Shown piece after piece: positions 1 to 64,000 of a stretch of DNA of 64,000 nt. Location: contig CAVQNH010000007.1 of the NCBI GenBank assembly GCA_963713815.1, positions 90 through 64,089 on the forward strand. The letters run 5' to 3'. This DNA comes from an uncultured Actinomycetes bacterium (GTDB lineage Bacteria > Actinomycetota > Actinomycetes > Streptosporangiales > Streptosporangiaceae). Positions within the stretch are counted from its first letter, which is position 1; the number at the start of each line of letters is the position of its first letter. A program made the position numbers and the translations under genes. Below the pieces are notes generated by a model. That model had not been told where the DNA came from. It ran no database searches and saw only the letters and a list, made by a program, of their open reading frames with translations.

Positions 1-1191
1 GGACGACCCCACGACTTTGGTGTCGCCCTGCCAGCGCGACGAACTGCGGGTACTCGCGGACCTGATCAGCTGACCAGGTGCCGTCGCGGCTAGCGCTGCA
101 GACCTAGCCGCAGCCGGGCAGGGGACTGCCCCCGCCTGGCTCCGGACTGGAGTCGGTGCTCGCACGTGGCGCACCGCCAGCGCCGGCTGGGCGGCTCTGC
201 GTTCTCCGGGGAGCATCTCCGGAGCGGGCATGTCGCCATCACGAACGGGGGCCGGGTGTGATGTGCTGCGGGATCGCTGCAGGGTGATGATGACCGAGAC
301 GAGGACTAGGGCAGCGCCGAGTCCTTCGCGCCAGGTGAACTGCTCGCCGAGGAACATGATCCCGGCCAGCACAGCGACGACGGGGTTGACGTACGCGTAG
401 GTGGAGACGGTAGTCACGGGAAGGTGGGACAGCGCGTAGCCGTAGGCGGTGAAGGCAAGGATCGAGCCGGGGCCGATGAGGTAGCCCAGGGCGATCCACG
501 ACGTAGCCGGGACCGAGGACCACTGGATGCGGGAGAACTCCCCGGAACCGGCGCCTACCGCCAGCAGTACCACGCCGCCGGCGAGCATCTCGATGGCGGC
601 GGCAAGCATCGCATGGCTCGGCACGGCGAGCCGGTGGCTCAGGACTGACCCGAAACCCCAGGCGGCCGCTGCGCCGAGCACGATGATCACGCCCGAGATA
701 CGGCCCGATGCCGTGCCGTCGCCGACCAGGATGATCACCCCGCCGAGCCCTACCGCCAGGGCGGCCGCGGAGCGGAAGGTGACGCGCTGATGCTGTACGG
801 GCCAGGCGAAGAGGATCATCCAGAGCGGCACCGTAGCCACCAGAACGGCGGCGAAGCCCGAGGGCAGCGTCGTCTCCCCAATGGTCACGCCGCCGTTGCC
901 CGCGAATAGCAACAAGACGCCGATGACGGCGCCGGCGAACCAGGCCCTGGCGCCTGGCTTCGCCCTGTCCTTGGCCGATCCGCGACTGCTGGTGGTTGCC
1001 CGCAGGGCGATGGGATAGAGCAGCGCGCCTGCTATGACGTACCTGGTGCCGGCAAACAACAGCGGCGGCAGGTGCCCGACCCCGACGCGGATGGCCAGGT
1101 AGGTCGATCCCCACACCAGGTAGACGACTCCCAGCGCGATCCAGCTCAGGACTCGGCTGCGGGTATCGACTGGGGTGCCGTTGCTGGTCAT
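1..1191 (-). CDS. EamA/DMT-family transporter. The 3' end is unresolved: no in-frame stop occurs before the window edge, which is why the ORF is absent from the supplied track.
   Basis: Hand translation of the minus strand from ATG at 1191-1189 gives MTSNGTPVDTRSRVLSWIALGVVYLVWGSTYLAIRVGV ... VPLWMILFAWPVQHQRVTFRSAAALAVGLGGVIILVG ... YAYVNPVVAVLAGIMFLGEQFTWREGLGAALVLVSVIITLQRS. It has two EamA-like halves with multiple hydrophobic helices. It is divergent from a GlxA/AraC regulator. Confidence 0.8.
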   Translation of the reverse strand, partial: MTSNGTPVDTRSRVLSWIALGVVYLVWGSTYLAIRVGVGHLPPLLFAGTRYVIAGALLYPIALRATTSSRGSAKDRAKPGARAWFAGAVIGVLLLFAGNGGVTIGETTLPSGFAAVLVATVPLWMILFAWPVQHQRVTFRSAAALAVGLGGVIILVGDGTASGRISGVIIVLGAAAAWGFGSVLSHRLAVPSHAMLAAAIEMLAGGVVLLAVGAGSGEFSRIQWSSVPATSWIALGYLIGPGSILAFTAYGYALSHLPVTTVSTYAYVNPVVAVLAGIMFLGEQFTWREGLGAALVLVSVIITLQRSRSTSHPAPVRDGDMPAPEMLPGERRAAQPALAVRHVRAPTPVRSQAGAVPCPAAARSAALAATAPGQLIRSASTRSSSRWQGDTKVVGSS

Positions 1192-1261
1192 GTTTCCATC
1201 GTTGACCGGCCAGGCTGGCGCCGCGAGTGGCAGAATCGACAACCTAGGGTAGATTGCTGCC

Positions 1262-2221
1262 ATGCATCGGATTGCTATCCCCATCACGCCAGGCTTGCCG
1301 ATGTTCGAACTGGCCATCCCGTGCGAGGTCTTCGAACCCGGCAGGCAAGACTTCCCCGTGCCCTGGTGGTACGAGCTGCAGTTGTGCGCGGTCCAGGACG
1401 GTCCGGTCCGCACCGCTGAGGGGCTGCTCTTCGACAGTTCGCTCGGGCTGGATGAGCTGAGCACGGCGGACACGGTGATCATTCCGGGATGCGCCGACCG
1501 GCAGAACGAGGCGCCTGAAGCGCTACTGCAGGCCCTGCGCACCGCCTATGACCGTGGTGCGCGGATCGCCTCCATCTGCACCGGCGCCTTCATCCTCGCC
1601 GCCGCCGGGCTGCTTGACGGCCGCACCGTCACAACCCACTGGATGCACGCCGACGAGCTCACCCGGCGGTGGCCAGCCGTCCGGGTCGAGCCCAACGTGC
1701 TCTACACCGACGACGGCCAGATCCTTACCTCCGCCGGGTCAGCAGCCGGACTGGACCTGTGCCTGCACATAGTCTGCAATGACCACGGGACCAGGATCGC
1801 GAACACTCTCGCCCGGCGGCTCGTCACCCCCCCGCACCGAGAAGGCGGACAGGCCCAGTACATCGAACAGCCGCTGCCCGCCAGCGGCTCTCAGGGCCTC
1901 GGCCCATCGCTGGACTGGGCCAGGGAGCACCTCGAGCTGCCGCTGACGGTCGAGGATCTCGCCCGCCAGGCAATGATGAGCCCCCGCACGTACGCCAGGC
2001 GATTCCGCGAGACGACCGGCACCACGCCGCTGCAATGGCTGTGCGCTGAACGAGTCCGCCGCGCGCAAGACCTGCTCGAGAACACCGACGACACCATCGA
2101 ACGCATCGCGACCCGTTGCGGCTTCGGAAGCGCACACCAGATGCGCACGCACTTCAACCGGATCAACCACGTGACCCCGCACGCGTACCAGCGAGCCTTC
2201 CGGCCCTACGCCGTAGCCTGA
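1262..2221 (+). CDS. GlxA-family transcriptional regulator (DJ-1/PfpI-like N-domain plus AraC/XylS HTH C-domain)
   Basis: 319 aa. The N-terminal amidotransferase-like fold includes ICTGAFILAAAGLLDGR. The C-terminal AraC HTH reads LTVEDLARQAMMSPRTYARRFRETTGTTPLQWL ... IERIATRCGFGSAHQMRTHF. Confidence 0.9.
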   Translation: MHRIAIPITPGLPMFELAIPCEVFEPGRQDFPVPWWYELQLCAVQDGPVRTAEGLLFDSSLGLDELSTADTVIIPGCADRQNEAPEALLQALRTAYDRGARIASICTGAFILAAAGLLDGRTVTTHWMHADELTRRWPAVRVEPNVLYTDDGQILTSAGSAAGLDLCLHIVCNDHGTRIANTLARRLVTPPHREGGQAQYIEQPLPASGSQGLGPSLDWAREHLELPLTVEDLARQAMMSPRTYARRFRETTGTTPLQWLCAERVRRAQDLLENTDDTIERIATRCGFGSAHQMRTHFNRINHVTPHAYQRAFRPYAVA

Positions 2222-2383
2222 GACCCCGGGCCCAGGGACGAGCGCGGAAGCTAGTGCCGTGTCAGGCTGGGTTTGCCCGCGGTCGCGGTCGGCGTGCCCG
2301 GGGCGGGCAGCGTCGCAGCCCGGGGACTCCTCTCCCCTGAGAACGGACAATCCCTACGATCAGGGGCCCGATGACGGCCGGGG

Positions 2384-3085
2384 TCAGTTACCAGGCCCGC
2401 TGACGGCGCCTTCGCCGCTGTAGCCGGCACCGCCGCCGCTGGATGAGCCCCGGGCCGGAGCACTGGAGGGACAGCGGCCGCTGGCGTACACGAGAGTCCA
2501 GCTGGCGGAGAACCCGGCGCTGCGGCGGCCGTGCCGCCCGGGCTGGGGGCTGGGCGGGCTGACGTTGATCCAGAGCCCGATCGGAGCGGGGATGGCCGCG
2601 GGGTTGATGGTGAACACGGTCTGGCCGCCGGCCTGGCTGTTCTGCAGGAAGATCCTGTCCAGCAGCCGGAAAGGGTGATGGGCAGGCTCCGGGTAGTACA
2701 GGCACGGGCGCGGGATCTGGCTGGTGAACCGGACCGTGGCCGGGACGCCATCGGCGCGCAGCTGGCGCTGCAGGCCGGCCGGGTTGCGCAGATCGCGGAT
2801 GGTGACCCTGACCCTGCCGCCAGGCCTGACGGAAACGGTCCAGGCCGCCAGCCTGACCGGGGTGGTGCCGTTGCCGCCGCCATGGCTGCCGCTGCCGGGC
2901 AGCACCGTGAGCGCCGTCACCGCGGCAACCACGGCGGCGGCCGCGGCCAGGCCGTACCGCAGGCGGCGCCGCCGGACCCGGGTGATGATGTCCCCGGCCG
3001 AGGTGGCCATCTGCTCCCCGGCCACGCTGTCGCGGGCATTGATGAGGCAATCGCGCACGGCCGTGAGCACGTCGTCGTCGGTCAT
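2384..3085 (-). CDS. Putative anti-sigma factor / single-pass membrane protein cotranscribed with an ECF sigma
   Basis: Its start overlaps the sigma-gene stop (ATGA, 3082-3085). It has a short cytoplasmic N-terminus, an Arg-rich stop-transfer segment plus TM helix (RRRRLRYGLAAAAAVVAAVTALTVL), and an extracytoplasmic domain. No family was recognised for the C-domain. Confidence 0.6.
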   Translation of the reverse strand: MTDDDVLTAVRDCLINARDSVAGEQMATSAGDIITRVRRRRLRYGLAAAAAVVAAVTALTVLPGSGSHGGGNGTTPVRLAAWTVSVRPGGRVRVTIRDLRNPAGLQRQLRADGVPATVRFTSQIPRPCLYYPEPAHHPFRLLDRIFLQNSQAGGQTVFTINPAAIPAPIGLWINVSPPSPQPGRHGRRSAGFSASWTLVYASGRCPSSAPARGSSSGGGAGYSGEGAVSGPGN

Positions 3086-3576
3086 TCCGAGGCCTCCTGA
3101 CTGGCCGGAACAAAGATCTGAGTACGCAAGGCGGCCAGCGCGCGGTGCAGGTGCACGCCAACCGTTCCCGGCGCGATGCCGAGGGCCTGGGCGGTGGCCT
3201 GGGCGTCCAGCTCGAACAACACCCGCAGGATGATCACCTGCTGCTGCCGGACGGGCAGCCGGCGTATCGCCGCCAGCAGCTCCTCATCCGGGGCGCCGGC
3301 GTCCTCCGGTGCCGCCAGGTCGCGGCGGCCGAGGGCGATCTCCCGCCGCCGGCGACGCCACCAGGAGACGTTCAGGTTCAGCGCAGTACGTACCACCCAG
3401 GCCCGGGGCGCCGGGTGCTGGCGCACCGTCCGCCAGGACGCCCAGGCCCGGGTGAACGCCTCCGCCACTAAATCCTCAGCCAGCTGGCGGTCGCCCACCG
3501 CGACCCGCACGATCTGCAGGCAGTCGTCCCGGGCGGCATCGTAGAAGCCGGTGAACTCCAGCCGCTTGTCCGTCAT
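3082..3576 (-). CDS. ECF (sigma-70 family group 4) RNA polymerase sigma factor
   Basis: Region 2 reads DLVAEAFTRAWASWRTVRQHPAPRAWVVRTALN. Region 4 HTH reads LPVRQQQVIILRVLFELDAQATAQALGIAPGTVGVHLHRALAAL. I chose the start at internal ATG 3576 (MTDKRLEF); the track ORF extends to 3651. Confidence 0.85.
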   Translation of the reverse strand: MTDKRLEFTGFYDAARDDCLQIVRVAVGDRQLAEDLVAEAFTRAWASWRTVRQHPAPRAWVVRTALNLNVSWWRRRRREIALGRRDLAAPEDAGAPDEELLAAIRRLPVRQQQVIILRVLFELDAQATAQALGIAPGTVGVHLHRALAALRTQIFVPASQEASE

Positions 3577-3979
3577 GCCCCCACTACGCATACCGCCCCC
3601 GATCCGTTTACACCAACGGGCAGCGCCAGCCGGCCCGGGGCTATCTCGCATAAGCAGGCGCGCAGGCTGCTGCTCGGTGACAGCGGATGAGGGTCGAGTC
3701 GTCGCCCAGGGCGGTCACGACAGTCTCCCGGTTCCTGGATGACGCTAGCGGCATGCGCTTTCTCTTAGCCGCATTAGATGCCCTGGCCGCCGATCCTTAC
3801 CCGGCAGAGTCGTTCCGGTGGGAAGAGACGTCAGGTCACCAGGCGAGGATCACCCAAGCCGGGTGGGTCATCCTTTGGCACGATCTGCCTACGTTGAGCC
3901 TGGCGAGCCAGAACACTGCCATCGCAAACGCGTGTCTGGCCGGGCAAAGGCGCTCACGCCGGGAGACGAGAGGTGCGGG

Positions 3980-4102
3980 ATGGCTAGTCCGAGCAGGGAT
4001 AACGCGCTGGATCATGTCGTCGTGGTGGTGTTCGGGAACCGCTCCGGCTACCGGGTCCCGGCCATCATCATGTCGCCGTGGGTGGCCGAAGGCGGAGTGT
4101 GA
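3980..4102 (+). pseudogene. 40-codon relic of a phosphoesterase-family gene (phospholipase C / acid phosphatase type), with N- and C-terminal motifs fused
   Basis: MASPSRDNALDHVVVVVFGNRSGYRVPAIIMSPWVAEGGV. DHVVVVVFGNRS resembles the N-terminal HVVvlmqENRSFD motif. GYRVPAIIMSPW..G.V resembles the C-terminal G.RVP.iviSPw motif of that family. The roughly 350 residues normally between them are absent. Confidence 0.4.
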
Positions 4103-4109
4103 GGTAGCT

Positions 4110-4938
4110 GTGACCGCGAGGCAAGAAGTACCACCGCCGGGCATGCCCGGCCCGATCGCCCGCTATGAGCGGAGCGTTATCGAGCGCATCAACAACTTCA
4201 ACGACCCGCGGCAGGAGTGGCGGCGGCTGTTTTCTGAGCTGCTCGGCACGTTCTTCCTGGTGCTGGCGGCCGCGGGCGGGGGCATGATGGGCCACGCGTT
4301 CCCCGGGGTGATCAGCCACGGCGCCGCGGTGGTGGCGCCCGCGCTGACGGTGATGGCGATCATCTTGTTCATGGGCAAGATCTCCGGCGCGCACCTGAAC
4401 CCGGCGGTCAGCATCGCGTTCGCGCTGCGCCGCGACTTCCCCTGGTGGCGGGTCCCCGGCTACATCATCGTGCAGCTCGCCGGGGCGTTCCTCGCCGCGC
4501 TGGTCCTGCACGCGATCATCAACGTCTCGGCCATGTACGGGTCGAACTATCCCGCGCCCGGCTACTCCGAGCCTGGCCGCGTTCTGGATGGAACTGATCC
4601 TGACCACGGGCCTGGTCAGCGTGATCCTCGGCACCGCGTCCGGCGCGCAGAACGTCGGCATCATCGGCGCGTTCGCGGTCGGCGGCTACATCGCCCTGGC
4701 CGGCCTGTGGGGCAGCCCCATCTCCGGCGCCTCGATGAACCCGGCCCGCACCTTCGGGCCCGACCTGGCCAGCACCACCTTCACCAGCTACTGGGTCTAC
4801 ATCGCCGGGCCCATCGCCGGCGCCGCCATCGCCGTCGTCGTCGCCTTCATCCTGCGCGGCCGCGGCGGCGACAAAGCCGCCCTCGGAGCCGCCCAGGGCG
4901 ACCTGTTCACCGAACCCTACGAACCCGGCAAATCCTGA
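4110..4938 (+). pseudogene. MIP/aquaporin-family channel, frame-disrupted (+1) near 4560-4580
   Basis: Both NPA boxes are present but in different frames. GAHLNPAVSIAFAL lies in the frame of track ORF 3687..4946; GASMNPARTFGP lies in ORF 4588..4938. The junction is ...SNYPAPGYS // LAAFWMELILTTGLV. Length 829 nt (mod 3 = 1). GTG start at 4110 is preceded by GAGG. Confidence 0.8.
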
Positions 4939-5059
4939 GCACCTGACCTGGCGATTTCGGGCCGGTGCCGGGCTCCGCAGCTTGGGGCTGTCACCCGTTT
5001 CGCACCTGACAGCTGCTGACGAGCTCCCCCGGTCGGCCCGCTGCCTCAATTCGTTGATG

Positions 5060-5566
5060 TCACCCGGTCTGGCTGGGCCAGCGGGCCAGTTGCCGCTGGG
5101 CGTCATCGTCGCCTGCATTGGCGAGCAAACGCAGCACCTCGACGTTGACCTGCCAGGTCCGCCAGAATGCTTGCAGAGCGGCCAGGCCACCTTCAGTGCT
5201 GATCAGCTCGCGTAGCTCAGTCAACCGGCCATGCGCTGCGAGCCAGCCGGCCAGCTCGTGCAGGGCGCGGTCATCGCCAGCGTTGACGCGCTGGCGAAGC
5301 TCACCGGCCTGATCGCTCTCGGCCAGCCAGCGGGCCAGCCAAAGCTGGGCGATGTCCTCCCCGGCATCTGCCAGCGGGCGGATCAGCGCGATAGCCTCCT
5401 GTGGCAGGCCGCGCTCACTAATCCAGTAGGCAAGCTGTTGCCGCGCATGATCGTCGCCGCCGTCGGCTCGGTGGCGCAGCTCATCAACCTCACCATTCTC
5501 GGCCAGGCTGTACGCCTGCCACCACCGGGCGGCATCGCTCTGTTCCTGGGCTGGCAAATCTGCCAA
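5060..5566 (-). CDS. Helical-repeat protein (TPR/Sel1-like repeats of about 35 aa)
   Basis: 168 aa with 4-5 copies of a unit like DELRhRAdgGDDhArqqLAyWLaerG: VDELRHRADGGDDHARQQLAYWISERG, GELRQRVNAGDDRALHELAGWLAAHG, LRLLANAGDDDAQRQLARW. Confidence 0.6.
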   Translation of the reverse strand: MADLPAQEQSDAARWWQAYSLAENGEVDELRHRADGGDDHARQQLAYWISERGLPQEAIALIRPLADAGEDIAQLWLARWLAESDQAGELRQRVNAGDDRALHELAGWLAAHGRLTELRELISTEGGLAALQAFWRTWQVNVEVLRLLANAGDDDAQRQLARWPSQTG

Positions 5567-5850
5567 AGCATGGCCTCCCTGCTAAGTCCTGCCGCCATGA
5601 CTGAAGGCCGCCGGTAGTTATCTGCGCAGGCTGATGAACATCCAGGCTATGTCGCGCGGCAAGCGCATCTGATCCCGAGCGTCGTCCGGGGGGCCATCTG
5701 GGGGCCGCCCAGCGCACGCCTGAAGGATGTGCCGTAGTGCTCGCGACAGGTGACGTTCTGCCCAAGGGGGCTAGCTTCCCTCCGCACCGCAACCACAGCT
5801 CGCCGAGCATCGCCGCGCCGATGTGATGCGGGCTAACGCAGGCTTACGCT

Positions 5851-6489
5851 ATGTCCATGACGGACGAGATGCCGCAGCTGAGGAGGGGCGGTGAGGCGTC
5901 TGCCGTCGGCTTGCGGGCGTCACATGCGGACCGGGATCGGGTCGTCGAGCTGCTCGAGGTGGCGGCGGTTGATGGCCGGCTGACCCCTGGGGAACTCGAT
6001 GAGCGGCTCGAGGCGGCCTTGACGGCACGCACCCACGGCGAGCTCGCCGTGCTGACTACGGACCTGACAGTTGCATCAGGTTCCGCCGCGGGCTCGCCGG
6101 TGCCCAGGCCGAAGGATCTCGTCCGGATCGAATGCCGCAGCAGCAGCAGCACACGTGATGGCGGCTGGCTCGTACCGGACCGGATGGAGGTGCGGGTCAC
6201 CAAAGGCACCGTGACGCTGGATTTCACCGAGGCGGTGATCTCGCAGCCCTTGCTCGTGATCGACGCTGACGTGAGCAGCGGCCGGCTGACCCTGGTGACT
6301 AAGCCTGGCATTGCCGTTGACACCGGCGACGTGGCGGCCGACAGCAGCTACGTGAAGGTCCGGGCACCCAGGGATCCCGAAGTGCCTGTCATCTTGCGGA
6401 TCCAGGTGTCGGGCAGGGTCTGCGGCGGGCACATTACGGCCCGCCCGCCGCGGCGGGCCTTCCGGCGGTGGCTGCGGCGGCATCCATGA
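5851..6489 (+). CDS. DUF1707 (SHOCT-like) domain protein with a LiaF-like beta-rich C-domain
   Basis: The N-terminus LRASHADRDRVVELLEVAAVDGRLTPGELDERLEAALTARTHGELAVLTTDL is the typical DUF1707 signature. The C-terminus has repeated beta-strand segments (VTLDFTEAVI, LVIDADVSSGRLTLV). Confidence 0.8.
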   Translation: MSMTDEMPQLRRGGEASAVGLRASHADRDRVVELLEVAAVDGRLTPGELDERLEAALTARTHGELAVLTTDLTVASGSAAGSPVPRPKDLVRIECRSSSSTRDGGWLVPDRMEVRVTKGTVTLDFTEAVISQPLLVIDADVSSGRLTLVTKPGIAVDTGDVAADSSYVKVRAPRDPEVPVILRIQVSGRVCGGHITARPPRRAFRRWLRRHP

Positions 6490-6796
6490 CCCCATACGCC
6501 TGCCTCACCCTGACCAGACGCACCGACCGACTCGGTCCCGCTGTCCAGGCGATTGAGCTGCGCGCAGATCTGGCTGATCTCGGCGCTGGCTGCTCTACCA
6601 CTAGATAAACGTGCACGTCTGTGCGTCCGCTTGCCACGCCCGTGCCCGGTGCTCAGTGAGGTAGGGCCCCCACAGCCGGCTGACTGCGAGTGACCAGCAA
6701 TCGAGCTCGCGCTGAGCACGGCAAATGAGCGCGCTGGGACACGAACCTGCGATTCTGCTGGCACGCACTGATGCGCCTGGAAATAGGGGGACCGTC

Positions 6797-7177
6797 ATGC
6801 CACGGCAGATCATCACGACCGCGAACGCGCCGAGTTCGCCGCTCTACAGCCAGGGAGTCAAGGCCGGACCGCACGTGCTTGTCTCAGGCATCGTCGGCAT
6901 CGACCCAGACACGGGCAGCCTCGCCGGGGGCACTATCCAAGATCAGACACGGCAGGCACTGGCGAATTGCGAGGCCATCCTCCAAGCCGGCGGCGCCAGC
7001 CTGGATGACGTCATCGAGGTCGGCATACTGCTCACCAACCCCGCCGACTTCGCCGGCCTCAACGAGGAGTACGCGCGGTGGTTCCCGTCCGGGCCACCGA
7101 CCCGCTACGTCGCCAAGCTCGGCGTTGACCTGCCCGGACTGCTCGTTTCGATCCGCATGACAGCATTCATCACGTGA
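6797..7177 (+). CDS. ridA: RidA/YjgF/UK114-family reactive-intermediate deaminase
   Basis: MPRQIITTANAPSSPLYSQGVKAGPHVLVSGIVGIDPDTGSLAGGTIQDQTRQALANCEAILQAGGASLDDVIEVGILL... The start is taken at internal ATG 6797. Confidence 0.9.
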   Translation: MPRQIITTANAPSSPLYSQGVKAGPHVLVSGIVGIDPDTGSLAGGTIQDQTRQALANCEAILQAGGASLDDVIEVGILLTNPADFAGLNEEYARWFPSGPPTRYVAKLGVDLPGLLVSIRMTAFIT

Positions 7178-7271
7178 AGAGATGACGTCAGACAGCGTGA
7201 TTGATTCGCTGCGGGGCAGGCAAGATGGACGATCTTGGCCTGATACGAGGCAGGCGTGTTATCGCAGCAGA

Positions 7272-7901
7272 ATGAGACCTGTGCGCAGTCATCCGCTCTT
7301 CCTTGTGCCAGCGTTGATGGCCACCATGACCTGCGCGAGCCTGGCGGGCTGCACCGGTACAGCGACGCCCAGCGCTGCCCATCCCGCAGCGCCTTCACCC
7401 TCTCCGCACCTGGCCAGCAGCCCGCGGCCCACCGCGCGGCCCGGCAGCCCAGGCAATCCGCTGCTGCTGTCCTGCGGCGAGGAGTCGTTCACCGAACCAC
7501 CCGTGCCGCAGCAGCCGCAGCCGGGTGACCTGGCCATCGGGCCGCTGTTCATCGTCAACGGGAAGCGGCTCGCCACCGCCAGCCCCGCAGGCTACGGGGA
7601 CCACGGGTTCTACAAGATCCCCATCATCGTGACCATGGGATCAACGGTGACGGTCACCATCGCCGCCCCGGCCCGCGGGCAGGTCATGATCGACAACCCC
7701 TACGCTCACTTGGCGGGTGTCAGCGATCTGGCCGCCGCCACCTACCGTTCCTGCTCCCACATCGCAGGCTTTTTCGCGCAGGGCTTCGCCTTCACCCATG
7801 GCCAGGCCCGTGGCTGCGTGCCGCTCGACGTGAGAATCGGCCACCAGCCACAGGTGCATCACGTCATGCTCTCGCTGTTCGCAGGATCCTGCTTGTCCTG
7901 A
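7272..7901 (+). CDS. Putative lipoprotein, function unknown
   Basis: Signal peptide with lipobox: MRPVRSHPLFLVPALMATMTCASLAGC. A Pro/Ser-rich linker precedes the globular domain. Confidence 0.6.
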   Translation: MRPVRSHPLFLVPALMATMTCASLAGCTGTATPSAAHPAAPSPSPHLASSPRPTARPGSPGNPLLLSCGEESFTEPPVPQQPQPGDLAIGPLFIVNGKRLATASPAGYGDHGFYKIPIIVTMGSTVTVTIAAPARGQVMIDNPYAHLAGVSDLAAATYRSCSHIAGFFAQGFAFTHGQARGCVPLDVRIGHQPQVHHVMLSLFAGSCLS

Positions 7902-8120
7902 CCTCTGCCAACCCGGCCGCCCCCTGCCTCCGCAAGCGCCAACGGGGTCCCTCCCCGGTCAGCCGAGCCAACGCCGAGGCCTGGCGGGTTCAACGGCCCG
8001 TCAACCGTCAGTTGGACCTAGGCACCACGAGTTCCCACGCGCCCACGAGAACGCATGCTGACCGGCTCATTAGTTTTCGAGGGCCTTAACAGGGCAGCAC
8101 GCGCTGGGCATACTGTCTCT

Positions 8121-8657
8121 ATGGCTTGGACCGAGGCGGCAACGGCACTTGTTGGCATCAGCGGAGGCCTCTTGGCCGCGGTAGGAGCCGCGACTACGTA
8201 TGGCACCAATCGTAGGGCCCAATACGACAGAGTTTTAGCTGAGACCTCAAAATTGACTACCGGCGACATTGCCATCAGTCGGCACCGTATCGGCCTAATT
8301 CTGGAGCATCCCGCAGATGACGGCCCTTGCCTCGACGAAAAGCAGGTAGAGGATTTTTATGATGTGCTGTGGATGTTTGAGAGATTGGACGCGCTCTTTA
8401 CATCACTGCAGCCAATCATTCCCCGTAGAAGGTTTACCCGTCCTCAACGTCTACTGTTGATCAGCGTCAACAGCGCTGCCGCCAACTGGATGGTTTACGT
8501 GGAAAATCTGCCAAGACCGATCACGGATGTCTCAAAAAGCAGTGCTGGCTTGAGACATCTGCACGCCGAGACCAGGGAGCTGACTTATGCTCCAAGTCTG
8601 GGGACCTGGCGGCATTCCAGAGCCGATTTTAAAGGCGGTGGTTCGGTTCCTTCGTGA
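8121..8657 (+). CDS. Hypothetical membrane-anchored protein in a low-GC island
   Basis: It has an N-terminal TM helix (ATALVGISGGLLAAVGAATTY) followed by a soluble helical domain. A/T-rich third codon positions are atypical for this genome. No family was recognised. Confidence 0.5.
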   Translation: MAWTEAATALVGISGGLLAAVGAATTYGTNRRAQYDRVLAETSKLTTGDIAISRHRIGLILEHPADDGPCLDEKQVEDFYDVLWMFERLDALFTSLQPIIPRRRFTRPQRLLLISVNSAAANWMVYVENLPRPITDVSKSSAGLRHLHAETRELTYAPSLGTWRHSRADFKGGGSVPS

Positions 8658-8816
8658 TGAATGGTAGCCTCGATCAGGCTTAATCTTGGTTTGGTGGCCT
8701 GAAACTGCAGGTGCGGGCGTCGTTCAGCCCGGCCATGCATACTGGACACAGGTGGCCCCTATCGCCCGACATCAGCTTTCTGACCTGCGCGGCTAACCTT
8801 ATTAGCCTCTTTGCCG

Positions 8817-9437
8817 CTAATTCGCATCGATGGAATCGCCGGGCGGCTCAGGGGGAAGATCACCAAAAATCCGCCGAGCTCGCGCATCGTGTGACTCACT
8901 GCTAGGCAGGCCGCCTCCCGTCACCTGTAGATCGCTTCGGGCCGATTCGTAAAACGCATCACGAGCTACATCAACTGCGGCTCTCGCAGTCCTCCAGTCA
9001 GAGTTATTCCCTGTAAGGAGTGCGCGTGCGTACGCCTCAAGCCGCCAAGCATGTTCATGCCAGTTTCTGCCAGCCGCCACAGTCTGAGGATGACCAAGCA
9101 GAAGAACAGTTTCCCACTGCCTAGCTCGCTCGTTTTCCGCAGCCGCTAGCAAATCAAGATTCTCCTGAGTCGGGATCAGCGGCTCAAGATCGCTACCAAG
9201 AAGACCCCTTCCAGCCGCGATGCGTCCTGCGATATTGATCATCTCCTTGACCGACTGAGCGTACGAGGCATAAGCCTCTACGCGTCGATCGTCCCATCGG
9301 CTATCTAGCGCTCGTTTCCACCGAGCGCGTTCTGTGGCCGCTGTGGTTAGGTACGACGCCAGAGCGCCGATGATCACACCCAAAAGCACTAGTGCCTGGT
9401 TTAGAAGCTGCACTATGACATCATCTGACAGTATCAA
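8817..9437 (-). CDS. Hypothetical membrane-anchored protein in a low-GC island
   Basis: It has an N-terminal TM helix (LLNQALVLLGVIIGALASYL) followed by a helical domain. Codon usage is low-GC3 (ata, tca, cta, ctt, aat). It is convergent with 8121..8657. Confidence 0.55.
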   Translation of the reverse strand: MILSDDVIVQLLNQALVLLGVIIGALASYLTTAATERARWKRALDSRWDDRRVEAYASYAQSVKEMINIAGRIAAGRGLLGSDLEPLIPTQENLDLLAAAENERARQWETVLLLGHPQTVAAGRNWHEHAWRLEAYARALLTGNNSDWRTARAAVDVARDAFYESARSDLQVTGGGLPSSESHDARARRIFGDLPPEPPGDSIDAN

Positions 9438-9570
9438 CCACTCGGCAGCGTAATCCTGACGTCCAGAGCCCGCCTGTTCCGTCTCTGTTCCCGGCTAACA
9501 CTGATCGGCGGCGGCGCGAGCGGCCCGGCGGGCCGCCTTGAAGCCGCAGAGAAACTACTCACCACCTCCG

Positions 9571-9626
9571 CTGAAGGCATCTGTCTGAAGGCATCCGCTG
9601 AAGCCATCCGTACTCAAGCATCCGTG
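9571..9626. repeat. Tandem array, 4 units of 13-15 bp (ctgaaggcatccg-like)
   Basis: Units: ctgaaggcatctgt / ctgaaggcatccg / ctgaagccatccgta / ctcaagcatccgtg. It is followed by a bulged hairpin at 9631-9657 (gaaccatgat gtgcg gatcatgggttc). Confidence 0.85.
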
Positions 9627-9901
9627 CCGTGAACCATGATGTGCGGATCATGGGTTCGCTTATCAAACTGCCTGCAGGTCGGATACCAGGCAGCGAGCAC
9701 GGAGGATAGGTGAGAATGCTGGCACCGTCCCGCCAGCAAGTCATAACCACACACGATGCAGCCGCCAGATGGACCACATCAGGGCGTCGCCGGGGTCGTC
9801 CTCGACCACCTGCACGCCGGCCGGGCGTGCCGCACATGTGACCTCCTCGCCTCTGGAAGATCAGCCGGTGGTTTACGGCCTCGGGTGGCTACAGTTCGTT
9901 C

Positions 9902-10453
9902 GTGGTCAACGTCGAGCTGGTCCGCGCCGGCGAACACCTTGTCGGAACGGTTGGCGAGCAGCGGGTCGAGCTCGTGCTCGATATCCCGAACAGTCGTGCT
10001 GGCATCCGCGGCGAGAGCCTCGGCGCGCCGGTCGGGGGCTACTGGCGGATCGAATCCAACTTCAACACTCTTGACTCGGTCGGGCTGTTCCTCGGAGAGT
10101 ACGATGGCAGACCGGTCCATCTGCGAAGCGACGTCCATCTGACGCCTCATTACGCTGTGCGCCACGCCGACGTTTCTGGCGCTGTCGGCGAGCAAGAACT
10201 TCGAGCGCATGTCGCGCCGGTCGAAGCGCCCGCCTACGGGCCGACAGTCATGAGCATCGACGGAGACTTCGACGGGGCCGTAATTACCTTGTTCGTCACC
10301 GTCGCGACCGATCTGAGCGAGGCTCACATCAACGGGGTCATCGGCGGACACACGATCTGCATCGACGCAGCACTTTCATCGGTCAGCGGACAATATGACG
10401 GGCCGGCAGCACTGTTCCCACTGCTCGTGAGCTGCCTGCTGTACTTCATCTGA
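9902..10453 (+). CDS. Hypothetical protein (beta-rich, hydrophobic C-terminal tail)
   Basis: I preferred the plus frame over the overlapping minus ORF 9779..10351 because third-codon positions are strongly G/C-biased in the plus frame (gtc aac gtc gag ctg gtc cgc gcc ggc ...). GTG start. The C-terminus reads ALFPLLVSCLLYFI. Confidence 0.5.
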   Translation: MVNVELVRAGEHLVGTVGEQRVELVLDIPNSRAGIRGESLGAPVGGYWRIESNFNTLDSVGLFLGEYDGRPVHLRSDVHLTPHYAVRHADVSGAVGEQELRAHVAPVEAPAYGPTVMSIDGDFDGAVITLFVTVATDLSEAHINGVIGGHTICIDAALSSVSGQYDGPAALFPLLVSCLLYFI

Positions 10454-10783
10454 CGTCAAGGGCACGGATCACGATGGCGACGGCTGGCCCCCCGGAACCT
10501 CGAGCGGGCTTCGCACATCTAGTCCCAGCGGTGCGCGCTGTCAGATAGCGGAACCTCATACGGGAACACCTCAGGTCGGAGGGGACGCCTGCGAGAGGCC
10601 GTCCCGTAAGACCCGCCTGGCTTGCCTGACCTCTTCTGAGGCTCCCCTCCCGGTTTTGCGGGGCTGCCGCCGCGGGGTAAGTAGTCGGAAATCCTGTGGT
10701 GTGATTCCCGCCGATGGTCGCCACCTCGCTGTGCCATGTCCTGGGCATCTGTGGAGGATTCCCGGCGGGGTTGTCACCAGTGG

Positions 10784-11800
10784 TTAGCCGGGACAGCGGT
10801 GCCTGAAGGCCCTGATCTGCAGGTTGACTGTCACTGTGACCGGGCTGGGCATAGCTCGGATGCGGGCAGTCAGCTCCTGCGGCGTGATGTGGCGGGCGCT
10901 GGGGCCCATGGTCACAAGCGCGGTGAGTTCGGCGTGGTCCAGGTTCAGGTGATAGTTCACGGCGATGACGCCGGGTTGGGCATAGTCGCGGTAGGCCTCG
11001 GCGAGCCGCCGGGACTTGCGCTGGTCGATGCCGATCATGCCGAGTGGCCTGATGAGTTCCCGCAAGTGGGCGGCACCAGGCTGGGCGATGATCAGTGTGC
11101 CGTCAGGTGCCAGGATGCGGCCGGTCTCGGCGGCGTTGCGTGGCCCGAAGATGCTCAGCACCACGGCCGCCGAGCGGGCCGCGAGCGGAAGAGGCTGCCA
11201 TACGTCCGCGCCGAGGGCCGCTGCCCGCCGGTGCGCCCGGGCGGCACGCCGCAGGGCGGGGACCGACAGGTCGATGCACACGCCGTGCCGGTTCGGCAGG
11301 GCGTCCAAGGTATGGGCGAGGTAGTAGCCAGTGCCCCCGGCCAGGTCGATCGCCAGGCCCGGCCTGCGGCGGTCATAGTGTGCGGCCAGTGACCGTATTG
11401 CCGCGGCGAGCGGCTGGTAGTGTCCGCCGCTGAGGAACCGGTCGCGGGCTGCGACCATGACGGTGGTGTCGGCGGTGCCCGGCCCGGTCCGGCCACCGGT
11501 GAGGTTGGCGTAGCCGTGGCGGGCGATGTCGAAGCTATGCTTGCGGCCGCACGCCAGGCGGCTGCCGCCCAGGTAGACCGGGCCGGCGCAGACAGGGCAC
11601 CGCAGATACGTGACGGCCGCGGCGAGCGCCCGGCGGCGCTCCGCAGGTGAGGGGAAGCTGCCAGGTCGCCGGAAGGCAGGATTGCGTGGGTCCACGGAAC
11701 GTCCCGTCGGGTCGGAAGGATGACCAGCCGACGGCGGCACGCATGGGACGACGGAGCCACGTGAGGGCTCAAGCCGGAGGGCCGGACGGCCCGTGGCCAT
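10784..11800 (-). CDS. rlmA: 23S rRNA (guanine-N1)-methyltransferase, RlmA/TlrB family
   Basis: Zn-finger plus family motif: LRCPVCAGPVYLGGSRLACGRKHSFDIARHGYANL. SAM motif: AIDLAGGTGYY. The start is uncertain; the N-terminal 35-60 codons may be untranslated. Confidence 0.8.
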   Translation of the reverse strand: MATGRPALRLEPSRGSVVPCVPPSAGHPSDPTGRSVDPRNPAFRRPGSFPSPAERRRALAAAVTYLRCPVCAGPVYLGGSRLACGRKHSFDIARHGYANLTGGRTGPGTADTTVMVAARDRFLSGGHYQPLAAAIRSLAAHYDRRRPGLAIDLAGGTGYYLAHTLDALPNRHGVCIDLSVPALRRAARAHRRAAALGADVWQPLPLAARSAAVVLSIFGPRNAAETGRILAPDGTLIIAQPGAAHLRELIRPLGMIGIDQRKSRRLAEAYRDYAQPGVIAVNYHLNLDHAELTALVTMGPSARHITPQELTARIRAMPSPVTVTVNLQIRAFRHRCPG

Positions 11801-12235
11801 CCGGAACAGCGCACCGCCTCAGGCGGTGCGCGGACGCTTGACGTAGCGGTAACCCACGACCGGGAGCATACCCGGCTAGCGGACCGCCGATCCGGACCAG
11901 ACGATCTTGGGTGACAGATACCGCCGGGATAATGACTGGCGCCGTCACCGCGTGCCGCCTTCCGCGCTCCACGACTCCGCCAGGCTGAGCCCGCTGCGCG
12001 CCACCGATGCCGCGCAGGACGCGATCACGCACGCCACAGCAGCGCTCCGCGCTGCCCTGCCACGGACACCGTCCACCGTTGCCATCGATGCCGGCCGGGC
12101 CGCGGCTCCGTAGGACGACGGGGATGGCTTCCCCGGCGGGCTGGCCCGGAGGCTCCACCGCAGTGGCGGCAAGCCTGGGCTGATTGTGTGGCCGTGTCAG
12201 CTGGTCCTGGCATTGCGGGAGTCTGCTCGGATCGG

Positions 12236-13441
12236 TCACGGATAAGGCAGGACGGTCGCAGAAAAGTTGATGTCGCCGCTGTTCTCGATGTCCCGGCCAG
12301 GGGAGCCGGAGAAGGAGAATGGCCGGGCGGCAAGCGTCACCGCATTCACTGCGTAGCTGCCTGCTTCGGCCCCGGCGATGAGCCGGTTACCGGCGGGCAG
12401 CCACCGGGCCCAGCCCACGTCCTCGGTCGTCACCAGGCGGGCCGCGCCGACCAGCCGGAGTGCCCCGGTCCTGGTGTTGACGATGCTCAGCATGGAGTGC
12501 GGCGTGATGGAGGGGTCTTGCGGGTTGGTCGTGTTCACGAACACCGCCAGGCGCCTCCCGTCGGGGGAGAACGCGCCGCTGGAGAACAGGCCGCCGTAGG
12601 TGAAGCCATAGCGGCCAGGGCTGCGCACAGTCAGGCTGGCCAGGGTAGAGGTGTTGGTGATCCCGAGCACGCCATGGGAGGTCCAGGCGAGCAGGCTGTA
12701 GCTGGCACCGCGCGGGGTGTAGGTGTCTGTGATGTCGAGGTCCCGGCCGATGACCTTCACGCGCCCCGTCCCAGGGGTCCAGACGGCGACAGTAGCAGGG
12801 CGGCGCCTCTGGCCGGGGGGGCCGGAGTAGACGACGATGCCGCCCGCCACCGGCCAGTTGCCAAGGCCGCCGGACATATGCCAGCCAGCGGGGAGAGTCA
12901 GCCGGCGAGGCCGGCCGATGCCGGCGGCGGGCAACTCGATCAGCCTCGCGGCGGTCTGCACGATGTAGATATGGCGGCCGTCGGCGGATGCGAACACCGA
13001 ATCTCCGCGGGCCAGGTACCCGATCCTGCCCGTCGCGATGTCATAGTCTCGGATCGATGCGAGATTCTTGCTGGCGCTGGCCCAGTACAGGTGCCCACCG
13101 GCCAGGATTATGGGATCGGCTGGCGAGGCATCAACAGTTGCCACGACATGCTGGGCCCGCGTCGCAAGGTTGCCCAGGTGCAGCTGACCGCCATAGTCGA
13201 CCCAGGCCACCCGGGCCGGCGGCAGCGTGACACCCGGCGCGCGCGACGCGACCGGCACGCCAGGTATCACGGCACCGTGCCGCGGCCACGCGGTAACAAC
13301 CCCGGCAGCGACCAATCCGGCCAGCAGCAGGCACGCGGTCCCGCCGGCCAGGCGCCGTCGGCGGCGCCGTCGGCGTGCCTCCGCGAAGAGCACCTCGGCC
13401 TCGGCGGTGCCGCGGGGTCGCCGGCCGGGTGGAGCGATCAC
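12236..13441 (-). CDS. Membrane-anchored extracytoplasmic protein, possible beta-propeller. Function unknown.
   Basis: The N-terminus has an Arg-rich segment plus TM helix (RRRRRRRLAGGTACLLLAGLVAAGVVTAW). The C-domain is rich in short beta-like segments (HLYWAS, HIYIVQ, GIVVYSG, LLAWTSHG, LAVFVNT). It is divergent from the GntR gene. Confidence 0.55.
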   Translation of the reverse strand: MIAPPGRRPRGTAEAEVLFAEARRRRRRRRLAGGTACLLLAGLVAAGVVTAWPRHGAVIPGVPVASRAPGVTLPPARVAWVDYGGQLHLGNLATRAQHVVATVDASPADPIILAGGHLYWASASKNLASIRDYDIATGRIGYLARGDSVFASADGRHIYIVQTAARLIELPAAGIGRPRRLTLPAGWHMSGGLGNWPVAGGIVVYSGPPGQRRRPATVAVWTPGTGRVKVIGRDLDITDTYTPRGASYSLLAWTSHGVLGITNTSTLASLTVRSPGRYGFTYGGLFSSGAFSPDGRRLAVFVNTTNPQDPSITPHSMLSIVNTRTGALRLVGAARLVTTEDVGWARWLPAGNRLIAGAEAGSYAVNAVTLAARPFSFSGSPGRDIENSGDINFSATVLPYP

Positions 13442-13497
13442 CAGGCCTCCTCGGGCGCTTGCCCTGCACTCATCATGGAACTACTTTGGCTAGCACT

Positions 13498-13854
13498 ATG
13501 TTGAATGTCAATATCGACAGGTCAGAGCCGCTCCCGCTACACGATCAGGTCGCGGCGCAGATCCGCCGGGCGATCTCCGACGGCGAGGCCGCCCCGGGCG
13601 AGCGCCTGCCGCTAGCTAAGGACCTGGCGGCGGTGCTGGGGGTGAACAAGAACACCGTCCTTCGCGCCCTGCGCATCCTGCGCGAGGAAGGGCTCCTGGA
13701 ATTCCGCCGCGGACGTGGCATCACCGTCGCGGGCACACCCGAACGCGGCGCGGTCCTCGCCCAGGTCAGGAACCTGCTGGAGTTCGCCCAGCAGCAGGGC
13801 TACGGCCGCAGCGAGATCATCCGGATGATTTCCGAGCTGCCACAGGACGCGTAA
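13498..13854 (+). CDS. GntR-family transcriptional regulator (short, YhcF-like)
   Basis: PLHDQVAAQIRRAISDGEAAPGERLPLAKDLAAVLGVNKNTVLRALRILREEGLLEFRRGRGITV. Start at ATG 13498. Confidence 0.85.
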   Translation: MLNVNIDRSEPLPLHDQVAAQIRRAISDGEAAPGERLPLAKDLAAVLGVNKNTVLRALRILREEGLLEFRRGRGITVAGTPERGAVLAQVRNLLEFAQQQGYGRSEIIRMISELPQDA

Positions 13855-14072
13855 GAAGGCCACAATCCCTTCACGGTGGGCTGCCAGGTGAGGTCGAGAA
13901 ACGTCCGCACATCGGCGTCAGTCTTCTGTGTGTCAAGCTTCCGGCGGGTGCCCGGTCCGTCGTCTCTCCCAAGCCCGGAGGCCATGGATTCTGCATCTCT
14001 TCACGGTGAAGACGCCTCCGCCGCTGCTGCGCGACGCCGGTCACCCGGATGGCCGCCGGTAGCAACGGGCCG

Positions 14073-15725
14073 CTAGGGGCGCGCACCTACCTGCACATGC
14101 ACCCACATTCCTGCGTGCAGGCACGACCACCGCACCAAGCAAGTCCCCGGCTGGACCCTCACATGTGACGATGGCTGTCCTCTACCGAGTGGCACCCCGC
14201 GCGTGGCCGGCCGTTCCAGCCGCATCGCCGGGGGCCGGTCGCCGGGTGCCAGGTCGCCGGGCACCGCCGCCGCGCGGACCGGCCTGCCGTGCTCCGGTGC
14301 AGCGGCCACGACCGGAGCCGGGCGATTCCCGCGCCGGGGCAGGATCATGCCGAGCGCCGCGCCCACGAGGGCTATCCCCGCTCCGACAGCGGACGCGGTC
14401 ACGAAGCCCGAGTTGAACGTGCTCGGGGAGGCGTAGCTTCCGGTGGCGGCGAACGCGGCGCCGAGGATGGCCACGCCGAACGCGCCGCCCAGCTGCCGCA
14501 TGGTGGTGAACGCCCCCGACGCCGTGCCGATGTCGGCGGCGGCCACCGTGCTGGTGGCGGATCTGGTCAGGGCGGGGATGGCCAGCCCGAGTCCTGCACC
14601 GGACAAGCACATCGGGGCGACCAGCATCCAGTAGCTGACGCCGGGCGCGGCGATCGCCGCGATCCAGGCCATCCCGGCGGTCTGGGCCAGCAGTCCGGTG
14701 ACCACCAGCGATCGTGCACCGATCCGGTCCGCGAGAGCACCGGCCCGCGGCGCGATCAGGAACGGGACGATGCCCCACGGGAGCAGGCGGAGCCCGGCAT
14801 GGAACGGGTCCTGGCCTAGCACCACCTGCTGGAACTGGGGCATGAGGAAGATCGCACCGGTCAGCGATGCATTGAGCAAGAAGACCACGGCGTTACCGGC
14901 CGAGAAAGCGCGGGCCCGGAACAGGCGCGGCGGCAGCATGGGACGGGCCGCCCGGCGCTCCCAGGCCACGAAGGCCAGCGCGGCCAGCGTTCCGGCGGCC
15001 AGCGAGCCTGCGGTCTCCGCGCTCCCCCAGCCAGCCGAGTTGCCGCGCACCAGCCCCCACACGAGCCCCAGGGCCGCCGCGGTGACCAGCAGCAGGCCGG
15101 GCACATCCACCGTCCCGCCCGACCGGGCGGTCTCCCTCAGCCGGCCCAGGACCAGCGGGATGGCGGCCAGCGCCACCGGCACGTTGAGCCAGAAGATCCA
15201 CGGCCAGCCCAGGCCCTGGGTGACCGCCCCGCCGAAAACGGGCCCGAGCACCGCGGCGAGCGCCGTCACGCTGCCGTAGATCCCGATCGCCCAGCCGCGC
15301 CGCGCGGGCGGGAACGCGCCGTTCAGCAGGGCCAGGGCCATCGGCATGATCATCGCCGCGCCTGCGCCCTGCACGGCGCGGGCCGCGATCAGGACGCCGG
15401 CATCGGGGGCCAGCGCGCACGCCGCGGACGACACCGCGAACAGGGCCAGCCCGGCCGCGAAGATCCGGCGGCGGCCCAGGCGGTCACCGGCCGCTGCCGC
15501 GGTCATGAGCAGCACCGCGAAGCTCAGCGTGTACGCGTTGACCGTCCATTCCAGGTCGCCCAGGGAAGCGCCCAGGTGGTGGCGGATCGCCGTGAGGGCG
15601 GTCGCGACCACCAGGGCGTCGAGAATCACCATGAACGACGCCAGCGAGGCCAGCCCGAGCACCCACCGCTGTTCCGGTGTGGTTCTGGCGGGCCGCCCGC
15701 TGATCTCGCTCTTCGTCCGCAGCAC
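14073..15725 (-). CDS. MFS transporter, DHA2 (EmrB/QacA-like, 14-TMS) family
   Basis: RWVLGLASLASFMVILDALVVATALTAIRHHLGASLGDLEWTVNAYTLSFAVLLMTAAAAGDRLGRRRIF. Many TM segments follow. An 80-aa C-tail contains a small 3-unit array at 14226-14269. Confidence 0.9.
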   Translation of the reverse strand: MLRTKSEISGRPARTTPEQRWVLGLASLASFMVILDALVVATALTAIRHHLGASLGDLEWTVNAYTLSFAVLLMTAAAAGDRLGRRRIFAAGLALFAVSSAACALAPDAGVLIAARAVQGAGAAMIMPMALALLNGAFPPARRGWAIGIYGSVTALAAVLGPVFGGAVTQGLGWPWIFWLNVPVALAAIPLVLGRLRETARSGGTVDVPGLLLVTAAALGLVWGLVRGNSAGWGSAETAGSLAAGTLAALAFVAWERRAARPMLPPRLFRARAFSAGNAVVFLLNASLTGAIFLMPQFQQVVLGQDPFHAGLRLLPWGIVPFLIAPRAGALADRIGARSLVVTGLLAQTAGMAWIAAIAAPGVSYWMLVAPMCLSGAGLGLAIPALTRSATSTVAAADIGTASGAFTTMRQLGGAFGVAILGAAFAATGSYASPSTFNSGFVTASAVGAGIALVGAALGMILPRRGNRPAPVVAAAPEHGRPVRAAAVPGDLAPGDRPPAMRLERPATRGVPLGRGQPSSHVRVQPGTCLVRWSCLHAGMWVHVQVGARP

Positions 15726-15889
15726 GGGTATCTCCTTTTGAGCTGTTCGTCATCGGTGGTTGAGGCACCGCTGGAAGGCACCACTGGTTGAGGCACCACT
15801 GATTGAGACACCGGAGGACGCGGATTCTTGGCGATGACTTCGGGCCGCCTCCGGTGTCCTTACCTATGCGGCCGATGCTGGGAGGACCC

Positions 15890-15991
15890 GTGCAGACTGA
15901 CCCCGTGCAGACTGACCCCGTGCGATCGACCCGTGCAGATCGACCCGTGCAGATCGACTCTGTGCAGATCGACTCTGTGCAGATCGGCTCT
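15890..15991. repeat. Tandem array of 7 units (15,15,13,14,15,15,15 bp), each beginning GTG, immediately 5' of the sigma-factor core
   Basis: Units: gtgcagactgacccc x2, gtgcgatcgaccc, gtgcagatcgaccc, gtgcagatcgactct x2, gtgcagatcggctct. Total 102 bp. Confidence 0.9.
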
Positions 15992-17017
15992 GTGCCCGCC
16001 GACGCCCTGGCCCGCGCCCAGGCCGGGGATGGTCAGGCGTTCCAGGAGCTCACCGACCCTTATCGAGGCGAGCTTCAGCTGCACTGCTACCGGATCCTGG
16101 GCTCGCTGGCCGATGCCGAGGACGTGATGCAGGAGACGCTGCTGGCCGCCTGGCGGGGGCTGCCGCAGTACCAGGGGCGGGCCTCCCTGCGCGCCTGGCT
16201 GTACCGCATCGCCACCAACCGGTGCCTGAACGCGTTGCGGGCCAGTGGCCGCCGCCCACGCCCGCAGCCCGGCCCGCCGCCGTTCACGCCGCCCGAGCCG
16301 ACCCGCCGGGGAGAACCAGTGTGGCTAGAGCCTTACCCGGATGCCCTGCTCGACGAGCTGCCGGATGCCGCGCCGGGCCCGGATGCGCGCTACGAGGCCG
16401 AGGAGACCATCACCCTGGCCTTCGTGGCCGCCGTGCAGCACCTGCCGCCGCGGCAGCGGGCGGTGCTGCTGCTGCGTGACGCGCTCGGCTTCCGGTCCGC
16501 TGAGGTGGCCAGCATGCTGGACACCAGCGAGGTCTCGGTGAATAGCGCCCTGCAGCGGGCCCGGCGCACGATGGCGGCCCAGCTCCCCGGCCCGGACCGG
16601 GAGCAGGCGCCGCTGCCCCACTCGGCCCGCGAACGCAACCTGGCCGCGCGCTTCGCGGCCGCGTTCACCCGCGGTGACATCGACGGCGTGGTGGCGCTGC
16701 TGACCGAGGACGCCTGGTACACGATGCCGCCCGTCACGCTGGAATACCAGGGCCGGACGGCCATCGCGGAGTTCCTGCGCGAGAGCCGTCGCTGGCGCGG
16801 CCGTAACGGTTACCGGCTGATCCCGACCCGGGCCAACGGCCAGCCCGCCTACGGGTGCTACGTCCAGGACGCGCACGCGGCGATCTGCCACGCGCACGGC
16901 CTGATCGTGCTGACCCTCGAAGGCGACCAGATCTCGGCCATCACCCGCTTCGTGGACCACAGCGTCCTGGCCCGTTTCGGGCTGCCCCGCACGCTCCCGA
17001 CAGCACCCAGGTCGTAG
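15992..17017 (+). CDS. ECF-type sigma-70 family factor with a C-terminal SnoaL/NTF2-like extension (TIGR02960-like)
   Basis: VPADALARAQAGDGQAFQELTDPYRGELQLHCYRILGSLADAEDVMQETLLAAWRGL...RAWLYRIATNRCLNALR. Region 4 reads LPPRQRAVLLLRDALGFRSAEVASMLDTSEVSVNSALQRARR. The C-terminus reads FTRGDIDGVVALLTEDAWYTMPP. The start could lie anywhere from 15803 to 15992, because all units of the upstream array are in frame. Confidence 0.8.
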   Translation: MPADALARAQAGDGQAFQELTDPYRGELQLHCYRILGSLADAEDVMQETLLAAWRGLPQYQGRASLRAWLYRIATNRCLNALRASGRRPRPQPGPPPFTPPEPTRRGEPVWLEPYPDALLDELPDAAPGPDARYEAEETITLAFVAAVQHLPPRQRAVLLLRDALGFRSAEVASMLDTSEVSVNSALQRARRTMAAQLPGPDREQAPLPHSARERNLAARFAAAFTRGDIDGVVALLTEDAWYTMPPVTLEYQGRTAIAEFLRESRRWRGRNGYRLIPTRANGQPAYGCYVQDAHAAICHAHGLIVLTLEGDQISAITRFVDHSVLARFGLPRTLPTAPRS

Positions 17018-17025
17018 GGTTCCGG

Positions 17026-18157
17026 CTACGCCGCGCTTCCGGTCAGCGCGCTGGTCGGGCTGACGGTCGGCGGCACCTCCGCCGATGGTGCCAGGATCAG
17101 CTCTTCGAGCTGCCGGACGATGGTCGCTGGCGGGATCGGCAGTGGCTGGGCGAACACTTTCAGCAGCGTGTCCACGGACTGCCCGACGGTGAACCTCATC
17201 CCGGCGCCCTGCCTGGTGGTCATGGACAGCGGCCCGCTGTCCGCGGCCTCACGAATACCCCAGGCGAGCGCTTCGGCGTTGTCCGGCCTGATCGAGCACC
17301 ACCCCGCCGCAGTCGGTCTCGGGCAGCCCGCCGTCGTCGGAGGCGATGACCCGGCAACCCGCGTGCTGGGCCTCGATCGAGACGATGCCGAAGGTCTCGT
17401 GCCAGTACTGGCTGTTGGAGGGCATCACCACGATGTCGTGGCCGGCCATCAGCGCCGCCATCCTGGCCGGCGTCTTGCAGGTGGCTACCACGGAGATCCC
17501 CGGGTGCTCGCCGAGCAGCCGCTCGATGATCTTCCCCTGCGGCTTGTCCGCGCCCGCTGTCGTCGCGGTGAATGTGAGCGCCGGGTCCTGCGCGATGATG
17601 TCGATGTGCAGTGTCTCCAGCAGGGTGTAGATGCCTTTTTCCGGGCTCAGCCTGCCGGCGAACAGGACGCGGGTCTTTCCGGCCTCGCGGCCCGGCCGCG
17701 ACTGCGCAGCGAAGCACGGTTCGGCGAACGGGTACACGACGCTGATAGTGGCCACGTCTACGTCCAGATAGGCCGACCACAGCGCGGCGGCGTACCGGCT
17801 GGTCGCGATCAGGGTGCGATCCCTGGTTCCCTCGACGGCGAACGCCTTCTCCCGCTCCCGGATCGGCGGCGGGTTGTGCAGGATCAGGAACGCCGGATGC
17901 CTGGTTGGCACGGTGTGCGGTTCGTTGACGAAAACGACGGTGCCGTCGAGCTCACCGACCTCGGCCAACGTCGGCAGGGACAGGAACGGGATGCCGGTGA
18001 AGTCCTGCCGGCCGTCGCCGGCGCCCAGGCCGACCGTGACCACCTGCGCTGGTATGCCGCGCCGGGTCAGCTCCCGGACCTGGCCGATGGTGTAGTTCTC
18101 CGAGCCGCCGGTGCCAGCGGGAAGGGGATTTCCCGGGGACCAAATGAACGATATCAA
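17026..18157 (-). pseudogene. GT4-family (GT-B) glycosyltransferase, frame-disrupted (+1) near 17283-17293
   Basis: Track ORF 17249..18157 carries RVLFAGRLSPEKGI ... MPSNSQYWHETFGIVSIEAQHAGCRVIASDDGGLPE (the E-x7-E region). The natural C-terminus continues in another frame: PDNAEALAWGIREAADSGPLSMTTRQGAGMRFTVGQSVDTLLKVF, ending at 17026. Length mod 3 = 1. Confidence 0.75.
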
Positions 18158-18453
18158 ATTCTGCTGCCTACGTTTCTCTGGCCGGAGTGCCGGGATGAAC
18201 GCAAATGACGTTTGCGCGCGGACGGGATCTACGCGTGGCCGACCGCATATGGGCGACTGCGCTATACGGATGAAAGGGAAAGCAGTACGGACCGCTGTGA
18301 GGCCCGCGACGGGGCTACAGCCTGATCCTCAGGCGAAACGCTCGAAACCGAGACCGGCCAATCCTGCGGCATTCGTTCGGTGAGCGGTAACAATCCTTAC
18401 GCACCATAGCATGAGCAGAACCAGCCAGCCCGAACCGGCCGCACGGTGGCGGC

Positions 18454-19365
18454 TTACTCCCAGGACTGCTCCAGGCCGTTGACCAGGGTCGTGACCGCCT
18501 GGTTGAGGAGCACGGGGACGCCGGCCTCGGTACCTCGCCGCACGATTGCGCCGTTGAGGACGCCGATCTCGGTGGGCCGCCGGGCCAGGACGTCCTGCAG
18601 CATGCTGGGGCGGTGCCCGTGCGCGTGGGTCACGGCCTCCTCGATCATGGCCAGCGGATCGTCGTCCAGCGTGATGCCGAGCGCCCGGGCCACCGCGCAC
18701 CCCTCGCCCGCCAGGCCGCCGATCAGGTCGCGGGCGCCGGCCATCTCACCGAGCTGCCCCATGGTCAGGCCGGTCAGCGCGGCCACCGGGCTGGTGGCGG
18801 AGTTGAAGATCAGTTTGGTCCACTGGGCACCGCGGGCGTCCTGGAGGGCCGTGGTCGGCAGCCCGCCCCGGTTCAGCAGGTCGGCCAGCCGGCGCACCTC
18901 GCCCATCCGGGCCGGCCGGGGCTCGAACGGCCCGATCCAGGTGCCACCCGGGGCGTCCAGCTGCACGGCGCCCGGGGCGGGGACGTGACCGGCCACGATC
19001 GTGGTACCCCTGATCACCCGGGGCACGTACCGGGCGATGATCTCCTCGTTGCCCACGCCGTTCTGGACGCTGCACACCGCCGCATCCGCGAAGGCGGCCG
19101 CGATCGCGGCCAGGGCGGCGTCGGTGTGCAGGGACTTGGTGGCCACGATGCCGAGCTCGCAGGGCGGGATCTGGGCCCCGTCGCTGCGGGCCTGGATCCC
19201 GTGCGTCCCGGCCTTCACCCCCGGGCACTGCAGGCCGTGCTCGTTGATGGCCCGGACCTGTCTCTCCGACACGTCGAACACCCAGACTTCGGCGTCGCCG
19301 AGGGCGGCCAGGTGCGCCGCGAACAGGCTGCCGATCGCCCCGCAGCCGACCACGCAGATCCGCAT
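18454..19365 (-). CDS. 2-dehydropantoate 2-reductase family (PanE/ApbA-like) NAD(P)H oxidoreductase
   Basis: MRICVVGCGAIGSLFAAHLAALGDAEVWVFD (Rossmann GxGxxG) ... GAQWTKLIFNSATSPVAALTG ... HRPSMLQDVLARRPTEIGVLNG. Start at ATG 19365; the rest of track ORF 18454..19842 is a shadow frame. Confidence 0.85.
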   Translation of the reverse strand: MRICVVGCGAIGSLFAAHLAALGDAEVWVFDVSERQVRAINEHGLQCPGVKAGTHGIQARSDGAQIPPCELGIVATKSLHTDAALAAIAAAFADAAVCSVQNGVGNEEIIARYVPRVIRGTTIVAGHVPAPGAVQLDAPGGTWIGPFEPRPARMGEVRRLADLLNRGGLPTTALQDARGAQWTKLIFNSATSPVAALTGLTMGQLGEMAGARDLIGGLAGEGCAVARALGITLDDDPLAMIEEAVTHAHGHRPSMLQDVLARRPTEIGVLNGAIVRRGTEAGVPVLLNQAVTTLVNGLEQSWE

Positions 19366-19370
19366 CCGGG

Positions 19371-20402
19371 CTACCCGGCGGCCCGGGCGGCCAGCACGGC
19401 CGCGGCGATCTCTTCGCAGGCCCCGGGATCCCGCCCGGCCACGCCCAGGCCCGCCACGACCCGGCCGTCCTCCTCGACGGGCAGTCCCCCGGGGGCGGCC
19501 AGGACCGGGAACGGCACGAGCGCCCCGAGCTGGGCCGCCAGCCCGTCCGGGTAGAGCGCGGCCAGCTCTGCGCTGGGGCACTGGAACGTCCCGGCCGCCG
19601 CGGCCACGGCCTGGGCGACGGCCACCGCGGCGGTGGGCGCGCCCGGCATCCAGTCCTGCTGGACCGGGTCCCCGCGGTGGTCGGCGATAGCCACCGCGAC
19701 CCGCTGGCCGCGCCGCTGGGCCTCCGCCATCACCTGGTCGGCGAGGGCGACCGCCCACTGGTGCTCCAGCTGGGCCTTGGCCGCCGGCGCGGGCGTCATC
19801 CCCTGGCCCGCCGGGCTTTCCCCGGCCAGATCCCCCGGCCACTCCCCGAAGGCGGCCCGCCAGCGCGCCTCGTCGTCGCCGTGCTGGCCTGCGTAAGGCA
19901 CCCCGAGCGCGTAGTGCACCACCAGGTCCTCGGGGTTGGCCGGCACGCCATCGGCGATCATGTCCATCGGGTCGGTGCCGGCCGGGTAGAACGGGCTGAC
20001 CGCGGCGCCCGAGGCGGCGATCCCGCCGACGACCAGGTCCCCGTCCCGCACCGGCATCCCGCCGGCGCCCGGGAAGTTCGCTTCCGGGGAGCAGGCCACG
20101 AAGCCCTGCGCTACCGGCCCGGCGATCGTGACCATCCGGCGCAGGTGCTCGGCGCTCGGCACCTGCTGGGTGGCCGCGATCCAGGCCTTGGACCGGGCCC
20201 GGGCCATGCCGCCCGCGCCGGAGGCGTCCATCCGGGACGCGGACACGAGTACCCCGCTGCCGCCCACCACGGCGACCGACCCGCGCAACCCGAGCTGCTC
20301 GGCCTTGTCGATGGCCCGCTCGATCAGGGCCCGGGCCTGGTCCAGCGGGAGATCCGGGGTTCTCCCGCCCCCGGGATCTCCCGGGCCGCTCAGGCCCCCC
20401 AT
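19371..20402 (-). CDS. Tandem-domain GlcG/HbpS-like (DUF336 x2) protein
   Basis: Domain 1: LDQARALIERAIDKAEQLGLRGSVAVVGGSGVLVSASRMDASGAGGMARARSKAW...GGMPVRDGDLVVGGIAASG. Domain 2: VMAEAQRRGQRVAVAIADHRGDPV...GGLPVEEDGRVVAGLGVAG. Start at ATG 20402. Confidence 0.8.
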   Translation of the reverse strand: MGGLSGPGDPGGGRTPDLPLDQARALIERAIDKAEQLGLRGSVAVVGGSGVLVSASRMDASGAGGMARARSKAWIAATQQVPSAEHLRRMVTIAGPVAQGFVACSPEANFPGAGGMPVRDGDLVVGGIAASGAAVSPFYPAGTDPMDMIADGVPANPEDLVVHYALGVPYAGQHGDDEARWRAAFGEWPGDLAGESPAGQGMTPAPAAKAQLEHQWAVALADQVMAEAQRRGQRVAVAIADHRGDPVQQDWMPGAPTAAVAVAQAVAAAAGTFQCPSAELAALYPDGLAAQLGALVPFPVLAAPGGLPVEEDGRVVAGLGVAGRDPGACEEIAAAVLAARAAG

Positions 20403-20407
20403 GTCGC

Positions 20408-21208
20408 TCAGGCCCCGACCATGTTGTAGCCGCCGTCGGCGACCATGTATGTCCCGGTGATGTGCGATGCGTCGTCGGTGGCCAGGAACAGCGCGGTCCC
20501 GGCGACTTCCTCGGGACGCGGTATCCGGCCCATCGGCGTCATCGAGCGCAGCTTCTCGGCCCGCCCGGTCTTCCAGTCCTGCCGGTTCAGCGTGGCCTGG
20601 GTCTCGATGAACCCGGGCGCGAACGTGTTGACCCGCACCGTGGGCGCGAACGCCTGCGCGTAGGACTTGGTGATCCCGAGGATGCCGTACTTGGCCGCCG
20701 CGTACTGCGGGGCCCGCGCGCTGCCCCGGACCACGACCGTGGAGCCGATGTTGATGATGCAGCCGCCGCCCGCGTCCAGCATCCGGGAGCCGAGCTCCTG
20801 GGTGCACAGCAGCGTGCCCTTGATGTCGACGGCCAGCACGTGGTCGATCGACTCCTCGGTGATGTCCCGCCAGGACATCTGGTCCCGGGCCACGTCACCC
20901 ACGTTGTTGACCGCGACGTCGAGTCCCCCGAACGCGGCGAAGGCCGCGTCGGCCATGGCCCGGATCGCGTCCCAGCTGGTGATGTCCGCCTGGACCAGGG
21001 CGGCCTGGCTGCCGGTCTGCTCGATCCGCTTGGCCGTCTGCTCGGCGCCCTCCCGCGAGCGGTTGTAGTGCACCACCACCCGCGCGCCTTCCTGGGCCGC
21101 GCGCACCGCGATCTCGGCGCCGAACCCGGTCCCGGCCCCGGTGACCAGGACGCTGCGGCCCTCGAACCGGCGCGGGAAGCTGGCCGGGGTGGTCTGCTGC
21201 TCTGGCAT
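20408..21208 (-). CDS. SDR-family oxidoreductase (FabG-like)
   Basis: Contains VLVTGAGTGFGAEIA, NNVG, the catalytic YAAAKYG, and a C-terminus ending HITGTYMVADGGY. Confidence 0.9.
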   Translation of the reverse strand: MPEQQTTPASFPRRFEGRSVLVTGAGTGFGAEIAVRAAQEGARVVVHYNRSREGAEQTAKRIEQTGSQAALVQADITSWDAIRAMADAAFAAFGGLDVAVNNVGDVARDQMSWRDITEESIDHVLAVDIKGTLLCTQELGSRMLDAGGGCIINIGSTVVVRGSARAPQYAAAKYGILGITKSYAQAFAPTVRVNTFAPGFIETQATLNRQDWKTGRAEKLRSMTPMGRIPRPEEVAGTALFLATDDASHITGTYMVADGGYNMVGA

Positions 21209-21239
21209 GCGTACTCCAAGCGGTGTCTCGTCAGGGGGA

Positions 21240-22013
21240 CTAGATCAGGATCCGGCCGCCGTCGACGTACATGATGTGGCCGGTGATGAAGGCGGCCCGG
21301 TCCGAGGCCAGGAAGGTCACCGCGTCGGCGACCTCGCCGGTGGTGCCGAGCCGCCCGGCCGGGACCAGGCTGACCAGGTCCTCGCGGATGCTGGGCTGGG
21401 CCAGGTAGTCGCGGGTCAGGTCGGTCTCGATGTAGCCGGGCGCCACCGCGTTGACCGTGACGCCGTGCGGCGCCCACTCCCGGGCCATGACCCGGACCAG
21501 CTGGTTGAGGCCGCCCTTGGTCGCCGCGTAGGGCGCGTGGTGCGCGTGCGCGAGCAGGCCGGACACCGAGGACAGGAAGACCATCCGCCCGTACCCGGCG
21601 GCGCACATCTCCCGGCCGACCGCCTGCCCGGTCCAGTACGCGGTGGACAGGTTCAGGTTGACCAGGTCGGTCCAGGCGTCGTCGTCGAGGTCGAGAATGG
21701 GGAGCCGGTTGTTCCGGCCGACGGCGTGCAGGAATACTTGTATCGATCCCAGCCGCCCTGCCGCTTCCTTGACGACGCGCCGGCACGCCTCCGGGTCGGT
21801 CAGGTCGGCGGCTACCACCTCAAGGTGGCCGCCATGCTCGCTGACCCGCTGCCCGAGTTCGGCGAGCCGGGCCTGGTCGACATCCACGGCCAGGACCCTG
21901 GCCCCCAGCCCGGCGAGCGCGAGCGCGCTCGCCCCGCCCAGACCGCCCGCTCCCGCGATGAGCACCGTACGGTCGCGCAAACCCAGCCAGTCATCCACCC
22001 GCGGTCGCTCCAC
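21240..22013 (-). CDS. SDR-family oxidoreductase
   Basis: Contains VLIAGAGGLGGASA, the catalytic YAATKGG, PHGVTVNAVAPGYIET, and FITGHIMYVDGG. Confidence 0.9.
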   Translation of the reverse strand: MERPRVDDWLGLRDRTVLIAGAGGLGGASALALAGLGARVLAVDVDQARLAELGQRVSEHGGHLEVVAADLTDPEACRRVVKEAAGRLGSIQVFLHAVGRNNRLPILDLDDDAWTDLVNLNLSTAYWTGQAVGREMCAAGYGRMVFLSSVSGLLAHAHHAPYAATKGGLNQLVRVMAREWAPHGVTVNAVAPGYIETDLTRDYLAQPSIREDLVSLVPAGRLGTTGEVADAVTFLASDRAAFITGHIMYVDGGRILI

Positions 22014-22076
22014 TGTCCGTATCGGTGTGCGGGCCGGCTACCTGCGTACTACCCGCCGTGATACTTTCGAGGTGTG

Positions 22077-22087
22077 AAAGTCGATTT
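22077..22087. promoter_or_regulatory. Candidate operator core AAAGTCGATTT in the divergent SDR/IclR promoter region
   Basis: This exact 11-mer recurs on the opposite strand at 29679-29689, upstream of the ABC operon. A 9/11 variant (ATAGTAGATTT) lies at 23753-23763, upstream of the FAH gene. All three sit in AT-rich patches of a >70% GC genome. Confidence 0.35.
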
Positions 22088-22155
22088 TAACGTGTCTCTA
22101 GACGATAGAGGCCCGGGGCCACGACTGTCCAGATAGCTACCCAGGGGGACACCAC

Positions 22156-23112
22156 ATGCCTGCGTCAGCGAACCCGGCGCGCGCCCGGCGCCCGTCAGCA
22201 CGTGCCGGGCGCACCGGCGGCGCACCGCCCGGCCCGGCCGGCAGCGAGCCCGCCGGCACCGATCCCGCCGCCACCGGCGACGCGGCCACCGGCCCTCCGG
22301 CCAGCACCGACGCCACCACCACCGGCAACGCCGCCGCGACCCAGCCCGACTACCGGGTCGAGGCCCTGGCCAAGGGCCTGCGCGTGCTGTCGGTGTTCTC
22401 CGAGCAGCGGCCCACCTGGCGGATCACCGACATCGCCGCCGAGGTCTCGCTCCCGCTGCCGACCGCGTACCGGATCGTGATGACGCTGACCGCCGAGGGC
22501 TACCTGGACCACCTCCCCTCCGGCGAGTACCGCCCCGGGGTGCGCGTCCTGACCCTGGGCACCGCGGCGCTGCGCAGCCTGGACCTGGTCGAGCTGGCCA
22601 CCCCCAAGCTCCAGGAGCTGGCCAACGCGACGAAGGAAACGGTGAACCTCGCCGTGCTGACCGGCGACCAGGTCCTCTACCTGGTCCGGCTGCGCAACTC
22701 CGACCTGGTCACGGCCAACATCCGGGTCGGCTCGCTGCTGCCCGCCGTGCACACCTCGATCGGCAAGCTGCTGCTGGCCTTTCTCGGTGAGGACGAGCTG
22801 GCCAAGTGCATCACCAGCGGGTCCTTCGACGGGACCACCGGGCCCAACGCCAAGCGCAGCCTCGACGAGCTGCGCCCCGAGCTGGCCGCGATCCGCGCCC
22901 AGGGCTGGGCCACGCAGGACGAGGAGCTGGCCTACGGGCTGCGCTCGGTGGCGGCCCCGGTGCGCGGCGAGAACGGCGCCGTCGTGGCGGGCGCGAACCT
23001 GGCCGTGCAGTCCCGCGACTGGCCGGCCGCCCGGATCACCCGCGAGCTGCGGCCGATGGTGCTGGCGACCTGCGCGGAGATCTCGCGGCTGCTGGGCTAC
23101 GCGGGGAGCTGA
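22156..23112 (+). CDS. IclR-family transcriptional regulator with a repeat-encoded N-terminal extension
   Basis: HTH: YRVEALAKGLRVLSVFSEQRPTWRITDIAAEVSLPLPTAYRIVMTLTAEGYL. IclR effector domain: ...LRSVAAPVRGENGAVVAGANLAV. No alternative start exists downstream of the repeat, so the roughly 60-aa N-tail is apparently translated. Confidence 0.9.
   Translation: MPASANPARARRPSARAGRTGGAPPGPAGSEPAGTDPAATGDAATGPPASTDATTTGNAAATQPDYRVEALAKGLRVLSVFSEQRPTWRITDIAAEVSLPLPTAYRIVMTLTAEGYLDHLPSGEYRPGVRVLTLGTAALRSLDLVELATPKLQELANATKETVNLAVLTGDQVLYLVRLRNSDLVTANIRVGSLLPAVHTSIGKLLLAFLGEDELAKCITSGSFDGTTGPNAKRSLDELRPELAAIRAQGWATQDEELAYGLRSVAAPVRGENGAVVAGANLAVQSRDWPAARITRELRPMVLATCAEISRLLGYAGS
22240..22344 (+). 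repeat. Degenerate 15-bp (pentapeptide) array, about 7 units, inside the IclR N-terminus
   Basis: Encodes GSEPA GTDPA ATGDA ATGPP ASTDA TTTGN AAATQ. Confidence 0.75.
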
Positions 23113-23119
23113 CTGACCG

Positions 23120-23686
23120 GTGGCGCGACTGCCGAAACTTCAACCGCCGTTCCGCAACGAAGACCAGCAGCGGCTCTATGCCTCGATCACGAGCGGGCCG
23201 AGAGGCGGCCGCCAGGGACCCTTCGCGCTGGTGGATGAGACCGGCGCGCTGACCGGGCCGTTCAACGCGATGCTGCTGCAGCCGGGGCTGGGCGCGGCCC
23301 TGCAGGCCCTGGGCTCCGCGGTCCGGTTCCAGGGGACGCTGCCGGGCCGGGCCCGCGAGCTGGCCATCCTGGTCGTCGCGGCGCACTGGGCGAGCGCGTT
23401 CGAGCAGCACGCCCACGAAGCCGCCGGGCGGCAGGCCGGGCTGACCGAGGCGGAGCTCGCCGCGGTCCGGGCCGGCCAGGAGCCCGGCCTGGCCGACCCG
23501 GCCGAGCGGGCCGCGGTCCGGGCGGCGCGGGCCCTGGTCCGGGCGGGTGACCTGGACGACGGGGAGTACGCCGCGGCCGTGGCCGGGCTGGGTGAGGCCG
23601 GGGTGTTCGAGCTCACCACCCTGGTCGGCTACTACGCGACGCTGGCGCTCCAGCTCCGGGTGTTCCGCGTGGACGCGCCGGCCTAG
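23120..23686 (+). CDS. Carboxymuconolactone decarboxylase (AhpD-like) family protein
   Basis: Contains ARELAILVVAAHWASAFEQHAHEAAGRQAGLTEAEL and a second helical repeat. GTG start 8 nt after the IclR stop. Confidence 0.75.
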   Translation: MARLPKLQPPFRNEDQQRLYASITSGPRGGRQGPFALVDETGALTGPFNAMLLQPGLGAALQALGSAVRFQGTLPGRARELAILVVAAHWASAFEQHAHEAAGRQAGLTEAELAAVRAGQEPGLADPAERAAVRAARALVRAGDLDDGEYAAAVAGLGEAGVFELTTLVGYYATLALQLRVFRVDAPA

Positions 23687-23769
23687 CCCCGGGCCGGCCT
23701 GGCCCCGGACTGGCCTAGCCCGGACTCGGCCCTTTTCACCCCCGGCCCACTGATAGTAGATTTCGTCAT

Positions 23770-24648
23770 ATGAAACTGGTGACGTTCGACGAGGGCCGGA
23801 CCGGGCGGGTTGACGGCGACACGGTGGTCGAGCTGGACTGCGGGTTCACCCGGGAGTACTTCGAGCGCGGCGGGAACGTCGCCGAGACCGGGGAACGGCT
23901 TCCGCTCGCCTCGGTGCGGCTGCGCGCCCCCATCGTGCCGAAGAAGTTCTTCCACACCGCGGGGAACTTCACCGAGCACCACGAGGAACTGGCCAAGGTC
24001 AACTGGTCCCACCCGGTGCACAAGGGCATCGTGTTCTTCCAGAACGTGGACGCGATCATCGGCCCGGACGACCCGGTCATCTACCCCGAGCACCTGACCA
24101 ACGAGCTCGACTACGAGCTCGAGCTGGCCATCATCATCGGCAAGTCCGGCAAGTTCTTCGGCCCCGACGAGGCCGCGGACTACATCGCGGGCTACACGGT
24201 CTTCAACGACATCACCGCCCGCGACATCCAGCGCCGGGAGATGAAGTCCGGGGTGTTCTCGTTCAGCAAGGCCATCGACACGTTCTGCCCGATCGGCCCC
24301 TGGATCGTCACCAAGGACGAGATCCCGGACGCCCACGACCTGGCCATGGAGCTGCGGGTGAACGGGGATATCCGGCAGAAGGGCAACACCAGCCGCATGG
24401 TGCTGTCCATGCCGCAGCTCGTCGCGTTCCACTCGCCCCAGGGGTTCAGCGCCGGGGACATCCTGACCACCGGGACCATCTCGGGGGTCGCCGCGGTCCA
24501 GCCCGACCCGTTCGAGTTCTACCTGCGCCCGGGCGACGTGGTGGAGGCTGAGATCGAGCACGTGGGCGTGCTGCGCAACCGCGTCGTGTCCTGGGAAGAG
24601 GGCCGCGGCACGCCGGTGCCCACCGGGGACAGCCTGTATAGCGACTGA
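23770..24648 (+). CDS. Fumarylacetoacetate hydrolase (FAH) family protein
   Basis: ELDYELELAIIIGKSGKFF...IAGYTVFNDITARDIQ...KAIDTFCPIGPWIVT...FSAGDILTTGTISGV. Confidence 0.9.
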   Translation: MKLVTFDEGRTGRVDGDTVVELDCGFTREYFERGGNVAETGERLPLASVRLRAPIVPKKFFHTAGNFTEHHEELAKVNWSHPVHKGIVFFQNVDAIIGPDDPVIYPEHLTNELDYELELAIIIGKSGKFFGPDEAADYIAGYTVFNDITARDIQRREMKSGVFSFSKAIDTFCPIGPWIVTKDEIPDAHDLAMELRVNGDIRQKGNTSRMVLSMPQLVAFHSPQGFSAGDILTTGTISGVAAVQPDPFEFYLRPGDVVEAEIEHVGVLRNRVVSWEEGRGTPVPTGDSLYSD

Positions 24649-24656
24649 GACACGCC

Positions 24657-26717
24657 TTAGCTGCGCCCGGCCTCGGTTGGATGCACCGGGGCGGGGTCGG
24701 GCGCGCCGGCGGCCGGGGCTGACGTCCCCGGGCCCGGTGCCCAGCGCACCGGGACGACCCGGTCGCGGACGGCGCCGAGCCAGCGTCCCGGCCCGCGGGT
24801 GGCGCTGGCCAGCTCGCTGGCCACCCCGTCCGGGTTCTTGATCGCGGTGAGCGCGAGCGCGATGCCGGCCACGATCGTCTGGTACTGGCCGATGCTCAGG
24901 TGCTCGTTGAGGAAGTTCACGAACAGCCCGTTGGCCGACATCAGCAGGCCCGCGATCACCGCGCCGGCCACCCGGCCGATGCCGGCCACGTAGGCGATGG
25001 CCAGCAGGGTCAGCGAGGTGAACGTGGCGAACGTGGGCGCCGACACGGTGCCCTGCAGGTACCCCAGCAGCCCGCCGCCCAGCCCGGCGATGAACGCGGA
25101 CAGCGCGAACGCGAACAGCTTGGCCGGGGCCACCCGGATCCCGGCCGCCGCGGCCGCCCGCTCGTTGGAGCGGACCGCGATCAGCATCCGGCCGGTCGCC
25201 GAGCCGCGCATCCGGGCCACGGACAGCCCGACCAGCGTCACGATGACCAGCAAGAACACCCCGAACACCACCCGGGGGTAGGAGTTGGCCCCGGCCACGC
25301 CCAGGTTCAGCCCGAAGATGGTCGGCGGCGGCACGGTGCGGCCGCCCAGCCCGCCGCTGAACCAGGCCGGGTTGAACACCAGCGCGTCGATGGCCGCCGC
25401 CGCGGCCAGCGTGATCACGGCCAGGTTGACCCCGCGGACCCGCAGCGCGGGCAGCCCGATCAGGAGGCCTACCGGCACCGCCGCGGCCGCGGCCAGCAGC
25501 AGCGAGAACGGGAACGGGACCCCCCAGTTCTGGCTGAGGTGGCTGAGCATGAACGCGCTGATCCCGGCGAACGACATCTGGGCCAGCGACACCTGCCCTA
25601 CGTAGCCGGTGAGCACCACCAGGGACAGGCACAGGCAGACCCACACCACCGACGCCATCAGCGCCACCCGGTCCGAGCCGTGCAGCAGGATCATGGCTGC
25701 CACACCGATCACGAACGTGAGCGCCGCGGTGACCACCGGCCGGGCGGGCCGGCCGATCGACGGGTTGCGCCAGTGCCCCATCACCCCCCGGCCACGCACC
25801 CGCTCCGCGCTGAGGGTCATCACGACCAGGATGAGCACGAACGGCACCCCGTCGCCCAGCCCCTGCTGCGGCAGCCAGGTGAACACGGTCTGCAGGTGGA
25901 CGATCTCCGACTGGACCACGCCGAGGGCCAGCCCGGCCGCGGCCGTGACCCCGAACGAGGAGAACCGGCCGATCAGCGCGGCGCCCAGCGCAGGCACCAC
26001 GAACAGGGTGTACGAGGTCGGGTCAACCTCGGAGATCGGCGCGATCAGCACCCCGGACAGCGTGGCCAGCACGGTGGCGATGACCCAGTTCTGGGCCGCG
26101 ATCCGGTTCGCGGACAGGCCGATCAGCGCCGCGCCGACGTCATTCTCGGCCCCGGCCCGGGTGGCCAGCCCGAACCGTGAGTACCGGTAGACGGCCGCGA
26201 GGACCGCGGCGGCCACGATCACGATGCCGGCCAGGTACAGCTGGCTGACCGGCACGACGATGCCGGCCAGCACGAAGCTCCCGGTGGGCAGCACCGACGG
26301 GGCCGACGTGGGCGTGGTCCCGAAGTTGAGCACCGCGATGGCTTCCAGCGAGAGCATCACGCCGACCGACGCGCACACCTTGGTCAGCGGCGCGGCCCGC
26401 AGCAGCGGGCGGTAGACCAGCTGGTAGAGCACGATGCCCAGGACCGCGCCGTAGGCGAGCGTGATGAGCAGGGCCCAGACCGCGGGCAGGCCGCGGGAGG
26501 ACAGCGTGATCTGGTGCGGGATGATGATCCACGGCAGCTCGAGCACGCCCGAGGTGCGCAGCCCGATGAACACGTACGCGCCGTACATGGCCACGGCGCC
26601 CTGGGCGAAGTCGACCACACCCGCGCTGCGGTACTTGAGCACCAGGCCCAGCCCGAGGAGCGCGTAGACCGATCCCCCGCCGAGCCCCAGCAGGAAGAAG
26701 AGCAGGTAGGTGGACAA
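24657..26717 (-). CDS. Fused LivH/LivM-type branched-chain-amino-acid-class ABC transporter permease
   Basis: 686 aa and highly hydrophobic. The N-half is LivH-like (GLGLVLKYRSAGVVDFAQGAVAMYGAY). The C-half is LivM-like (GYVGQVSLAQMSFAGISAF). Confidence 0.9.
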   Translation of the reverse strand: MSTYLLFFLLGLGGGSVYALLGLGLVLKYRSAGVVDFAQGAVAMYGAYVFIGLRTSGVLELPWIIIPHQITLSSRGLPAVWALLITLAYGAVLGIVLYQLVYRPLLRAAPLTKVCASVGVMLSLEAIAVLNFGTTPTSAPSVLPTGSFVLAGIVVPVSQLYLAGIVIVAAAVLAAVYRYSRFGLATRAGAENDVGAALIGLSANRIAAQNWVIATVLATLSGVLIAPISEVDPTSYTLFVVPALGAALIGRFSSFGVTAAAGLALGVVQSEIVHLQTVFTWLPQQGLGDGVPFVLILVVMTLSAERVRGRGVMGHWRNPSIGRPARPVVTAALTFVIGVAAMILLHGSDRVALMASVVWVCLCLSLVVLTGYVGQVSLAQMSFAGISAFMLSHLSQNWGVPFPFSLLLAAAAAVPVGLLIGLPALRVRGVNLAVITLAAAAAIDALVFNPAWFSGGLGGRTVPPPTIFGLNLGVAGANSYPRVVFGVFLLVIVTLVGLSVARMRGSATGRMLIAVRSNERAAAAAGIRVAPAKLFAFALSAFIAGLGGGLLGYLQGTVSAPTFATFTSLTLLAIAYVAGIGRVAGAVIAGLLMSANGLFVNFLNEHLSIGQYQTIVAGIALALTAIKNPDGVASELASATRGPGRWLGAVRDRVVPVRWAPGPGTSAPAAGAPDPAPVHPTEAGRS

Positions 26718-26792
26718 GGCGTGCTCCTCGCGGCGCGAAGTGAACCCGGGACCGGGACCCGCTCAGGGGGGTGAGCGGGCCCCGGTGGCTGA

Positions 26793-28088
26793 TCAGCCCT
26801 TGTAGTAGGCGCCCGCCGTGACCCAGTTCGGGTCGGCCACGATGATCTTGGTTCCCTGCACCTGGCGGATCTGCTGGTAGGCGTTGCACACCGCGGTCGC
26901 CCCGGCCAGCTGCTTGCCGTCACAGGTGTAGGCGTGCGCCATGAAGTTCGGGTGGTCGCTGCCGCTGCGGAACGCGGCCAGGATCTTGGCCATGGTCAGC
27001 TGGGCCGAGGTGAAGTGGGCCAGCGCCGCCTGCACGTTCATCACCGTGGCGAAGCCCATCGCGGTGAGCGAGTCGAGCGGGATGGTCTTCGGCGCGTACT
27101 TCTTGAGCACCGCGAGGTACAGGTTGGACTGCGTGGTCCCGGCGTCCGGCGCGAGCACCGGCGAGGAGTAGTACATGCCGCTCGCCCCGCCGTTGGCGGC
27201 GGCGATCGCCGGGGGTGAGGTGCACGGGTCCACGCCCATCACCTTGGCCGTGCTGCCCAGCTGCTTCAGCGAGCTGAGCACCTGGGGGCAGGAGTTCGGG
27301 TCGTCGATGTAGACCACGTCCGGGTGCGCGCCGATCGCGGCGGCCACCGCCGAGGTGACGTCGGTGGCGGTAGGCGGCACCGGGACCTTGGTGATCTTGG
27401 TGAACCCTACGTTCTTCATGACCGGCGCGATCACGTTGTCCGCGACGGACGTGCCCTGGGTGTCGGAGGTGTAGATGATGGCCGCCGTCTTGGCGTGCAG
27501 CGTCTTGGCCGCGTACACCGAGGCGGCGGCGTTGTCGGCGACCGACACGTCATCGAAGATGACGGCATTCGGATAGTTGGACTCGACCGGGGTGAACGGG
27601 ACGCCGCCCAGGTAGGCCAGCTTGGCCCGCTGCCACACCGGGATGGCGCCCGGCGCGCCGGTGTCGGCGCCGCCCAGGATGGCCACCGGGTGGTCGTTCA
27701 GCAGCTGGTTGGCGCACCGCGCCGAGGTGGCCGGCTGCCCGTCGGTGGCGCAGGTGACGATCTTGATGGGATGCCCGCCGATCCCGCCCAGGTACTGGTT
27801 GGCGTAGGCCGCCGCGGCCTGCTCAGCCTCGGACACCTCCGGGAACGTGACCGGCCCGGACAGCAGGTTGAGCAGCCCGAACACGACCGGCGAGCCGGTG
27901 GCCGGGTGGGCCGTGCCCAGGTTCGCCGTGGTGGACGCGCTCTGCGTGCCGGCCGACGACGGTGCCGCGCTGCTCGCGCCGCTGCTCCCGCTGCCCCCGC
28001 TACTCGAGCACGCGGCCGCCATCAGGCCGCACGCGGCCAGCGCGGCGACCACGGCCACCGGCCGCGCCCTCCCCAGGTTTACCGCCAT
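26793..28088 (-). CDS. ABC transporter substrate-binding lipoprotein (LivJ/type-I periplasmic binding fold)
   Basis: Signal peptide plus lipobox: VAALAACGLMAAACSSSGG. Start chosen at ATG 28088, preceded by AAGGAG. The track ORF start at 28121 overlaps the upstream stop. Confidence 0.85.
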   Translation of the reverse strand: MAVNLGRARPVAVVAALAACGLMAAACSSSGGSGSSGASSAAPSSAGTQSASTTANLGTAHPATGSPVVFGLLNLLSGPVTFPEVSEAEQAAAAYANQYLGGIGGHPIKIVTCATDGQPATSARCANQLLNDHPVAILGGADTGAPGAIPVWQRAKLAYLGGVPFTPVESNYPNAVIFDDVSVADNAAASVYAAKTLHAKTAAIIYTSDTQGTSVADNVIAPVMKNVGFTKITKVPVPPTATDVTSAVAAAIGAHPDVVYIDDPNSCPQVLSSLKQLGSTAKVMGVDPCTSPPAIAAANGGASGMYYSSPVLAPDAGTTQSNLYLAVLKKYAPKTIPLDSLTAMGFATVMNVQAALAHFTSAQLTMAKILAAFRSGSDHPNFMAHAYTCDGKQLAGATAVCNAYQQIRQVQGTKIIVADPNWVTAGAYYKG

Positions 28089-28117
28089 TGGTATCTCCTT
28101 GTGGTGGTGTATGTGTT

Positions 28118-28891
28118 TCATTCATCCCGGGCCAGCTCGGCGGCCCGGTCCAGGTCGCCGAGGTAGCAGGCCTTGAGCAGGTCCCGGCGGCTGCGCAGCC
28201 GGGCCGCGGGGCTCTCGAGGATCAGCCGGCCGTGCGCCATCACGTAGCCGCGGTCGGCGATCTCCAGGGCCAGCGCGACGTGCTGCTCCACCAGCAGCAC
28301 CGCGGTGTGCAGCTCGTCGGCCACCCGGCGGAGCACCGGCAGGAGCCGCTCGACCACGACCGGCGCCAGGCCGAGGCTCATCTCGTCGATGAGCAGCACC
28401 CGGGGCCGCCGGGTGATGGCCCGGCCGACCGCGAGCATCTGCTGCTCACCGCCGGACAGCAGGCCCGCCTTGCGGTCGAGGCACTTGCGCAGCTCCGGGA
28501 GCAGGTCCAGGACCTCGTCGTGACTGCGGCCCCGGCCCGCGCTGAGCCGGAGGTTCTCCCTGGTGGTCAGGCTGGCGAACAGGGCACGGCCCTCGGGGAC
28601 CAGGGACAGGCCGCCGCGGGCCAGCCGGTGGGCGGACTTTCCCCCGATGTCCTGGCCGTCCATGCGGATCCGGCCCGCCAGCGGCCGCTGCAGCCCGGCG
28701 ATGGTGGCCAGCGTGGTGGTCTTGCCCGCGCCGTTAGCCCCCAGCAGGGCCACCACCTCGCCCTCGCCGACGTGCAGGGTGAGGTCCCGGACCACGGGGG
28801 TGCCGTGGTAGCCGGCGTCGAGGCCGTCCACCTCGACGACGGCGGCCCGCGGCCCGGACGGCCCGGGGATGCGCTGGTCAGATTCGCTCAT
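28118..28891 (-). CDS. ABC transporter ATP-binding protein (LivF-like)
   Basis: Walker A GANGAGKTT, signature LSGGEQQML, Walker B LLIDEMS. Confidence 0.9.
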   Translation of the reverse strand: MSESDQRIPGPSGPRAAVVEVDGLDAGYHGTPVVRDLTLHVGEGEVVALLGANGAGKTTTLATIAGLQRPLAGRIRMDGQDIGGKSAHRLARGGLSLVPEGRALFASLTTRENLRLSAGRGRSHDEVLDLLPELRKCLDRKAGLLSGGEQQMLAVGRAITRRPRVLLIDEMSLGLAPVVVERLLPVLRRVADELHTAVLLVEQHVALALEIADRGYVMAHGRLILESPAARLRSRRDLLKACYLGDLDRAAELARDE

Positions 28892-29645
28892 GATCGCCGC
28901 CGTGCGTGCCCAGATACGCCTCGATCACGGGCGGGCTGTCGCGGATCTCCGCCGGGGTGCCCGAGGCGATGACACGGCCGAAATCGATGACCACGATGCG
29001 ATCGCAGAGGCTCAGCACCAGGCCCATGTCGTGATCGACAAGGAGCACGCTCACTCCCCGGCCGGGCAGGGCGGCGACCCGCTCGCCGAACGCCAGGCTC
29101 TCGTCGTTGTCCAGGCCCGCGGCAGGCTCGTCCATCAGCACCAGGCGGGGGCGCATGGACAGGGCCCGGGCCACGCCGACCAGCTTGCGGCGGCCGTGGG
29201 ACAGCTGGCCCGGCATCCGGCCGGCCACGTCCTCCAGGCCGCACGCGTCCATGGCCCAGGCCACGTTCTCGTTGCGGCGGGTGCGCGGCGGCGCCACCAG
29301 GTCGCGCAGCACGGACCACGCGGACGGCTGCTCGGCCGCGACCAGGAGGTTCTCCTCGACCGTGAGGTCGTCGAACAGCTCGACCGACTGGAACGTGCGG
29401 ATCAGCCCGCGCCGCGCGATCGCGTAGGGGCGCGCACCGCGCAGCGGCGCGCCGGCGAACGTGACCCGGCCGCCGGCCGCCGGGTGGTAGCCGGTCAGCG
29501 CGTCGATCAGGGACGACTTGCCGGCCCCGTTGGGGCCGATCAGGCCGACGATCTCTCCCTCGTCCACGGTGAGACTGACCCCGTCGACGGCTGTGACGCC
29601 GCCGTAGGTCACGCGCAGATCCTCGACCACGAGCAGGTTGTTCAT
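28878..29645 (-). CDS. ABC transporter ATP-binding protein (LivG-like)
   Basis: Walker A GPNGAGKSS, signature LSHGRRKLV, Walker B LVLMDEPAAG. Start at ATG 29645 (MNNLLVVEDL) with GGAG upstream. Confidence 0.9.
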   Translation of the reverse strand: MNNLLVVEDLRVTYGGVTAVDGVSLTVDEGEIVGLIGPNGAGKSSLIDALTGYHPAAGGRVTFAGAPLRGARPYAIARRGLIRTFQSVELFDDLTVEENLLVAAEQPSAWSVLRDLVAPPRTRRNENVAWAMDACGLEDVAGRMPGQLSHGRRKLVGVARALSMRPRLVLMDEPAAGLDNDESLAFGERVAALPGRGVSVLLVDHDMGLVLSLCDRIVVIDFGRVIASGTPAEIRDSPPVIEAYLGTHGGDHERI

Positions 29646-29805
29646 CCGGGCGCTCCGGCGGGTTACTCTCACTGTATGAAATCGACTTTAGTATCGATGT
29701 TGACGGTAACCCTCCCGTAACCGTCCTGTCCAGGATCGAAATACAACCGATATGCCTCCGGGCATGGGAAAGCCCCGCCGCCCGGGTGGGCGACGGGGCG
29801 GGGCG

Positions 29806-29996
29806 GCGGGACCCAGGAGGCGGGGCCCGGGCGATGGGACCCGCGGGACGGGCCCGGGGACGAGGCTCAGGCGACGGGACCCAGGGGAGGGGGCTCGGGA
29901 GACGGGACCCGGAGGACGGGCTCAGGCGACAGGACCCAGGGAACGGGGCTCAGGCGGACGCGACCCACGGGACGGGCTCAGGCGACGGGGCTCAGG
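29806..29996. repeat. Degenerate tandem array of about 14 units of about 14 bp (gggacccaggggag / gggctcaggcgac types)
   Basis: It runs from the GH65 stop codon (29992-29994, inside the last unit) towards the ABC-operon promoter region. Confidence 0.8.
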
Positions 29997-32481
29997 AGTC
30001 CATCCCAGTCGGGTCGGCTTGCCTGGCCCGGCTGGTGCGGCGGCGCGCTGCCTCAGCTTTACTGCGGCGCACCGGCTCGGCGTTGCGGCGGCGGGCTGGC
30101 TGGGCCTTCCCGCGGCGCGCCGGCTCGGCGTCGCTGCGGCTCAGCGGCTCCCGGCCCGGGGGCTGGGAGGGGCGGGGCCGGGCGGGCGGCGGCGGGATGT
30201 CCCTGGTCTCCGGCTTGCCCGGGCCCACGGAGACCGGCGCCCCGTAGTGCGTGATCTCCAGCGGCGGCCCGTCGCCGTCCAGGATGTAGGTGGCCTGCGC
30301 GGGCATCACCTCGACCCGCAGGTGCTGCCCGCGCAGGGTGAGCGTAAAGGTGAGCCGGGTCAGCGCCGCGGGCAGTTTCGGTGCGAAGCCGTGCGGCTCC
30401 CCGGGGCAGTACCGCATGCCACCGAAGCCCTGCACCAGCACGATCCACGACCCGGCCAGCGCCGCGAGGTGCAGGCCGTCCCGGGTGTTGTGCTCCAGGT
30501 CGGCCAGGTCCATCAGGGCTGTCTCGGCCAGGTAGTCGTAGGCCAGGTCCAGGTGACCGGTGTCCGAGGCGACAACCGCCTGGCTGCACGCGGACAGCGA
30601 GGAATCCCGGACGGTGAGCGCCTCGTAGTACTCGAAGTCCCGGGCCTTCTCCTCCTCGGTGAACGCGTCCGGGCACAACTGGAGGCCCAGGACCAGATCG
30701 GCCTGCTTGACCACCTGCTTGCGGTACAGGTCGAAGTACGGGAAATGGGCCAGCAGCGGGTACTCGTCCGGCCTGGTCCCGGCGAAGTCCCACACCTGGT
30801 GCTCGGTGAACCCCTCCGACTGGCAGTGCACGCCGCGCGCGGCGTCGTAGGGCAGCCAGATGCCGTCGGCCGCGGCCACCCAGGCGGCCATCTCGTCCGT
30901 GGAGACCTGCAGTTCCCTGGCCCGCTCCGGATAGCGCCGGGCCACCTCGGCCGCCGCGCGCATGTTCCGCGCGGCCATCACGTTCGTGTAGATGTTGTTG
31001 TCCGCGATCGCGCTGTACTCGTCCGGCCCGGTGACCCCGTCGATCCGGAACGCCCCGCTCCCGTCGTGATGCCCGAGCGACGACCACAGCCGGGCGGTGT
31101 GCACGAGCAGATCAAAACCGGTTTTTTCCTCAAATTGTTCGTCGCCGGTCACCTCGGCATACTGGGCCGCCGCGTGCGCGATGTCCGCGTTGACATGGAA
31201 AGCGGCGGTCCCGGCGGGCCAGTAGGCCGAGCACTCGGCGCCGGTGATCGTGCGCCACGGGAAGGTGGCCCCGCGCAGGCCGAGCTGGGCGGCCCGGTCG
31301 AGCGCCGCGGGCAGGGTGCTCTGCCGCCAGCGCAGCTCGTGGGCGGCGGCGTCCGGGACGGTGTAGGTCAGCACCGGCAGCACGAACGTCTCGGCGTCCC
31401 AGAAGGAGTGGCCGTCGTAGCCGTTCCCGGACAGGCCCTTGGCCGCGATGGGCCGGCCCTCGGCCCGGGCGCCGGCCTGCAGCACGTGGAACATGCCGAA
31501 CCGGGTGGCCTGCTGGATCTCCTCGTCACCCTCGAGTTCCACGTCGGCCCGGGCCCAGAAGTCGTCCAGGTAGGCCCGCTGCTCCTCGGCCAGGTGCTCC
31601 CAGCCGCTCTGCACGGCCACCGTGAGCCCGCCCTCCACCTGGTCCTGCAGGGCGGGCCGGGAGCGCGTGCCCGACCAGCCGTAGGCCACGAACTTCACCA
31701 GCCGGAGCGGCTCCCCCTCCTTGAGCCGGGTGCCCACGGTGAGCCGGGCCAGGTCCGGCCGGGCCTCGGTCCAGGTGTGGGTGTCCGAGTCGCAGGCCAC
31801 CGCGTGCTGCATGGCGGCCGACACCGTCAGGTCACTCCGCTTGGTCCGGTGCATCAGCCCGGCCCGGCCGTTCTGGGCGCCGTATTCCACCGACTCCAGC
31901 GGCGCCTCCAGCGCCGCCGCGACCCGGGGGTCGCCGCCGGGGGGCGGCAGCTCCTCGTTGGTGACCAGCTCGGACTGCACCACCACCCGGACCGGGCCGT
32001 CCAGCGACTCGACCTGGTAGCTGATCGCGCAGATCGAGCGCTGGGTGAAGGAGACCAGCCGGACCGAGCTGACCCGCACCCGGCGGCCGGCCGGTGACAC
32101 CCAGTCGGCCCGCCGGGTCAGCGTGCCCGCCCGGAAGTCCAGCACCCGCTCGTGCTTCAGCAGCTCGCCGTAGCGGATGTCGAACGGCTCGTCGTCGACC
32201 AGCAGCCGGATGAGCTTGCCGTTGGTGACGTTGATGACGGTCTCGCCGGACTCCGGGAAGCCGAAGCCGGCCTCGGCGTAGGGCAGCGGGCGCCGCTCGT
32301 ACACGCCGTTCAGGTACGAGCCCGGGAGGCCGTGCGGCTCCCCCTCGTCCAGGTTCCCGCGCCACCCGATGTGCCCGTTGGCCAGCGCGAACAGGGACTC
32401 GGTCTGGGCCAGCATCTCGGGGTGCAGCGTGGTCTCCCGCAGCACCCAGGGCTCGACGGTGAACGCCGGGTGCTGGATCAC
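29992..32481 (-). CDS. Glycoside hydrolase family 65 phosphorylase (kojibiose/trehalose/maltose phosphorylase-like)
   Basis: [43 protein letters not shown] ... [19 protein letters not shown] ... [10 protein letters not shown] ... [11 protein letters not shown] start. A basic C-tail of about 90 aa has an internal repeat ([31 protein letters not shown]). Confidence 0.9.
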
Positions 32482-32690
32482 CGCTCGTCCAGCAGTTCGG
32501 CCAGCTCCCGGACCACGATGCCGGCCACCGGGTCGAAGGGGACGAACCGTTCCCCCGTCCGCCGGGCCCGCTGGCGGGGGAAATCATCGAACATCTCCGG
32601 CCAGGCGGCCGCGCGCACCCGGGCCGTCTGGGTCAGGACACCATCCAGGTCGAACAGGCAGCCGCGGCCGTTGTCAGAAATACCCAGCAC
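32478..32690 (-). pseudogene. 70-codon relic of a HAD-superfamily beta-phosphoglucomutase-like gene
   Basis: It retains the N-terminal motif I region, [28 protein letters not shown]...[11 protein letters not shown]. It then jumps to a C-terminal-looking [14 protein letters not shown] and a stop overlapping the GH65 start (GTGA). Confidence 0.5.
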
Positions 32691-32739
32691 GGTGCAAGCC
32701 TATGACCACGGGACCAGCCGATCACCGTAGCGTGGTCCC

Positions 32740-33750
32740 ATGACCGCACTGGAGGGCCCGCTCCCGGCCATCCCGGCCTCGGCCGGAGCGCTGATCTTCG
32801 ACCAGACGGGGCGGCTGCTCATCCTCAAGCCGGTCTACAAGTCCGGGTGGACCATCCCGGGCGGCGTCATGGAGGCCGGCGGGGAGACCCCGTGGCAGGC
32901 CTGCCGGCGCGAGGTGCGCGAGGAATGCGGGCTGACCGTGGACCGCGGCCGTCTCGCGTGCGTGGACTTCCGCCCGCCGCGCCGCGGCAAGCCGGGCGGG
33001 ATGCGGTTCCTGTTCGACTGCGGCCCGCTGCCCGAGGAGGACCTGGCGGCGATCGTGCTCCAGCGTGAGGAGATCTCCCGGCACCGGTTCGAGCCCGTCC
33101 CCGCCGCCCTGGACCTGCTGCGCAAGCCCATCCGGCGGCGGGTCAGGGCCGCCGTGGCGGCCGGCGGCTCCTGCTACCTGGAGAACGGTCGCCCCATACC
33201 CGGGGTCGAGTGCTTATTCCGCGGCCCGGGGTCGAGTGCTAGTTCCGCGACCCGGACGCCGCTAGTCCCCCGGCACCGTCGCCACGGGACCGTGCGCGTG
33301 GCCCAGCACGGCGTGGGTGACCGAGCCGACGCCGGGACCGCGGGACCCGCCTGGCGCGTGCCTGCCGAGGACGACCAGGTCGGCGCGGGCGGACGAGCCG
33401 GCGAGCACCCGGCCCGGGTGCGCGTGGACCACTTCCACGCTGGTCTCTACTTCGGGGAACTTCTCCTGCCAGGCGGCGACCGCGCTCTCCAGGCGGCTGG
33501 TCTCCTCGGCGGGCGCTTCGGTATGCCCGGGGACCGGGGAGGACCAGGCGTGCACCGCGAGCAGCCGCGCGTGGCGCAGCGCCGCCTCCTCGAAGCCGAA
33601 GCCCAGGGCCGCCTCGGCCTGGGCCGGGTCCCGGACACCGACCACGATCTCGCGCTCCGCGGACATGGTCTCCTCGCGCGCCACCACGACCGGGGCCGGC
33701 GGCGTGCGTCGCGACGTAGCGGCTCACCGAGCCGAGGATCAGGGCGCTGA
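32740..33750 (+). CDS. NUDIX hydrolase; C-terminus doubtful. The frame stays open for about 178 codons antisense to the USP gene.
   Basis: Nudix box: GGVMEAGGETPWQACRREVREECGL. The domain is complete by about codon 150. See the 26-bp duplication at 33199-33255. Confidence 0.7.
   Translation: MTALEGPLPAIPASAGALIFDQTGRLLILKPVYKSGWTIPGGVMEAGGETPWQACRREVREECGLTVDRGRLACVDFRPPRRGKPGGMRFLFDCGPLPEEDLAAIVLQREEISRHRFEPVPAALDLLRKPIRRRVRAAVAAGGSCYLENGRPIPGVECLFRGPGSSASSATRTPLVPRHRRHGTVRVAQHGVGDRADAGTAGPAWRVPAEDDQVGAGGRAGEHPARVRVDHFHAGLYFGELLLPGGDRALQAAGLLGGRFGMPGDRGGPGVHREQPRVAQRRLLEAEAQGRLGLGRVPDTDHDLALRGHGLLARHHDRGRRRASRRSGSPSRGSGR
33199..33255. repeat. 26-bp tandem duplication (2.2 copies) at the expected 3' end of the NUDIX gene
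   Basis: Copies: cccggggtcgagtgcttattccgcgg / cccggggtcgagtgctagttccgcga / cccgg. Confidence 0.9.
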
Positions 33751-34100
33751 AGCCCCCGGCGCCGCGAGAGCCCAGGACCAGCAGGGCAGCGTCCTCCGCG
33801 GCCTCGGTCAGGACCTCGGCCGGCGCCCCGGCCACCAGGTGGGTCTCGATCGCCAGGCCGGGCTGCTGCGCCGCGGCCTGCTGCGCGGCCGCGGCCAGGG
33901 CCTCGCTCGTGGACTGCTCGACCACGTCGGACACGGTGCCGGGGGTCGCCGGGGTGGACGGTCATCCGCCGCGGCAGCGGGGGGACCGCCACGATGCGCA
34001 GCGAGGTTCCGCGGAGCGCCGCCTCGCGGGCCGCCCATTCCACCGCCCGCAGTGACTCCCGTGAACCATCCGCACCCACAATGACCGGCTTCGTTGCCAT
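33262..34100 (-). pseudogene. Tandem-domain universal stress protein (UspA family), two +1 frame disruptions near 33691-33700 and 33938-33950
   Basis: Three track ORFs together give one USP. Piece 1: MATKPVIVGADGSRESLRAVEWAAREAALRGTSLRIVAV. Piece 2: ...ETHLVAGAPAEVLTEAAEDAALLVLGSRGAGGFSALILGSVSRYVATHAAGP. Piece 3: EIVVGVRDPAQAEAALGFGFEEAALRHARLLAVHAW...ADLVVLGRHAPGGSRGPGVGSVTHAVLGHAHGPVATVP. Length mod 3 = 2. Confidence 0.8.
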
Positions 34101-34179
34101 GACTGTCCTCCCGCGGCTGTCTCTGATCTCTTCTGTACCCACAGATACACGGGAGGCCCCGTTACACGGGAGGCCCCTT

Positions 34180-35388
34180 TTAGCCAGAGATACCCAGGAC
34201 TCCCCGGTGCTGCCAGGCGAGCCGGAGCAGGGCCGCGCCGGCGGTCTGCAGCGGCTCGGCCCCGCCGGTGAAGCGGTCCACGGCGGCCTGGGTGAACGGG
34301 ATCGCGGCCGAGCCGTCCTGGGTGACCACCCGGCCTTCCGCGTTCTCGGTGACCAGGCCGCGGAACATCCGGTCGAACACGCCGGCCTCGAAGACGGCGA
34401 CGGTCAGGATGTCGGTGGCCAGCGTGAGCGGGTCGACCCCGAGCCCGAGGCAGCTGACCCGCAGGGTGCCGGCTTCCCGGGCGGCGGCCAGCTCCCGGTG
34501 GAACGGCCACTGCCCGTAGTCGAGCCGCCCGCCACGGGTGGGGTACTCCTCCGACCCGCCCAGCAGTTCCTCGCTGAACTCCCGGGTCATGCACCGCCAC
34601 AGGCTCAGGTCGTGGCGCCGCGCGGCCGGGGCGGCGGAGACCGGCTGGAAGATGCCCGCGGGCATCACCTGGTACAGGCCGCCCGCGTGGTTGACCCGGG
34701 CCGGGTCCCGCCAGTGCAGCAGGAACGACGCCGCGCCGCCGGGGGCGCGGCGCAGGGTCAGGGTGGTGACGGCGGTCAGGGCGCTGCGGCGCGGCAGCGC
34801 GCACGGATCGCCCACGGAGGCGCGCAGTGGCAGGGCGGCCCAATCCAGGTCAGCCCGGTCAGGTGCAGTGCCCGAGGAAGCCCAGGCCCCGGTCAGCTCG
34901 TGGGCCACGGCGTGGCCGAGGTTCACCGCGTCGAAGTACCGGGCCAGGCCGAAACGCAGCCTCGGCGGGCTGGCCGGGCCGGCGGCGGTCTGGCGCTCTG
35001 GTCTGGGCGCCCCGCCCAGTTCCGCGTCCAGCAGCCGGTAGCAGACCCGGTTCTCGAACAGGGCCGGCCGGTCCAGTGCCTCGATCGCCGCCGCGTACGT
35101 CGGGTACGCCGGCCCGGCCGCGGATCGCGGCAGCACGTGAGCGGCAGCTTCACCGGCCCCGTCCGCGACGGGCGGAGGCGGCACGCTGACCCAGCCGAGC
35201 CGCAGGTCAGCCAGGTCCAGCGGGGTCGCGGGCAGCCATCCTGGCCAGCACAGCAGGTCGGTGCCGGCTACCCGGGGCAGGTCCGGGTACAGTCCGGCGG
35301 CCATCGCGGCGAGCTCCAGCCGGTGCTCGTTGAGCAGCCGCCTGATCCGGCGCCAGTGCTCCGCCCCCGTGATCAGGTCCTCGGTCAT
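34180..35388 (-). CDS. Hypothetical protein with a Nudix-box-like segment in the C-terminal half
   Basis: 402 aa. AGGLYQVMPAGIFQP...LWRCMTREFSEELLGGSEE resembles the RExxEExG helix of the Nudix fold, but with atypical spacing. No family was recognised for the N-terminal 200 aa. Confidence 0.5.
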   Translation of the reverse strand: MTEDLITGAEHWRRIRRLLNEHRLELAAMAAGLYPDLPRVAGTDLLCWPGWLPATPLDLADLRLGWVSVPPPPVADGAGEAAAHVLPRSAAGPAYPTYAAAIEALDRPALFENRVCYRLLDAELGGAPRPERQTAAGPASPPRLRFGLARYFDAVNLGHAVAHELTGAWASSGTAPDRADLDWAALPLRASVGDPCALPRRSALTAVTTLTLRRAPGGAASFLLHWRDPARVNHAGGLYQVMPAGIFQPVSAAPAARRHDLSLWRCMTREFSEELLGGSEEYPTRGGRLDYGQWPFHRELAAAREAGTLRVSCLGLGVDPLTLATDILTVAVFEAGVFDRMFRGLVTENAEGRVVTQDGSAAIPFTQAAVDRFTGGAEPLQTAGAALLRLAWQHRGVLGISG

Positions 35389-35511
35389 GAGCCCCTCTCG
35401 GTCACGCGGTGATTATCACGCACCGGAATACTCGTCCCCGGCCCGGCGCTCAATCGCAGCGGGCCATCATTTCCCGCCACGTCCATCCCACGACGCCCTG
35501 GAGTCCTCACC

Positions 35512-36147
35512 ATGCGCCAGCCGCTGCTGCAGATCATCATCGGCAGTACCCGCCCCGGACGGGTCGGCCCGTCCGTCGCCGAGTGGATAACCGCGGCCGC
35601 GGCCGCGCACGGCCACTTCGCCGTCGAGGTCGTGGACCTGGCCGAGGTCAACCTGCCGATGTTCAACGAGCCCCGGCACCCCCGGCTGCGCCAGTACGAA
35701 TACCAGCACACCAAGGACTGGAGCGCGACCATCAGCCGGGCGGACGCGTTCATCTTCGTGATCCCGGAGTACAACTACGGGTTCAACGCGGCGACCAAGA
35801 ACGCGATCGACTACCTGAACCACGAGTGGCACTACAAGGCGGCCGGGTTCGCCAGCTACGGCGGCGTGGCGGCGGGCACCCGGGCCGTGCAGATGCTCAA
35901 GCAGGTACTGACCACGCTGAAGGTCACGCCGGTCTTCGAGGCGGTGAACATCCCGTTCGTCCAGCAGTTCCTGGACTCCGACCGGACGCTGCAGCCGAAC
36001 GAGGTCATGACCGAGGCGGCGGCCGCCATGCTCGACGAGCTGGCCCGGGTCGAAGCGGCGCTGCGGCCGCTGCGGGAGCCGGAAGCTCCCGAGCCGGCCG
36101 AGCCCGAGACCGAGGACCTCGACCCGGAGGCCGAGCCGGTCCATTAG
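35512..36147 (+). CDS. NADPH-dependent FMN reductase family protein
   Basis: LLQIIIGSTRPGRVGPSVAEWI...ADAFIFVIPEYNYGFNAATKNAIDYL...ASYGGVAAGTRAVQMLKQVL. The C-tail is acidic and Pro/Glu-rich. Confidence 0.9.
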   Translation: MRQPLLQIIIGSTRPGRVGPSVAEWITAAAAAHGHFAVEVVDLAEVNLPMFNEPRHPRLRQYEYQHTKDWSATISRADAFIFVIPEYNYGFNAATKNAIDYLNHEWHYKAAGFASYGGVAAGTRAVQMLKQVLTTLKVTPVFEAVNIPFVQQFLDSDRTLQPNEVMTEAAAAMLDELARVEAALRPLREPEAPEPAEPETEDLDPEAEPVH

Positions 36148-36228
36148 GACCGTGCATAGGGCCCGTGCGTTGGGGCCTGTGCATAGGGCCCGTGCGTTAA
36201 GGCCCGTGCGTTAAGGCCCGTGCGTTAA
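36147..36228. repeat. Tandem array of 6 units of 13-14 bp (ggcccgtgcgttaa-like), exactly filling the spacer between two convergent stop codons
   Basis: Units: ggaccgtgcatag / ggcccgtgcgttgg / ggcctgtgcatag / ggcccgtgcgttaa x3. The first unit starts in the TAG of the FMN reductase gene. The last unit contains the TAA (minus strand) of the oxoprolinase gene. Confidence 0.9.
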
Positions 36229-39200
36229 GGCGGGCCGTATCCCCCGCCGCCGGGGGTCTCCAGCACGAAGACGTCTCCCGGCTCGAGCTCCGCGCGGTCG
36301 CAGCCGGCCAGCCCGGTGACCCGGCCGTCGGCCCGTTCGACCCACTGGTCCCCGAGCTGGCCGGGGGCCCCGCCCGCCATCCCGTACGGCGGGACCCGCC
36401 GGTGGCTGCTGAGGGTGCTCACCGTCATCGGGGCGAGGAACCGGAGCCGGCGGCGGCCGCCGTCACCGCCGGGCCACCGGCCCGCGCCCCCGCTGCCCCC
36501 GCGGATCTCGAACGATTCCAGCCGGACCGGGAAACGCCACTCCAGCACCTCCGGGTCGGTCAGCCGGGAATTGGTCATGTGCGTCTGGACCACCGCGGTG
36601 CCTCCGAACCCGTCACCGGCACCGGACCCGCTGGACACCGTCTCGTAGTACTGGTACTCGGCGCTGCCGAACGTCACGTTGTTCATGGTGCCGGATCCCT
36701 CGGCCATGACCCCCAGCGCGGCGTACAGCGCCCCGGTGACCGCCTGGGAGGTCTCCACGTTGCCGGCCGCCACCGCCGCCGGGTAGGCCGGCGCCAGCAG
36801 GCTGCCGGGCGGGATGATGACCCGGACCGGCTTCAGGCAGCCGGCGTTCAGCGGGATCTCGTCGTCCACCAGGGTGCGCAGCACGTACAGGACCGCGGCC
36901 ATGGCCACCGAGGACGGGGCGTTGAAGTTCCCCGGCGACTGGGGAGAGGTGCCGGTGAAGTCGATCTCGGCGGTCCGGGCCTGCTGGTCCACCCGCACCG
37001 CGACCTTGATCACGGCCCCGTTGTCCAGCTCGTAGGCGTACTCGCCGTCCGCCAGCCCGGCGAGGACCCGGCGCACCGCCTCTTCGGCGTTGTCCTGCAC
37101 GTGACCCATGTACGCGGTCACCACGTCCAGCCCGAACTGGCTGACCAGCTCCCGCAGCTCGGCCGCGCCCTTCTCGTTCGCCGCGATCTGGGCCCGCAGG
37201 TCGGCCAGGTTGGCGCCCGGGTTGCGGGACGGGAACTCCGCCGAGGTGAGCAGGTCCGTGGTGGCGGCCTCGCGCATCTCGCCGCCTTCGACGAGGCGCC
37301 AGTTGTCGATCAGCACGCCTTCCTCGTCGACTCGGGTGCTGAAGGCCGGCATCGAGCCGGGCGTGATGCCGCCGATCTCGGCGTGATGCCCCCGGGAGGC
37401 CACGAAGAACAGGATGTCCGGGTGGCCGCCGGCCGGGACCGCCTCGCCGGACACACCCGCCCTGAACACGGGGGTGACCTCGGCCGGGACCGCCTCCCCG
37501 GACACACCCTCCCTGAACACGGGGGTGACCACGGTGATGTCGGGCAGGTGCGTGCCGCCGTGGTACGGGTCGTTGAGCATGAAGACGTCGCCCGGCTTCA
37601 TGGCCCCGCGGTTGCGGCTGAGGACCATCTTGATGCTCTCGCCCATGGAGCCCAGGTGCACCGGCATGTGCGGGGCGTTGGCGATCAGCTGCCCGGCCGC
37701 GTCGAAGATCGCGCAGGAGAAGTCGAGCCGCTCCTTGATGTTGACCGAGTGCGCGGTGCTCTGCAGCCGGACACCCATCTGCTCGGCCACGGACATGAAC
37801 AGGTTGTTGAAGATCTCCAGCATGACCGGGTCGGCTTCGGTGCTGGCTGACCCGGCCCGGCCGGGACGGCCGCCGGGCCGGGTCAGCAGCAGGTCCCCCC
37901 GGCCGGTCACCGCGGCCTGCCAGCCCGGCTCGACCACGGTGGTGGCGAAGTCCTCGGTGATGAGCGCGGGCCCGGTGACCACGTGGCCCGGGCCCAGCCC
38001 GGTGCGCGGCAGGAGGTCCACCTCGGCCCACTCGCCGCCGGTGAACATCCGGACCCGGGCCGGCCGGCCTGACGAAGCCTGAGCTGGCGAGGTCTGAGCT
38101 GACGGGCCGGGTGAACTTGCTGTTATCGGGATGGCTGGCGCAGGGGCGAGGCTGGCGCGGCGAGCGGCGGTGGCTGGCGCGGGGGGCGGGGCTGGCGCGG
38201 GGGGCGGGGCTTGCGGGGGGTTCGTTGCGCCGGGAGGGCCGGCCGAGTCGTAATGTCCCCCGGCCAGCTCCACCGACACCGCCTCCACGATCACCGGCTT
38301 GTCCGGCATCAGGAACGAGAAGCGCTGGCGGTAGGCCGCCTCGAAGGCCGCCATCATGGAGCCCACTGGGCCGAACGGAACCGTTAGGGAGGTATCGGTG
38401 CCCTGGTAGCGCAGGTGGGCCCGGCGGGTGCCGCTGACCTGGCCGCCGGGGATGCCGCCGGCCTCCAGTTCGGCCCGCGCCGCGGCCTCCAGCTCCCCGG
38501 CCTCCCGGTCCAGCCGGGTGAGCAGGCCGGCGGATAGTTCCGCTTCGACCGCCTTCTCCCGCATCACGGTCACGTCGGCCAGGCCCATGCCGTACGCGGA
38601 GAGCACCCCGGCCAGCGGGTGGATCAGCACCGTGGTCATGCCCAGGGCGTCGGCGACCGCGCAGGCGTGCTGGCCGCCCGCGCCGCCGAAGGTGGCCAGC
38701 GCGTAGCGGGTGATGTCGTAGCCGCGCTGGACCGAGATCTTCTTGATCGCGTTGGCCATGTTGGCCACGGCGATGCCGAGGAACCCGGCCGCGACCTCCG
38801 CGGCGCTGCGCCGGTCCCCGGCCGCCTCCGCGATCTCCCGGGCCAGGGCGGCGAAGCGGCCGGCCACCAGCCCGGCGTCCAGCGGCTCGTCCCCGGCCGG
38901 CCCGAACACGCGGGGGAAGTAGCCGGGCTGGACCCGGCCCAGCATCACGTTGGCGTCGGTCACGGTGAGCGGCCCGCCGCGCCGGTAGCAGGCGGGTCCC
39001 GGGTCCGCCCCCGCCGAGTCCGGCCCGACCCGGTACCGGCTCCCGTCGAAGTGCAGGATCGAGCCGCCGCCCGCCGCCACGGAATGGATGCTCAGCATCG
39101 GCGCCCGCATCCGGACCCCGGCCACCTCGGTCTCGTACTGCCGCTCGAACTCGCCGGCGTAGTGCGACACGTCGGTCGAGGTGCCGCCCATGTCGAAGCC

Positions 39201-40043
39201 GATGACCCGGCCGAAGCCGGCCGCGGCGGCGGTGCGGGCCATGCCCACGATGCCCCCGGCCGGCCCGGACAGGATGGAGTCCTTGCCGCGGAACCGGTGC
39301 GCGTCGGCCAGCCCGCCGCTGGACTGCATGAACAGCACCCGGGTCCCGCCCAGCTCGGCGGCCACGTGGTCGACGTAGCGGGCCAGGATCGGGGACAGGT
39401 AGGCGTCCACGACCGTGGTGTCCCCCCGGGACACCAGCTTCATCAGCGGGCTGGTCGTGTGCGACAGCGAGACCTGGGTGAATCCGGCGTCCCGGGCGAT
39501 CTCGCCGATCCGGGCCTCGTGCGCGGGGTAACGGTAGCCGTGCATGCAGACCACGGCCACGGCGCGCAGCCCGTCGTCGTAGGCGGCCCGCAGGTCCCGG
39601 GCGGCCGCCTCCTCGTCCAGCGCCGCGACGACCTCGCCGTGCGCGCCGACCCGCTCGGTTACCTCGATGACCCGGCTGTACAGCAGTTCCGGGAGGATGA
39701 TCTGGCGGGCGAAGATGCGCGGCCGGTTCTGGTAGCCGATCCGCAGCGCGTCGCGGAACCCCCGGGTGATGACCAGGACCGTGGGCTCCCCCCGGCGCTG
39801 GAGCAGGGCGTTGGTGGCCACCGTGGTGCCGAGCCGGACCGAGCCGATCCGCGCGGCCGGGACGGGCTCCCCGGCGGGGACCCCGAGCAGCCCGCGGATG
39901 CCGGCCAGCACCGCGTCCTCGTACCGGCCCGGGTCTTCGGAGAGCAGCTTGCGGACGGCCAGGGTGCCGTCCGGGCGCCGGGCGACCACATCGGTGAACG
40001 TGCCGCCCCGGTCGATCCAGAACTCCCAGCGCCCGCTCATCAC
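36225..40043 (-). CDS. Fused hydantoinase A/B (HyuA-HyuB) 5-oxoprolinase-family enzyme
   Basis: 1272 aa. WEFWIDRGGTFTDVVARRPDGT ... GFDMGGTSTDVSHY (HyuA) ... FNNLFMSVAEQMG ... NDPYHGGTHLPDITVVTPVF ... ASRGHHAEIGG (HyuB). A low-complexity Pro/Ala linker and a 17-aa in-frame duplication are present. Confidence 0.9.
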   Translation of the reverse strand: MMSGRWEFWIDRGGTFTDVVARRPDGTLAVRKLLSEDPGRYEDAVLAGIRGLLGVPAGEPVPAARIGSVRLGTTVATNALLQRRGEPTVLVITRGFRDALRIGYQNRPRIFARQIILPELLYSRVIEVTERVGAHGEVVAALDEEAAARDLRAAYDDGLRAVAVVCMHGYRYPAHEARIGEIARDAGFTQVSLSHTTSPLMKLVSRGDTTVVDAYLSPILARYVDHVAAELGGTRVLFMQSSGGLADAHRFRGKDSILSGPAGGIVGMARTAAAAGFGRVIGFDMGGTSTDVSHYAGEFERQYETEVAGVRMRAPMLSIHSVAAGGGSILHFDGSRYRVGPDSAGADPGPACYRRGGPLTVTDANVMLGRVQPGYFPRVFGPAGDEPLDAGLVAGRFAALAREIAEAAGDRRSAAEVAAGFLGIAVANMANAIKKISVQRGYDITRYALATFGGAGGQHACAVADALGMTTVLIHPLAGVLSAYGMGLADVTVMREKAVEAELSAGLLTRLDREAGELEAAARAELEAGGIPGGQVSGTRRAHLRYQGTDTSLTVPFGPVGSMMAAFEAAYRQRFSFLMPDKPVIVEAVSVELAGGHYDSAGPPGATNPPQAPPPAPAPPPAPATAARRASLAPAPAIPITASSPGPSAQTSPAQASSGRPARVRMFTGGEWAEVDLLPRTGLGPGHVVTGPALITEDFATTVVEPGWQAAVTGRGDLLLTRPGGRPGRAGSASTEADPVMLEIFNNLFMSVAEQMGVRLQSTAHSVNIKERLDFSCAIFDAAGQLIANAPHMPVHLGSMGESIKMVLSRNRGAMKPGDVFMLNDPYHGGTHLPDITVVTPVFREGVSGEAVPAEVTPVFRAGVSGEAVPAGGHPDILFFVASRGHHAEIGGITPGSMPAFSTRVDEEGVLIDNWRLVEGGEMREAATTDLLTSAEFPSRNPGANLADLRAQIAANEKGAAELRELVSQFGLDVVTAYMGHVQDNAEEAVRRVLAGLADGEYAYELDNGAVIKVAVRVDQQARTAEIDFTGTSPQSPGNFNAPSSVAMAAVLYVLRTLVDDEIPLNAGCLKPVRVIIPPGSLLAPAYPAAVAAGNVETSQAVTGALYAALGVMAEGSGTMNNVTFGSAEYQYYETVSSGSGAGDGFGGTAVVQTHMTNSRLTDPEVLEWRFPVRLESFEIRGGSGGAGRWPGGDGGRRRLRFLAPMTVSTLSSHRRVPPYGMAGGAPGQLGDQWVERADGRVTGLAGCDRAELEPGDVFVLETPGGGGYGPP
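37431..37532 (-). repeat. 51-bp in-frame tandem duplication inside the HyuB domain
   Basis: Encodes VTPVFREGVSGEAVPAE / VTPVFRAGVSGEAVPAG. Confidence 0.9.
38133..38224 (-). repeat. Five-unit array (17,22,18,18,17 bp; ggctggcgcggggggcgg-like) in the HyuA-HyuB linker
   Basis: Read directly from the sequence. It encodes the PPQAPPPAPAPPPAPATAARRASLAPAPA linker. Confidence 0.8.
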
Positions 40044-40105
40044 CGCATCCTAGGTAACCCGGAAGGCCCGGCCTCCGGAGGCCGGGCCTTCCGGGCGGCG
40101 CACCA

Positions 40106-41582
40106 CTACCTGGAGTCGGCCGCAGCGCTGGCCAGGACGCCCCGTTCTGCCTCCCGGTCGAAGATCCGGTTGATCTCCTCCACCGAATGGCCCTTGGTTT
40201 CGGGCACGAACCGGTACACGAACAGGATGGCCATCAGGCACAGGCCCGCGAAGCAGACCAGGACCCAGTCCAGGCCGATGGCGCCCATCCAGACCGGGAA
40301 GACCTCGATGAGCGCGAAGTTGGCCAGCCAGTCCACGGTCGCGCCGGTGGCCGCGGCCTGCCCCCGGACCGAGGTGGGGAACACCTCGCCCTGGAGCAGC
40401 CAGCCGGTGCCGCCCACGCCGATGGCGAACGAGGCGATGAACCCGGCCAGGCCGATCATCACGACCACGATCCGCGGGGTGGCGGTAAAGTATTCCAGCC
40501 CGGCCGCGGCGACCAGCGCGAACACGGCCATGCCGATGTAGCCGCCGATGGCCAGCTTGCGGCGGCCCACCTTGTCGATGTAGCGGAACGCGAAGTAGGT
40601 GGCGCCCACGTTGACCACGGTGAGCATGAGGGTCACCTCGACGCCGGAGATGGTCTTGTCCACGAGCGAGTTGCTGCCCTGGAACAGCGGGCCGAGCAGG
40701 TGCGGGCCGTAGTAGAGCGGGACGTTGATCCCGGTGATCTGCTGGAAGATGAAGAACACGCAGACCACGACGAGCGCACGCAAGACCCCGGGGGTCCAGT
40801 TCCGGGACTTGGTCTGCTCCCGCTGCTGGTCCTCGTCGCGCAGCAGGCGGGCGGTGTATTCCACGTCTTCGACGCTGACGTCGGCCCCGAACTCCTTCAT
40901 CGCGGCCTGCACCCGCTCGTACTTGCCCTGCCGGAGCAGCCAGCGCGGCGACTCGGGCATCCGGGTCCGCAGGCGCCAGGCCGATCAGGGCAGGCACCGC
41001 GCCGAGGCCCAGGATCAGCCGCCAGTCCACGGTGAACGCAGTGCCGGGCGCGATCTTCAGGATGACCAGCGCCACGACGTAGGAGATCAGGATGCCGACT
41101 GTGATCATCCACTGCTGGAGCATGCTGAGCGCGCCGCGGCGTCCGCTCGGCGCGTACTCCGCGATGTAGGCGGTGGCGATGGCCGAGTCCGCCCCGATGG
41201 CTATGCCGATCAGGGTCCGGGCGATGAGCAGGACGGCCGCGTTGGGACTGACCGCCGCTAGGATCGAGCCCACGGCGTAGATCAGCGCGTCGGCGATCAG
41301 CAGGGTCTTACGGCCCAGCCGGTCCGCCGTCAGGAAGGCCAGGACCGCCCCGGCCGCCGCACCCAGCGAGGCGCCCGCCACCAGGTAGCCGAGCCAGAAG
41401 CTGCTCAGGGGGAAACGGATGAAGTTGAGCGCCGCGCCGATGTTCGAGGTGTCGTAGCCGAACAGGAAGCCGCCCAGGCAGGCCAGGATGGTCAGCTTCC
41501 AGTAGAACGCCGTGGGCTGCCGCTGGTCGAGCACGTCAAGCACGTTGGTCCCGGCGCCCTCGCCGGTCTGTGTCTGCGCCAT
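40106..41582 (-). pseudogene. MFS sugar-porter family transporter, frame-disrupted (+1) near 40969-40980
   Basis: N-half (frame of track ORF 40050..41615): [14 protein letters not shown]...[10 protein letters not shown]...[16 protein letters not shown]-half (ORF 40106..40960): [13 protein letters not shown]...[14 protein letters not shown]...[12 protein letters not shown]...[10 protein letters not shown]...[12 protein letters not shown]. Length mod 3 = 1. Confidence 0.85.
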
Positions 41583-41648
41583 GCGGCCACAACTCACCCG
41601 TAACGGGCGGTTCAAACCAGCAGGTTATTTAGTTGTACAGTCCACCAG

Positions 41649-42113
41649 GTGAACCTGCTGACCGTGCACCAGCGGCTGTACGAGCGCAGCGGCGGCCGCC
41701 TCGGGCACCGGCTGATCCGCCTCCGGTTCCTGCTGCTGCGGACCACGGGCCGCCGGACCGGCCAGCCGCGCACGGTCACCCTGGCCTACGCCCGTGACGC
41801 TGCTGGCCCGGGCCGGGCTGGCCCCGGCCGGGCGGACGAGGACCGGGCGGACTACCTGCTCGTCGCCTCGAACAATGGCTCGGCGCAGCCGCCCGGATGG
41901 CTGCTCAACATCAGCGCCGACCCGCACGTGCAGATCCAGGACGGGCCCCGGCGCACCGGGGCCACCGCCCGGATCGTCTCCCCCGGGGACCCTGGCTACG
42001 AGCGCCTGTGGCAGCTGGTGAACGACCACAACCATGGCCGCTACCGCGGCTACCAGGCGAAGACCAGCCGGCCGATCCCGGTGGTGGTGCTGACTCCCGG
42101 CCCAGAGTCCTAA
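41649..42113 (+). CDS. Nitroreductase-family deazaflavin (F420)-dependent oxidoreductase (Ddn/DUF385-like)
   Basis: LLLRTTGRRTGQPRTVTLAY...YLLVASNNGSAQPPGWLLNISADPHVQIQDG...ERLWQLVNDHNHGRYRGYQAKTSRPIPVVVL. GTG start. Confidence 0.8.
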   Translation: MNLLTVHQRLYERSGGRLGHRLIRLRFLLLRTTGRRTGQPRTVTLAYARDAAGPGRAGPGRADEDRADYLLVASNNGSAQPPGWLLNISADPHVQIQDGPRRTGATARIVSPGDPGYERLWQLVNDHNHGRYRGYQAKTSRPIPVVVLTPGPES

Positions 42114-42137
42114 CCACGGGGTCCTGACCGCGGGCTG

Positions 42138-42554
42138 CTAGCTCACCGGCTCCAGGATGATCACCGGGATCTGGCGGTCCGTCTTGGTCTCGTAGTCCGC
42201 GAAGCCGGGGTAGTCCCGCTTCTGCGCCGCCCAGATGCGCTCACGCTCCGCGCCCTCAGCGAGCCGCGCGGTGAACTCGGCCGTGCCGGTGCCGATCTCG
42301 GCACTCACCCGGGGGTTGGCCCGGAGGTTGTGATACCAGTCCGGGTTGGTCGGGGCGCCTCCCTTGGAGGCGAACACCGCGAGACCGTCCCCGGTGTCCT
42401 GGTACATCATGGGGTTGACCCGCGGCTGGCCGCTCCTGGCGCCGACGGTGTGCAGCAGCAGCAGGGGCGCCCCTTCGAAATTGCCGCCGACCTTGCCCCC
42501 GTTGGCCCGGAACTCAGCGATGATCTTGCTGTTCCAGTCCTCGGCTTCAGTCAC
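42138..42554 (-). CDS. Nitroreductase-family deazaflavin (F420)-dependent oxidoreductase (Ddn/DUF385-like)
   Basis: IIAEFRANGGKVGGNFEGAPLLLLHTVGARSGQPRVNPMMY...VFASKGGAPTNPDWYHNLRANPRVSAEIG...YPGFADYETKTDRQIPVIILEP. GTG start at 42554 is preceded by GGGAGGAAATAACA. The longer track ORF would translate the upstream repeat array. Confidence 0.8.
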   Translation of the reverse strand: MTEAEDWNSKIIAEFRANGGKVGGNFEGAPLLLLHTVGARSGQPRVNPMMYQDTGDGLAVFASKGGAPTNPDWYHNLRANPRVSAEIGTGTAEFTARLAEGAERERIWAAQKRDYPGFADYETKTDRQIPVIILEPVS

Positions 42555-42568
42555 TGTTATTTCCTCCC

Positions 42569-42690
42569 GCTGTTGGGCTGCGCTGCTGGGCTGCACTGTT
42601 GGGCTGCCCCGTTGGGCTGCGCAGTCTGGTGTGCAGTTGTCTGGTGCGAAGTGGTGCGCAGTCGTCTGGTGCACTGCTGTTAGTGCACTG
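42569..42690. repeat. Tandem array of about 9 units of 10-15 bp (mostly 13; gctgttgggctgc-like)
   Basis: Units: gctgttgggctgc / gctgctgggctgc / actgttgggctgc / cccgttgggctgc / gcagtctggtgtgc / agttgtctggtgc / gaagtggtgc / gcagtcgtctggtgc / actgctgttagtgc. Confidence 0.85.
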
Positions 42691-42793
42691 ATCCTGCCAA
42701 CTCCCCGGGCAGCTCATACAGTCCCTCCCGGGAGGCCGGGGTGCACCGATGCCCTCTTGTTACTCACCGTTATTGACGTGTTACTCTTCGTCA

Positions 42794-43675
42794 ATGCGCG
42801 CTCATGGAACCGCGTCGTGCGCCGGACCGGACCTGACCCGGTACCGGGATGCCGTGGCCGATCTGCTGATCGAGATGGCCAGCCATACTGGCCCGGAAGA
42901 TCTGGCCAAAGCGGAAAAGGTGCTCACCGAACGGCTGGCCGACGCGGAGTTCGCCCCGGTCCTGGCGGCCAGCCCCGAGGGCTGCCCGGCCGCTGTTGAC
43001 CGGCTGCTCCGCGAGGTCCGCCATTATCAGCCCCAGGCCCGCAATTGCGCGGCCGACCTGACCGCCCATATCCGTATTCACCTGTTCGCCCTGATCGACG
43101 TCATGTGGTGGGGATCAACCCGGGCTTTCGTGACGGATTCGGATCTGCTCCACTCGGCTGAGCTCGCCGATCTCGAGCCGCTCCGCCGCCGCGGGGAACT
43201 CCATTTCCGCTACCGCCGCCAGGCCCGGACGCTGCCGCTGCGCGCGGTGCGCGCGGCCGACCGCCGGCTGCGGCCCGGCCACACCCCGCGCACCGCGGGC
43301 CTGCGGTTCGCCCGGGCCCGGCGGGAAGCGGTCACCCTGCTCAACCAGCTGGCCGCCGACTTCGCCGCGGCCGCGCCGGGGGGTCCCCCGCTGTGGGTCA
43401 CCAGCCTGGCCCGGAGCATCGAGCACCAGCGCCGGCTGCGCGCCCTCGGGTACACGGCCACGCTGCCCAGCGCGCATTGCGTCGGGTACGCGATGGATAT
43501 CGAGATGTCCTGGTTCCGCCGGTTCGGCGTGGCCGGGGTGCTGGAAGGGCTGCTGCTGGAGCGCCAGCGGGCGGGGGAGGTCAACGCGATCGACGAGGGC
43601 CAGACCTGGCATCTGTGCCTCAGCCCGGCCGCGGTAGCCGGCCCGGCCTGGCGCCAGCCGGCCCGGGCCCGGTAG
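42794..43675 (+). CDS. LAS-superfamily (peptidase M15 / VanY-like) zinc-peptidase-fold protein with an unknown N-terminal domain
   Basis: The C-terminal region WVTSLARSIEHQRRLRALGYTATLPSAHCVGYAMDIEM ... AIDEGQTWHLCL matches the SxHxxGxAxD and E..WH motifs of D,D-/L,D-peptidases of the LAS fold. The N-terminal 190 aa is unassigned. Confidence 0.55.
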   Translation: MRAHGTASCAGPDLTRYRDAVADLLIEMASHTGPEDLAKAEKVLTERLADAEFAPVLAASPEGCPAAVDRLLREVRHYQPQARNCAADLTAHIRIHLFALIDVMWWGSTRAFVTDSDLLHSAELADLEPLRRRGELHFRYRRQARTLPLRAVRAADRRLRPGHTPRTAGLRFARARREAVTLLNQLAADFAAAAPGGPPLWVTSLARSIEHQRRLRALGYTATLPSAHCVGYAMDIEMSWFRRFGVAGVLEGLLLERQRAGEVNAIDEGQTWHLCLSPAAVAGPAWRQPARAR

Positions 43676-43726
43676 CCAGCCCGGCGGCGGTCGCCGGGAG
43701 CGTACCGGGCCTGCGGGGCTGACGCC

Positions 43727-45388
43727 ATGTGCGGCATCGCGCTGATCCACGGCCCGCGCCCGGACCGGGCGGCCTTCCGCCAGATGATCGGCTCGCTCGC
43801 CCCGCGCGGCGAGGTAGAGGAGACCCTGCTGACCGACCGGCTGCTGGCCGGCACCCAGCGGCTGCGCATCGTGGACGCCGAGCGTGCGGTCCAGCCCTTC
43901 ACCTCGGCCGACGGCCGGTGGGTGCTCTGCTACAACGGCGAGATCTTCAACTACCGGATGCTCCAGGCCGAGCTGACCAGCCTGGGCCACCGGCTGCGCA
44001 CCGACAGTGACACCGAGGTGGTGCTGGAGGCGTTCCTGGAGTGGGGGGCGGGCGCGGTCAGCCGACTGCGCGGCGAGTTCGCGTTCGCCCTGGCCGACAC
44101 CGCGGCCGACCGGGTTTACCTGGCCCGCGACCCGCTCGGGGTCAAGCCGCTGTACTGGTCCCGCCGGGACGGCTGCCTGCACGTGGCGTCGGAGATCAAG
44201 GCGCTGGCACCGTTCGGCGCCCCGGTCAGCGAGGTCCCGCCGGGGCATCACGGCTGGGCCGAGGGCGGCTGGGCCCAGGCTAGCTGGGCGGGGCCCGGCG
44301 GCCCGGACGCGGCCACCGGGCCGGCCCTGGAGCCGTACGTGGACCTGCTCCGGCTCGGCGACGGCCAGCCGCTGATCGAGGACGCCGACGAGGCCGCCAA
44401 GCTGGTCCGTGCCGCCCTGGAGGACAGCATCCGGGTCCGGGTGGACACCGGCCTGACCGTCGGCGTCATCCTCTCCGGCGGGCTGGACAGCACCCTGGCC
44501 CTGATGCATGTGCGGGAGATGCACCCGGACTGCGTGGCGTTCACCATCGGCGCCCCGGCCAGCGAGGACCTGTTGTACGCACGCCGCCTGACCGCTGACC
44601 TGGGCGTGCCGCACGAGGTGATCGAGGTCCGGCCCCGCGATATCCGGCTGGCCGACATCCGGGAGGCCATCCGGCTGGGCGAGCTCACCGAGTACGGCGA
44701 CATCATCAACGAGGTGATCTCGGTCCCGCTGTTCCGGCGCATCCACCAGATGGGCATCAAGGTCGTGCTGTCGGGGGACGGCTCCGACGAGCTGTTCGGG
44801 GGGTACCCGATGTACTTCCGGGCCAGCCCGGAACAGGCCCGGCGGCTGTTCCAGCACAAGATCCGCAACCTGTGCCGGACCGAGCTGCAGCGCCTGGACC
44901 GGGCGAGCATGGGTCACGGCACCGAGCTGCGCGTGCCGTTCCTGGACCTGTCCCTGGTGGAACTGGCCATGCGGCTGCCCCGCGGGCTCAAGCAGCGGGA
45001 CGGGCAGGACAAGTGGATCCTCCGCGAGGCCTTCGCCGACCTGCTGCCCGACTACATCCGGCGGCGCCCGAAGGACATGATGTCCTACTCCTCAGGGCTG
45101 CACGAGCGGGCCCGGCTGTTCAAGCCGCTGTACCCGCGGCTGTACCGCTCGTCCGGCTACGGCCTGCTGGAACCGATGCGGCGGGACTTCGACACGGTCC
45201 TGGAGCGCTGCGGGCATGACCTGGACCGGGCCATCGCCGACAGCGCGGCGCGGCCCGACTACACCCTGGCCGAGCGGGCCCGGGACCTGGCCGGGGCAGC
45301 CCGGTGGAACGCGGTCCTGGCCGTGCGGGAACGGATCCCGGGCCGCTTATCCGCCCGCTCAGGCCCCGGCCTTGGGCGCCGGTCCTAG
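43727..45388 (+). CDS. Asparagine synthetase B-family glutamine amidotransferase
   Basis: Ntn nucleophile MCGIALIHG. Glutaminase domain: RLRIVDAERAVQPF...YNGEIFNY...DSDTEVVLEAF...RGEFAFAL...RDPLGVKPLYW. PP-loop: VGVILSGGLDSTL. SGDGSDELFGGY. A 5 x 15-bp array (44252-44326: GWAEG GWAQA SWAGP GGPDA ATGPA) lies in the inter-domain linker. Confidence 0.85.
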   Translation: MCGIALIHGPRPDRAAFRQMIGSLAPRGEVEETLLTDRLLAGTQRLRIVDAERAVQPFTSADGRWVLCYNGEIFNYRMLQAELTSLGHRLRTDSDTEVVLEAFLEWGAGAVSRLRGEFAFALADTAADRVYLARDPLGVKPLYWSRRDGCLHVASEIKALAPFGAPVSEVPPGHHGWAEGGWAQASWAGPGGPDAATGPALEPYVDLLRLGDGQPLIEDADEAAKLVRAALEDSIRVRVDTGLTVGVILSGGLDSTLALMHVREMHPDCVAFTIGAPASEDLLYARRLTADLGVPHEVIEVRPRDIRLADIREAIRLGELTEYGDIINEVISVPLFRRIHQMGIKVVLSGDGSDELFGGYPMYFRASPEQARRLFQHKIRNLCRTELQRLDRASMGHGTELRVPFLDLSLVELAMRLPRGLKQRDGQDKWILREAFADLLPDYIRRRPKDMMSYSSGLHERARLFKPLYPRLYRSSGYGLLEPMRRDFDTVLERCGHDLDRAIADSAARPDYTLAERARDLAGAARWNAVLAVRERIPGRLSARSGPGLGRRS

Positions 45389-45397
45389 CCCCCGGTT

Positions 45398-46084
45398 TTA
45401 GGCCCCGGGCTGGACGAGGGCCCAGACGACCTTGGCGGCCCGCTCGTCCGGCGCGGTAGCGTGCGGCTGGCGGCCCGGATAGTAGTAGCCCCAGCGGCTG
45501 CTTACCGCCTCCACCATTAAAAGGCCGCGGCCGGTCTCGCCGTCGTGGCTTACCTGGCCGGGTACCGGGGGGGCCGTGGCCCCGTCCCAGACCTCCGCCA
45601 GGACCTGCTGCCGGTCGGACGCGAGCCGCAGCCCCAGCGGCAGCTGCCGCCCCTCGGCGTCGTAGCCCGGGCCCTCCGTTACCGGGTCGGAGCACGCCCG
45701 GATCGCGTTGGTCATCAGTTCGGAGACGATCAGTTCCACGCTGTCGGCGAGCGCGGCCTGCCCCCACTCGGTGAGCACCAGCCGGGCGTGCAGCCGGGCG
45801 CACGGCACGGCGCCGGGCAGCGCGCCCAGCTCGAGCCGGGACTGGAGGGGCCACTGCGCGGGGCGGGCGGGATCCTCGCGGACCGTGGCGACCGGGCCGT
45901 AGTAGCCACCGGGGATGGCCAGACTGTGCTGGTCAGACGTGGCCAGGCCGGAGGAGCCGCCATAGGGGGCCGCGCCGAACCGGGTGTCCCGGGACAGGAA
46001 GCCGTACTGGCTGCCGGGGACGGGGAAGCCGGAGCGCGGTGCCGGGAATGGGCCGGTACCGGTCCGGGGCATCTCGCGGATCAC
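45398..46084 (-). CDS. ATP-binding protein of the RsbW/SpoIIAB-like (HATPase_c) anti-sigma-kinase type; WhiJ-cluster associated
   Basis: ARLHARLVLTEWGQAALADSVELIVSELMTNAIRA...LASDRQQVLAEVWDG...ETGRGLLMVEAVSSRWGYY. The N-terminal roughly 70 aa and the start are uncertain. Confidence 0.75.
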   Translation of the reverse strand: MIREMPRTGTGPFPAPRSGFPVPGSQYGFLSRDTRFGAAPYGGSSGLATSDQHSLAIPGGYYGPVATVREDPARPAQWPLQSRLELGALPGAVPCARLHARLVLTEWGQAALADSVELIVSELMTNAIRACSDPVTEGPGYDAEGRQLPLGLRLASDRQQVLAEVWDGATAPPVPGQVSHDGETGRGLLMVEAVSSRWGYYYPGRQPHATAPDERAAKVVWALVQPGA

Positions 46085-46293
46085 CTCGCCGGAAATCGGA
46101 TACCTCAGCGGTTAAGTACCGGCACCCTACGAATGCGGGCGCGTATCATGCGTCACAGCATTGTGCCCCAGCATGCATCAAGCTACGCCGTTGTGCAAGA
46201 TGCCCAACCGTATTATGCGAATCCCATTCTATCGCGCCGGGCCCGCCCGCACCACAGTCCTGCCACCCCATCCCGACCCGGAGGCACAGGAGC

Positions 46294-47151
46294 ATGGCCG
46301 CCAGTCCCAGCCCCACGATCCGACGCAAGCGGCTCGGCATCGAGCTCCGGCGCCTGCGCGAGCAAGCCCGCTTAACCTGCGAAGACGTAGGGCAGCGGCT
46401 CGACTGCTCGGGAACCCGGATCAGCCGGATGGAGACCGGCCGGATCAGCGTCCGGCCGGGGGACGTCCGGGAGCTGCTCGACATCTACGGGGTGCTCGGC
46501 GAGGAGTCCGACGCGCTCGTCCAGCTGGCCCGTGAGGCCCGCCGCAAGGGCTGGTGGCACACGTACGGCCGGGTGCTGCCGACCTGGTTCGAGCCCTATA
46601 TCGGCCTCGAGTCCGAGGCCGCGGCGCTGCGCGACTTCCAGTGCATGGTGGTGCCCGGGCTGCTGCAGACCAAGGAGTACGCGCGGGCCGTGCTGCGCAC
46701 CGCGCCGACCGCCGGCCCGGCCGAGGACATCGACCGGCAGGTGGCGTTGCGGATGGACCGCCAGGCCACCCTGGACGAGGAGCAACCGCCCGACCTGTGG
46801 GTGGTGCTGAGCGAGAACGTGCTGCGCGCCCAGGTCGGCGGGCCTGACGTGATGCGCACCCAGCTGGGCCGGCTGATCGAGGTGGCCGGGCAGCCCACCG
46901 TGACGCTGCAGGTCCTGCCATTCGGCGCGGCCGCCCAGGTCCAGCCCATCAGCCCGTTCACCATTCTGGAATTCCCGCAGTCCGCCGATCCCGCGGTCGT
47001 GTACCTGGAGCACCTTACCGGGAGTCTTTTCCTGGAGAATGAAGACGAGGTCCGGCGCTATATAGTGGTCTTCGATCACCTCCGTGCTGAAGCACTGGGC
47101 ACGGGCCAATCCATCGACCTGATTGCGCAGGTGGCCAAGGGATTCAGTTAA
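46294..47151 (+). CDS. XRE-family HTH regulator with a DUF5753 C-domain (WhiJ/Scr1-like)
   Basis: RKRLGIELRRLREQARLTCEDVGQRLDCSGTRISRMETGR...WWHTYGRVLPTWFEPYIGLESEA...LLQTKEYARAVL...VVYLEHLTGSLFLE. ATG 46294 with GGAGG upstream. Confidence 0.9.
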   Translation: MAASPSPTIRRKRLGIELRRLREQARLTCEDVGQRLDCSGTRISRMETGRISVRPGDVRELLDIYGVLGEESDALVQLAREARRKGWWHTYGRVLPTWFEPYIGLESEAAALRDFQCMVVPGLLQTKEYARAVLRTAPTAGPAEDIDRQVALRMDRQATLDEEQPPDLWVVLSENVLRAQVGGPDVMRTQLGRLIEVAGQPTVTLQVLPFGAAAQVQPISPFTILEFPQSADPAVVYLEHLTGSLFLENEDEVRRYIVVFDHLRAEALGTGQSIDLIAQVAKGFS

Positions 47152-47213
47152 TTTCCAGCGAGAACTAGTAAGGCTAGTAAGCAGAGATCTAGACCACACA
47201 AAGGAGGTGCGGG

Positions 47214-47426
47214 ATGACCCCCTCAGGCATCGACCTGTCCCGTGCCAATTGGCGTACGAGCAGCCATAGCGGTGGTAATGGCGGCCAGTGCGTCGAAGTC
47301 GCCCGGAACCTGCCCGGAGTAGTCGTGGTGCGCGACTCCAAGGCCAGGCAGGAAGGCACGCTCGTCGTCAGCCGGGCAGCGTGGGCTGGCTTCATTGCCA
47401 GCCTGAGAGAACGTCCGCCCGGTTAG
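47214..47426 (+). CDS. DUF397 domain protein
   Basis: WRTSSHSGGNGGQCVEVARNLPGVVVVRDSK. AAAGGAGG RBS. Confidence 0.9.
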   Translation: MTPSGIDLSRANWRTSSHSGGNGGQCVEVARNLPGVVVVRDSKARQEGTLVVSRAAWAGFIASLRERPPG

Positions 47427-47552
47427 TGACTCACCGGCAGGCGTGACCATCGCAGGCCTGGACCCGGCCGTGAGCCTGGTCCAGGCTCGCGGTGGCGCCG
47501 TCATCGCGGCCTGCGGCTAGCTCCCGGCCGCGCGTCCGGGGTGGGCCGCGGG

Positions 47553-47891
47553 TTACTGCCCGGGATCGATCCGGGTCAGGACCCGGCCCTGCTCGGCGAG
47601 GTTGCGGCCCTGCTTGAGCTGCGTGTCGTGGATCATCCGCAGCGTCACGATGATCCCGTCCAGGGCCTGGCCCTGCTCCGCCAGGCTGTGCCCCTGCCTG
47701 ACCTGGTCGTCGCGGAGCGCCTGGAGAAGCTGGCGCTGCGTCCCGAACGAAGTGCTCAGGTCGGCCACGTCCCGGTCCACCATCGCGAACAGGTCGGCGG
47801 CCCGGCGGCCCTCACACTGCGCCTCGGCCAGCGCGGCCACCTGAGCCTCGAGGCTCTCCAGCCGCTTACGGATCTCGTCGAATTCCTGCAC
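47553..47891 (-). CDS. Small coiled-coil protein, function unknown
   Basis: GTG 47891 is preceded by GGAGGCGAGCG. The 112 aa are rich in heptad-like helices (EFDEIRKRLESLEAQVAALAEAQ). An internal repeat is present: QGHSLAEQGQALDGI / QGRNLAEQGRVLTRI. The upstream part of the track ORF is repeat-array read-through. Confidence 0.55.
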   Translation of the reverse strand: MQEFDEIRKRLESLEAQVAALAEAQCEGRRAADLFAMVDRDVADLSTSFGTQRQLLQALRDDQVRQGHSLAEQGQALDGIIVTLRMIHDTQLKQGRNLAEQGRVLTRIDPGQ

Positions 47892-47960
47892 CGCTCGCCT
47901 CCGGCCCTGGCTACCGGAACCGAGCTTAGGGCGAATCGGGCGGTGGGGTGGCCAGATCGG

Positions 47961-48160
47961 CCACCACGGGCCGCCAGTGGGGGCCGCCAGCGGGGCGCCG
48001 CCCACGGGGGGACCGCCAGGACCGGACCCGCCAGCACGGACCACCGCCACGGGGGACCGCCAGCACCGGACCCGCCGCACGGGACCACCGCCGGCACCGG
48101 ACCCGCCAGCACAGGGCCGCCACCCACGGGACCGCCGGCGACGGCCGCCAGCACCGGCCG
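47961..48160. repeat. Degenerate tandem array of about 14 units of 13-17 bp (acgggaccgccagc / accggacccgccagc types)
   Basis: Read directly from the sequence. It occupies most of the divergent spacer between the coiled-coil gene (start 47891) and the GH3 gene (start 48345). Confidence 0.8.
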
Positions 48161-48344
48161 CGCTCACGGCCGGGACGGGCTGCGGAGCCGGGGCGCCGCG
48201 TCCACCGGTTAATGGCGTGGCCGGGATGACAGGCGCGTTACTAAACCATTGACACTTTATTTCGGAATTATTTCCGGGTCAGGTTCTGGCCAGCCGTTTC
48301 CGCCAAATCTATGTTGTGCGGGAACCCCTTGCCCCGGAGGCATC

Positions 48345-51167
48345 ATGCACCTCTCCCGCGGGAGATCCCGGCCGCGTCACCCAGCCCGGGCCCTGACCCT
48401 GCTCACCGCGGCCGCGGCCGTCGCCGCGTCCCTGGTCAGCGTGGCCGGCGTCGCCACGCCGGCCAGCGCCGCGCCGGCCGCATCGGCCGCCAATGCGGCC
48501 TGCCCCTGGGTCGGCTCCAGCGCGCCCATCTCCCAGCGGGTCAGCCAGCTGCTGGCCGCCATGTCCACGGCCCAGAAGGTCACCGTGCTCACCGGGGCCA
48601 GCGGGTCCAGCTACGTCGGATTCACCCCGGCCATCGGGGCGCTGTGCATCCCGGCCATGAACCTGGAAGACGGCCCGGCCGGAGTCGGTGACGGGATGGC
48701 CAGCGTCACCCAGCTGCCCGCCCCCGTCGACGTCGCAGCGACCTGGGACACCGCAGCTGAGCGGCTATACGGCCAGGTCATCGGGGCCGAGCAGGCCGCC
48801 AAGGGCAGCAGCGTGGACCTGGGCCCGACGATCAACATCGTCCGCGACCCCCGCTGGGGCCGGGCGTTCGAGTCCATCGGCGAAGACCCGTACCTGAACG
48901 GGACGCTCGGCGCGGCCGACATCCAGGGCGTGCAGTCCACCGGCGTGATGGCCCAGGTCAAGCACTTCGCCGTGTACAACCAGGAGACCAACCGGAACAC
49001 GGCGGCCGACAACGCGGTGGTCAGCACCCGGGCCGAGCAGGAGATCTACCTGCCCGCCTTCCAGGACTCCACGCAGCAGGGCGCCGCCTCGTCGGTGATG
49101 TGCTCCTACAGCACCGTGAACGGCACCTACGCCTGCCAGAACCCCTACCTGCTGTCCACCGTGCTGCGCCAGCAGTTCGGCTTCGGCGGCTTCGTGACCT
49201 CCGACTGGTTCGCCACCCACTCCACCGCCGCGTCCGCCAACGCGGGCCTGGACCAGGACATGCCGGGCAGCGATGGCTACTTCGGCAGCGCGCTGCAGAG
49301 CGCGGTCTCGTCCGGGTCGGTGTCCACCGCGACGCTGAACTCCATGGTCACCCCGGTGCTCACCGAGATGTTCGCGTTCGGCCTGTTCGACGAGCCGCCG
49401 GCCGGGTCGCCGGCCGAGACCGCGACCAGCTCCGCGCACGTCACCGACGCGCTGCAGCTGGCCGAGGAGGGCACCGTGCTGCTGAAGAACAGCGGCGGGG
49501 TCCTCCCCCTGACGTCGTCGGACAAGTCGATCGCGGTCATCGGCGCGGACGCCTCGTCCAGCCCGCTGACCGCGGGCGGCGGCAGCGCCGGGGTGTCGTC
49601 CAGCGGGACCGTCACCCCGCTGACGGGCATCACCTCCGCCGCGCCGGCCGGGGTCACGGTCAGCTACAACGACGGCTCCTCGGACAGCTCCGCGGCCGCG
49701 CTGGCCGCCTCGTCCAGCGTCGCGGTCGTGTTCGTCAGCAACAACGAGTCCGAGGGCAGCGACCTGAGCAGCATCGACCTGTCCAGCGCGGACAACTCGC
49801 TGATTTCCTCGGTGGCCGCGGCGAACCCGCACACGATCGTGGTGCTGAACACCGGCTCCGCGGTGACAATGCCGTGGCTGTCCTCGGTGGCCGGGGTGTT
49901 CGAGGCCTGGTATCCCGGCCAGCAGGACGGCCCGGCCATCGCCGCGCTGCTGTTCGGCCAGGCCAACCCGTCCGGGCACCTGACCGTCACGTTCCCGACG
50001 TCGCTGGCGCAGGTGCCGGCCGCCGCGGCGGCGCAGTGGCCCGGCCAGAACGGGACCGTGCAGTACTCCGAGGGAATCGACGTCGGGTACCGCTGGTACA
50101 ACGCACAGGGCCTGACCCCGCTGTACCCGTTCGGTTACGGGCTCTCCTACACCAGCTTCTCGTTCAGCAACCTGAAGATCACGGCCCTGCCGAAGGGCGG
50201 CGCGGCCACGGTCAGCGCCACCGTCACCAATACCGGGTCCCGGGCCGGCGCGGACGTGGCGCAGCTGTACGTGAGTGATCCGTCCGCGGCGGGCGAGCCG
50301 CCCCGGCAGCTGGAGGGATTCGCCCGGGTGAACCTGCAGCCGGGCGCCAGCCAGACGGTCTCGTTCCCGCTGACCCAGCGCAGCCTGTCCTACTGGGGCT
50401 CCAGTAACACGTGGGCCACCGCCACCGGGAGCTACGGGATCGCGGTCGGCGACTCGGACGCGAACCTGCCGCTGACCGGCACGCTCGCGGTGACATCGGC
50501 GCAGCTCGGCCAGCCGGTCACCATCACCAGCCCCGGCCCGCAGGAGGGCACGGCGGGGACCTCAGTGTCGGTGAAGATCTCCGCGGCCGACTCCACCAGC
50601 GGCCAGTCGCCCACGTTCACCGCGTCCGGGCTGCCCGCCGGGACGTCGATCTCCAGCAGCGGCACCATCACCGGCACGCCCACGGCCGCGGGCACGTCCA
50701 CCGTCACCGTCACCGCGCAGGACGCCGCCGGCGCCTCGGCCGCCACGTCGTTCACCTGGACCGTGGCCCCGGCGGGCTCGGGCGTGGCGACCACCCCGCT
50801 GGTCGGCTACCAGGGCCTGTGCCTGGACCTGAGCGGGGACAACAACACCAATGGCACCAAGGTCGAGGTCTACACCTGCAACGGGACCAACGGCCAGCAG
50901 TGGACCGAGGAACCCGGCGGGACCATCCACGCGGACGGCAAGTGCCTGGACGTGATCAGCGGCGCCACCGGCAACGGGTCCCTGATCGACCTGTACACCT
51001 GCAACGGCACCGGCGCCCAGGTGTGGCAGCCGCAGTCTGACGGTGCGCTGCTCAACCCGCAGTCGGGCAAGTGCCTGGACGACACCGGGTTCTCCACCAC
51101 CCCCGGGACCCAGGTGCAGATCTGGAGCTGCACCGGCGCGGCCAACCAGTCCTGGGTCCAGCCGTGA
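48345..51167 (+). CDS. Secreted GH3 beta-glucosidase with a C-terminal Ig-like domain and a ricin-type (CBM13) lectin domain
   Basis: Signal peptide MHLSRGRSRPRHPARALTLLTAAAAVAASLVSVAGVATPASA. GH3 core: GPTINIVRDPRWGRAFESIGEDP...KHFAVYNQE...FVTSDW. Lectin triplet: QQW / QVW / QSW with CLD motifs. ATG 48345 preceded by GGAGG. Confidence 0.9.
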   Translation: MHLSRGRSRPRHPARALTLLTAAAAVAASLVSVAGVATPASAAPAASAANAACPWVGSSAPISQRVSQLLAAMSTAQKVTVLTGASGSSYVGFTPAIGALCIPAMNLEDGPAGVGDGMASVTQLPAPVDVAATWDTAAERLYGQVIGAEQAAKGSSVDLGPTINIVRDPRWGRAFESIGEDPYLNGTLGAADIQGVQSTGVMAQVKHFAVYNQETNRNTAADNAVVSTRAEQEIYLPAFQDSTQQGAASSVMCSYSTVNGTYACQNPYLLSTVLRQQFGFGGFVTSDWFATHSTAASANAGLDQDMPGSDGYFGSALQSAVSSGSVSTATLNSMVTPVLTEMFAFGLFDEPPAGSPAETATSSAHVTDALQLAEEGTVLLKNSGGVLPLTSSDKSIAVIGADASSSPLTAGGGSAGVSSSGTVTPLTGITSAAPAGVTVSYNDGSSDSSAAALAASSSVAVVFVSNNESEGSDLSSIDLSSADNSLISSVAAANPHTIVVLNTGSAVTMPWLSSVAGVFEAWYPGQQDGPAIAALLFGQANPSGHLTVTFPTSLAQVPAAAAAQWPGQNGTVQYSEGIDVGYRWYNAQGLTPLYPFGYGLSYTSFSFSNLKITALPKGGAATVSATVTNTGSRAGADVAQLYVSDPSAAGEPPRQLEGFARVNLQPGASQTVSFPLTQRSLSYWGSSNTWATATGSYGIAVGDSDANLPLTGTLAVTSAQLGQPVTITSPGPQEGTAGTSVSVKISAADSTSGQSPTFTASGLPAGTSISSSGTITGTPTAAGTSTVTVTAQDAAGASAATSFTWTVAPAGSGVATTPLVGYQGLCLDLSGDNNTNGTKVEVYTCNGTNGQQWTEEPGGTIHADGKCLDVISGATGNGSLIDLYTCNGTGAQVWQPQSDGALLNPQSGKCLDDTGFSTTPGTQVQIWSCTGAANQSWVQP

Positions 51168-51189
51168 CGGACGCACCTTCCCCCAGCGG

Positions 51190-51225
51190 GCACCCGCCCC
51201 CGGCTGGCCGCCGGGGCGGGTGTGC
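51190..51225. terminator. GC-rich hairpin between convergent genes (possible bidirectional terminator)
   Basis: gcacccgcccccgg ctggccg ccggggcgggtgtgc. It lies between the GH3 stop (51167) and the XRE stop (51249). Confidence 0.45.
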
Positions 51226-51248
51226 CCCCGGGGCCACCGGCCCGGGGG

Positions 51249-52190
51249 TCAGCCCAGCCGGTCCAGCATCGTGGCCAGCAGCTCCGTGGTGGGTACCCGC
51301 CGCTCGGCCTGGACGCACATCTGGTCCATGACCGCGGAGTAGTGATCGACGTCGCGCCGCTTGTCCAGGTACAGCGCGCTGGTCAGCTGCTCCAGGTAGA
51401 CCACGTCGGGCAGTTCCGGCGGGGCGAAGCGCAGGATGCTGAATGAGCCAGCCGCGGCGGCGTGGTACCCGCTCTGCAGTGGCACCACATACAGCGCGAT
51501 GTTCGGCTCGCTGGCCAGCTCGATGAGCCGCTCCAGCTGGGCTTCCATCACCCCCGGACCGCCCAGCCGGCGGCGCAGCGCGGTCTCGTCCACGACGGCC
51601 CACAGTTTCGGCGCCCGCAGGTCCGGGCCGTCCGGCCGGGACAGGATCTGCTGGCGCTTCATCCGCAGGCTGACCCGGCGGGTGATCTCGTCCTCCGGGG
51701 CGGCCGGGTGGCCGGCCCGGATCACCGCGCGGGCATACTCCGGGGTCTGCAGCAGGCCCGGCACGAACTGCATCTCGTAGACGCGGATCCGGGTCGCGGC
51801 CGCTTCCAGCCCGATGTAGAACTCGAACCAGCCGGGCAGGATCTCACCGTACTGATGCCACCACCCGGGCCGGGCGGCCTCGCGGGCCAGCCGCAGCACG
51901 TCGGCCCGCTCCGCCTCCCCCGTCACCCCGTACAGGGTGAGCAGGTCCGCGAGGTCGCGCTGCTTCATGCTGACCCGGCCGTGCTCCAGCCGGCTGATCT
52001 TCGAGGCCGAGGCCCGGATCACGTCCCCCGCCGCCTCACAGGTGATGCCGTGCGCCTCGCGCAGGCGGCGCAGCTGGCTGCCGAGCGCGATGCGCAGGGC
52101 GGTCGGCCCGCTGGGCGCCGGGTCTGGCACCGGCGGGCCGGCCGGCCTAGCGGCCGGGGCGGGATCGGGCTGCGGCTCGGGGCTGGACAT
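51249..52190 (-). CDS. XRE-family HTH regulator with a DUF5753 C-domain (second copy; no adjacent DUF397 or ATPase)
   Basis: LRIALGSQLRRLREAHGITCEAAGDVIRASASKISRLEHGR...WWHQYGEILPGWFEFYIGLEAAA...LLQTPEYARAVI...VVYLEQLTSALYLD. Start at ATG 52190. Confidence 0.85.
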   Translation of the reverse strand: MSSPEPQPDPAPAARPAGPPVPDPAPSGPTALRIALGSQLRRLREAHGITCEAAGDVIRASASKISRLEHGRVSMKQRDLADLLTLYGVTGEAERADVLRLAREAARPGWWHQYGEILPGWFEFYIGLEAAATRIRVYEMQFVPGLLQTPEYARAVIRAGHPAAPEDEITRRVSLRMKRQQILSRPDGPDLRAPKLWAVVDETALRRRLGGPGVMEAQLERLIELASEPNIALYVVPLQSGYHAAAAGSFSILRFAPPELPDVVYLEQLTSALYLDKRRDVDHYSAVMDQMCVQAERRVPTTELLATMLDRLG

Positions 52191-54008
52191 CGGGGCTCCG
52201 GCTGGTGTGGTGACGGCCCAGTGTCCCACTACCGCCCCCTGGATCGCTACGTTCAGGCAGGACCGGAAGCGACAGCGTGCAGGGGTCGGCGACCTCGTGC
52301 AGGATTTGCAGGTCCACCGCGACAAGCCGGGTCGCGGTGGCTGGCGGCTCGCCGGACCCGGTGTTGCGGGCGAACCGGGGATGGGCCCCGCCCGACACCT
52401 GGAGCCGCAGCCGGTGCCCGGCCGCGAACCGGTACGCGGTCGCGCTCATCGGCACGGTGACGGCCTCTGGCGTCCTTTGTATCCCCCGGCCCATCTGTGC
52501 CCCCCGGCTCCGCCGTGCCGCCCGGTGCGCCGGCGGGCGGTGCCTGATGATGCCGTCACAGACGTTCCGTGAACGCCCCCGCGGGTCCACGTCACACAGC
52601 CGGGCGAAGACGTCGAAGTGGCCACCCGAGGCACGGACCCGGACCCGGGCGCTGACCGGGCCGACCACGTCCAGCGCCGCGGTCAGCGGGGCACTGGTGA
52701 AGACCAGGACGTCGGGGCGGGCCTCCAGGGCCCGGTTGTCCGCGGGCCCGGCCTTGCCGGTGAGCAGCTGGCCGCCCACTGACGGGGTGGGATCCGCCGG
52801 GTCGTAGCGGAACGAGGAGATCCCCGGCTGGGCGGGCGGCTCGGGAACCAGGCTGCCCCCGGCGGCCAGATACCAGGGCTGGCGGGCCATTTCCGGCGGC
52901 GGCCAGTCGGCCAGGTCCCGCCATTCGCCGGCGCCGTCTATGTACACCCGCACCGGGAGGTCCTCGTTGCGGATCTGGTCGGCCTGGTCCGGGTCTGGCT
53001 TTCCGGGATCTGGCCGTCGCCGGTGTAAGCCCGCAGCCAGCTGAGCGCCTCGCCCAGGACGACCGGGAGGGCCTTATTGAACGCCGAGGAGTGCGTCCAC
53101 GGGCCGATCACCAGCCGCACCGGACGGCGGCCTCCGTCGCGCAACCGGCGGTACTCGGCCAGGACCGGGTCCAGGCAGGCGTCCCACCAGCCGGTGAGCA
53201 GGCTGACCGGAAGCGCCGGCGCCAGGGCGCTGGCCGGGATCTGCAAGGCGGCCCAGTACGGGTCCGCCTGGTCGGGGTGGGTCAGCCAGTCCTCGAACCA
53301 GGCCACCCGGCCCCCCAGGGCCGGCGGGTACGCCCGGATCAGGGGCAGTTCCCGGCTGACCCGCCGCATCCGGCGCTGCACCCGCAGCCCGGTCCTGATC
53401 ACCGCGGCCATCCCGTGCTCGAAGCCCAGCTTGGCGGCGGTGGCCACGAGCACGTTTTCCAGGGCGAACGCACCTCCGGGATACGCGAACTCATACGGAC
53501 CGGACATGGCGACCTGCGCGACCATGGCCTGCAGTTCCGGAGGCTGTTCGGCGGCCAGCGCGAACTGGACATAGCCGAGGTAGCTCGGCCCGATCGTGGC
53601 CAGCTGCCCGGTGAACCAGGACTGCTCACGGAGCCAGGCCACGGTGGCCCGGCCATCGGCCCGCTCGTGACGGAACGGCTCGTCCGCGCCGCCGGACCCG
53701 CCGGTGCCGCGGCAGCTCTGGATCACGACGTGGAACCCCTGCTCGGCGATCAGGCCGCCGAACAGGTGGTCCCAGGGGAAGCCGCGGCCGTACGGGGTGC
53801 GGACCAGCACGGTGGGCCGCGGGCTGTCGACCTGGGGAATGTAGTGGTCGGTGAGCAGCGGCACGCCGTCGGCCGCGGGCACCGCCAGGCCCGGGTCGAC
53901 CCGGACCGCGCATTCGGGCGGGGGCAGGTCCCGCAGGTCCCGCCGGGACAGCCGCATCCACAGGCGGACGTGCCGGGGCAGGGGAGCGCCCCGGGATGGC
54001 TCGGTCAT
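52147..54008 (-). pseudogene. CocE/NonD-family (X-Pro dipeptidyl-peptidase S15-like) alpha/beta hydrolase, frame-disrupted (-1) near 52995-53012
   Basis: N-part: DGVPLLTDHYIP...PTVLVRTPYGRG...QGFHVVIQSCRGTGGSGG...WFTGQLATIGPSYLGY. C-part, in another frame: VRVYIDGAGEWRDLADWPPP...RPDVLVFTSAPL...FAAGHRLRLQVSGGAHPRFARN. Length mod 3 = 2. ATG 54008 preceded by GAAGGAG. Confidence 0.8.
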
Positions 54009-54069
54009 CGTGACTCCTTCGCTCGTTCGGCCTGGCCTGGCCCGACCGGCTGCCGGGCCGTCCGGCCAG

Positions 54070-54124
54070 CTACGTACGTTGTACGTTGTTCTCTCGCGCA
54101 CAATACTCCGTACGGTGCACGTAG
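54070..54124. promoter_or_regulatory. Imperfect inverted repeat rich in ACGT cores in the TetR/hydrolase divergent spacer (candidate TetR operator)
   Basis: ctacgtacgttgtacg (54070-54085) versus cgtacggtgcacgtag (54109-54124). 12 of 16 positions are complementary. Internal direct gtacgtt gtacgtt. Confidence 0.3.
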
Positions 54125-54153
54125 ATAAGCTGCGGGGCGGAGGTGAGACATCG

Positions 54154-54912
54154 GTGGCCACGTCAGGCGGGGATCCGGAGGCGACGACCCCGGTTCCGGG
54201 GTCCATCTGGGACGTGCCGGAGTACGGCGGGCGCGGGCCCCGGCCCAGGCACAGCCGGGCCGCGATCGCCGCCGCCGCGGTCTCGCTGGCCGACGCCGAG
54301 GGTATCGACGCGGTCACGATGCGGCGGGTCGCGGCCGGCCTGGGCATGGGCACGATGTCGCTGTACAACTACGTGCCGTCCAAGGAGCACCTGGTCCAGC
54401 TGATGATCGACCAGGTGAGCGGCGAGTACCGCTACGCGGGCTCACCCCCGGGACGCCCCCCGGCTGACCGCCGGGCCGCGATCCTCGACCTGGCCCGGCA
54501 GGGACGGGACATCACCCGGCGCCACCCATGGCTGCCCCGGGTCATGCAGCGGCCCCCGGTTTTCGGGCCCGGTGCGCTGCGTTACATCGAGCACTTCCTC
54601 GGCCTGCTGAGCGGCTCTGACCTGGACACCGGAGCCAAGATGGAGATTCTCGGGATGGTCAACGGGTTCGCGATCTCCTACGGCGGAGTTCAGGCGGCGC
54701 AGGCCGAGGAACGGGCCCGGACCGGGGTGACCGAGGAGGAGCAGGCCGCCGCCCAGGTGACCAGCCTGGTGTCGGCCGCGGCCAGCGGCCGCTACCCGCA
54801 GCTGGCCGCGGCGCTGGCCGGGCCGCCCCCGCCGCCCCGGGACGCGGACGAGATCTTCGACCGCTGCATCCTGCGGCTCATCGACGGGGCGCTGGGAGGC
54901 CAGCCGGACTAG
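54154..54912 (+). CDS. TetR-family transcriptional regulator
   Basis: HTH: RAAIAAAAVSLADAEGIDAVTMRRVAAGLGMGTMSLYNYVPSKEHLVQLM. GTG 54154 with GGAGG 10 nt upstream. It is divergent from the hydrolase. Confidence 0.85.
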   Translation: MATSGGDPEATTPVPGSIWDVPEYGGRGPRPRHSRAAIAAAAVSLADAEGIDAVTMRRVAAGLGMGTMSLYNYVPSKEHLVQLMIDQVSGEYRYAGSPPGRPPADRRAAILDLARQGRDITRRHPWLPRVMQRPPVFGPGALRYIEHFLGLLSGSDLDTGAKMEILGMVNGFAISYGGVQAAQAEERARTGVTEEEQAAAQVTSLVSAAASGRYPQLAAALAGPPPPPRDADEIFDRCILRLIDGALGGQPD

Positions 54913-55178
54913 CTGGCCCGGTACTTGCCGATGTGCATCCAGCCCCGGGCCAGCACCCTCACCGGGATGGAGGCGATGCCCCGGCGGCGAAATGGCGGAT
55001 CTTGACCAGCCGGGGAACGGTCGCAGCTGCTGGGCCGGATGCCGGGCTTTGCCCCGGACTGACCCCCCAAGAGGGGTCATGACGCATGGTTGACGAGCAG
55101 CTTAAGATCATGTCTCGTAACAAAAGTCGAGGACGGGTATCTCCTGTTACCCCTGTCACCGGGAGGGGGGGTCCGCGG

Positions 55179-55817
55179 TTAGGGGTGAGGGGGGAGATGC
55201 CCGTCCTCGACGGCTCGATAGTACAGGTCCAATTTGGTGGGTGCTGCCCGTCCTGCTCTAGCGTACTTCTCACGCACGCGGCCCACATACTGCTTGGCCG
55301 TCTCCTCACTAATGCCCATCCGCCTGGCCACGGACTTCATCGCCATCCCGGTGGCGTAAAGCTGGAGGGCCCGCGTTTCCTGGGTACTTAGTATGGGCCG
55401 GTCAGGGGCGTCGTCGGTGGCGAAGATGTAGGCCAGGCGGGGCGAGATCCAATCCTTTCCATCGGCCACCGCCGTAATGGCGGCCCGTACCTCAGAAGTC
55501 TCTTCGTTCTTAAGTACATAGCCGAGCGCGCCGGCCCGAATCGCGTCGCGGACCGAGACCGGCTTGTCCGAGGCGGCGAGGACCAGCACCGCGGGGCCGG
55601 CGGCGCGGATCACCGCCACGTTGCGCTCCGCCGTGGTCCCGTCCCCCAGGTCGAGGTCGAGGAGGACCACGTGGGCGTGCCGCCCGGGCCCGGCCAGGAG
55701 TCCGTCCACGGTCGCCGCGGTGGCGATGACCCGGATGCCGCTGTCCAGGCCGCTGACCCAGCCCGCGATGCTGTCCAGGATGATCGGGTGATCATCCACG
55801 GCCGCCACATCGATCAT
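55179..55817 (-). CDS. NarL/LuxR-family two-component response regulator
   Basis: Receiver: VAAVDDHPIILDSI...HVVLLDLDLGDG. LuxR HTH: LSTQETRALQLYATGMAMKSVARRMGISEETAKQYVGRV. The start overlaps the upstream stop (ATGA). Confidence 0.9.
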   Translation of the reverse strand: MIDVAAVDDHPIILDSIAGWVSGLDSGIRVIATAATVDGLLAGPGRHAHVVLLDLDLGDGTTAERNVAVIRAAGPAVLVLAASDKPVSVRDAIRAGALGYVLKNEETSEVRAAITAVADGKDWISPRLAYIFATDDAPDRPILSTQETRALQLYATGMAMKSVARRMGISEETAKQYVGRVREKYARAGRAAPTKLDLYYRAVEDGHLPPHP

Positions 55818-57123
55818 GCCGGTCCTGCCGGGCGCCAGCTGATCTCGAGGCAGCCCGAGCCGGTGTCATCCACATCGAGCCCGGCCCGCCAGCGGGCGAT
55901 GCTGGCAGGCGCCGGCCATGCCGGGGGGCGGGCGCCGGGGGGCAGGTGCCCGAAGGTCAGGTACAGCTCGACGTCCGGGATCGGGTCGGCCGGGACAGCA
56001 CCAGCGCGGACAGCGCCAGCCGGGACAGTGCCAGCCGGGGCAGCGCCAGCCGGGACAGCCAGTGCGGGCCAGCCGGGGCAGGGCCAGCCGGTGCAGGGCC
56101 AGCCGGGGCAGGGCCAGCCGGTGCAGGGCCAGCCAGCCCGGGATTGGCCGGCCCGGACGGCCCGAGCACGGTCATCGTGACCGTTTGCGGCGGGAGCGCC
56201 CGCAGGACCGCGTCCACCGCGTCGACGGTCGCCTGGGCCGCGTCCCGCGACGGCAAACCCGGGTCCCCGACCACCTGGATCTCGATCTGCAGGCCGCGCC
56301 CCCGGGCGGCGCCGAGCGCCGGTTCCAGCCCGGCCAGGAGTTCGCGTCCCAGCCGGGCCCGGTCCACGAGGGCGCGCCGCAGGGTGGTGGCGTGCCGGGC
56401 GCATTCCTGCCGGACCGCCTCGTCGGCGGGGTCGAGCGAGCCGTCCGCGATGCCGCGCAGCAGCGGCAGCGCCTCCACCTCCAGCAGCGCGAACCGGTCC
56501 CGCCGGTCCTCCTCGATCGCGGCGACCGCGGCGCGTTCCGCCGCCGAGCGGCTAGCCAGCTCGGCCCGGCGGGCGGCCAGCCCGGCGTGCACCCGCAGGG
56601 TGGGCCGCAGGGCGGCGAACACGCTGAGGATCACCGCCACCACGTACGTGGCCGCGGCGAGCCGGGCGATGCCAGGCGCCGCGGTCCCCAGCAGGCGCAC
56701 GATGAAGAAGCCGTTGACCGCCAGCACGAGCAGCGCCCCGGGCACCCATTCCCAGGCGGGACGGCTGAGGGCGGCGAGCGCGAGCAGCCAGACGGCGCCG
56801 AGGATCGACCAGTCCAGGACACCCGACGGGGAATGCGGCCGGCGGTCCCAGCCCACCGCGCCAACGGCCGCGACCGCCACCGCCATCGCCACCGCGGCCT
56901 GCCTCCGGGTGAGGCCGCCCCCGCGGACGCGCGGGATCACCCACCACGCGGCCACGAGCAGGCTCAGCCAGACGGCGAACGGCACGGCCGGCTGACGGTA
57001 GTCGGGGAGTTCGGCCAGCACCTGGACGAGCAGGCCGACCGGCAGGACCGCGGCCAGGATGGCCGCGAAGCGCGGGACCGCGGCCTCGGTCACGTCCCGC
57101 ACCGCCCCGGCGTGGCTCACCAT
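55814..57123 (-). pseudogene. Degenerate histidine-kinase paralogue (no H-box His, no N/G boxes) with a long pentapeptide array; frame-disrupted (-1) near 56060-56075
   Basis: It has a multi-TM N-terminus. RFALLEVEALPLLRGI sits where the paralogue has EHERLLHDTMLNTL. RGLQIEIQVVG, TVTMTVL and GLDVDDTGSGCLEISW align with the upstream kinase. Frame A reads GPAPAGPAPAGPAPAGPAPAG. Frame B reads AVPAGAAPAGTVPAGAVRAGAVPADPIPDVELYLTF. Length mod 3 = 2. Confidence 0.7.
55991..56136 (-). repeat. 15-bp tandem array, about 10 units, inside the degenerate kinase gene
   Basis: Minus-strand units: ctggccctgcaccgg / ctggccctgccccgg (x2 each), then ctgtcccggctggcg-type units. Confidence 0.9.
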
Positions 57124-58442
57124 GACGAGTCCACCCCGACCAGGTCGGCCTCGGCCGCGGGGACGGCCCCGGGCCAGCTCATGCTGACCAGGGTTCCCTG
57201 GCCCGGCGCGGACCGTACCGACACGCGGCCGCCCCAGTCAGCCACCCGCTCGGTGATCGAGCAGCGCAGCCCCAGCCGGGCCGGATCTACCCGGGCCGGG
57301 TCGAACCCCGCGCCCGCGTCGCGCACGGTGACGTCCAGGGTGCCCGGGCCCAGGGTGCCCGGGTCCAGGGTGCCCGGGCCCAGGGTGCCCGGGTCCAGGG
57401 TGATCGTGACCCAGGCCTCTCCTGTCCCGGCGTGAGCGGCCACGTTGGCCAGCGCTTCCCGGGTGGCGTGCACGATGGCCCCGGCCACTGGTACCGGGAT
57501 GTCCGGCCCCGGATCCCGGCCGGCCACCTGCAGGTGCACGCGCAGGCCCCGGGCCCGCATCTCGCTGGCCACCGCCTCGACGTCAGCCACCAGGCGGGCT
57601 CCGCCCGGGCCGGCCGGGTCCGCGGGATCGCCGGGGGCCGCGAGCGCGTGCTCCAGCAGCGCGATGTCCTGGCTGCACCGGGCTACCACCGCCGGGCCGC
57701 TGCTCCCGCGGCTGATCGCGGTGAGCGTATTCAGCATGGTGTCGTGCAGCAGGCGCTCGTGTTCGCGGCGTTCGATGGTCCGGGACAGGACGACGTACTG
57801 ATCGTGTGCTTCCTGGTCGGCAGCGGCGAACCCACGGTCGGCCCGGGCCGCCCGCCGGTCGAGCATGCCGCGGGCCGTCCAGTGCACGGCCAGCACGACC
57901 AGCAGCAGCGCCCCGGACACCACCGGGGTGTTCCCCTGGACCCGGCCGGGCGGGGTCACCGCGACGCTGGCCAGGTAGGCCACCTCCGGAGCCACGCCCA
58001 GCAGCACGACCAGCACCCGGGGCGCGAACCAGACCGTCACGATGACCTGGCTGGTCGTGGCGACGTAGAGCCAGTTTCCGGCCACGCCGCGCATGTCAGG
58101 CGGCACGCACGTCCCGGCCATGATCGCGAGTGCGGCGTAGAAGCTGGTGTCGAGGACGATCAGCGGCCAGGGCGGGTCGCGGCGGCGCAGGTAGGCCGCG
58201 GCCGCGCACCCCCAGGCCACCGCGGCGAAAGGCCCGGCCAGCAACCACGGGTGGGCGGCGTAGTAGCCGTGCCAGATCACGACCTGCACGACGATGTAGC
58301 TAACGCCGAAGACCCGCACGAGGGCGGCCATCCGCCGGACCACCGACCTGAGCACGGCCATCGCCGGCCCGGCCGTAAACCCCCCTGACCGCCACCACGC
58401 GGCGGCCGACGCTGATAAGGAACGGGAACGAGACGACCGCAT
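57117..58442 (-). CDS. Membrane sensor histidine kinase (HisKA_3/NarX-class partner of the NarL-type regulator)
   Basis: H-box EHERLLHDTMLNTL. N-box IVHATREALANVAAHA. G-box VRDAGAGFD. C-terminus GQGTLVSMSW. The start is uncertain: ATG 58442 is chosen, while the track ORF starts at GTG 58499 inside a direct repeat. Its stop overlaps the next gene start (ATGGTGA). Confidence 0.85.
   Translation of the reverse strand: MRSSRSRSLSASAAAWWRSGGFTAGPAMAVLRSVVRRMAALVRVFGVSYIVVQVVIWHGYYAAHPWLLAGPFAAVAWGCAAAAYLRRRDPPWPLIVLDTSFYAALAIMAGTCVPPDMRGVAGNWLYVATTSQVIVTVWFAPRVLVVLLGVAPEVAYLASVAVTPPGRVQGNTPVVSGALLLVVLAVHWTARGMLDRRAARADRGFAAADQEAHDQYVVLSRTIERREHERLLHDTMLNTLTAISRGSSGPAVVARCSQDIALLEHALAAPGDPADPAGPGGARLVADVEAVASEMRARGLRVHLQVAGRDPGPDIPVPVAGAIVHATREALANVAAHAGTGEAWVTITLDPGTLGPGTLDPGTLGPGTLDVTVRDAGAGFDPARVDPARLGLRCSITERVADWGGRVSVRSAPGQGTLVSMSWPGAVPAAEADLVGVDSSW
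57333..57407 (-). repeat. 15-bp tandem array, 5 units (alternating gtccagggtgcccgg / gcccagggtgcccgg), inside the kinase ATPase domain
   Basis: Encodes PGTLG PGTLD PGTLG PGTLD between the strands WVTITLD and VTVRDAGAGF. Confidence 0.9.
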
Positions 58443-58462
58443 GGCCCGATCATAGGACGTTT

Positions 58463-58516
58463 CTCCGGTCACTCTGCGTGTTTTGCCCCCTCCGGTCACT
58501 CTGCGTACTTTGCCGG
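58463..58516. repeat. 27-bp direct repeat x2 upstream of the kinase operon (candidate response-regulator binding sites)
   Basis: ctccggtcactctgcgtgttttgcccc / ctccggtcactctgcgtactttgccgg. It is followed by the perfect palindrome tgaccggccggtca at 58521-58534. Confidence 0.85.
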
Positions 58517-58531
58517 CCGGTGACCGGCCGG

Positions 58532-60283
58532 TCAGCGCAGCCAGGCAGCCGTGTCCGGGGGGAGCAGGCCCCCGGTCACCGGGCCGCTGCTGAGCAGGAT
58601 CTCGTCGTGCGGGGGAAGGTCCACCGGCTCAGCGGACAGGTTGACGATCACGGTGACCGCGGCCGGCTCCTCGCCGCGCCGGAAACACAGCACCCCGTCG
58701 GGTGACGGCAGCCAGGCCAGCCCGGCGGTGCCCAGGCCGGGTTCGGCCCGGCGCAGCCGCAGGGCGCGCCGGTACAGCGAGAGCATGGAGCCCGGGTCGC
58801 CCGACTGGGTCTCGGCGGTCAGGTTCTTCCACTCGGCGGGCTGGGGCAGCCAGGGGCTGCTGCCCTCCGGGCCGTACCCGAACGGGGCGGCGTCCCCGGA
58901 CCAGGGCAGGGGGACCCGGCAGCCGTCCCGGCCCCGGTTGGTGTGGCCGGACCGTTCCCACATCGGGTCCTGCAGCAACTCCTCGGGCAGGTCCTCGACC
59001 TCGGGCAGGCCGAGCTCGTCTCCCTGGTACAGGTACACCCCGCCCGGCAGCGAGAACGTCAGCAGCGCGGCGGCCCGGGCCCGGCGGGTACCGAGCGCGA
59101 GGTCGGACGGCTCGCCGATCTGGCGGTCGGTCATGCTGAACGCGGTGTCGGCCCGGCCGTAGCGGGTTACGTGCCTGACCACGTCGTGGTTGCTGAGCAC
59201 CCAGGTTGGCGTCGCGCCCACCCGGTCGTGCGCGTCCAGCGTGGTGTCGATGACCCCGCGCAGCGCGCCCGCGTCCCAGGCACAGCACAGGAAGTCGAAG
59301 TTGAACACGCTGTGCAGCTCGTCCGGGAGCAGGTACCGGGCCAGCCGCTGCGCGTCGGGCAGCCAGACCTCGCCGATCAGCACCCGGTCCCCGGGATAGG
59401 AGTCCGCGATCCGGCGCCACTCCTGGTAGATCCCGTGCACCTCGTCCCGGTCGATGAACGGGTGCGGCTCGTCGGGGTCCCGGGCCGCCCCGGCCGGCGC
59501 CGCCGGGCCAGCCGGGGTGGCCCCGACCGGCGCGGAGCTGCCGGGCGTGGGGGTCGCGCCCAGGTCGGCCAGCCCGGGGTCCTTGGCCAGCAGCGCGGCC
59601 GAGTCGATGCGGAGGCCGTCCACCCCGCGGTCGAACCAGAACCGCAGCACGCTGGCGAATTCGGCCCGCACGTCCGGGTGCGCCCAGTTGAAGTCGGGCT
59701 GGCCGGGCGTGAACAGGTGCAGGTACCACTCGCCCGGTGCCCCGTCGGCCCGCTGCCCAGCTGAGGGGCCAGCCGTGGACTCCGCTGACGGCGTCCGGGT
59801 CCAGGCCGGGCCGCCGAACATCGAGGTCCAGTCGTTCGGCGGGAGCTCTCCCCCGGGGCCCCGGCCGGGCCGGAAGTGGTAGCGGGACCGCTCGGCCGAG
59901 CCGGGCGGGGCGTCCAGCGCCCGGGCGAACCAGGGCTGCTGATCCGAGCCGTGGTTCGGGACGACGTCGATGATGATCCTGATGCCGAGGTCGTGCGCCT
60001 CGGTGATCAGCTTCTCCGCCTCGGCCAGGCTGCCGAACAGCGGCTCGATCGCCCGGTAGTCGGCCACGTCGTAACCGGCGTCCGCCATGGGCGAGGGATA
60101 CCACGGGGCGAACCAGATCGCGTCGATGCCCAGCTCGGCCAGGTAGGGCAGGCGCGCGCGGACGCCGGCCAGGTCACCGACGCCGTCGCCGTTGCCGTCC
60201 GCGAAGCTGCGCACGTACACCTCGTAGATGGCAGCCGTCCGCCACCAGTCATGCGCCGAAGCGCCCTGGCCAGTGCTGGGCAC
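58532..60283 (-). CDS. aglA: GH13 alpha-glucosidase (oligo-1,6-glucosidase/AglA-like)
   Basis: [64 protein letters not shown]...[11 protein letters not shown]...[10 protein letters not shown]...GEVW...SNHDVVR. GTG 60283 has AGGAGG 5 nt upstream. An alternative ATGA-coupled start at 60436 would add a PVPAS-repeat N-tail. Confidence 0.85.
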
Positions 60284-60330
60284 GTTAACCTCCTGGAAAT
60301 CGGCGAGAGCCGACCTGTTTCTGATTATGG

Positions 60331-60405
60331 GCGCAGTGCTTGCAGGCCCAGTGCTTGCAGGCACAGGGCTTGCAGGCACAGGGCTTGCAGGCACAGGGCG
60401 CCGCG
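60331..60405. repeat. 15-bp tandem array, 5 units (gcacagggcttgcag-like), between the malG stop and the aglA core
   Basis: Units: gcgcagtgcttgcag / gcccagtgcttgcag / gcacagggcttgcag x2 / gcacagggcgccgcg. Confidence 0.9.
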
Positions 60406-60432
60406 ATAACGGGGGATGCGGTCCGCAGGCGT

Positions 60433-61368
60433 TCATCCCTTGAGGCCTCCGGCGGTGAGGCCGGACAGGATGTTGCGCTGGAAGATCAGGAAAAAAATGA
60501 TCGTGGGAATCGCGGCCATGGCGGAGGCGGCGATGATGAGGTTCTCGGGTGTAGTCGTCGCCCCGGTGATCCCGACATTGATCGTTTCCCTGGTTGGGGT
60601 GTAGCCGCTCTCGACCAGTAGCGGCCAGAGGAAATCCTTCCAGACAGTGACGAACGCGAAGATCGTGACGACACCCAGGATCGGCCTGGAAATCGGCAGG
60701 ACTATCGAGCGCAGAGCCCGCAGCGGGGACGCACCATCGATCGCCGCGGCATCCATGAGCTCGGAGGGAATCGAATCGAAGAACCGCTTGAGCAGGAAGA
60801 TGTTGAAGGCGTTAGCGACGGAAGGCAGCCATATGGCCTCGGGTGTGCCGATCAGGCTTATATGCAGGAAAGGCAGGCTGGCCACGGTCAGGTACTGCGG
60901 CACGATCAGGACGGTGGACGGGATCATCAAAGTGGCCAGCATCATGCCGAAGATGGCGTTACCCAGCACCGGCCGGAGCTTTGAGAACGCGAAGGCAGCG
61001 GCAACGTCGAAGATGAGCTGGAACGCGAGCGCGCCGAACGCGTAATACAGGGTGTTGAACAGCAGCCGGCCGACGCTGAGGGTATTCCAGGCCGTGACGT
61101 AGGTGCTCGGATGGATGTGGGCCGGGAAAAGCGTCGGCGGCACCGCGCCCGCTTCCTGGGTGGACTTGAGCCCGTCGGTGAACAGGAAGTAAAGCGGGCC
61201 GATGAACACCAGCGTGAAGACCACGACGACCAGGGTCAGGATGATCCGGTAGGCGACCTTGCTGCCCCGCCGGTTCAGCTGGGCGGTGGATATCAGGGTC
61301 CGTGACGATGTGTTGCGCGGCGCCGTGCGGCGCCCCGGCGTCCCGGCTCTGGCGGGGATCACTGACAC
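60433..61368 (-). CDS. malG: Carbohydrate ABC transporter permease (MalG/AglG-like)
   Basis: Six-TM permease with an EAA-type loop region (IPSELMDAAAIDGASPLRALRSIVLPISRP). GTG start with AGGAG upstream. Confidence 0.85.
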   Translation of the reverse strand: MSVIPARAGTPGRRTAPRNTSSRTLISTAQLNRRGSKVAYRIILTLVVVVFTLVFIGPLYFLFTDGLKSTQEAGAVPPTLFPAHIHPSTYVTAWNTLSVGRLLFNTLYYAFGALAFQLIFDVAAAFAFSKLRPVLGNAIFGMMLATLMIPSTVLIVPQYLTVASLPFLHISLIGTPEAIWLPSVANAFNIFLLKRFFDSIPSELMDAAAIDGASPLRALRSIVLPISRPILGVVTIFAFVTVWKDFLWPLLVESGYTPTRETINVGITGATTTPENLIIAASAMAAIPTIIFFLIFQRNILSGLTAGGLKG

Positions 61369-61383
61369 GTGAGCTCCTGTCTC

Positions 61384-62352
61384 CTAGCCGCGGTCGCGGC
61401 TCAGCCAGAGGTAGGCGCCGGAGAAGGCGCCGAGCACCAGCAAGAGCACCACGCCGAGCGCCGAGGCGCTGTTGTAGTTGCTTGAGCCACTCATGGAGAA
61501 CGCGTACGTGTAGATGAGGTCGACCACCGACAGCGTGTTGTTGTTCACTCCTGGCCCGCCGGTCAGGATGAAGGCCTCGATGAACATCTGCATGGTGGCG
61601 ACGATCTGCAGCAGCAGCAGCGTCGAGAGGATCAGCCTGGTCTGCGGCACCGTGACGTGCCAGATCCGGCGGAACAGCCCGGCGCCGTCCAGTTCCGCGG
61701 CCTCGTACAGCTCGCCGGGGATGTTCTGCAGCGCGGCGAGGTAGATCAGCGTCGCGGCGCCCATGTTCATCCAGGTGGCCGCGATCACCACGGAGATCAT
61801 CGCGATAGTCGGGATGGTCGTTCCTGGCGACTGCACCCACTGCGAGGTCGGCAGGTGCAGGAGCTGCAGGATGCGGTTGAACAATCCCGTGCTCGGGTCG
61901 TAGAAGTAGGCGAAGAGCAGCAGCGCCGAGGCCGGCGGCAGCATCACCGGCAGGTAGACCAGGACCCGGAGATAGCCCTTGGCGTGCCGCAGCTCGTTGA
62001 GCAGGATCGCGGTGAAGAACGGCACCAAGTAACCGAAGACCAGGGCGAGCCCGGTGAACTCCAGCGTGTTTTCCCAGGCCGTCCGGAACTCCGGATCGTG
62101 GAAGATCCGGATGTAGTTCGCCCACCCGGCCCAGGTGGTCACGCCCAGGTGGGTCTTCTGGAAGCTCATGATGATCTCGCGGACCATCGGGTACCAGGAG
62201 AAAAGCGCGAAGCACAGCACTGCACCGATGAGGAACCCGTGCGCGGAAAGGTTGCGGCGCAGCTGCTGGCTCCGCCTGCTGCGGACGGCCGGCCGCACGA
62301 CCCGGCCAGGGCTGCCCTTGGCCTTGCGCAGCGGGACCGCGGTGTCCGTCAT
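61384..62352 (-). CDS. malF: Carbohydrate ABC transporter permease (MalF/AglF-like)
   Basis: EAA loop: IPGELYEAAELDGAGLFRRIWHVTVPQTR. Multiple TM helices. Confidence 0.85.
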   Translation of the reverse strand: MTDTAVPLRKAKGSPGRVVRPAVRSRRSQQLRRNLSAHGFLIGAVLCFALFSWYPMVREIIMSFQKTHLGVTTWAGWANYIRIFHDPEFRTAWENTLEFTGLALVFGYLVPFFTAILLNELRHAKGYLRVLVYLPVMLPPASALLLFAYFYDPSTGLFNRILQLLHLPTSQWVQSPGTTIPTIAMISVVIAATWMNMGAATLIYLAALQNIPGELYEAAELDGAGLFRRIWHVTVPQTRLILSTLLLLQIVATMQMFIEAFILTGGPGVNNNTLSVVDLIYTYAFSMSGSSNYNSASALGVVLLLVLGAFSGAYLWLSRDRG

Positions 62353-62462
62353 CGATTCTCCGGATTCTCCTGGGACGAGACCAGCCAGCCAAGGCGCGAT
62401 GACTCCGCTGGGGTACGAGGGGCCGTGCTGGCGCGCAACCAGGCGCGCTGGCGCCGGGACTC

Positions 62463-62494
62463 GCCGCGGGGGCCGGAAGCCCGGCCCCCGCGGC
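62463..62494. terminator. Perfect 14-bp-stem hairpin just 3' of malE, within the operon (attenuator or mRNA-stabilising stem-loop)
   Basis: gccgcgggggccgg aagc ccggcccccgcggc. It lies 7 nt after the malE stop codon, in the 148-bp malE-malF spacer. Confidence 0.5.
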
Positions 62495-62500
62495 GGCTGC

Positions 62501-63919
62501 CTACCCGCCGCTGTTGGCCAGGAGTGTGTTGACGTTGCCCGCTGCCTCTGAGAGCAGCTTGCTGTAATCAGGGTTGGGTTCGGTGAGCGCGTCGAGCATC
62601 GGCGTGTTCAACGCCGCGTACAGCGCCTGGGCGTCGGGCGGCTCGCCCATGCCCTTCTCGCGCGCGGCGGCGAACGTCGAGTAGTAGGACGTGTGGATCG
62701 TGGCGCTGGCCTCCAGCAGCTTCTGGTTCTTCTGCTGGGTGGCGCCGGTGAACAGCTGCGGCTCGGGGAAGCCGACCGGGAACCCGTCGGCCTTCTGCCG
62801 CGCGTAGTTGAACTGGCCCAGGCCGGGCGTCAGGTCCTCGAAGTTGAGCCACTTGATGCCGGCCCGGATCTGGGCCGGCGTGTCGCTCTTCGCGAACATG
62901 TAGCCGTTGCCACCCGACAGCGAGCCCGCGGGGGTGCCGCTGGTGCTGGGCAGCGGGCCCATGCCGTAGTCGTTCACGTTGCCGTGGTCGACCGGGACGA
63001 TGGTGTTGTAGATGTCGTCAGGTGCCGCGATGTACATCCCGAGCTTGTTGGCGGCGATCTGCTGCTGCAGGGTGCCCCAGGCGAGCTGCTGATTCGGGCT
63101 CATGCTGTGGTCGACGAACCGCATCTGGTGCAGGGCCTGCAGGATCGCTGTGGCCTGCGGCGCGTTGGCCGAGTTGTTGAAGGCCGCCTGGCCGTTGGCG
63201 CCCACGATCTGGCCGCCCATCGCGTCCACCTCGGAGGTGAAGTGCCAGCCGCCGACGGGGCTCGCACTGTAGTCGCCGTAGCCGTAGATGCCGTGGCCGA
63301 GAGCGGCGATCGCCTTGGAGTCCTTCTCCACCTCGGCCCAGGTGGTCGGGGGCGTGTTGGGGTCGAGCCCGGCCCGGGTGAACAGCGCCCTGTTGATGAC
63401 CATGCCCTGCGTGTAGTTGGACGTCGGCAGCCCGTAGAGCGTCTTGCCCGCGGTTTCCGCGGCCATCGCCGTCGGGACGATGTCGTGCAGGGCCGGGACC
63501 GTCTTGGTGTTCACGTAGGAGGTGATGTCGGCGGCCTGGCCTGCGTCGAGGACCTGGTTGAGGTCGGTGAAGTAGGCGTAGAAGAGGTTGGTCTCGGTGC
63601 CCGCCTTGAGCGTGGCGGTGAACTGGGCCGGGACCTCACACTGGCCGGTGTAGGTGACGCTCTTGATGGTGATGTTGGGGTTGGCCTTCTCGAAGGCGGC
63701 GACGTCCTCGTTCCACTCCTTGCGCTGAGCGGTCGCGGTGGCCGGCGGCTCGCAGTTGACGCTGATGGTCACGTGGCCATCGCCCGAGGCGCCGGAAGAG
63801 CCGCTGCTTGAGCACGCGGCGGCGGCGAGGCCCAGAGCCGCCACGGCGGCGACCCCGGCGATCGTCCGGTGGCCGGGCCGCCGGTAGAGCTGTCTGCTGG
63901 TGGTGCCAAATCTCTTCAT
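62501..63919 (-). CDS. malE: Extracellular sugar-binding lipoprotein of an ABC importer (MalE/AglE-like)
   Basis: Signal peptide plus lipobox: IAGVAAVAALGLAAAACSSSGSSG. It has the length typical of family-1 solute-binding proteins. Gene order matches the Streptomyces malEFG-aglA arrangement. Confidence 0.85.
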   Translation of the reverse strand: MKRFGTTSRQLYRRPGHRTIAGVAAVAALGLAAAACSSSGSSGASGDGHVTISVNCEPPATATAQRKEWNEDVAAFEKANPNITIKSVTYTGQCEVPAQFTATLKAGTETNLFYAYFTDLNQVLDAGQAADITSYVNTKTVPALHDIVPTAMAAETAGKTLYGLPTSNYTQGMVINRALFTRAGLDPNTPPTTWAEVEKDSKAIAALGHGIYGYGDYSASPVGGWHFTSEVDAMGGQIVGANGQAAFNNSANAPQATAILQALHQMRFVDHSMSPNQQLAWGTLQQQIAANKLGMYIAAPDDIYNTIVPVDHGNVNDYGMGPLPSTSGTPAGSLSGGNGYMFAKSDTPAQIRAGIKWLNFEDLTPGLGQFNYARQKADGFPVGFPEPQLFTGATQQKNQKLLEASATIHTSYYSTFAAAREKGMGEPPDAQALYAALNTPMLDALTEPNPDYSKLLSEAAGNVNTLLANSGG

Positions 63920-64000
63920 GACGACCTCGATGTCGGGTGGAGCGGCGAGTGGTCGGGGGGTGATGTGAGCTCCGTCACCAGGTACCGCAGACGGTATATG

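Follow-up and report, generated by a model that had tools for sequence, protein, structure and literature searches.

What process generates the many short head-to-tail repeats in this soil actinomycete's DNA, and how unusual are they? A stretch of 64 kb (the window) was analysed, in which at least 16 short-period tandem arrays had been reported from the letters alone. Tandem Repeats Finder (TRF) was used for the census and overlapping loci were merged, and the chance level was taken as the mean of 30 dinucleotide-preserving shuffles of the window.

Census and density of the arrays

The arrays are far above chance expectation. At TRF scores of at least 50, 80 and 100, the window contained 28, 14 and 10 merged loci, respectively, compared with 1.7, 0 and 0 in the shuffles. 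All 16 listed arrays were real, as TRF backed 16/16 coordinates and each array was also read in the sequence (Table 1). The list was incomplete by at least 8 further arrays, and copy numbers had been over-called at three loci. Positions 22240-22344 had been given as 7 × 15 bp, and ~3 clear units were seen followed by degenerate P/A/T/G-rich sequence; 44252-44326 had been given as 5 × 15 bp, and ~2.5-3 units were seen; 42569-42690 had been given as ~9 × 13 bp, and two short arrays of different period were seen instead. Arrays made up 5.7% of the DNA, with a GC content of 78% versus 71% for the window. They were imperfect (unit match 65-100% by TRF) and are of mixed age, and in both the window and its nearest relatives the unit lengths clustered in a sharp peak at 13-18 bp.

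Table 1. Tandem arrays in the window. "Added" marks the 8 further arrays; the array at 45379..45408 also lies outside the original list.
Position	Array	Setting	TRF score	Listing
9567..9624	13 bp × 3.3 (27 bp × 2.1)	stretch without called gene	79
14225..14269	three 14-16-bp units (TRF 14 bp × 2.5)	C-terminal tail of MFS transporter ORF 14073-15725(-)	60
15757..15812	15 bp × 3.9	upstream of sigma-factor gene	70	added
15885..15991	seven 13-15-bp units (TRF 15 bp × 6.9)	5' end of sigma-70-family ORF	123
22232..22344	15 bp, ~3 clear units then degenerate (TRF 15 bp × 2.9)	N-terminal tail of IclR regulator 22156-23112(+)	60
23506..23546	21 bp × 2, in-frame duplication	ORF 23120-23686(+)	68	added
23679..23731	16 bp × 3.3	units include TAG stop of ORF 23120-23686	71	added
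29792..29998	~14 units of 14 bp in 28-bp doublets (TRF 14 bp × 13.9, 28 bp × 5.5)	GH65 stop codon	179
30036..30140	24 bp × 4.4 (48 bp × 2.2), in frame	GH65 C-terminal tail	140	added
33198..33255	26 bp × 2.2, duplication	spacer	95
36146..36231	~6 units of 14 bp (TRF 14 bp × 5.4, 27 bp × 3.1)	between two convergent genes	121
37430..37534	51 bp × 2.1, in-frame duplication (17 aa, VTPVFREGVSGEAVPAE)	Hydantoinase_B	189
38132..38224	18-22-bp units × ~4.7	hypervariable linker between Hydantoinase A and B halves	115
38454-38499	array			added
40059..40094	15 bp × 2.2	62-bp spacer, MFS stop to hydantoinase start	51	added
41802-41833	array			added
42568..42690	13 bp × 4.2, then 10 bp × 2.1	divergent promoter/5'UTR spacer	82 and 35
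43623..43697	18 bp × 4.1	across TAG stop of ORF 42794-43675 and spacer before AsnB-like gene	83	added
44251..44289	15 bp × ~2.5 (GWAEG GWAQA SWAGP)	AsnB-like interdomain linker	46-51
45379..45408	13 bp × 2.3	AsnB-like stop codon, TAG within unit	39
47961..48160	compound, periods 13/14, 28, 44, 75	divergent spacer	183
55982..56136	~10 × 15 bp, with higher-order periods of 30 and 83 bp	C-terminal tail of 388-aa ORF 55957-57123(-)	213
57333..57407	15 bp × 4.5 (30 bp × 2.3, 100% match), in frame, PGTLG/PGTLD	ORF 57117-58499(-)	140
58463..58516	27 bp × 1.9, duplication	spacer downstream of alpha-glucosidase stop	90
60330..60405	15 bp × 4.7	short spacer, permease stop to alpha-glucosidase start	112

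The density had been considered abnormal for bacteria, which proved true for part of the comparisons. When 1.1 Mb of loci, mostly proteobacterial, served as the reference, the window showed 5-fold the array density, 13-fold for strong arrays, and ~125 versus 7 arrays per Mb when a length of at least 80 bp and a unit of at least 9 bp were required. Against other high-GC actinomycete loci (410 kb), however, the overall density was 1.3-fold, a non-significant difference (P = 0.13), and the excess was found in arrays of period 10-20 bp with at least 3 copies (3.6-fold, P = 5 × 10−4). Arrays scoring at least 80 were 1.8-fold denser than in 370 kb of actinomycete loci (P = 0.05). Streptomyces loci leaned to longer units of 18-36 bp. 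Among non-actinomycete loci, array density climbed with GC (Spearman 0.39, P = 0.002), noisily between GC bins. The tandem repeat load ranged from 0.8% to 7.4% of bases, ~9-fold, among related and partly syntenic contigs, which points to a lineage-specific rate modifier.

Units, positions and reading frame

The units of different loci are locus specific. The longest common substring averaged 5.21 over 21 unit consensuses, compared with 5.17 ± 0.10 for shuffled units, and no Rfam family matched the arrays. As the units of different loci were no more alike than chance, the arrays are not a dispersed element, in agreement with the original observation on both counts.

Arrays were enriched in non-coding DNA (7.8 per 10 kb versus 2.7 in coding DNA) and near gene 3' ends, with 10/28 lying no more than 60 bp from a stop codon, where 3.9 were expected (P = 0.003). 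They occupied spacers, gene 3' ends, linkers, the tails of proteins and, in two cases, segments inside domains. The claim that they are confined to spacers, termini and linkers thus applied to most arrays, the exceptions being 37430-37534 (Hydantoinase_B) and 57333-57402 (HATPase_c, Pfam range 341-443), which fell inside Pfam domain ranges; the Hydantoinase_B segment is a loop of variable length among homologues. The protein contexts given with the list were confirmed for the MFS C-tail (array at ~residues 486-500, MFS_1 end at 417), the IclR N-tail (HTH domain from residue 70) and the AsnB linker (residues 175-200, between the GATase_7 end at 161 and the Asn_synthase start at 227). The GH65 tail array lay beyond residue 752, the end of the GH65_C domain. 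In the sigma-70-family ORF (Pfam Sigma70_r2/r4), every unit of the array began with GTG, and the units summed to 102 bp or 34 codons, translated as VQTDP VQTDP VRSTRADRP VQIDS VQIDS VQIGS.

In some arrays, the units carried copies of a stop codon. The array at 29792..29998 began at the TGA stop codon of the GH65 gene (- strand, 29992-32481) and stopped short of a conserved GC-rich inverted repeat. On the - strand, its units carried the stop-codon segment in copies that read TGAGCC or CGAGCC; the hairpin beside it was not called by a strict terminator scan. Between the convergent genes (36146..36231), TTAA in three units provided stop-codon copies for both strands. The compound array at 47961..48160 lay in a 453-bp spacer between ORF 47553-47891(-) and a GH3 gene, and the orthologous spacer was left non-coding by JGI gene calls.

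Purifying selection on frame had been proposed from the periods. In the window, periods divisible by 3 were found in 11/14 coding versus 5/10 non-coding arrays, which is the expected direction without significance (Fisher P = 0.20); when 24 actinomycete loci were pooled, the difference was significant (100/123 versus 21/42, P = 2 × 10−4). C-terminal tails tolerate frame changes, as the 15-bp array at 55982..56136 was translated first as (GPAPA)n and further along as (LSRLA)n.

The arrays had no common hairpin propensity. The ssDNA fold z-scores ranged from +2.4 to −5.05, the latter at 60330..60405, where the fold beat all shuffles, and only 3/17 arrays folded better than their shuffles, indicating that structure-driven slippage cannot be general.

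Copy-number variation among relatives

Independent metagenome contigs of 95-99% nucleotide identity to the window were compared for indels (L numbers designate these and the other, more distant loci compared). Arrays, with their 5.7% of the DNA, harbored 37/45 (82%) of the indels of at least 4 bp (binomial P ~2 × 10−38), and whole units were gained and lost at array loci. No array changed at 1% divergence (L141), and at orthologous sites in relatives of 78-92% identity the arrays were missing or single-copy. The array at 9567..9624 was spanned by none of the relatives' contigs.

Around the GH65 gene, the ~14-unit array kept its copy number in L141 (99% identity) and L157, and had ~1.5 units in L089 (−148 bp) and ~4 in L092 and L091; the neighboring tail array was differently arranged in L092. 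The stop-codon array at 23679..23731 had 3 units in L089 and 1 in L092 and L091, and the duplication at 33198..33255 had two copies in L094 and L140 (96-98%) and one in L092 and L091. The IclR tail of L092 was 21 bp shorter, with a different and cleaner set of 3 × 15 bp. At the other end of the window, the array at 60330..60405 had 5 units in the window and L083 and 3 in L084-L087 (−30 bp), that at 57333..57407 was 21 bp shorter in L084-L087, and both copies at 58463..58516 were present in L083 and L084. For ORF 55957-57123(-), L084 and L085 encode products of 408 and 418 aa, respectively, against 388 aa in the window.

Differences were also seen between 40 and 48 kb. The counterpart of 40059..40094 in L081 was 17 bp × 3.2 (+46 bp). 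In L159, the array at 42568..42690 was shorter by 26 bp and 10 bp and that at 45379..45408 carried a 27-bp indel; in both L159 and L161, 43623..43697 was 56 bp shorter and 47961..48160 had several indels. The AsnB linker had 1, 2 or 3 units in homologues, tracking relatedness, and AsnB-like C-tails differed among 97%-identical relatives (553 versus 587-589 aa).

Units were homogenised within each genome, which is concerted evolution. The convergent-gene array at 36146..36231 was orthologous in L001 and had one extra unit in L081, and its unit was TTAACGCACGGGCC in the window versus CAGACGCACGGGC in L081. Orthologous loops and linkers were enlarged by nested, stepwise duplications. In the hydantoinase loop, a series of 52 -> 58 -> 67 -> 82 -> 133 -> 148 nt was found among homologues, and the window's duplication was missing from 9 aligned homologues, the tenth (L007) giving no sequence here. 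In other lineages, unrelated arrays had arisen independently at these same tolerant sites, namely the Hydantoinase A-B linker (L005 and L008), which was also rearranged in L081 and L159, a C-terminus (L004) and ~position 35000 (L081 and L002). Whole-unit changes, per-genome homogenisation, nested duplications and the concentration of indels in arrays support the local duplication or slippage process that had been proposed, and copy-number polymorphism was seen in independent metagenome assemblies.

Origin of the arrays and comparison with known systems

The arrays are very probably of a locus-specific minisatellite/VNTR type, arising by slippage or unequal exchange and filtered by selection. 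The first step would be the tandem duplication of a short stretch of mostly 13-18 bp, at times 24-51 bp, likely because the nascent strand re-anneals out of register or through a microhomology-mediated template switch. From two copies onward, slipped-strand mispairing or unequal sister-strand exchange would let the array grow, shrink and homogenise, and events that often shift two-unit blocks would give the higher-order periods of 27-30 bp. The process may act everywhere, with purifying selection clearing arrays from constrained protein cores, so that survivors would gather in spacers (especially from the stop codon to the next signal), N- and C-terminal tails, interdomain linkers and variable loops, and the surviving intragenic arrays would mostly have periods divisible by 3. 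The molecular route, be it replication slippage or recombination, is one that we infer, the mechanism itself not being visible in sequence. High GC may stabilise misaligned intermediates of 13-15 nt and thereby raise the array load in high-GC actinomycetes, notably this lineage. A generic slippage model does not account for this clade's tight unit-length peak at 13-18 bp.

On the best reading, the arrays add a new example to a known class; they resemble bacterial VNTRs most and also recall the tandem repeats of Borgs. Bacterial VNTR/minisatellite loci are used for MLVA typing and were reviewed by Zhou, Aertsen and Michiels in 2014 (cited in PMC9879509). They share with the window head-to-tail, locus-specific units of ~10-50 bp, copy number polymorphic between strains, location in spacers and tolerant gene parts, coding periods divisible by 3, and an accepted mechanism of slippage or unequal exchange; in the window, density is high (~125 per Mb, versus 7 in the mostly proteobacterial loci) and unit length is sharply peaked. 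Minisatellites are 2-4% of the variable loci in E. coli, whereas arrays make up 82% of indels of at least 4 bp here, although definitions differ between the two (PMC2884548). The tandem repeats of Borgs, extrachromosomal elements of Methanoperedens, are likewise scattered across the whole sequence with a unique unit each, genic and intergenic, the genic units being divisible by 3 and adding disordered peptides and the intergenic ones mostly not; they also turn over fast among relatives and have hot spots that recur across homologous proteins (Schoelmerich et al. 2023, PMC9879509). In contrast to the window's imperfect, GC-rich arrays, Borg repeats are perfect and A-rich and lie on a giant linear element, with nearly none on the host chromosome (PMC9879509); the window's arrays are surrounded by metabolic, transport and regulatory genes of ordinary appearance, which show synteny with actinomycete MAG contigs, and most of their density is common to other high-GC actinomycetes. 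MIRU-VNTRs are also actinomycete intergenic repeats of variable copy number, some across stop/start codons, but form one dispersed family with units of 40-100 bp, unlike the unrelated units of 13-51 bp here. Simple-sequence contingency loci of phase variation share tandem-repeat slippage in promoters and 5' coding regions, but have 1-9-bp units and very high switching rates, whereas the window's arrays were unchanged at 1% divergence (L141) and lie mostly at 3' ends.

A dedicated or biased repeat-forming process of this lineage, actively seeding arrays with a preferred step of ~13-17 bp, could instead operate, for example through an unusual replicative or repair polymerase, a lost single-strand exonuclease or flap nuclease, or an unknown Borg-like mechanism. 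The sharp unit peak, the 3.6-fold excess of short-period arrays and the wide range of repeat load among related contigs agree with such a process, and Borgs show genome-specific repeat formation without known mechanism (PMC9879509). We consider it improbable, since the overall density is not significantly different from that of other high-GC actinomycetes, density also grows with GC, noisily, outside actinomycetes, and no candidate gene was found within the 64-kb window; imperfect, mixed-age arrays that are stable at 1% divergence fit a slow generic process.

A slightly smaller probability is given to selected functional elements, be they protein-binding operator or iteron arrays, spacers tuning how a neighbouring gene is transcribed or translated, or adaptive disordered-peptide repeats. 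Several arrays do cover start-codon/RBS regions or operon spacers (15885-15991, 60330-60405 and 40059-40094), tails and linkers gain P/A/G/T-rich peptides from in-frame arrays, and the Borg authors argued for selected disordered repeats (PMC9879509). Against this, units of different loci have nothing in common and match no Rfam family, arrays are missing or single-copy at orthologous sites of relatives at 78-92% identity, copy number drifts among near-identical strains and a single array uses two reading frames; the enrichment at stop-proximal spacers and other weakly constrained sites fits tolerance better than function. Assembly artefact is excluded because these arrays recur on independent contigs with varying copy numbers, homogenised units and nested duplications. 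The chance that an assembly or sequencing artefact, or else a family of dispersed mobile repeats (REP, MITE, MIRU or CRISPR), explains the arrays is minute. Short GC-rich arrays are a known assembly hazard and MIRUs likewise occupy operon spacers, but the same arrays were found on more than 10 independent contigs (nine JGI samples plus further metagenome contigs), four contigs from four samples agreed exactly, the 14-unit array was identical in L141, an independent assembly, as expected if the arrays are not assembly noise, and the units lack both similarity across loci and intervening spacers.

The repeat behaviour is that of ordinary slippage-type VNTRs of high-GC actinomycetes, intensified only to a moderate degree in this lineage. 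Most of the arrays are probably by-products, neutral or nearly so, and a few change protein tails, linkers or gene spacing.

Tandem arrays of the window and their units

The window has a GC content of ~71% and ordinary-looking actinomycete metabolic, transport and regulatory genes, including those for an MFS transporter, a sigma-70-family factor, an IclR regulator, GH65, a hydantoinase/oxoprolinase, an AsnB-like amidotransferase, GH3, a histidine-kinase-like ATPase and an alpha-glucosidase, which are syntenic with actinomycete MAG contigs. All 16 head-to-tail arrays of the original prediction were real: Tandem Repeats Finder (TRF) reported an array at each locus (16/16), and each was also read in the sequence. 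Copy number had been over-called for three of them (22240-22344, 44252-44326 and 42569-42690), and at least eight further arrays were present. After merging of overlapping TRF rows, 28, 14 and 10 loci were counted at alignment scores of >=50, >=80 and >=100, compared with means of 1.7, 0 and 0 in 30 dinucleotide-preserving shuffles; the merged loci covered 1,997 bp (3.1% of the window).

TRF periods ranged from 12 to 51 bp, with most unit lengths at 13-18 bp, and copies from 1.9 to 13.9. Units matched at 65-100%, and the sole perfect array was 57333-57402, at period 30 alone. In many arrays the units were also grouped in pairs, with a higher-order period of 27-30 bp; duplication of multi-unit blocks would be expected to leave this pattern. 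Comparison of 21 consensus units (cyclic, both strands) gave a mean longest common substring of 5.21 vs 5.17 ± 0.10 for shuffled units, which bears out that the units are unrelated between loci and rejects a shared motif. No Rfam family matched anywhere in the 64-kb window. The arrays were 78% GC against a background of 71%, with 11.6% A. No strand or composition bias like the A-bias of Borgs, extrachromosomal elements of Methanoperedens, was detected (sense-strand GC skew -0.04; 17 arrays negative, 8 positive). Single-stranded fold z-scores ran from +2.4 to -5.05 and were better than shuffles in 3/17 arrays; hairpin or slipped-structure propensity was rejected as a common driver.

Positions of arrays and other features in the window, with their state in related contigs (L numbers). 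"Varies" indicates a copy number that differs among contigs at 95-98% identity.
Position (strand)	Feature	State in relatives
1-13000	Lower GC (63-70%); codon-usage signal weak vs the rest	No close relatives recovered
15757-15812	Additional array	
15885	Array; GTG start heads every unit	
22232; 22240-22344	Array in IclR tail; ~3 clear units	Difference solely in L092 (~93% identity)
23679-23731	Additional spacer array, 16 bp; stop codon in unit	Varies; single-copy at ~92% identity
24647-29520 (-)	Four-gene cassette: 686-aa ORF, solute-binding protein, two permease-like ORFs; one border adjoins the 23679-23731 array	Present in L141; absent from L089, L157, L092 and L091, where sequence jumps from ~29.5 kb to ~23.7-24.9 kb
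29700-29790 (-)	GC-rich inverted repeat CCCCGCCCCG...CGGCGGGG, then CTTTCCC, past the 29.8-kb array	Kept with small differences in five aligned relatives
29792	Spacer array; stop codon in unit	Varies; -148 bp in L089; about 14 units in L141, as in the window
30036-30140	Additional array	
33.2 kb	26-bp duplication	Single-copy at ~92% identity
~34850-35010	Site in ORF 34180-35388 (-); essentially single-copy	15 bp x 8.1 in L081 (6770-7034); unrelated 15 bp x 13.8 in L002 (15153-15359)
36146	Spacer array; stop codon in unit	Varies
37430	Array in variable loop of Hydantoinase_B	Varies
38132	Array	Varies
40059-40094	Additional array	Varies; +46 bp in L081
42568; 42569-42690	Array, 13 bp x 4.2 plus 10 bp x 2.1	Varies; several changes in L159 and L161
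43623-43697	Additional spacer array; stop codon in unit	Varies; -56 bp in L159 and L161
44252-44326	AsnB linker array; about 2.5-3 units	
45379-45408	Weaker array, 13 bp x 2.3, on AsnB-like stop codon; unit contains the stop	
47961-48160	Compound array	Varies; several changes in L159 and L161
47961-51167	GH3/ricin-lectin gene	Absent from orthologous place in L082 (912-971); synteny break coincides with the compound array
~54.9 kb	No insertion in window	IS-like ORF pair (DDE_Tnp_1 + DUF4096) beside TetR gene in close relatives: L084 11837-12744, L085 10799-11631, L159 21231-21767
55957-56136 (-); 55982	One 15-bp array in C-terminal tail, in two frames: (GPAPA)n, then (LSRLA)n after an irregular unit	Varies; -53/-23 bp and -30 bp in L084-L087
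57333-57402	Array within HATPase_c range	Varies; -21 bp in L084-L087
60330	Array	Varies; -30 bp in L084-L087

Density was calibrated against other loci as arrays per 10 kb.

Array density (arrays per 10 kb) in the window and in comparison sets.
Set	Score >=50	Score >=80	Period 10-20 bp, >=3 copies
Window	4.4	2.2	2.0
Closest relatives	3.5	1.9	1.9
Syntenic relatives at 78-89% aa	3.6	0.66	0.79
Other actinomycete relatives	3.8	1.6	0.53
Streptomyces (220 kb)	3.1	1.1	0.5
Other bacteria (1.1 Mb)	0.87	0.17	0.14

The density had been predicted to be abnormal for bacteria, which was borne out only in part. Against actinomycete controls this held for arrays of period 10-20 bp with >=3 copies (P = 5e-4) but not overall at score >=50 (P = 0.13), with P = 0.05 at score >=80. 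The share of bases in tandem repeats ranged from 0.8% (L003, L093) to 3-7% (window, L159, L092, L091, L161) among related, partly syntenic contigs, a roughly 9-fold spread. Together with the densities, these shares indicate that a high tandem-repeat load is a general trait of high-GC actinomycetes; the clade of the window is 2-4-fold enriched in short-period, multi-copy arrays. The 14.8-kb locus L161 (~95% identity) carried 15 arrays in 7.4% of its bases, >2x the window load. Among non-actinomycete loci, density rose with GC (Spearman 0.39, P = 0.002), and shuffles accounted for a small part of this rise only. Literature searches turned up neither this lineage nor any 13-15-bp class of actinomycete repeats, and a 2026 preprint on Actinomycetota repeats gave no per-genome densities usable for calibration.

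Copy-number variation and growth of the arrays

By hydantoinase protein, the nearest species-level genomes were uncultured actinomycete MAGs (85% and 83% identical), followed by a Streptosporangiaceae MAG (78%) and Actinospica (73%); the genome-contig scan returned no relative above 85% amino-acid identity. Close relatives were obtained solely from metagenomes: protein searches found clusters ~97% identical to window proteins in JGI soil metagenomes, and the contigs of these clusters together with a GH65 metagenome scan, drawn from many different samples, covered 21.9-64 kb of the window at 91-99% nucleotide identity. The left part at 9.5-16 kb lay outside this comparison, and the region of lower GC at the left end may be horizontally acquired DNA.

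Copy-number polymorphism, which the original prediction had proposed to look for, was found at the same loci in related contigs, and nearly every array had changed at 95-98% identity. L081 was longer by 15 bp (one unit) past the hydantoinase stop and by 15 bp within the 51-bp duplication. Six pairwise alignments were analyzed for overlap of indels with TRF arrays; this replaced comparison of each indel with the adjacent equal-length segment, which was unsuitable because indels often differ from one exact unit. Of the indels >=4 bp, 37/45 lay inside TRF arrays of the longer allele, although these occupy a mere 5.7% of sequence (binomial P ~2e-38), and several of the eight outside were still small tandem duplications. 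L141, an independent assembly 99.05% identical over 6.4 kb, showed no indel >=4 bp, and four contigs from four samples agreed exactly. The recurrence of the same arrays in independent metagenome contigs, together with these two agreements, excludes an assembly artefact, in line with the earlier view that the arrays are not assembly noise. The arrays are slow: none had changed at 1% divergence, and most had at 3-5%.

Units were homogenised within each genome: units of the array past the hydantoinase stop resembled TTAACGCACGGGCC in the window, CAGACGCACGGGC in L081 and TGTAATGCACCGGC in L001. Growth was stepwise and nested. The hydantoinase loop was shortest in distant homologues (52 nt) and somewhat longer in nearer ones (58-67 nt). 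It reached 82 nt in L082 through a 15-bp duplication, 133 nt in the window through a 51-bp duplication that encloses the older 15-bp one, and 148 nt in L081 through an additional 15-bp duplication. The AsnB linker held 1, 2 or 3 GWAxG-like 5-aa units, tracking relatedness. Tolerant sites of the window gained unrelated arrays in other lineages, such as the hydantoinase A-B linker (51 bp x 3.1 in Actinospica, 33 bp x 2.9 in L008) and the hydantoinase C-terminus (21 bp x 5.6, in frame, in L004). The site at ~35.0 kb, with unrelated arrays in two relatives, is thus a recurrent hot spot.

Position relative to genes and reading frame

Array density was 7.8 per 10 kb in non-coding vs 2.7 per 10 kb in coding DNA. 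Arrays were enriched within 60 bp of a stop codon (10/28 vs 3.9 expected, P = 0.003) and not significantly at start codons (7 vs 4.3 expected). Coding arrays occupied protein tails and linkers and, in two cases (37430 and 57333), segments inside domains, so that the predicted confinement to spacers, termini and linkers holds for most arrays but not for these two. The predicted frame rule, that translated arrays have periods divisible by 3, was significant when 24 actinomycete loci were pooled (100/123 coding vs 21/42 non-coding, P = 2e-4) but not in the window alone (11/14 vs 5/10, Fisher P = 0.20).

C-tails tolerate frame changes. Products of the alleles of the 55.99-kb array were 388, 408 or 418 aa long. 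AsnB relatives carried alternative tails (553 or 587-589 aa) at the 13-bp array on the stop codon, and metagenome AsnB-like proteins at 97% identity ranged from 539 to 589 aa; P0255, the sole 587-aa member aligned, differed from the window protein in the C-terminal tail only. Together these data suggest that the AsnB-like C-tail is swapped as the array changes in copy number or frame. The inverted repeat past the 29.8-kb array resembles a terminator, though one with no long T-tract. A strict intrinsic-terminator scan did not call this conserved hairpin, and we therefore infer, rather than observe, that the array lies between stop and terminator.

Classification, mechanism and significance

By defining features the arrays are bacterial VNTR or minisatellite loci: units of 12-51 bp fall within roughly 6-100 bp and lie head-to-tail, copy number differs at the same locus between strains or close relatives, and each unit is locus-specific with no dispersed family. 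The prediction that they are not one dispersed element, such as REP, MITE or CRISPR, was likewise supported by the unit-similarity test. REP/MITE-type elements place the same palindromic element at many intergenic sites; here no sequence was shared, and fold z-scores were mostly no better than those of shuffles. CRISPR arrays consist of identical repeats with unique spacers of similar length between them, whereas the window units abut without spacers and no Rfam CRISPR family matched. MIRUs, one sequence family of 40-100-bp units dispersed at many loci, were rejected on the unrelated, mostly 13-18-bp units. Contingency SSRs have units of 1-9 bp, switch at a very high rate and lie in promoters or 5' coding regions; the longer units and the enrichment at stops, not starts, disagree with this, and arrays that are unchanged at 1% and mostly changed at 3-5% divergence are not contingency loci. 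Iteron or operator arrays keep a unit conserved across relatives as a protein-binding site and were rejected on sequence grounds, as orthologous sites carry different units or a single copy.

The window arrays also resemble Borg tandem repeats in being genome-wide, locus-unique and fast-turning-over and, when loci are pooled, mostly frame-respecting in genes. Borg units are perfect, without SNPs, and A-rich; genic units are all divisible by three and most intergenic units are not; and the repeats lie on a giant linear extrachromosomal element and are rare in the host chromosome (PMC9879509). The window arrays differ in their imperfect, GC-rich units and in their setting among ordinary-looking genes syntenic with actinomycete MAG contigs, with the density shared by related chromosomal loci.

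The predicted local duplication or slippage process under selection is supported by whole-unit variation, homogenisation, nested growth and location. A primary tandem duplication would arise, then expand, contract and be homogenised via slipped-strand mispairing or unequal sister exchange, and the outcome would be filtered by purifying selection. This classical model fits the observed facts, and the GC-richness of the arrays is compatible with stabilisation of GC-rich intermediates during misalignment, without proving it. Neither the 13-18-bp peak nor the load differences between lineages are explained by the model. A heritable replication or repair change in the clade would address them and seems to us improbable; it would bias the genome towards insertions, with tandem duplication in steps of 13-17 bp as the prevailing indel mutation. 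Candidates would be loss of an ssDNA exonuclease or flap nuclease, or a changed polymerase. If true, such a change would be the equivalent, on a bacterial chromosome, of the process that forms Borg repeats, itself unexplained, and comparative genomics could then use the spread of load among related contigs to locate the gene responsible.

Under slippage and selection, the arrays are a well-documented new example of an already known VNTR kind. Under definitions that differ from those used here, only 2-4% of the variable loci in E. coli are minisatellites (PMC2884548), so that the dominance of arrays among indels here is notable in degree, not kind. The practical value is modest but real. Most indel variation among wild relatives of this uncultured or poorly sampled soil actinomycete falls in the arrays, which makes trouble for short-read assembly, strain-level comparison and gene calling, the last because a change in copy number moves starts and stops and yields alternative C-tails. 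The arrays are potential strain markers, and they provide a clean natural series in which stepwise tandem duplication has built variable loops, linkers and disordered tails. Should an altered repair or replication gene lie behind the lineage-specific excess and the 13-18-bp step, it could be tracked down through the graded relatives; otherwise, the arrays are a well-documented case of ordinary VNTR biology in high-GC genomes.

What the first reader, a model, noticed from the sequence alone, without database searches (positions are those of the whole stretch)
55991..57407. Two paralogous kinase genes carry different pentapeptide arrays at the same structural position
In the upstream kinase the array (PGTLG/PGTLD x4) lies between WVTITLD and VTVRDAGAGF, i.e. 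between the N-box strand and the G1 box of the ATPase domain. In the downstream paralogue a much longer array (GPAPA..., AVPAG, AAPAG, TVPAG...) lies between the aligned TVTMTVL and VELYLTF.

The position is the same but the unit sequences differ. So either an ancestral array diverged after gene duplication, or this loop is a recurrent insertion and expansion hotspot. Either way the ATP-lid-proximal loop length is likely variable.
Basis: partly seen in the sequence, partly recalled or inferred. Interest (0 to 1): 0.65.

Follow-up and report, generated by a model that had tools for sequence, protein, structure and literature searches.

The report
Repeat-expanded hairpin in kinase and pseudokinase

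Summary
Both 15-nt arrays are real: 57333-57402 (4.5 copies) and 55982-56134 (about 10 copies). AlphaFold models place both in the beta2-beta3 hairpin of the ATPase-like domain.

1. The downstream array spans a frameshift. TVTMTVL and VELYLTF are in different frames, and the window is 1 nt short of an open frame.
2. The downstream gene is not a kinase. It has an invariant Glu in place of the phospho-His, no N or G1 box, and no Pfam hit.
3. The hairpin tip comes before the G1 box, not beside the ATP lid.

Orthologues in more than 80 uncultured Streptosporangiaceae/Trebonia MAGs settle the origin. Deep branches have a 5-6-residue turn in both families. Arrays appear only in shallow clades, with at least 6 unit types per family, and copy number differs between sequences whose cores are 90-99% identical. 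So this is a recurrent hotspot, not a diverged ancestral array. Units begin with the last two residues of beta2, where single-copy relatives carry a 6-nt direct repeat 12-15 nt apart, a likely slippage seed.

The window holds 21 tandem arrays against about 0.85 expected. The frameshift is probably a long-read consensus error, but this is unproven.

This is an ordinary mechanism with a neat parallelism.

The parts
57117..58361 (-). HK-A: membrane sensor histidine kinase. The probable start is the ATG at 58361; the mechanical ORF runs up to 58499.
   Evidence: Pfam HATPase_c scores 37 bits against a cut-off of 26.4. H206, N306, D348-G350-G352 and G364 are invariant in 61 orthologues. Orthologues cover 90% of the 460-aa ORF, and the 97%-identical one is 414 aa. 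The ATG was read. The AF2 model has pLDDT 80, and its Foldseek hits are EL346, VraS, CckA and DesK.
57333..57402 (-). HK-A array: (ACCCTGG[A/G]CCCGGGC) x4.5, encoding TL(D/G)PG, in frame, at the beta2-beta3 hairpin tip.
   Evidence: TRF. Codon view. Model residues 324-340 lie between strands 315-323 and 341-348, with pLDDT 61-72.
55814..57123 (-). HK-B: paralogue of HK-A with a degenerate catalytic core (a pseudokinase). In this window it is split over two frames: 57123 to about 56062 in frame 1, then about 56060 to 55814 in frame 2.
   Evidence: ORFs 55957-57123 and 55814-56404. Intact orthologues of 377-423 aa cover 100% of the read-through. No Pfam or NCBIfam hit. Invariant E215 aligns with H206 of HK-A. 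The GC3 phase changes across the array.
55982..56134 (-). HK-B array: GPAPA x4, then the junction, then GAAPA, GTVPA, GAVRA, GAVPA, DPIPD. The unit is 15 nt.
   Evidence: TRF. DNA. In the intact orthologue P0121 the array occupies residues 321-371 between strands 314-320 and 372-378, with pLDDT below 50.
56048..56070 (-). Frameshift junction: a 14-nt unit GGCCCGCACTGGCT followed by a 9-nt partial unit GTCCCGGCT.
   Evidence: The window carries 38 extra nt compared with L001. No short-read contig spans this junction in the runs where the pieces could be inspected (X1, X5, X6, X13); the contigs of X2, X3 and X13 skip over it. Contigs that skip 83 or 68 nt give open 408- and 413-aa alleles.
55179..55817 (-). 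NarL/LuxR-type response regulator. Its ATG overlaps the frame-2 stop of HK-B (ATGA).
   Evidence: Pfam Response_reg and GerE. ORF coordinates. The same three-gene order is seen in L001 and L002.
58463..58514 (-). 27-nt direct repeat upstream of HK-A, a candidate operator or promoter element.
   Evidence: TRF. Sequence. The core CGCAGAGTGAC is found upstream of HK-A in L001 (x2), L002, L004, L008, L010, L011 and L022.

Best explanation
The locus is a three-gene signalling operon on the minus strand: a sensor kinase (HK-A), its catalytically dead paralogue (HK-B), and a NarL-type response regulator.

In one shallow clade of uncultured soil and peat Streptosporangiaceae, the tight beta2-beta3 hairpin of the ATPase-like domain has repeatedly been lengthened in both paralogues. 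This happened independently in each, by tandem duplication of 15-nt units through replication slippage.

The likely seed (inferred) is a short direct repeat already present in single-copy relatives. The codons for the last two residues of beta2 (TL or VL) recur 12-15 nt downstream, where beta3 begins. Each unit is therefore 'two strand residues plus the turn', which is five codons.

The products are Gly/Pro/Ala-rich, predicted-disordered tips of a surface hairpin, on the far side of the sheet from the nucleotide pocket. They are tolerated rather than required (inferred).

The genome is generally rich in 13-28-nt tandem arrays, and only in-frame periods persist inside genes.

The frameshift in the window's HK-B array is more likely a long-read consensus error in a length-polymorphic GC-rich repeat than a real pseudogene (about 60:40, inferred).
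For: Arrays and frames.

Same hairpin: AF2 element order; hhalign register on the ATPase-like domain alone; mapping of HK-A onto EL346, DosT and VraS.

Independent, recent origin:
- All 28 outgroup HK-B sequences have 5-residue loops.
- Arrays occur only in the clade at 76% identity or above, with units GPAPA, APSVL, TQDVL, ANPVL and APPVP. A separate GDLNS x6 array occurs in a Trebonia MAG.
- HK-A basal loops are 5-6 residues. Separate expansions use TL(G/D)PG, TLGTG, DAGAP, GADSP, GLTGSD and RDGLA (about 18 copies, 294 nt).

Fast turnover:
- HK-A has 1-7 copies among sequences 88-97% identical to the window's over the BLASTP alignment.
- HK-B loops are 26-51 residues among sequences whose cores are 97-99% identical.
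- All three 15-nt arrays in the 13-kb syntenic block differ in length between the window and L001, which is 98.4% identical.
- Short-read contigs show shorter in-frame alleles.

Seeds: L009 has ACCCTG-GGCGCC-ACCCTG. L006 has GTGCTC-GCCCAGAGC-GTTCTC. L021 has (GTGCTCACCCAGGAC) x3.

Repeat-rich genome: 21 arrays against 0.85 expected.

Frameshift probably technical:
- Every out-of-frame loop among the fetched loci is in an MFD assembly or in an ENA assembly with the same contig naming (L002). MFD MAGs are Nanopore-derived (PMC12313526).
- The frameshifted homologues found by protein search (P0131, P0174, P0185, P0219) are all listed as ENA-only.
- The HK-A array of L002 has four 1-nt deletions, all in C or G runs.
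- The window's junction is absent from the short-read contigs examined.

HK-A and HK-B act as one unit: their genes overlap by 7 nt, and they are fused into single 750-970-aa proteins in Frankia/Parafrankia isolates.
Against: - No model coordinates were available. The structural equivalence rests on secondary-structure order plus a weak profile alignment, and one parameter set gave a different register.
- Neutrality of the arrays is inferred, not tested. Arrays are always in frame in short-read assemblies, which shows that the genes are kept but says nothing about loop function.
- The base missing from the window's array need not lie in a homopolymer. Aligned to L001's SPVLA unit it would be a T in CCCTG, so a Nanopore-type error is not proven.
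- Short-read contigs show presence, not absence, and they come from other samples.
- The HK-B array has no hairpin-forming potential (z +2.4), so DNA secondary structure is not a shared driver.
Confidence: 0.68

Rival explanations
1. Adaptive tuning or contingency locus. Loop length in HK-A and HK-B is a selected, rapidly evolvable setting of signalling (for example it could change contacts between the ATPase-like domain and the DHp helices, or between HK-A and HK-B). Out-of-frame array alleles would switch the pseudokinase partner off and uncouple translation of the response regulator.
For: Parallel expansion in two interacting paralogues within the same genomes. Very fast turnover. Out-of-frame alleles recur at the arrays in several assemblies. 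With the frameshift, HK-B would stop 140 nt before the regulator's start codon instead of overlapping it.
Against: The 15-nt unit keeps the frame, unlike classical phase-variable repeats. Arrays of the same kind sit in unrelated genes and in intergenic DNA all over the window. The loops are predicted disordered and lie far from catalytic motifs. Out-of-frame alleles were seen only in MFD/ENA assemblies, and one of them carries obvious homopolymer errors.
Confidence: 0.12
2. HK-B is a genuine, recent pseudogene in this strain: a real 1-nt deletion (or a 38-nt insertion) in the array truncated the protein after beta2.
For: The window sequence as given is out of frame. GC3 remains high in the downstream frame, which would fit a very recent event. 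A laboratory precedent exists for a frameshift in a kinase's ATP-binding domain that produced a selected pseudokinase: ChrS in Corynebacterium (PMC9491836, title and abstract only).
Against: Relatives at 95-96% protein identity are intact (P0121, P0122). The junction is not seen in the short-read metagenomes that carry this population. A second gene nearby is also out of frame relative to L001 and L002 (7 nt missing at 52980-52993), which suggests limited assembly accuracy.
Confidence: 0.3
3. An ancestral array was present before the HK-A/HK-B duplication and has since diverged in unit sequence.
For: Same hairpin and same 15-nt period in both paralogues.
Against: The paralogues are about 27% identical and co-occur in the loci fetched. 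They are fused in Frankia, so the duplication is old. Deep branches of both families, and the Frankia hairpins that could be read, have short non-repetitive turns. Unit types differ between sister clades within each family.
Confidence: 0.02
4. The arrays themselves are assembly artefacts of repetitive long-read consensus.
For: Errors are demonstrable inside arrays in some Nanopore MAGs (L002).
Against: In-frame arrays of the same kinds occur in records from JGI metagenome assemblies, in the k141-named SMAG contig of L004, and in Logan contigs of several metagenome runs.
Confidence: 0.02

Closest known systems
Coding variable-number tandem repeats produced by slipped-strand mispairing (bacterial VNTR or minisatellite loci, as used in MLVA typing; my own knowledge)
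   Same: Head-to-tail units, high identity between neighbouring copies, copy number differing between near-identical genomes, and location in tolerant low-complexity protein segments.
   Different: Here the same short beta-hairpin of two ancient paralogues has been hit independently and repeatedly, with different units. The seed appears to be microhomology created by the two strands of the hairpin. The unit is in frame, so this is not an on/off phase-variation repeat.
AbrC1/AbrC2/AbrC3 of Streptomyces coelicolor (an atypical two-component system with two kinases and one NarL-type regulator; PMC9739842)
   Same: Gene order kinase-kinase-regulator, with a NarL-family regulator, in an actinomycete.
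   Different: Both AbrC kinases can phosphorylate the regulator. Here the second protein lacks the His, N box and G1 box. No sequence comparison with AbrC was made, and no repeat arrays are described for AbrC in the passages read.
Catalytically degenerate histidine-kinase paralogues or partners (for example the RetS kinase region; the ChrS frameshift pseudokinase, PMC9491836)
   Same: A kinase-like fold kept without kinase chemistry and acting with a true kinase. The RetS kinase region is among the Foldseek hits of the HK-B model.
   Different: HK-B belongs to an unannotated family (over 800 homologues, 'hypothetical protein', no Pfam) with an invariant Glu at the His position. It is encoded next to, or fused with, its kinase partner. 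Its function is untested.
MacS family sensor kinases (NCBIfam NF047322)
   Same: This is the best NCBIfam match of HK-A, aligned nearly end to end.
   Different: The score is 67 bits against a cut-off of 300. HK-A is not a member, only a distant relative.

Membership tests
Sensor histidine kinase (DHp plus HATPase_c) - HK-A | Phospho-acceptor His in the H box | tested here: met
   LLHDT, with H206 and D207 invariant in 61 orthologues.
Sensor histidine kinase (DHp plus HATPase_c) - HK-A | N box Asn, G1 DxGxG and G2 Gly; HATPase_c above the Pfam gathering score | tested here: met
   N306, D348/G350/G352 and G364 are invariant. PF02518 scores 37 bits against 26.4.
Sensor histidine kinase (DHp plus HATPase_c) - HK-A | Autophosphorylation and phosphotransfer to the regulator | not testable with these tools
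   This needs biochemistry.
   The profile alignment puts the invariant E215 (LLE.EALPLL) opposite H206.
Sensor histidine kinase - HK-B | N box and G1/G2 boxes; HATPase_c profile match | tested here: not met
   No Pfam or NCBIfam hit at E up to 1. No Asn or DxGxG among the conserved columns. The model has no helix between beta3 and beta4.
Sensor histidine kinase - HK-B | DHp plus Bergerat-type alpha/beta fold | tested here: inconclusive
   Nearly all of the top Foldseek hits (47 of the 50 listed, including all of the best 40) are histidine kinases (HK853, RetS, DosS, MprB, DesK), but E is 5.9e-3 or worse. Homology to HK-A over the membrane and DHp parts has probability 94.9%.
MacS family (NF047322) | Score at or above the curated cut-off | tested here: not met
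   67.4 bits against 300.
Slippage-driven coding VNTR | Head-to-tail repeats in clear excess over chance | tested here: met
   TRF scores of 122-213. 21 arrays against 0.85 in simulations.
Slippage-driven coding VNTR | Copy-number polymorphism between closely related genomes | tested here: met
   Window against L001 (98.4% identical): differences of 15, 15 and 38 nt at the three arrays. 1-7 copies in HK-A orthologues at 88% identity or above. Shorter alleles in short-read contigs.
Phase-variable contingency locus | Unit length not a multiple of 3 (or a promoter location), so that copy changes switch expression | tested here: not met
   The unit is 15 nt. All loops in assemblies other than MFD/ENA ones are in frame.
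Pentapeptide-repeat proteins (Pfam PF00805 type beta-helix) | Match to the pentapeptide profile, with many contiguous A(D/N)LXX-like units forming a helix | tested here: not met
   No pentapeptide family among the Pfam hits at E up to 1. The arrays have low pLDDT and no regular structure.
AbrC-type kinase-kinase-regulator system | Two adjacent kinase genes followed by a NarL-type regulator | tested here: met
   Gene order and overlaps. Regulator domains.
AbrC-type kinase-kinase-regulator system | Both kinases able to phosphorylate the regulator | tested here: not met
   HK-B lacks every catalytic motif. This is a sequence-level test only.

The most novel reading that the evidence does not exclude
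The hairpin arrays could be a selected, fast-evolving length dial on a kinase-pseudokinase signalling pair. Out-of-frame array alleles would then act as a reversible switch that removes the pseudokinase's C-terminal domain and uncouples translation of the response regulator. That would amount to VNTR-based tuning and phase variation of a two-component system in free-living soil actinomycetes.
Probability: 0.1. Interest if true: 0.7.

Novelty: new member of a known kind. Interest (0 to 1): 0.4.

Why it matters
If the picture holds, it is a clean natural example of how protein architecture and DNA mechanics combine to create an insertion hotspot. The two strands of a beta-hairpin encode similar dipeptides. 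That gives a short direct repeat one hairpin-turn apart, which seeds in-frame five-codon duplications at the same place in paralogues that separated long ago.

It also has three practical uses:
- It flags a large unannotated family of kinase-like partners (an invariant Glu in place of the phospho-His, fused to the kinase in Frankia) that automatic annotation calls 'hypothetical protein'.
- It warns that GC-rich, length-polymorphic arrays are places where long-read metagenome assemblies produce apparent pseudogenes.
- These arrays would be usable strain markers for this uncultured soil lineage.

Tried and rejected
- Full-length hhalign of the two families stopped at the start of the ATPase-like domain, so it did not cover the arrays.
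- Forcing the alignment from the DHp end gave a register that contradicts the models, with blank confidence. Slicing from beta1 gave the model-consistent register in two of three settings, but weakly. I therefore rely mainly on the order of secondary-structure elements in the models.
- A sequence search of the PDB with the HK-B profile found nothing relevant.
- Model coordinates are not exposed, so no superposition or distance to the ATP site could be computed.
- An exact-sequence look-up of the window's 388-aa truncated product found no record. The regulator look-up returned only short contigs, so neither the window's source assembly nor its sequencing platform could be identified.
- No raw reads from the source sample were available, only Logan contigs from other samples.
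- DNA hairpin potential as a common driver of slippage was rejected: z is -2.0 for the HK-A array but +2.4 for the HK-B array.
- Literature searches for repeat arrays in kinase ATP-binding domains found nothing specific.
- The GC3-phase test for which arrays are coding was only rough.
Full report
**What is at the coordinates**

The window is high-GC DNA, about 0.70-0.77 GC around the locus. On the minus strand lie three tightly packed genes:
- ORF 57117-58499, called HK-A here. Its probable true start is the ATG at 58361.
- ORF 55957-57123, called HK-B here. Its ATG overlaps the HK-A stop in ATGGTGA.
- ORF 55179-55817, a response regulator with Response_reg and GerE domains.

Tandem Repeats Finder reports two period-15 arrays:
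- 57335-57402: 4.5 copies at 94% matches. Read as a 30-nt unit it is 2.3 copies at 100%.
- 55989-56134: 10.2 copies at 79% matches.

The finding's coordinates therefore bracket the two arrays correctly.

The upstream array reads in frame: ACC CTG GA/GC CCG GGC x4, encoding TL(D/G)PG, between AWVTI and DVTVRDAGAGF.

The downstream array does not. After four GGC CCT GCN CCG GCT units (GPAPA) comes a 14-nt unit, GGCCCGCACTGGCT, and then a 9-nt partial unit, GTCCCGGCT. The following units (GAAPA, GTVPA, GAVRA, GAVPA, DPIPD) and the C-terminal 60 residues (VELYLTF...EISWRPAGPA) are then in another frame, that of ORF 55814-56404.

From the start codon to the stop in that second frame is 1310 nt, which is 2 mod 3. 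In the first frame the protein ends in ...GPHWLSRLALPRLALS...SSCT*.

The third-position GC phase also changes across the array, as expected if both halves are or recently were coding.

**Is the frameshift real?**

Evidence that related populations have an intact gene:
- The closest relatives are intact. P0121 and P0122 (423 aa, 96% and 95% identical) cover the read-through end to end.
- Their loci, L001 and L002, have the same three-gene order.
- The window and L001 are 98.4% identical over 13.2 kb. At this array the window has 38 extra nt, which is 39 minus 1.
- Short-read-derived contigs from soil metagenomes that carry this population skip 83 nt (runs X2, X13) or 68 nt (X3) of the array. 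The shared microhomology at the joints is only 0-9 nt. Both skips restore an open frame, giving 408- and 413-aa proteins.
- No contig spans the junction in the four runs whose pieces could be inspected. Depth is zero at 56057-56074 in X1, X5 and X6, although the flanking units are covered up to about 145-fold in X1. X13 has no piece across 56058-56068.

Evidence that out-of-frame loops track the assembly type:
- Among the fetched loci, out-of-frame hairpin loops occur only in 'MFD' (Microflora Danica) MAGs and in L002, an ENA assembly with the same 'contig_N' naming. The loci are L002, L005, L010, L019, L028 and L059.
- The frameshifted homologues found by protein search (P0131, P0174, P0185, P0219) are all listed as ENA-only.
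- The MFD MAGs come from deep Nanopore sequencing (PMC12313526).
- The HK-A array of L002 carries four separate 1-nt deletions, all in C or G runs of CCCGGGC. That looks technical.
- The window also lacks 7 nt at 52980-52993 relative to both L001 and L002, which splits a hydrolase gene.

I could not identify the window's source assembly or obtain its reads. I put a consensus error at about 60% and a genuine recent pseudogene at about 30-40%.

**What the two proteins are**

HK-A is a bona fide sensor kinase:
- HATPase_c scores above the Pfam threshold.
- H206/D207, N306, D348-G350-G352 and G364 are invariant in 61 orthologues.
- The AF2 model (pLDDT 80) has about six membrane helices, a long DHp helix and an alpha/beta ATPase domain.
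- Its best structural matches are EL346, VraS, CckA and DesK.
- It is only a distant relative of MacS: 67 bits against a 300-bit cut-off.

HK-B is a paralogue but not a kinase by sequence:
- Profile-profile comparison gives 94.9% probability (E 4.6e-8) over the membrane and DHp regions. It puts an invariant Glu (LLE.EALPLL, E215) opposite the phospho-His.
- It has no Pfam or NCBIfam hit and no N or G1 boxes.
- Its model lacks the helix that follows beta3 in HK-A.
- Its Foldseek hits are almost all histidine kinases (HK853, RetS, DosS, MprB, DesK), but only weakly, at E 5.9e-3 or worse.
- The family has more than 800 homologues, all annotated 'hypothetical protein'.

A full-library profile search shows the HK-B module fused behind an HK-A-like kinase in single 750-970-aa proteins. 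These occur in cultured Frankia and Parafrankia and in some Streptosporangiaceae. That argues that kinase and pseudokinase work as one unit. The closest named architecture is the kinase-kinase-regulator system AbrC1/C2/C3 of S. coelicolor, in which both kinases are active (PMC9739842).

**Same structural position?**

The two models have the same element order:

| Element | HK-A (window) | HK-B (P0121) |
|---|---|---|
| beta1 | 274-280 | 279-285 |
| helix | 290-310 (N box) | 293-309 |
| beta2 | 315-323 | 314-320 |
| array | 324-340, pLDDT 61-72 | 321-371, pLDDT below 50 |
| beta3 | 341-348, leading into DAGAG | 372-378 |
| between beta3 and beta4 | helix 360-374 | coil |
| beta4 | 379-385 | 400-405 |
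| beta5 | 389-396 | 411-417 |

Other evidence on the register:
- hhalign on slices starting at beta1 aligns AWVTvsl with VtLTVLasg and l.VtVRD with vELYltF. The array inserts fall at the same point (E 4.8e-4; global and local modes agree). One other parameter set, and an earlier slice, gave a shifted register with no confidence.
- Alignment of HK-A to EL346, DosT and VraS shows that the site is the turn of the strand pair preceding DxGxG.

The arrays therefore sit in equivalent beta2-beta3 hairpin tips. This is supported at the level of topology, not by a coordinate superposition. The ATP lid lies after G1, so 'ATP-lid-proximal' is not supported. That point rests on general knowledge of the fold.

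I fetched loci from 80 species-level genomes, all uncultured Streptosporangiaceae or Trebonia MAGs from soil and peat. I extracted both hairpins from them and ordered the protein sets by array-masked similarity.

HK-B:
- All 28 outgroup sequences in the tree (57-62% identity) have a 5-residue turn of the ASGDD type, and so do about 45 of the fetched loci.
- Within the clade at 76% identity or above, the loop grows from 5-6 to 11-13 residues and then into arrays.
- The arrays are APSVL x1-4, TQDVL x3, ANPVL, APPVP, and GPAPA/GTAPA (26-51 residues among cores 97-99% identical).
- A Trebonia MAG has an unrelated GDLNS x6 array (L068).

HK-A:
- Basal members of the near clade have 5-6 residues (TLAAGA type).
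- The far clade has about 12-14 mostly non-repetitive residues.
- Separate expansions use TL(G/D)PG (1, 2, 3, 4 or 7 copies among sequences 88-97% identical), TLGTG, DAGAP/VDTAG, GADSP/GGDTA, GLTGSD x3 (L046), and RDGLA at about 18 copies, 294 nt (L076).

The Frankia fused proteins whose hairpins could be read are short there as well.

The duplication that produced HK-A and HK-B is far older than any array. The arrays are recent, recurrent and independent. The 'hotspot' reading is right and the 'diverged ancestral array' reading is not.

**Mechanism**

At the DNA level each unit starts with the codons of the last two beta2 residues:
- Window HK-A: ACC CTG (TL) + GRC CCG GGC, repeated, ending ACC CTG GAC GTC.
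- L021 HK-B: (GTG CTC ACC CAG GAC) x3, starting with the VL of TVL.

Single-copy relatives already contain the flanking direct repeat:
- L009: ACCCTG-GGCGCC-ACCCTG.
- L006 HK-B: GTGCTC-GCCCAGAGC-GTTCTC.
- L004 HK-B: GTGCTC-GCGCCGCCC-GTGCTG.

I infer that the similar dipeptides at the end of beta2 and the start of beta3 create 6-nt microhomology spaced 12-15 nt apart. This primes slippage and yields units of about five codons. That would explain both the shared position and the shared period. This step is inferred, not shown.

The background is a genome unusually rich in short tandem arrays: 21 in 64 kb against a mean of 0.85 in 20 third-order-Markov simulations. Periods not divisible by three seem to sit at gene ends or between genes, and in-frame periods inside genes, but that test was rough.

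All three 15-nt arrays in the 13-kb block shared with L001 differ in length, while the rest of the block differs mainly by substitutions.

DNA hairpin potential is not a shared driver: z is -2.0 for the HK-A array and +2.4 for the HK-B array.

**Function of the arrays**

The loops are Gly/Pro/Ala/Thr-rich, predicted disordered, and at the tip of a surface hairpin. Similar arrays occur in unrelated genes, for example (PVPAS)n at the N-terminus of the neighbouring alpha-glucosidase (60330-60399). Some HK-B orthologues have arrays in a second loop, between beta3 and beta4 (P0191, P0197, P0216).

The most economical reading is tolerated, near-neutral length variation. An adaptive tuning or switching role is not excluded; I put it at about 10-12%. 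It would need biochemistry or genetics to test.

**Verdict**

- The phenomenon belongs to a known kind, slippage-driven coding VNTRs. It shows an instructive parallelism, and it has a side result in the unannotated kinase-pseudokinase unit.

Noticed in passing
window 60330-60399 (-): A third 15-nt array (4.7 copies) encodes (PVPAS)n at the N-terminus of the alpha-amylase-family glucosidase ORF 58532-60436. L001 has one more copy than the window. As single-stranded DNA the array folds unusually well (z -3.5).
   Followed up: partly
window 58463-58514 (-), upstream of HK-A: A 27-nt direct repeat (CAAAGTACGCAGAGTGACCGGAG / CAAAACACGCAGAGTGACCGGAG) lies just after a terminator-like palindrome, CCGGCCGG-TCA-CCGGCCGG. 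The core CGCAGAGTGAC is conserved upstream of HK-A in seven related loci, but is duplicated only in the window and L001. It is a candidate operator for the regulator, and the duplication is another recent tandem event.
   Followed up: partly
window 52980-52993 (within ORFs 52147-52953 and 52938-54368, - strand): The window lacks 7 nt (1+3+3) relative to both L001 and L002 in a short quasi-repeat. This splits a PepX_C-type hydrolase gene into two ORFs. L001 also has this gene split (527 + 100 aa). It is either a second real frameshift or a sign of limited consensus accuracy.
   Followed up: partly
whole window: There are 21 tandem arrays with TRF score 60 or above, with periods of 13-83 nt and many at 13-16. 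Composition-matched simulations give about 0.85. This lineage is unusually rich in short tandem duplications.
   Followed up: partly
proteins P0281, P0390-P0431 (Frankia, Parafrankia and some Streptosporangiaceae); HK-A-like and HK-B-like modules are fused into single 750-970-aa proteins in cultured Frankia/Parafrankia genomes. This is Rosetta-stone evidence that the kinase and its His-to-Glu pseudokinase partner form one signalling unit. The partner family is unannotated.
   Followed up: partly
L076 about 2460-2760 and L059 about 2570-2760 (HK-A hairpin): An extreme expansion: about 18 copies of RDGL(A/P)G-type units, 294 nt, in the same hairpin of HK-A in a distant MAG. The sister MAG L059 has the same unit, but out of frame (185 nt).
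   Followed up: no
HK-B orthologues P0191, P0197, P0216: Short arrays (LAG x4, GREVA x2, NVL x2) lie in a second loop, between beta3 and beta4, which is the remnant of the ATP-lid region. The hairpin is therefore the dominant expansion site but not the only one.
   Followed up: no
window 8001-10000: GC drops to 0.58, against about 0.70 elsewhere. A 13/27-nt tandem array lies at 9567-9624. This could be an island, an RNA gene or an intergenic region.
   Followed up: no
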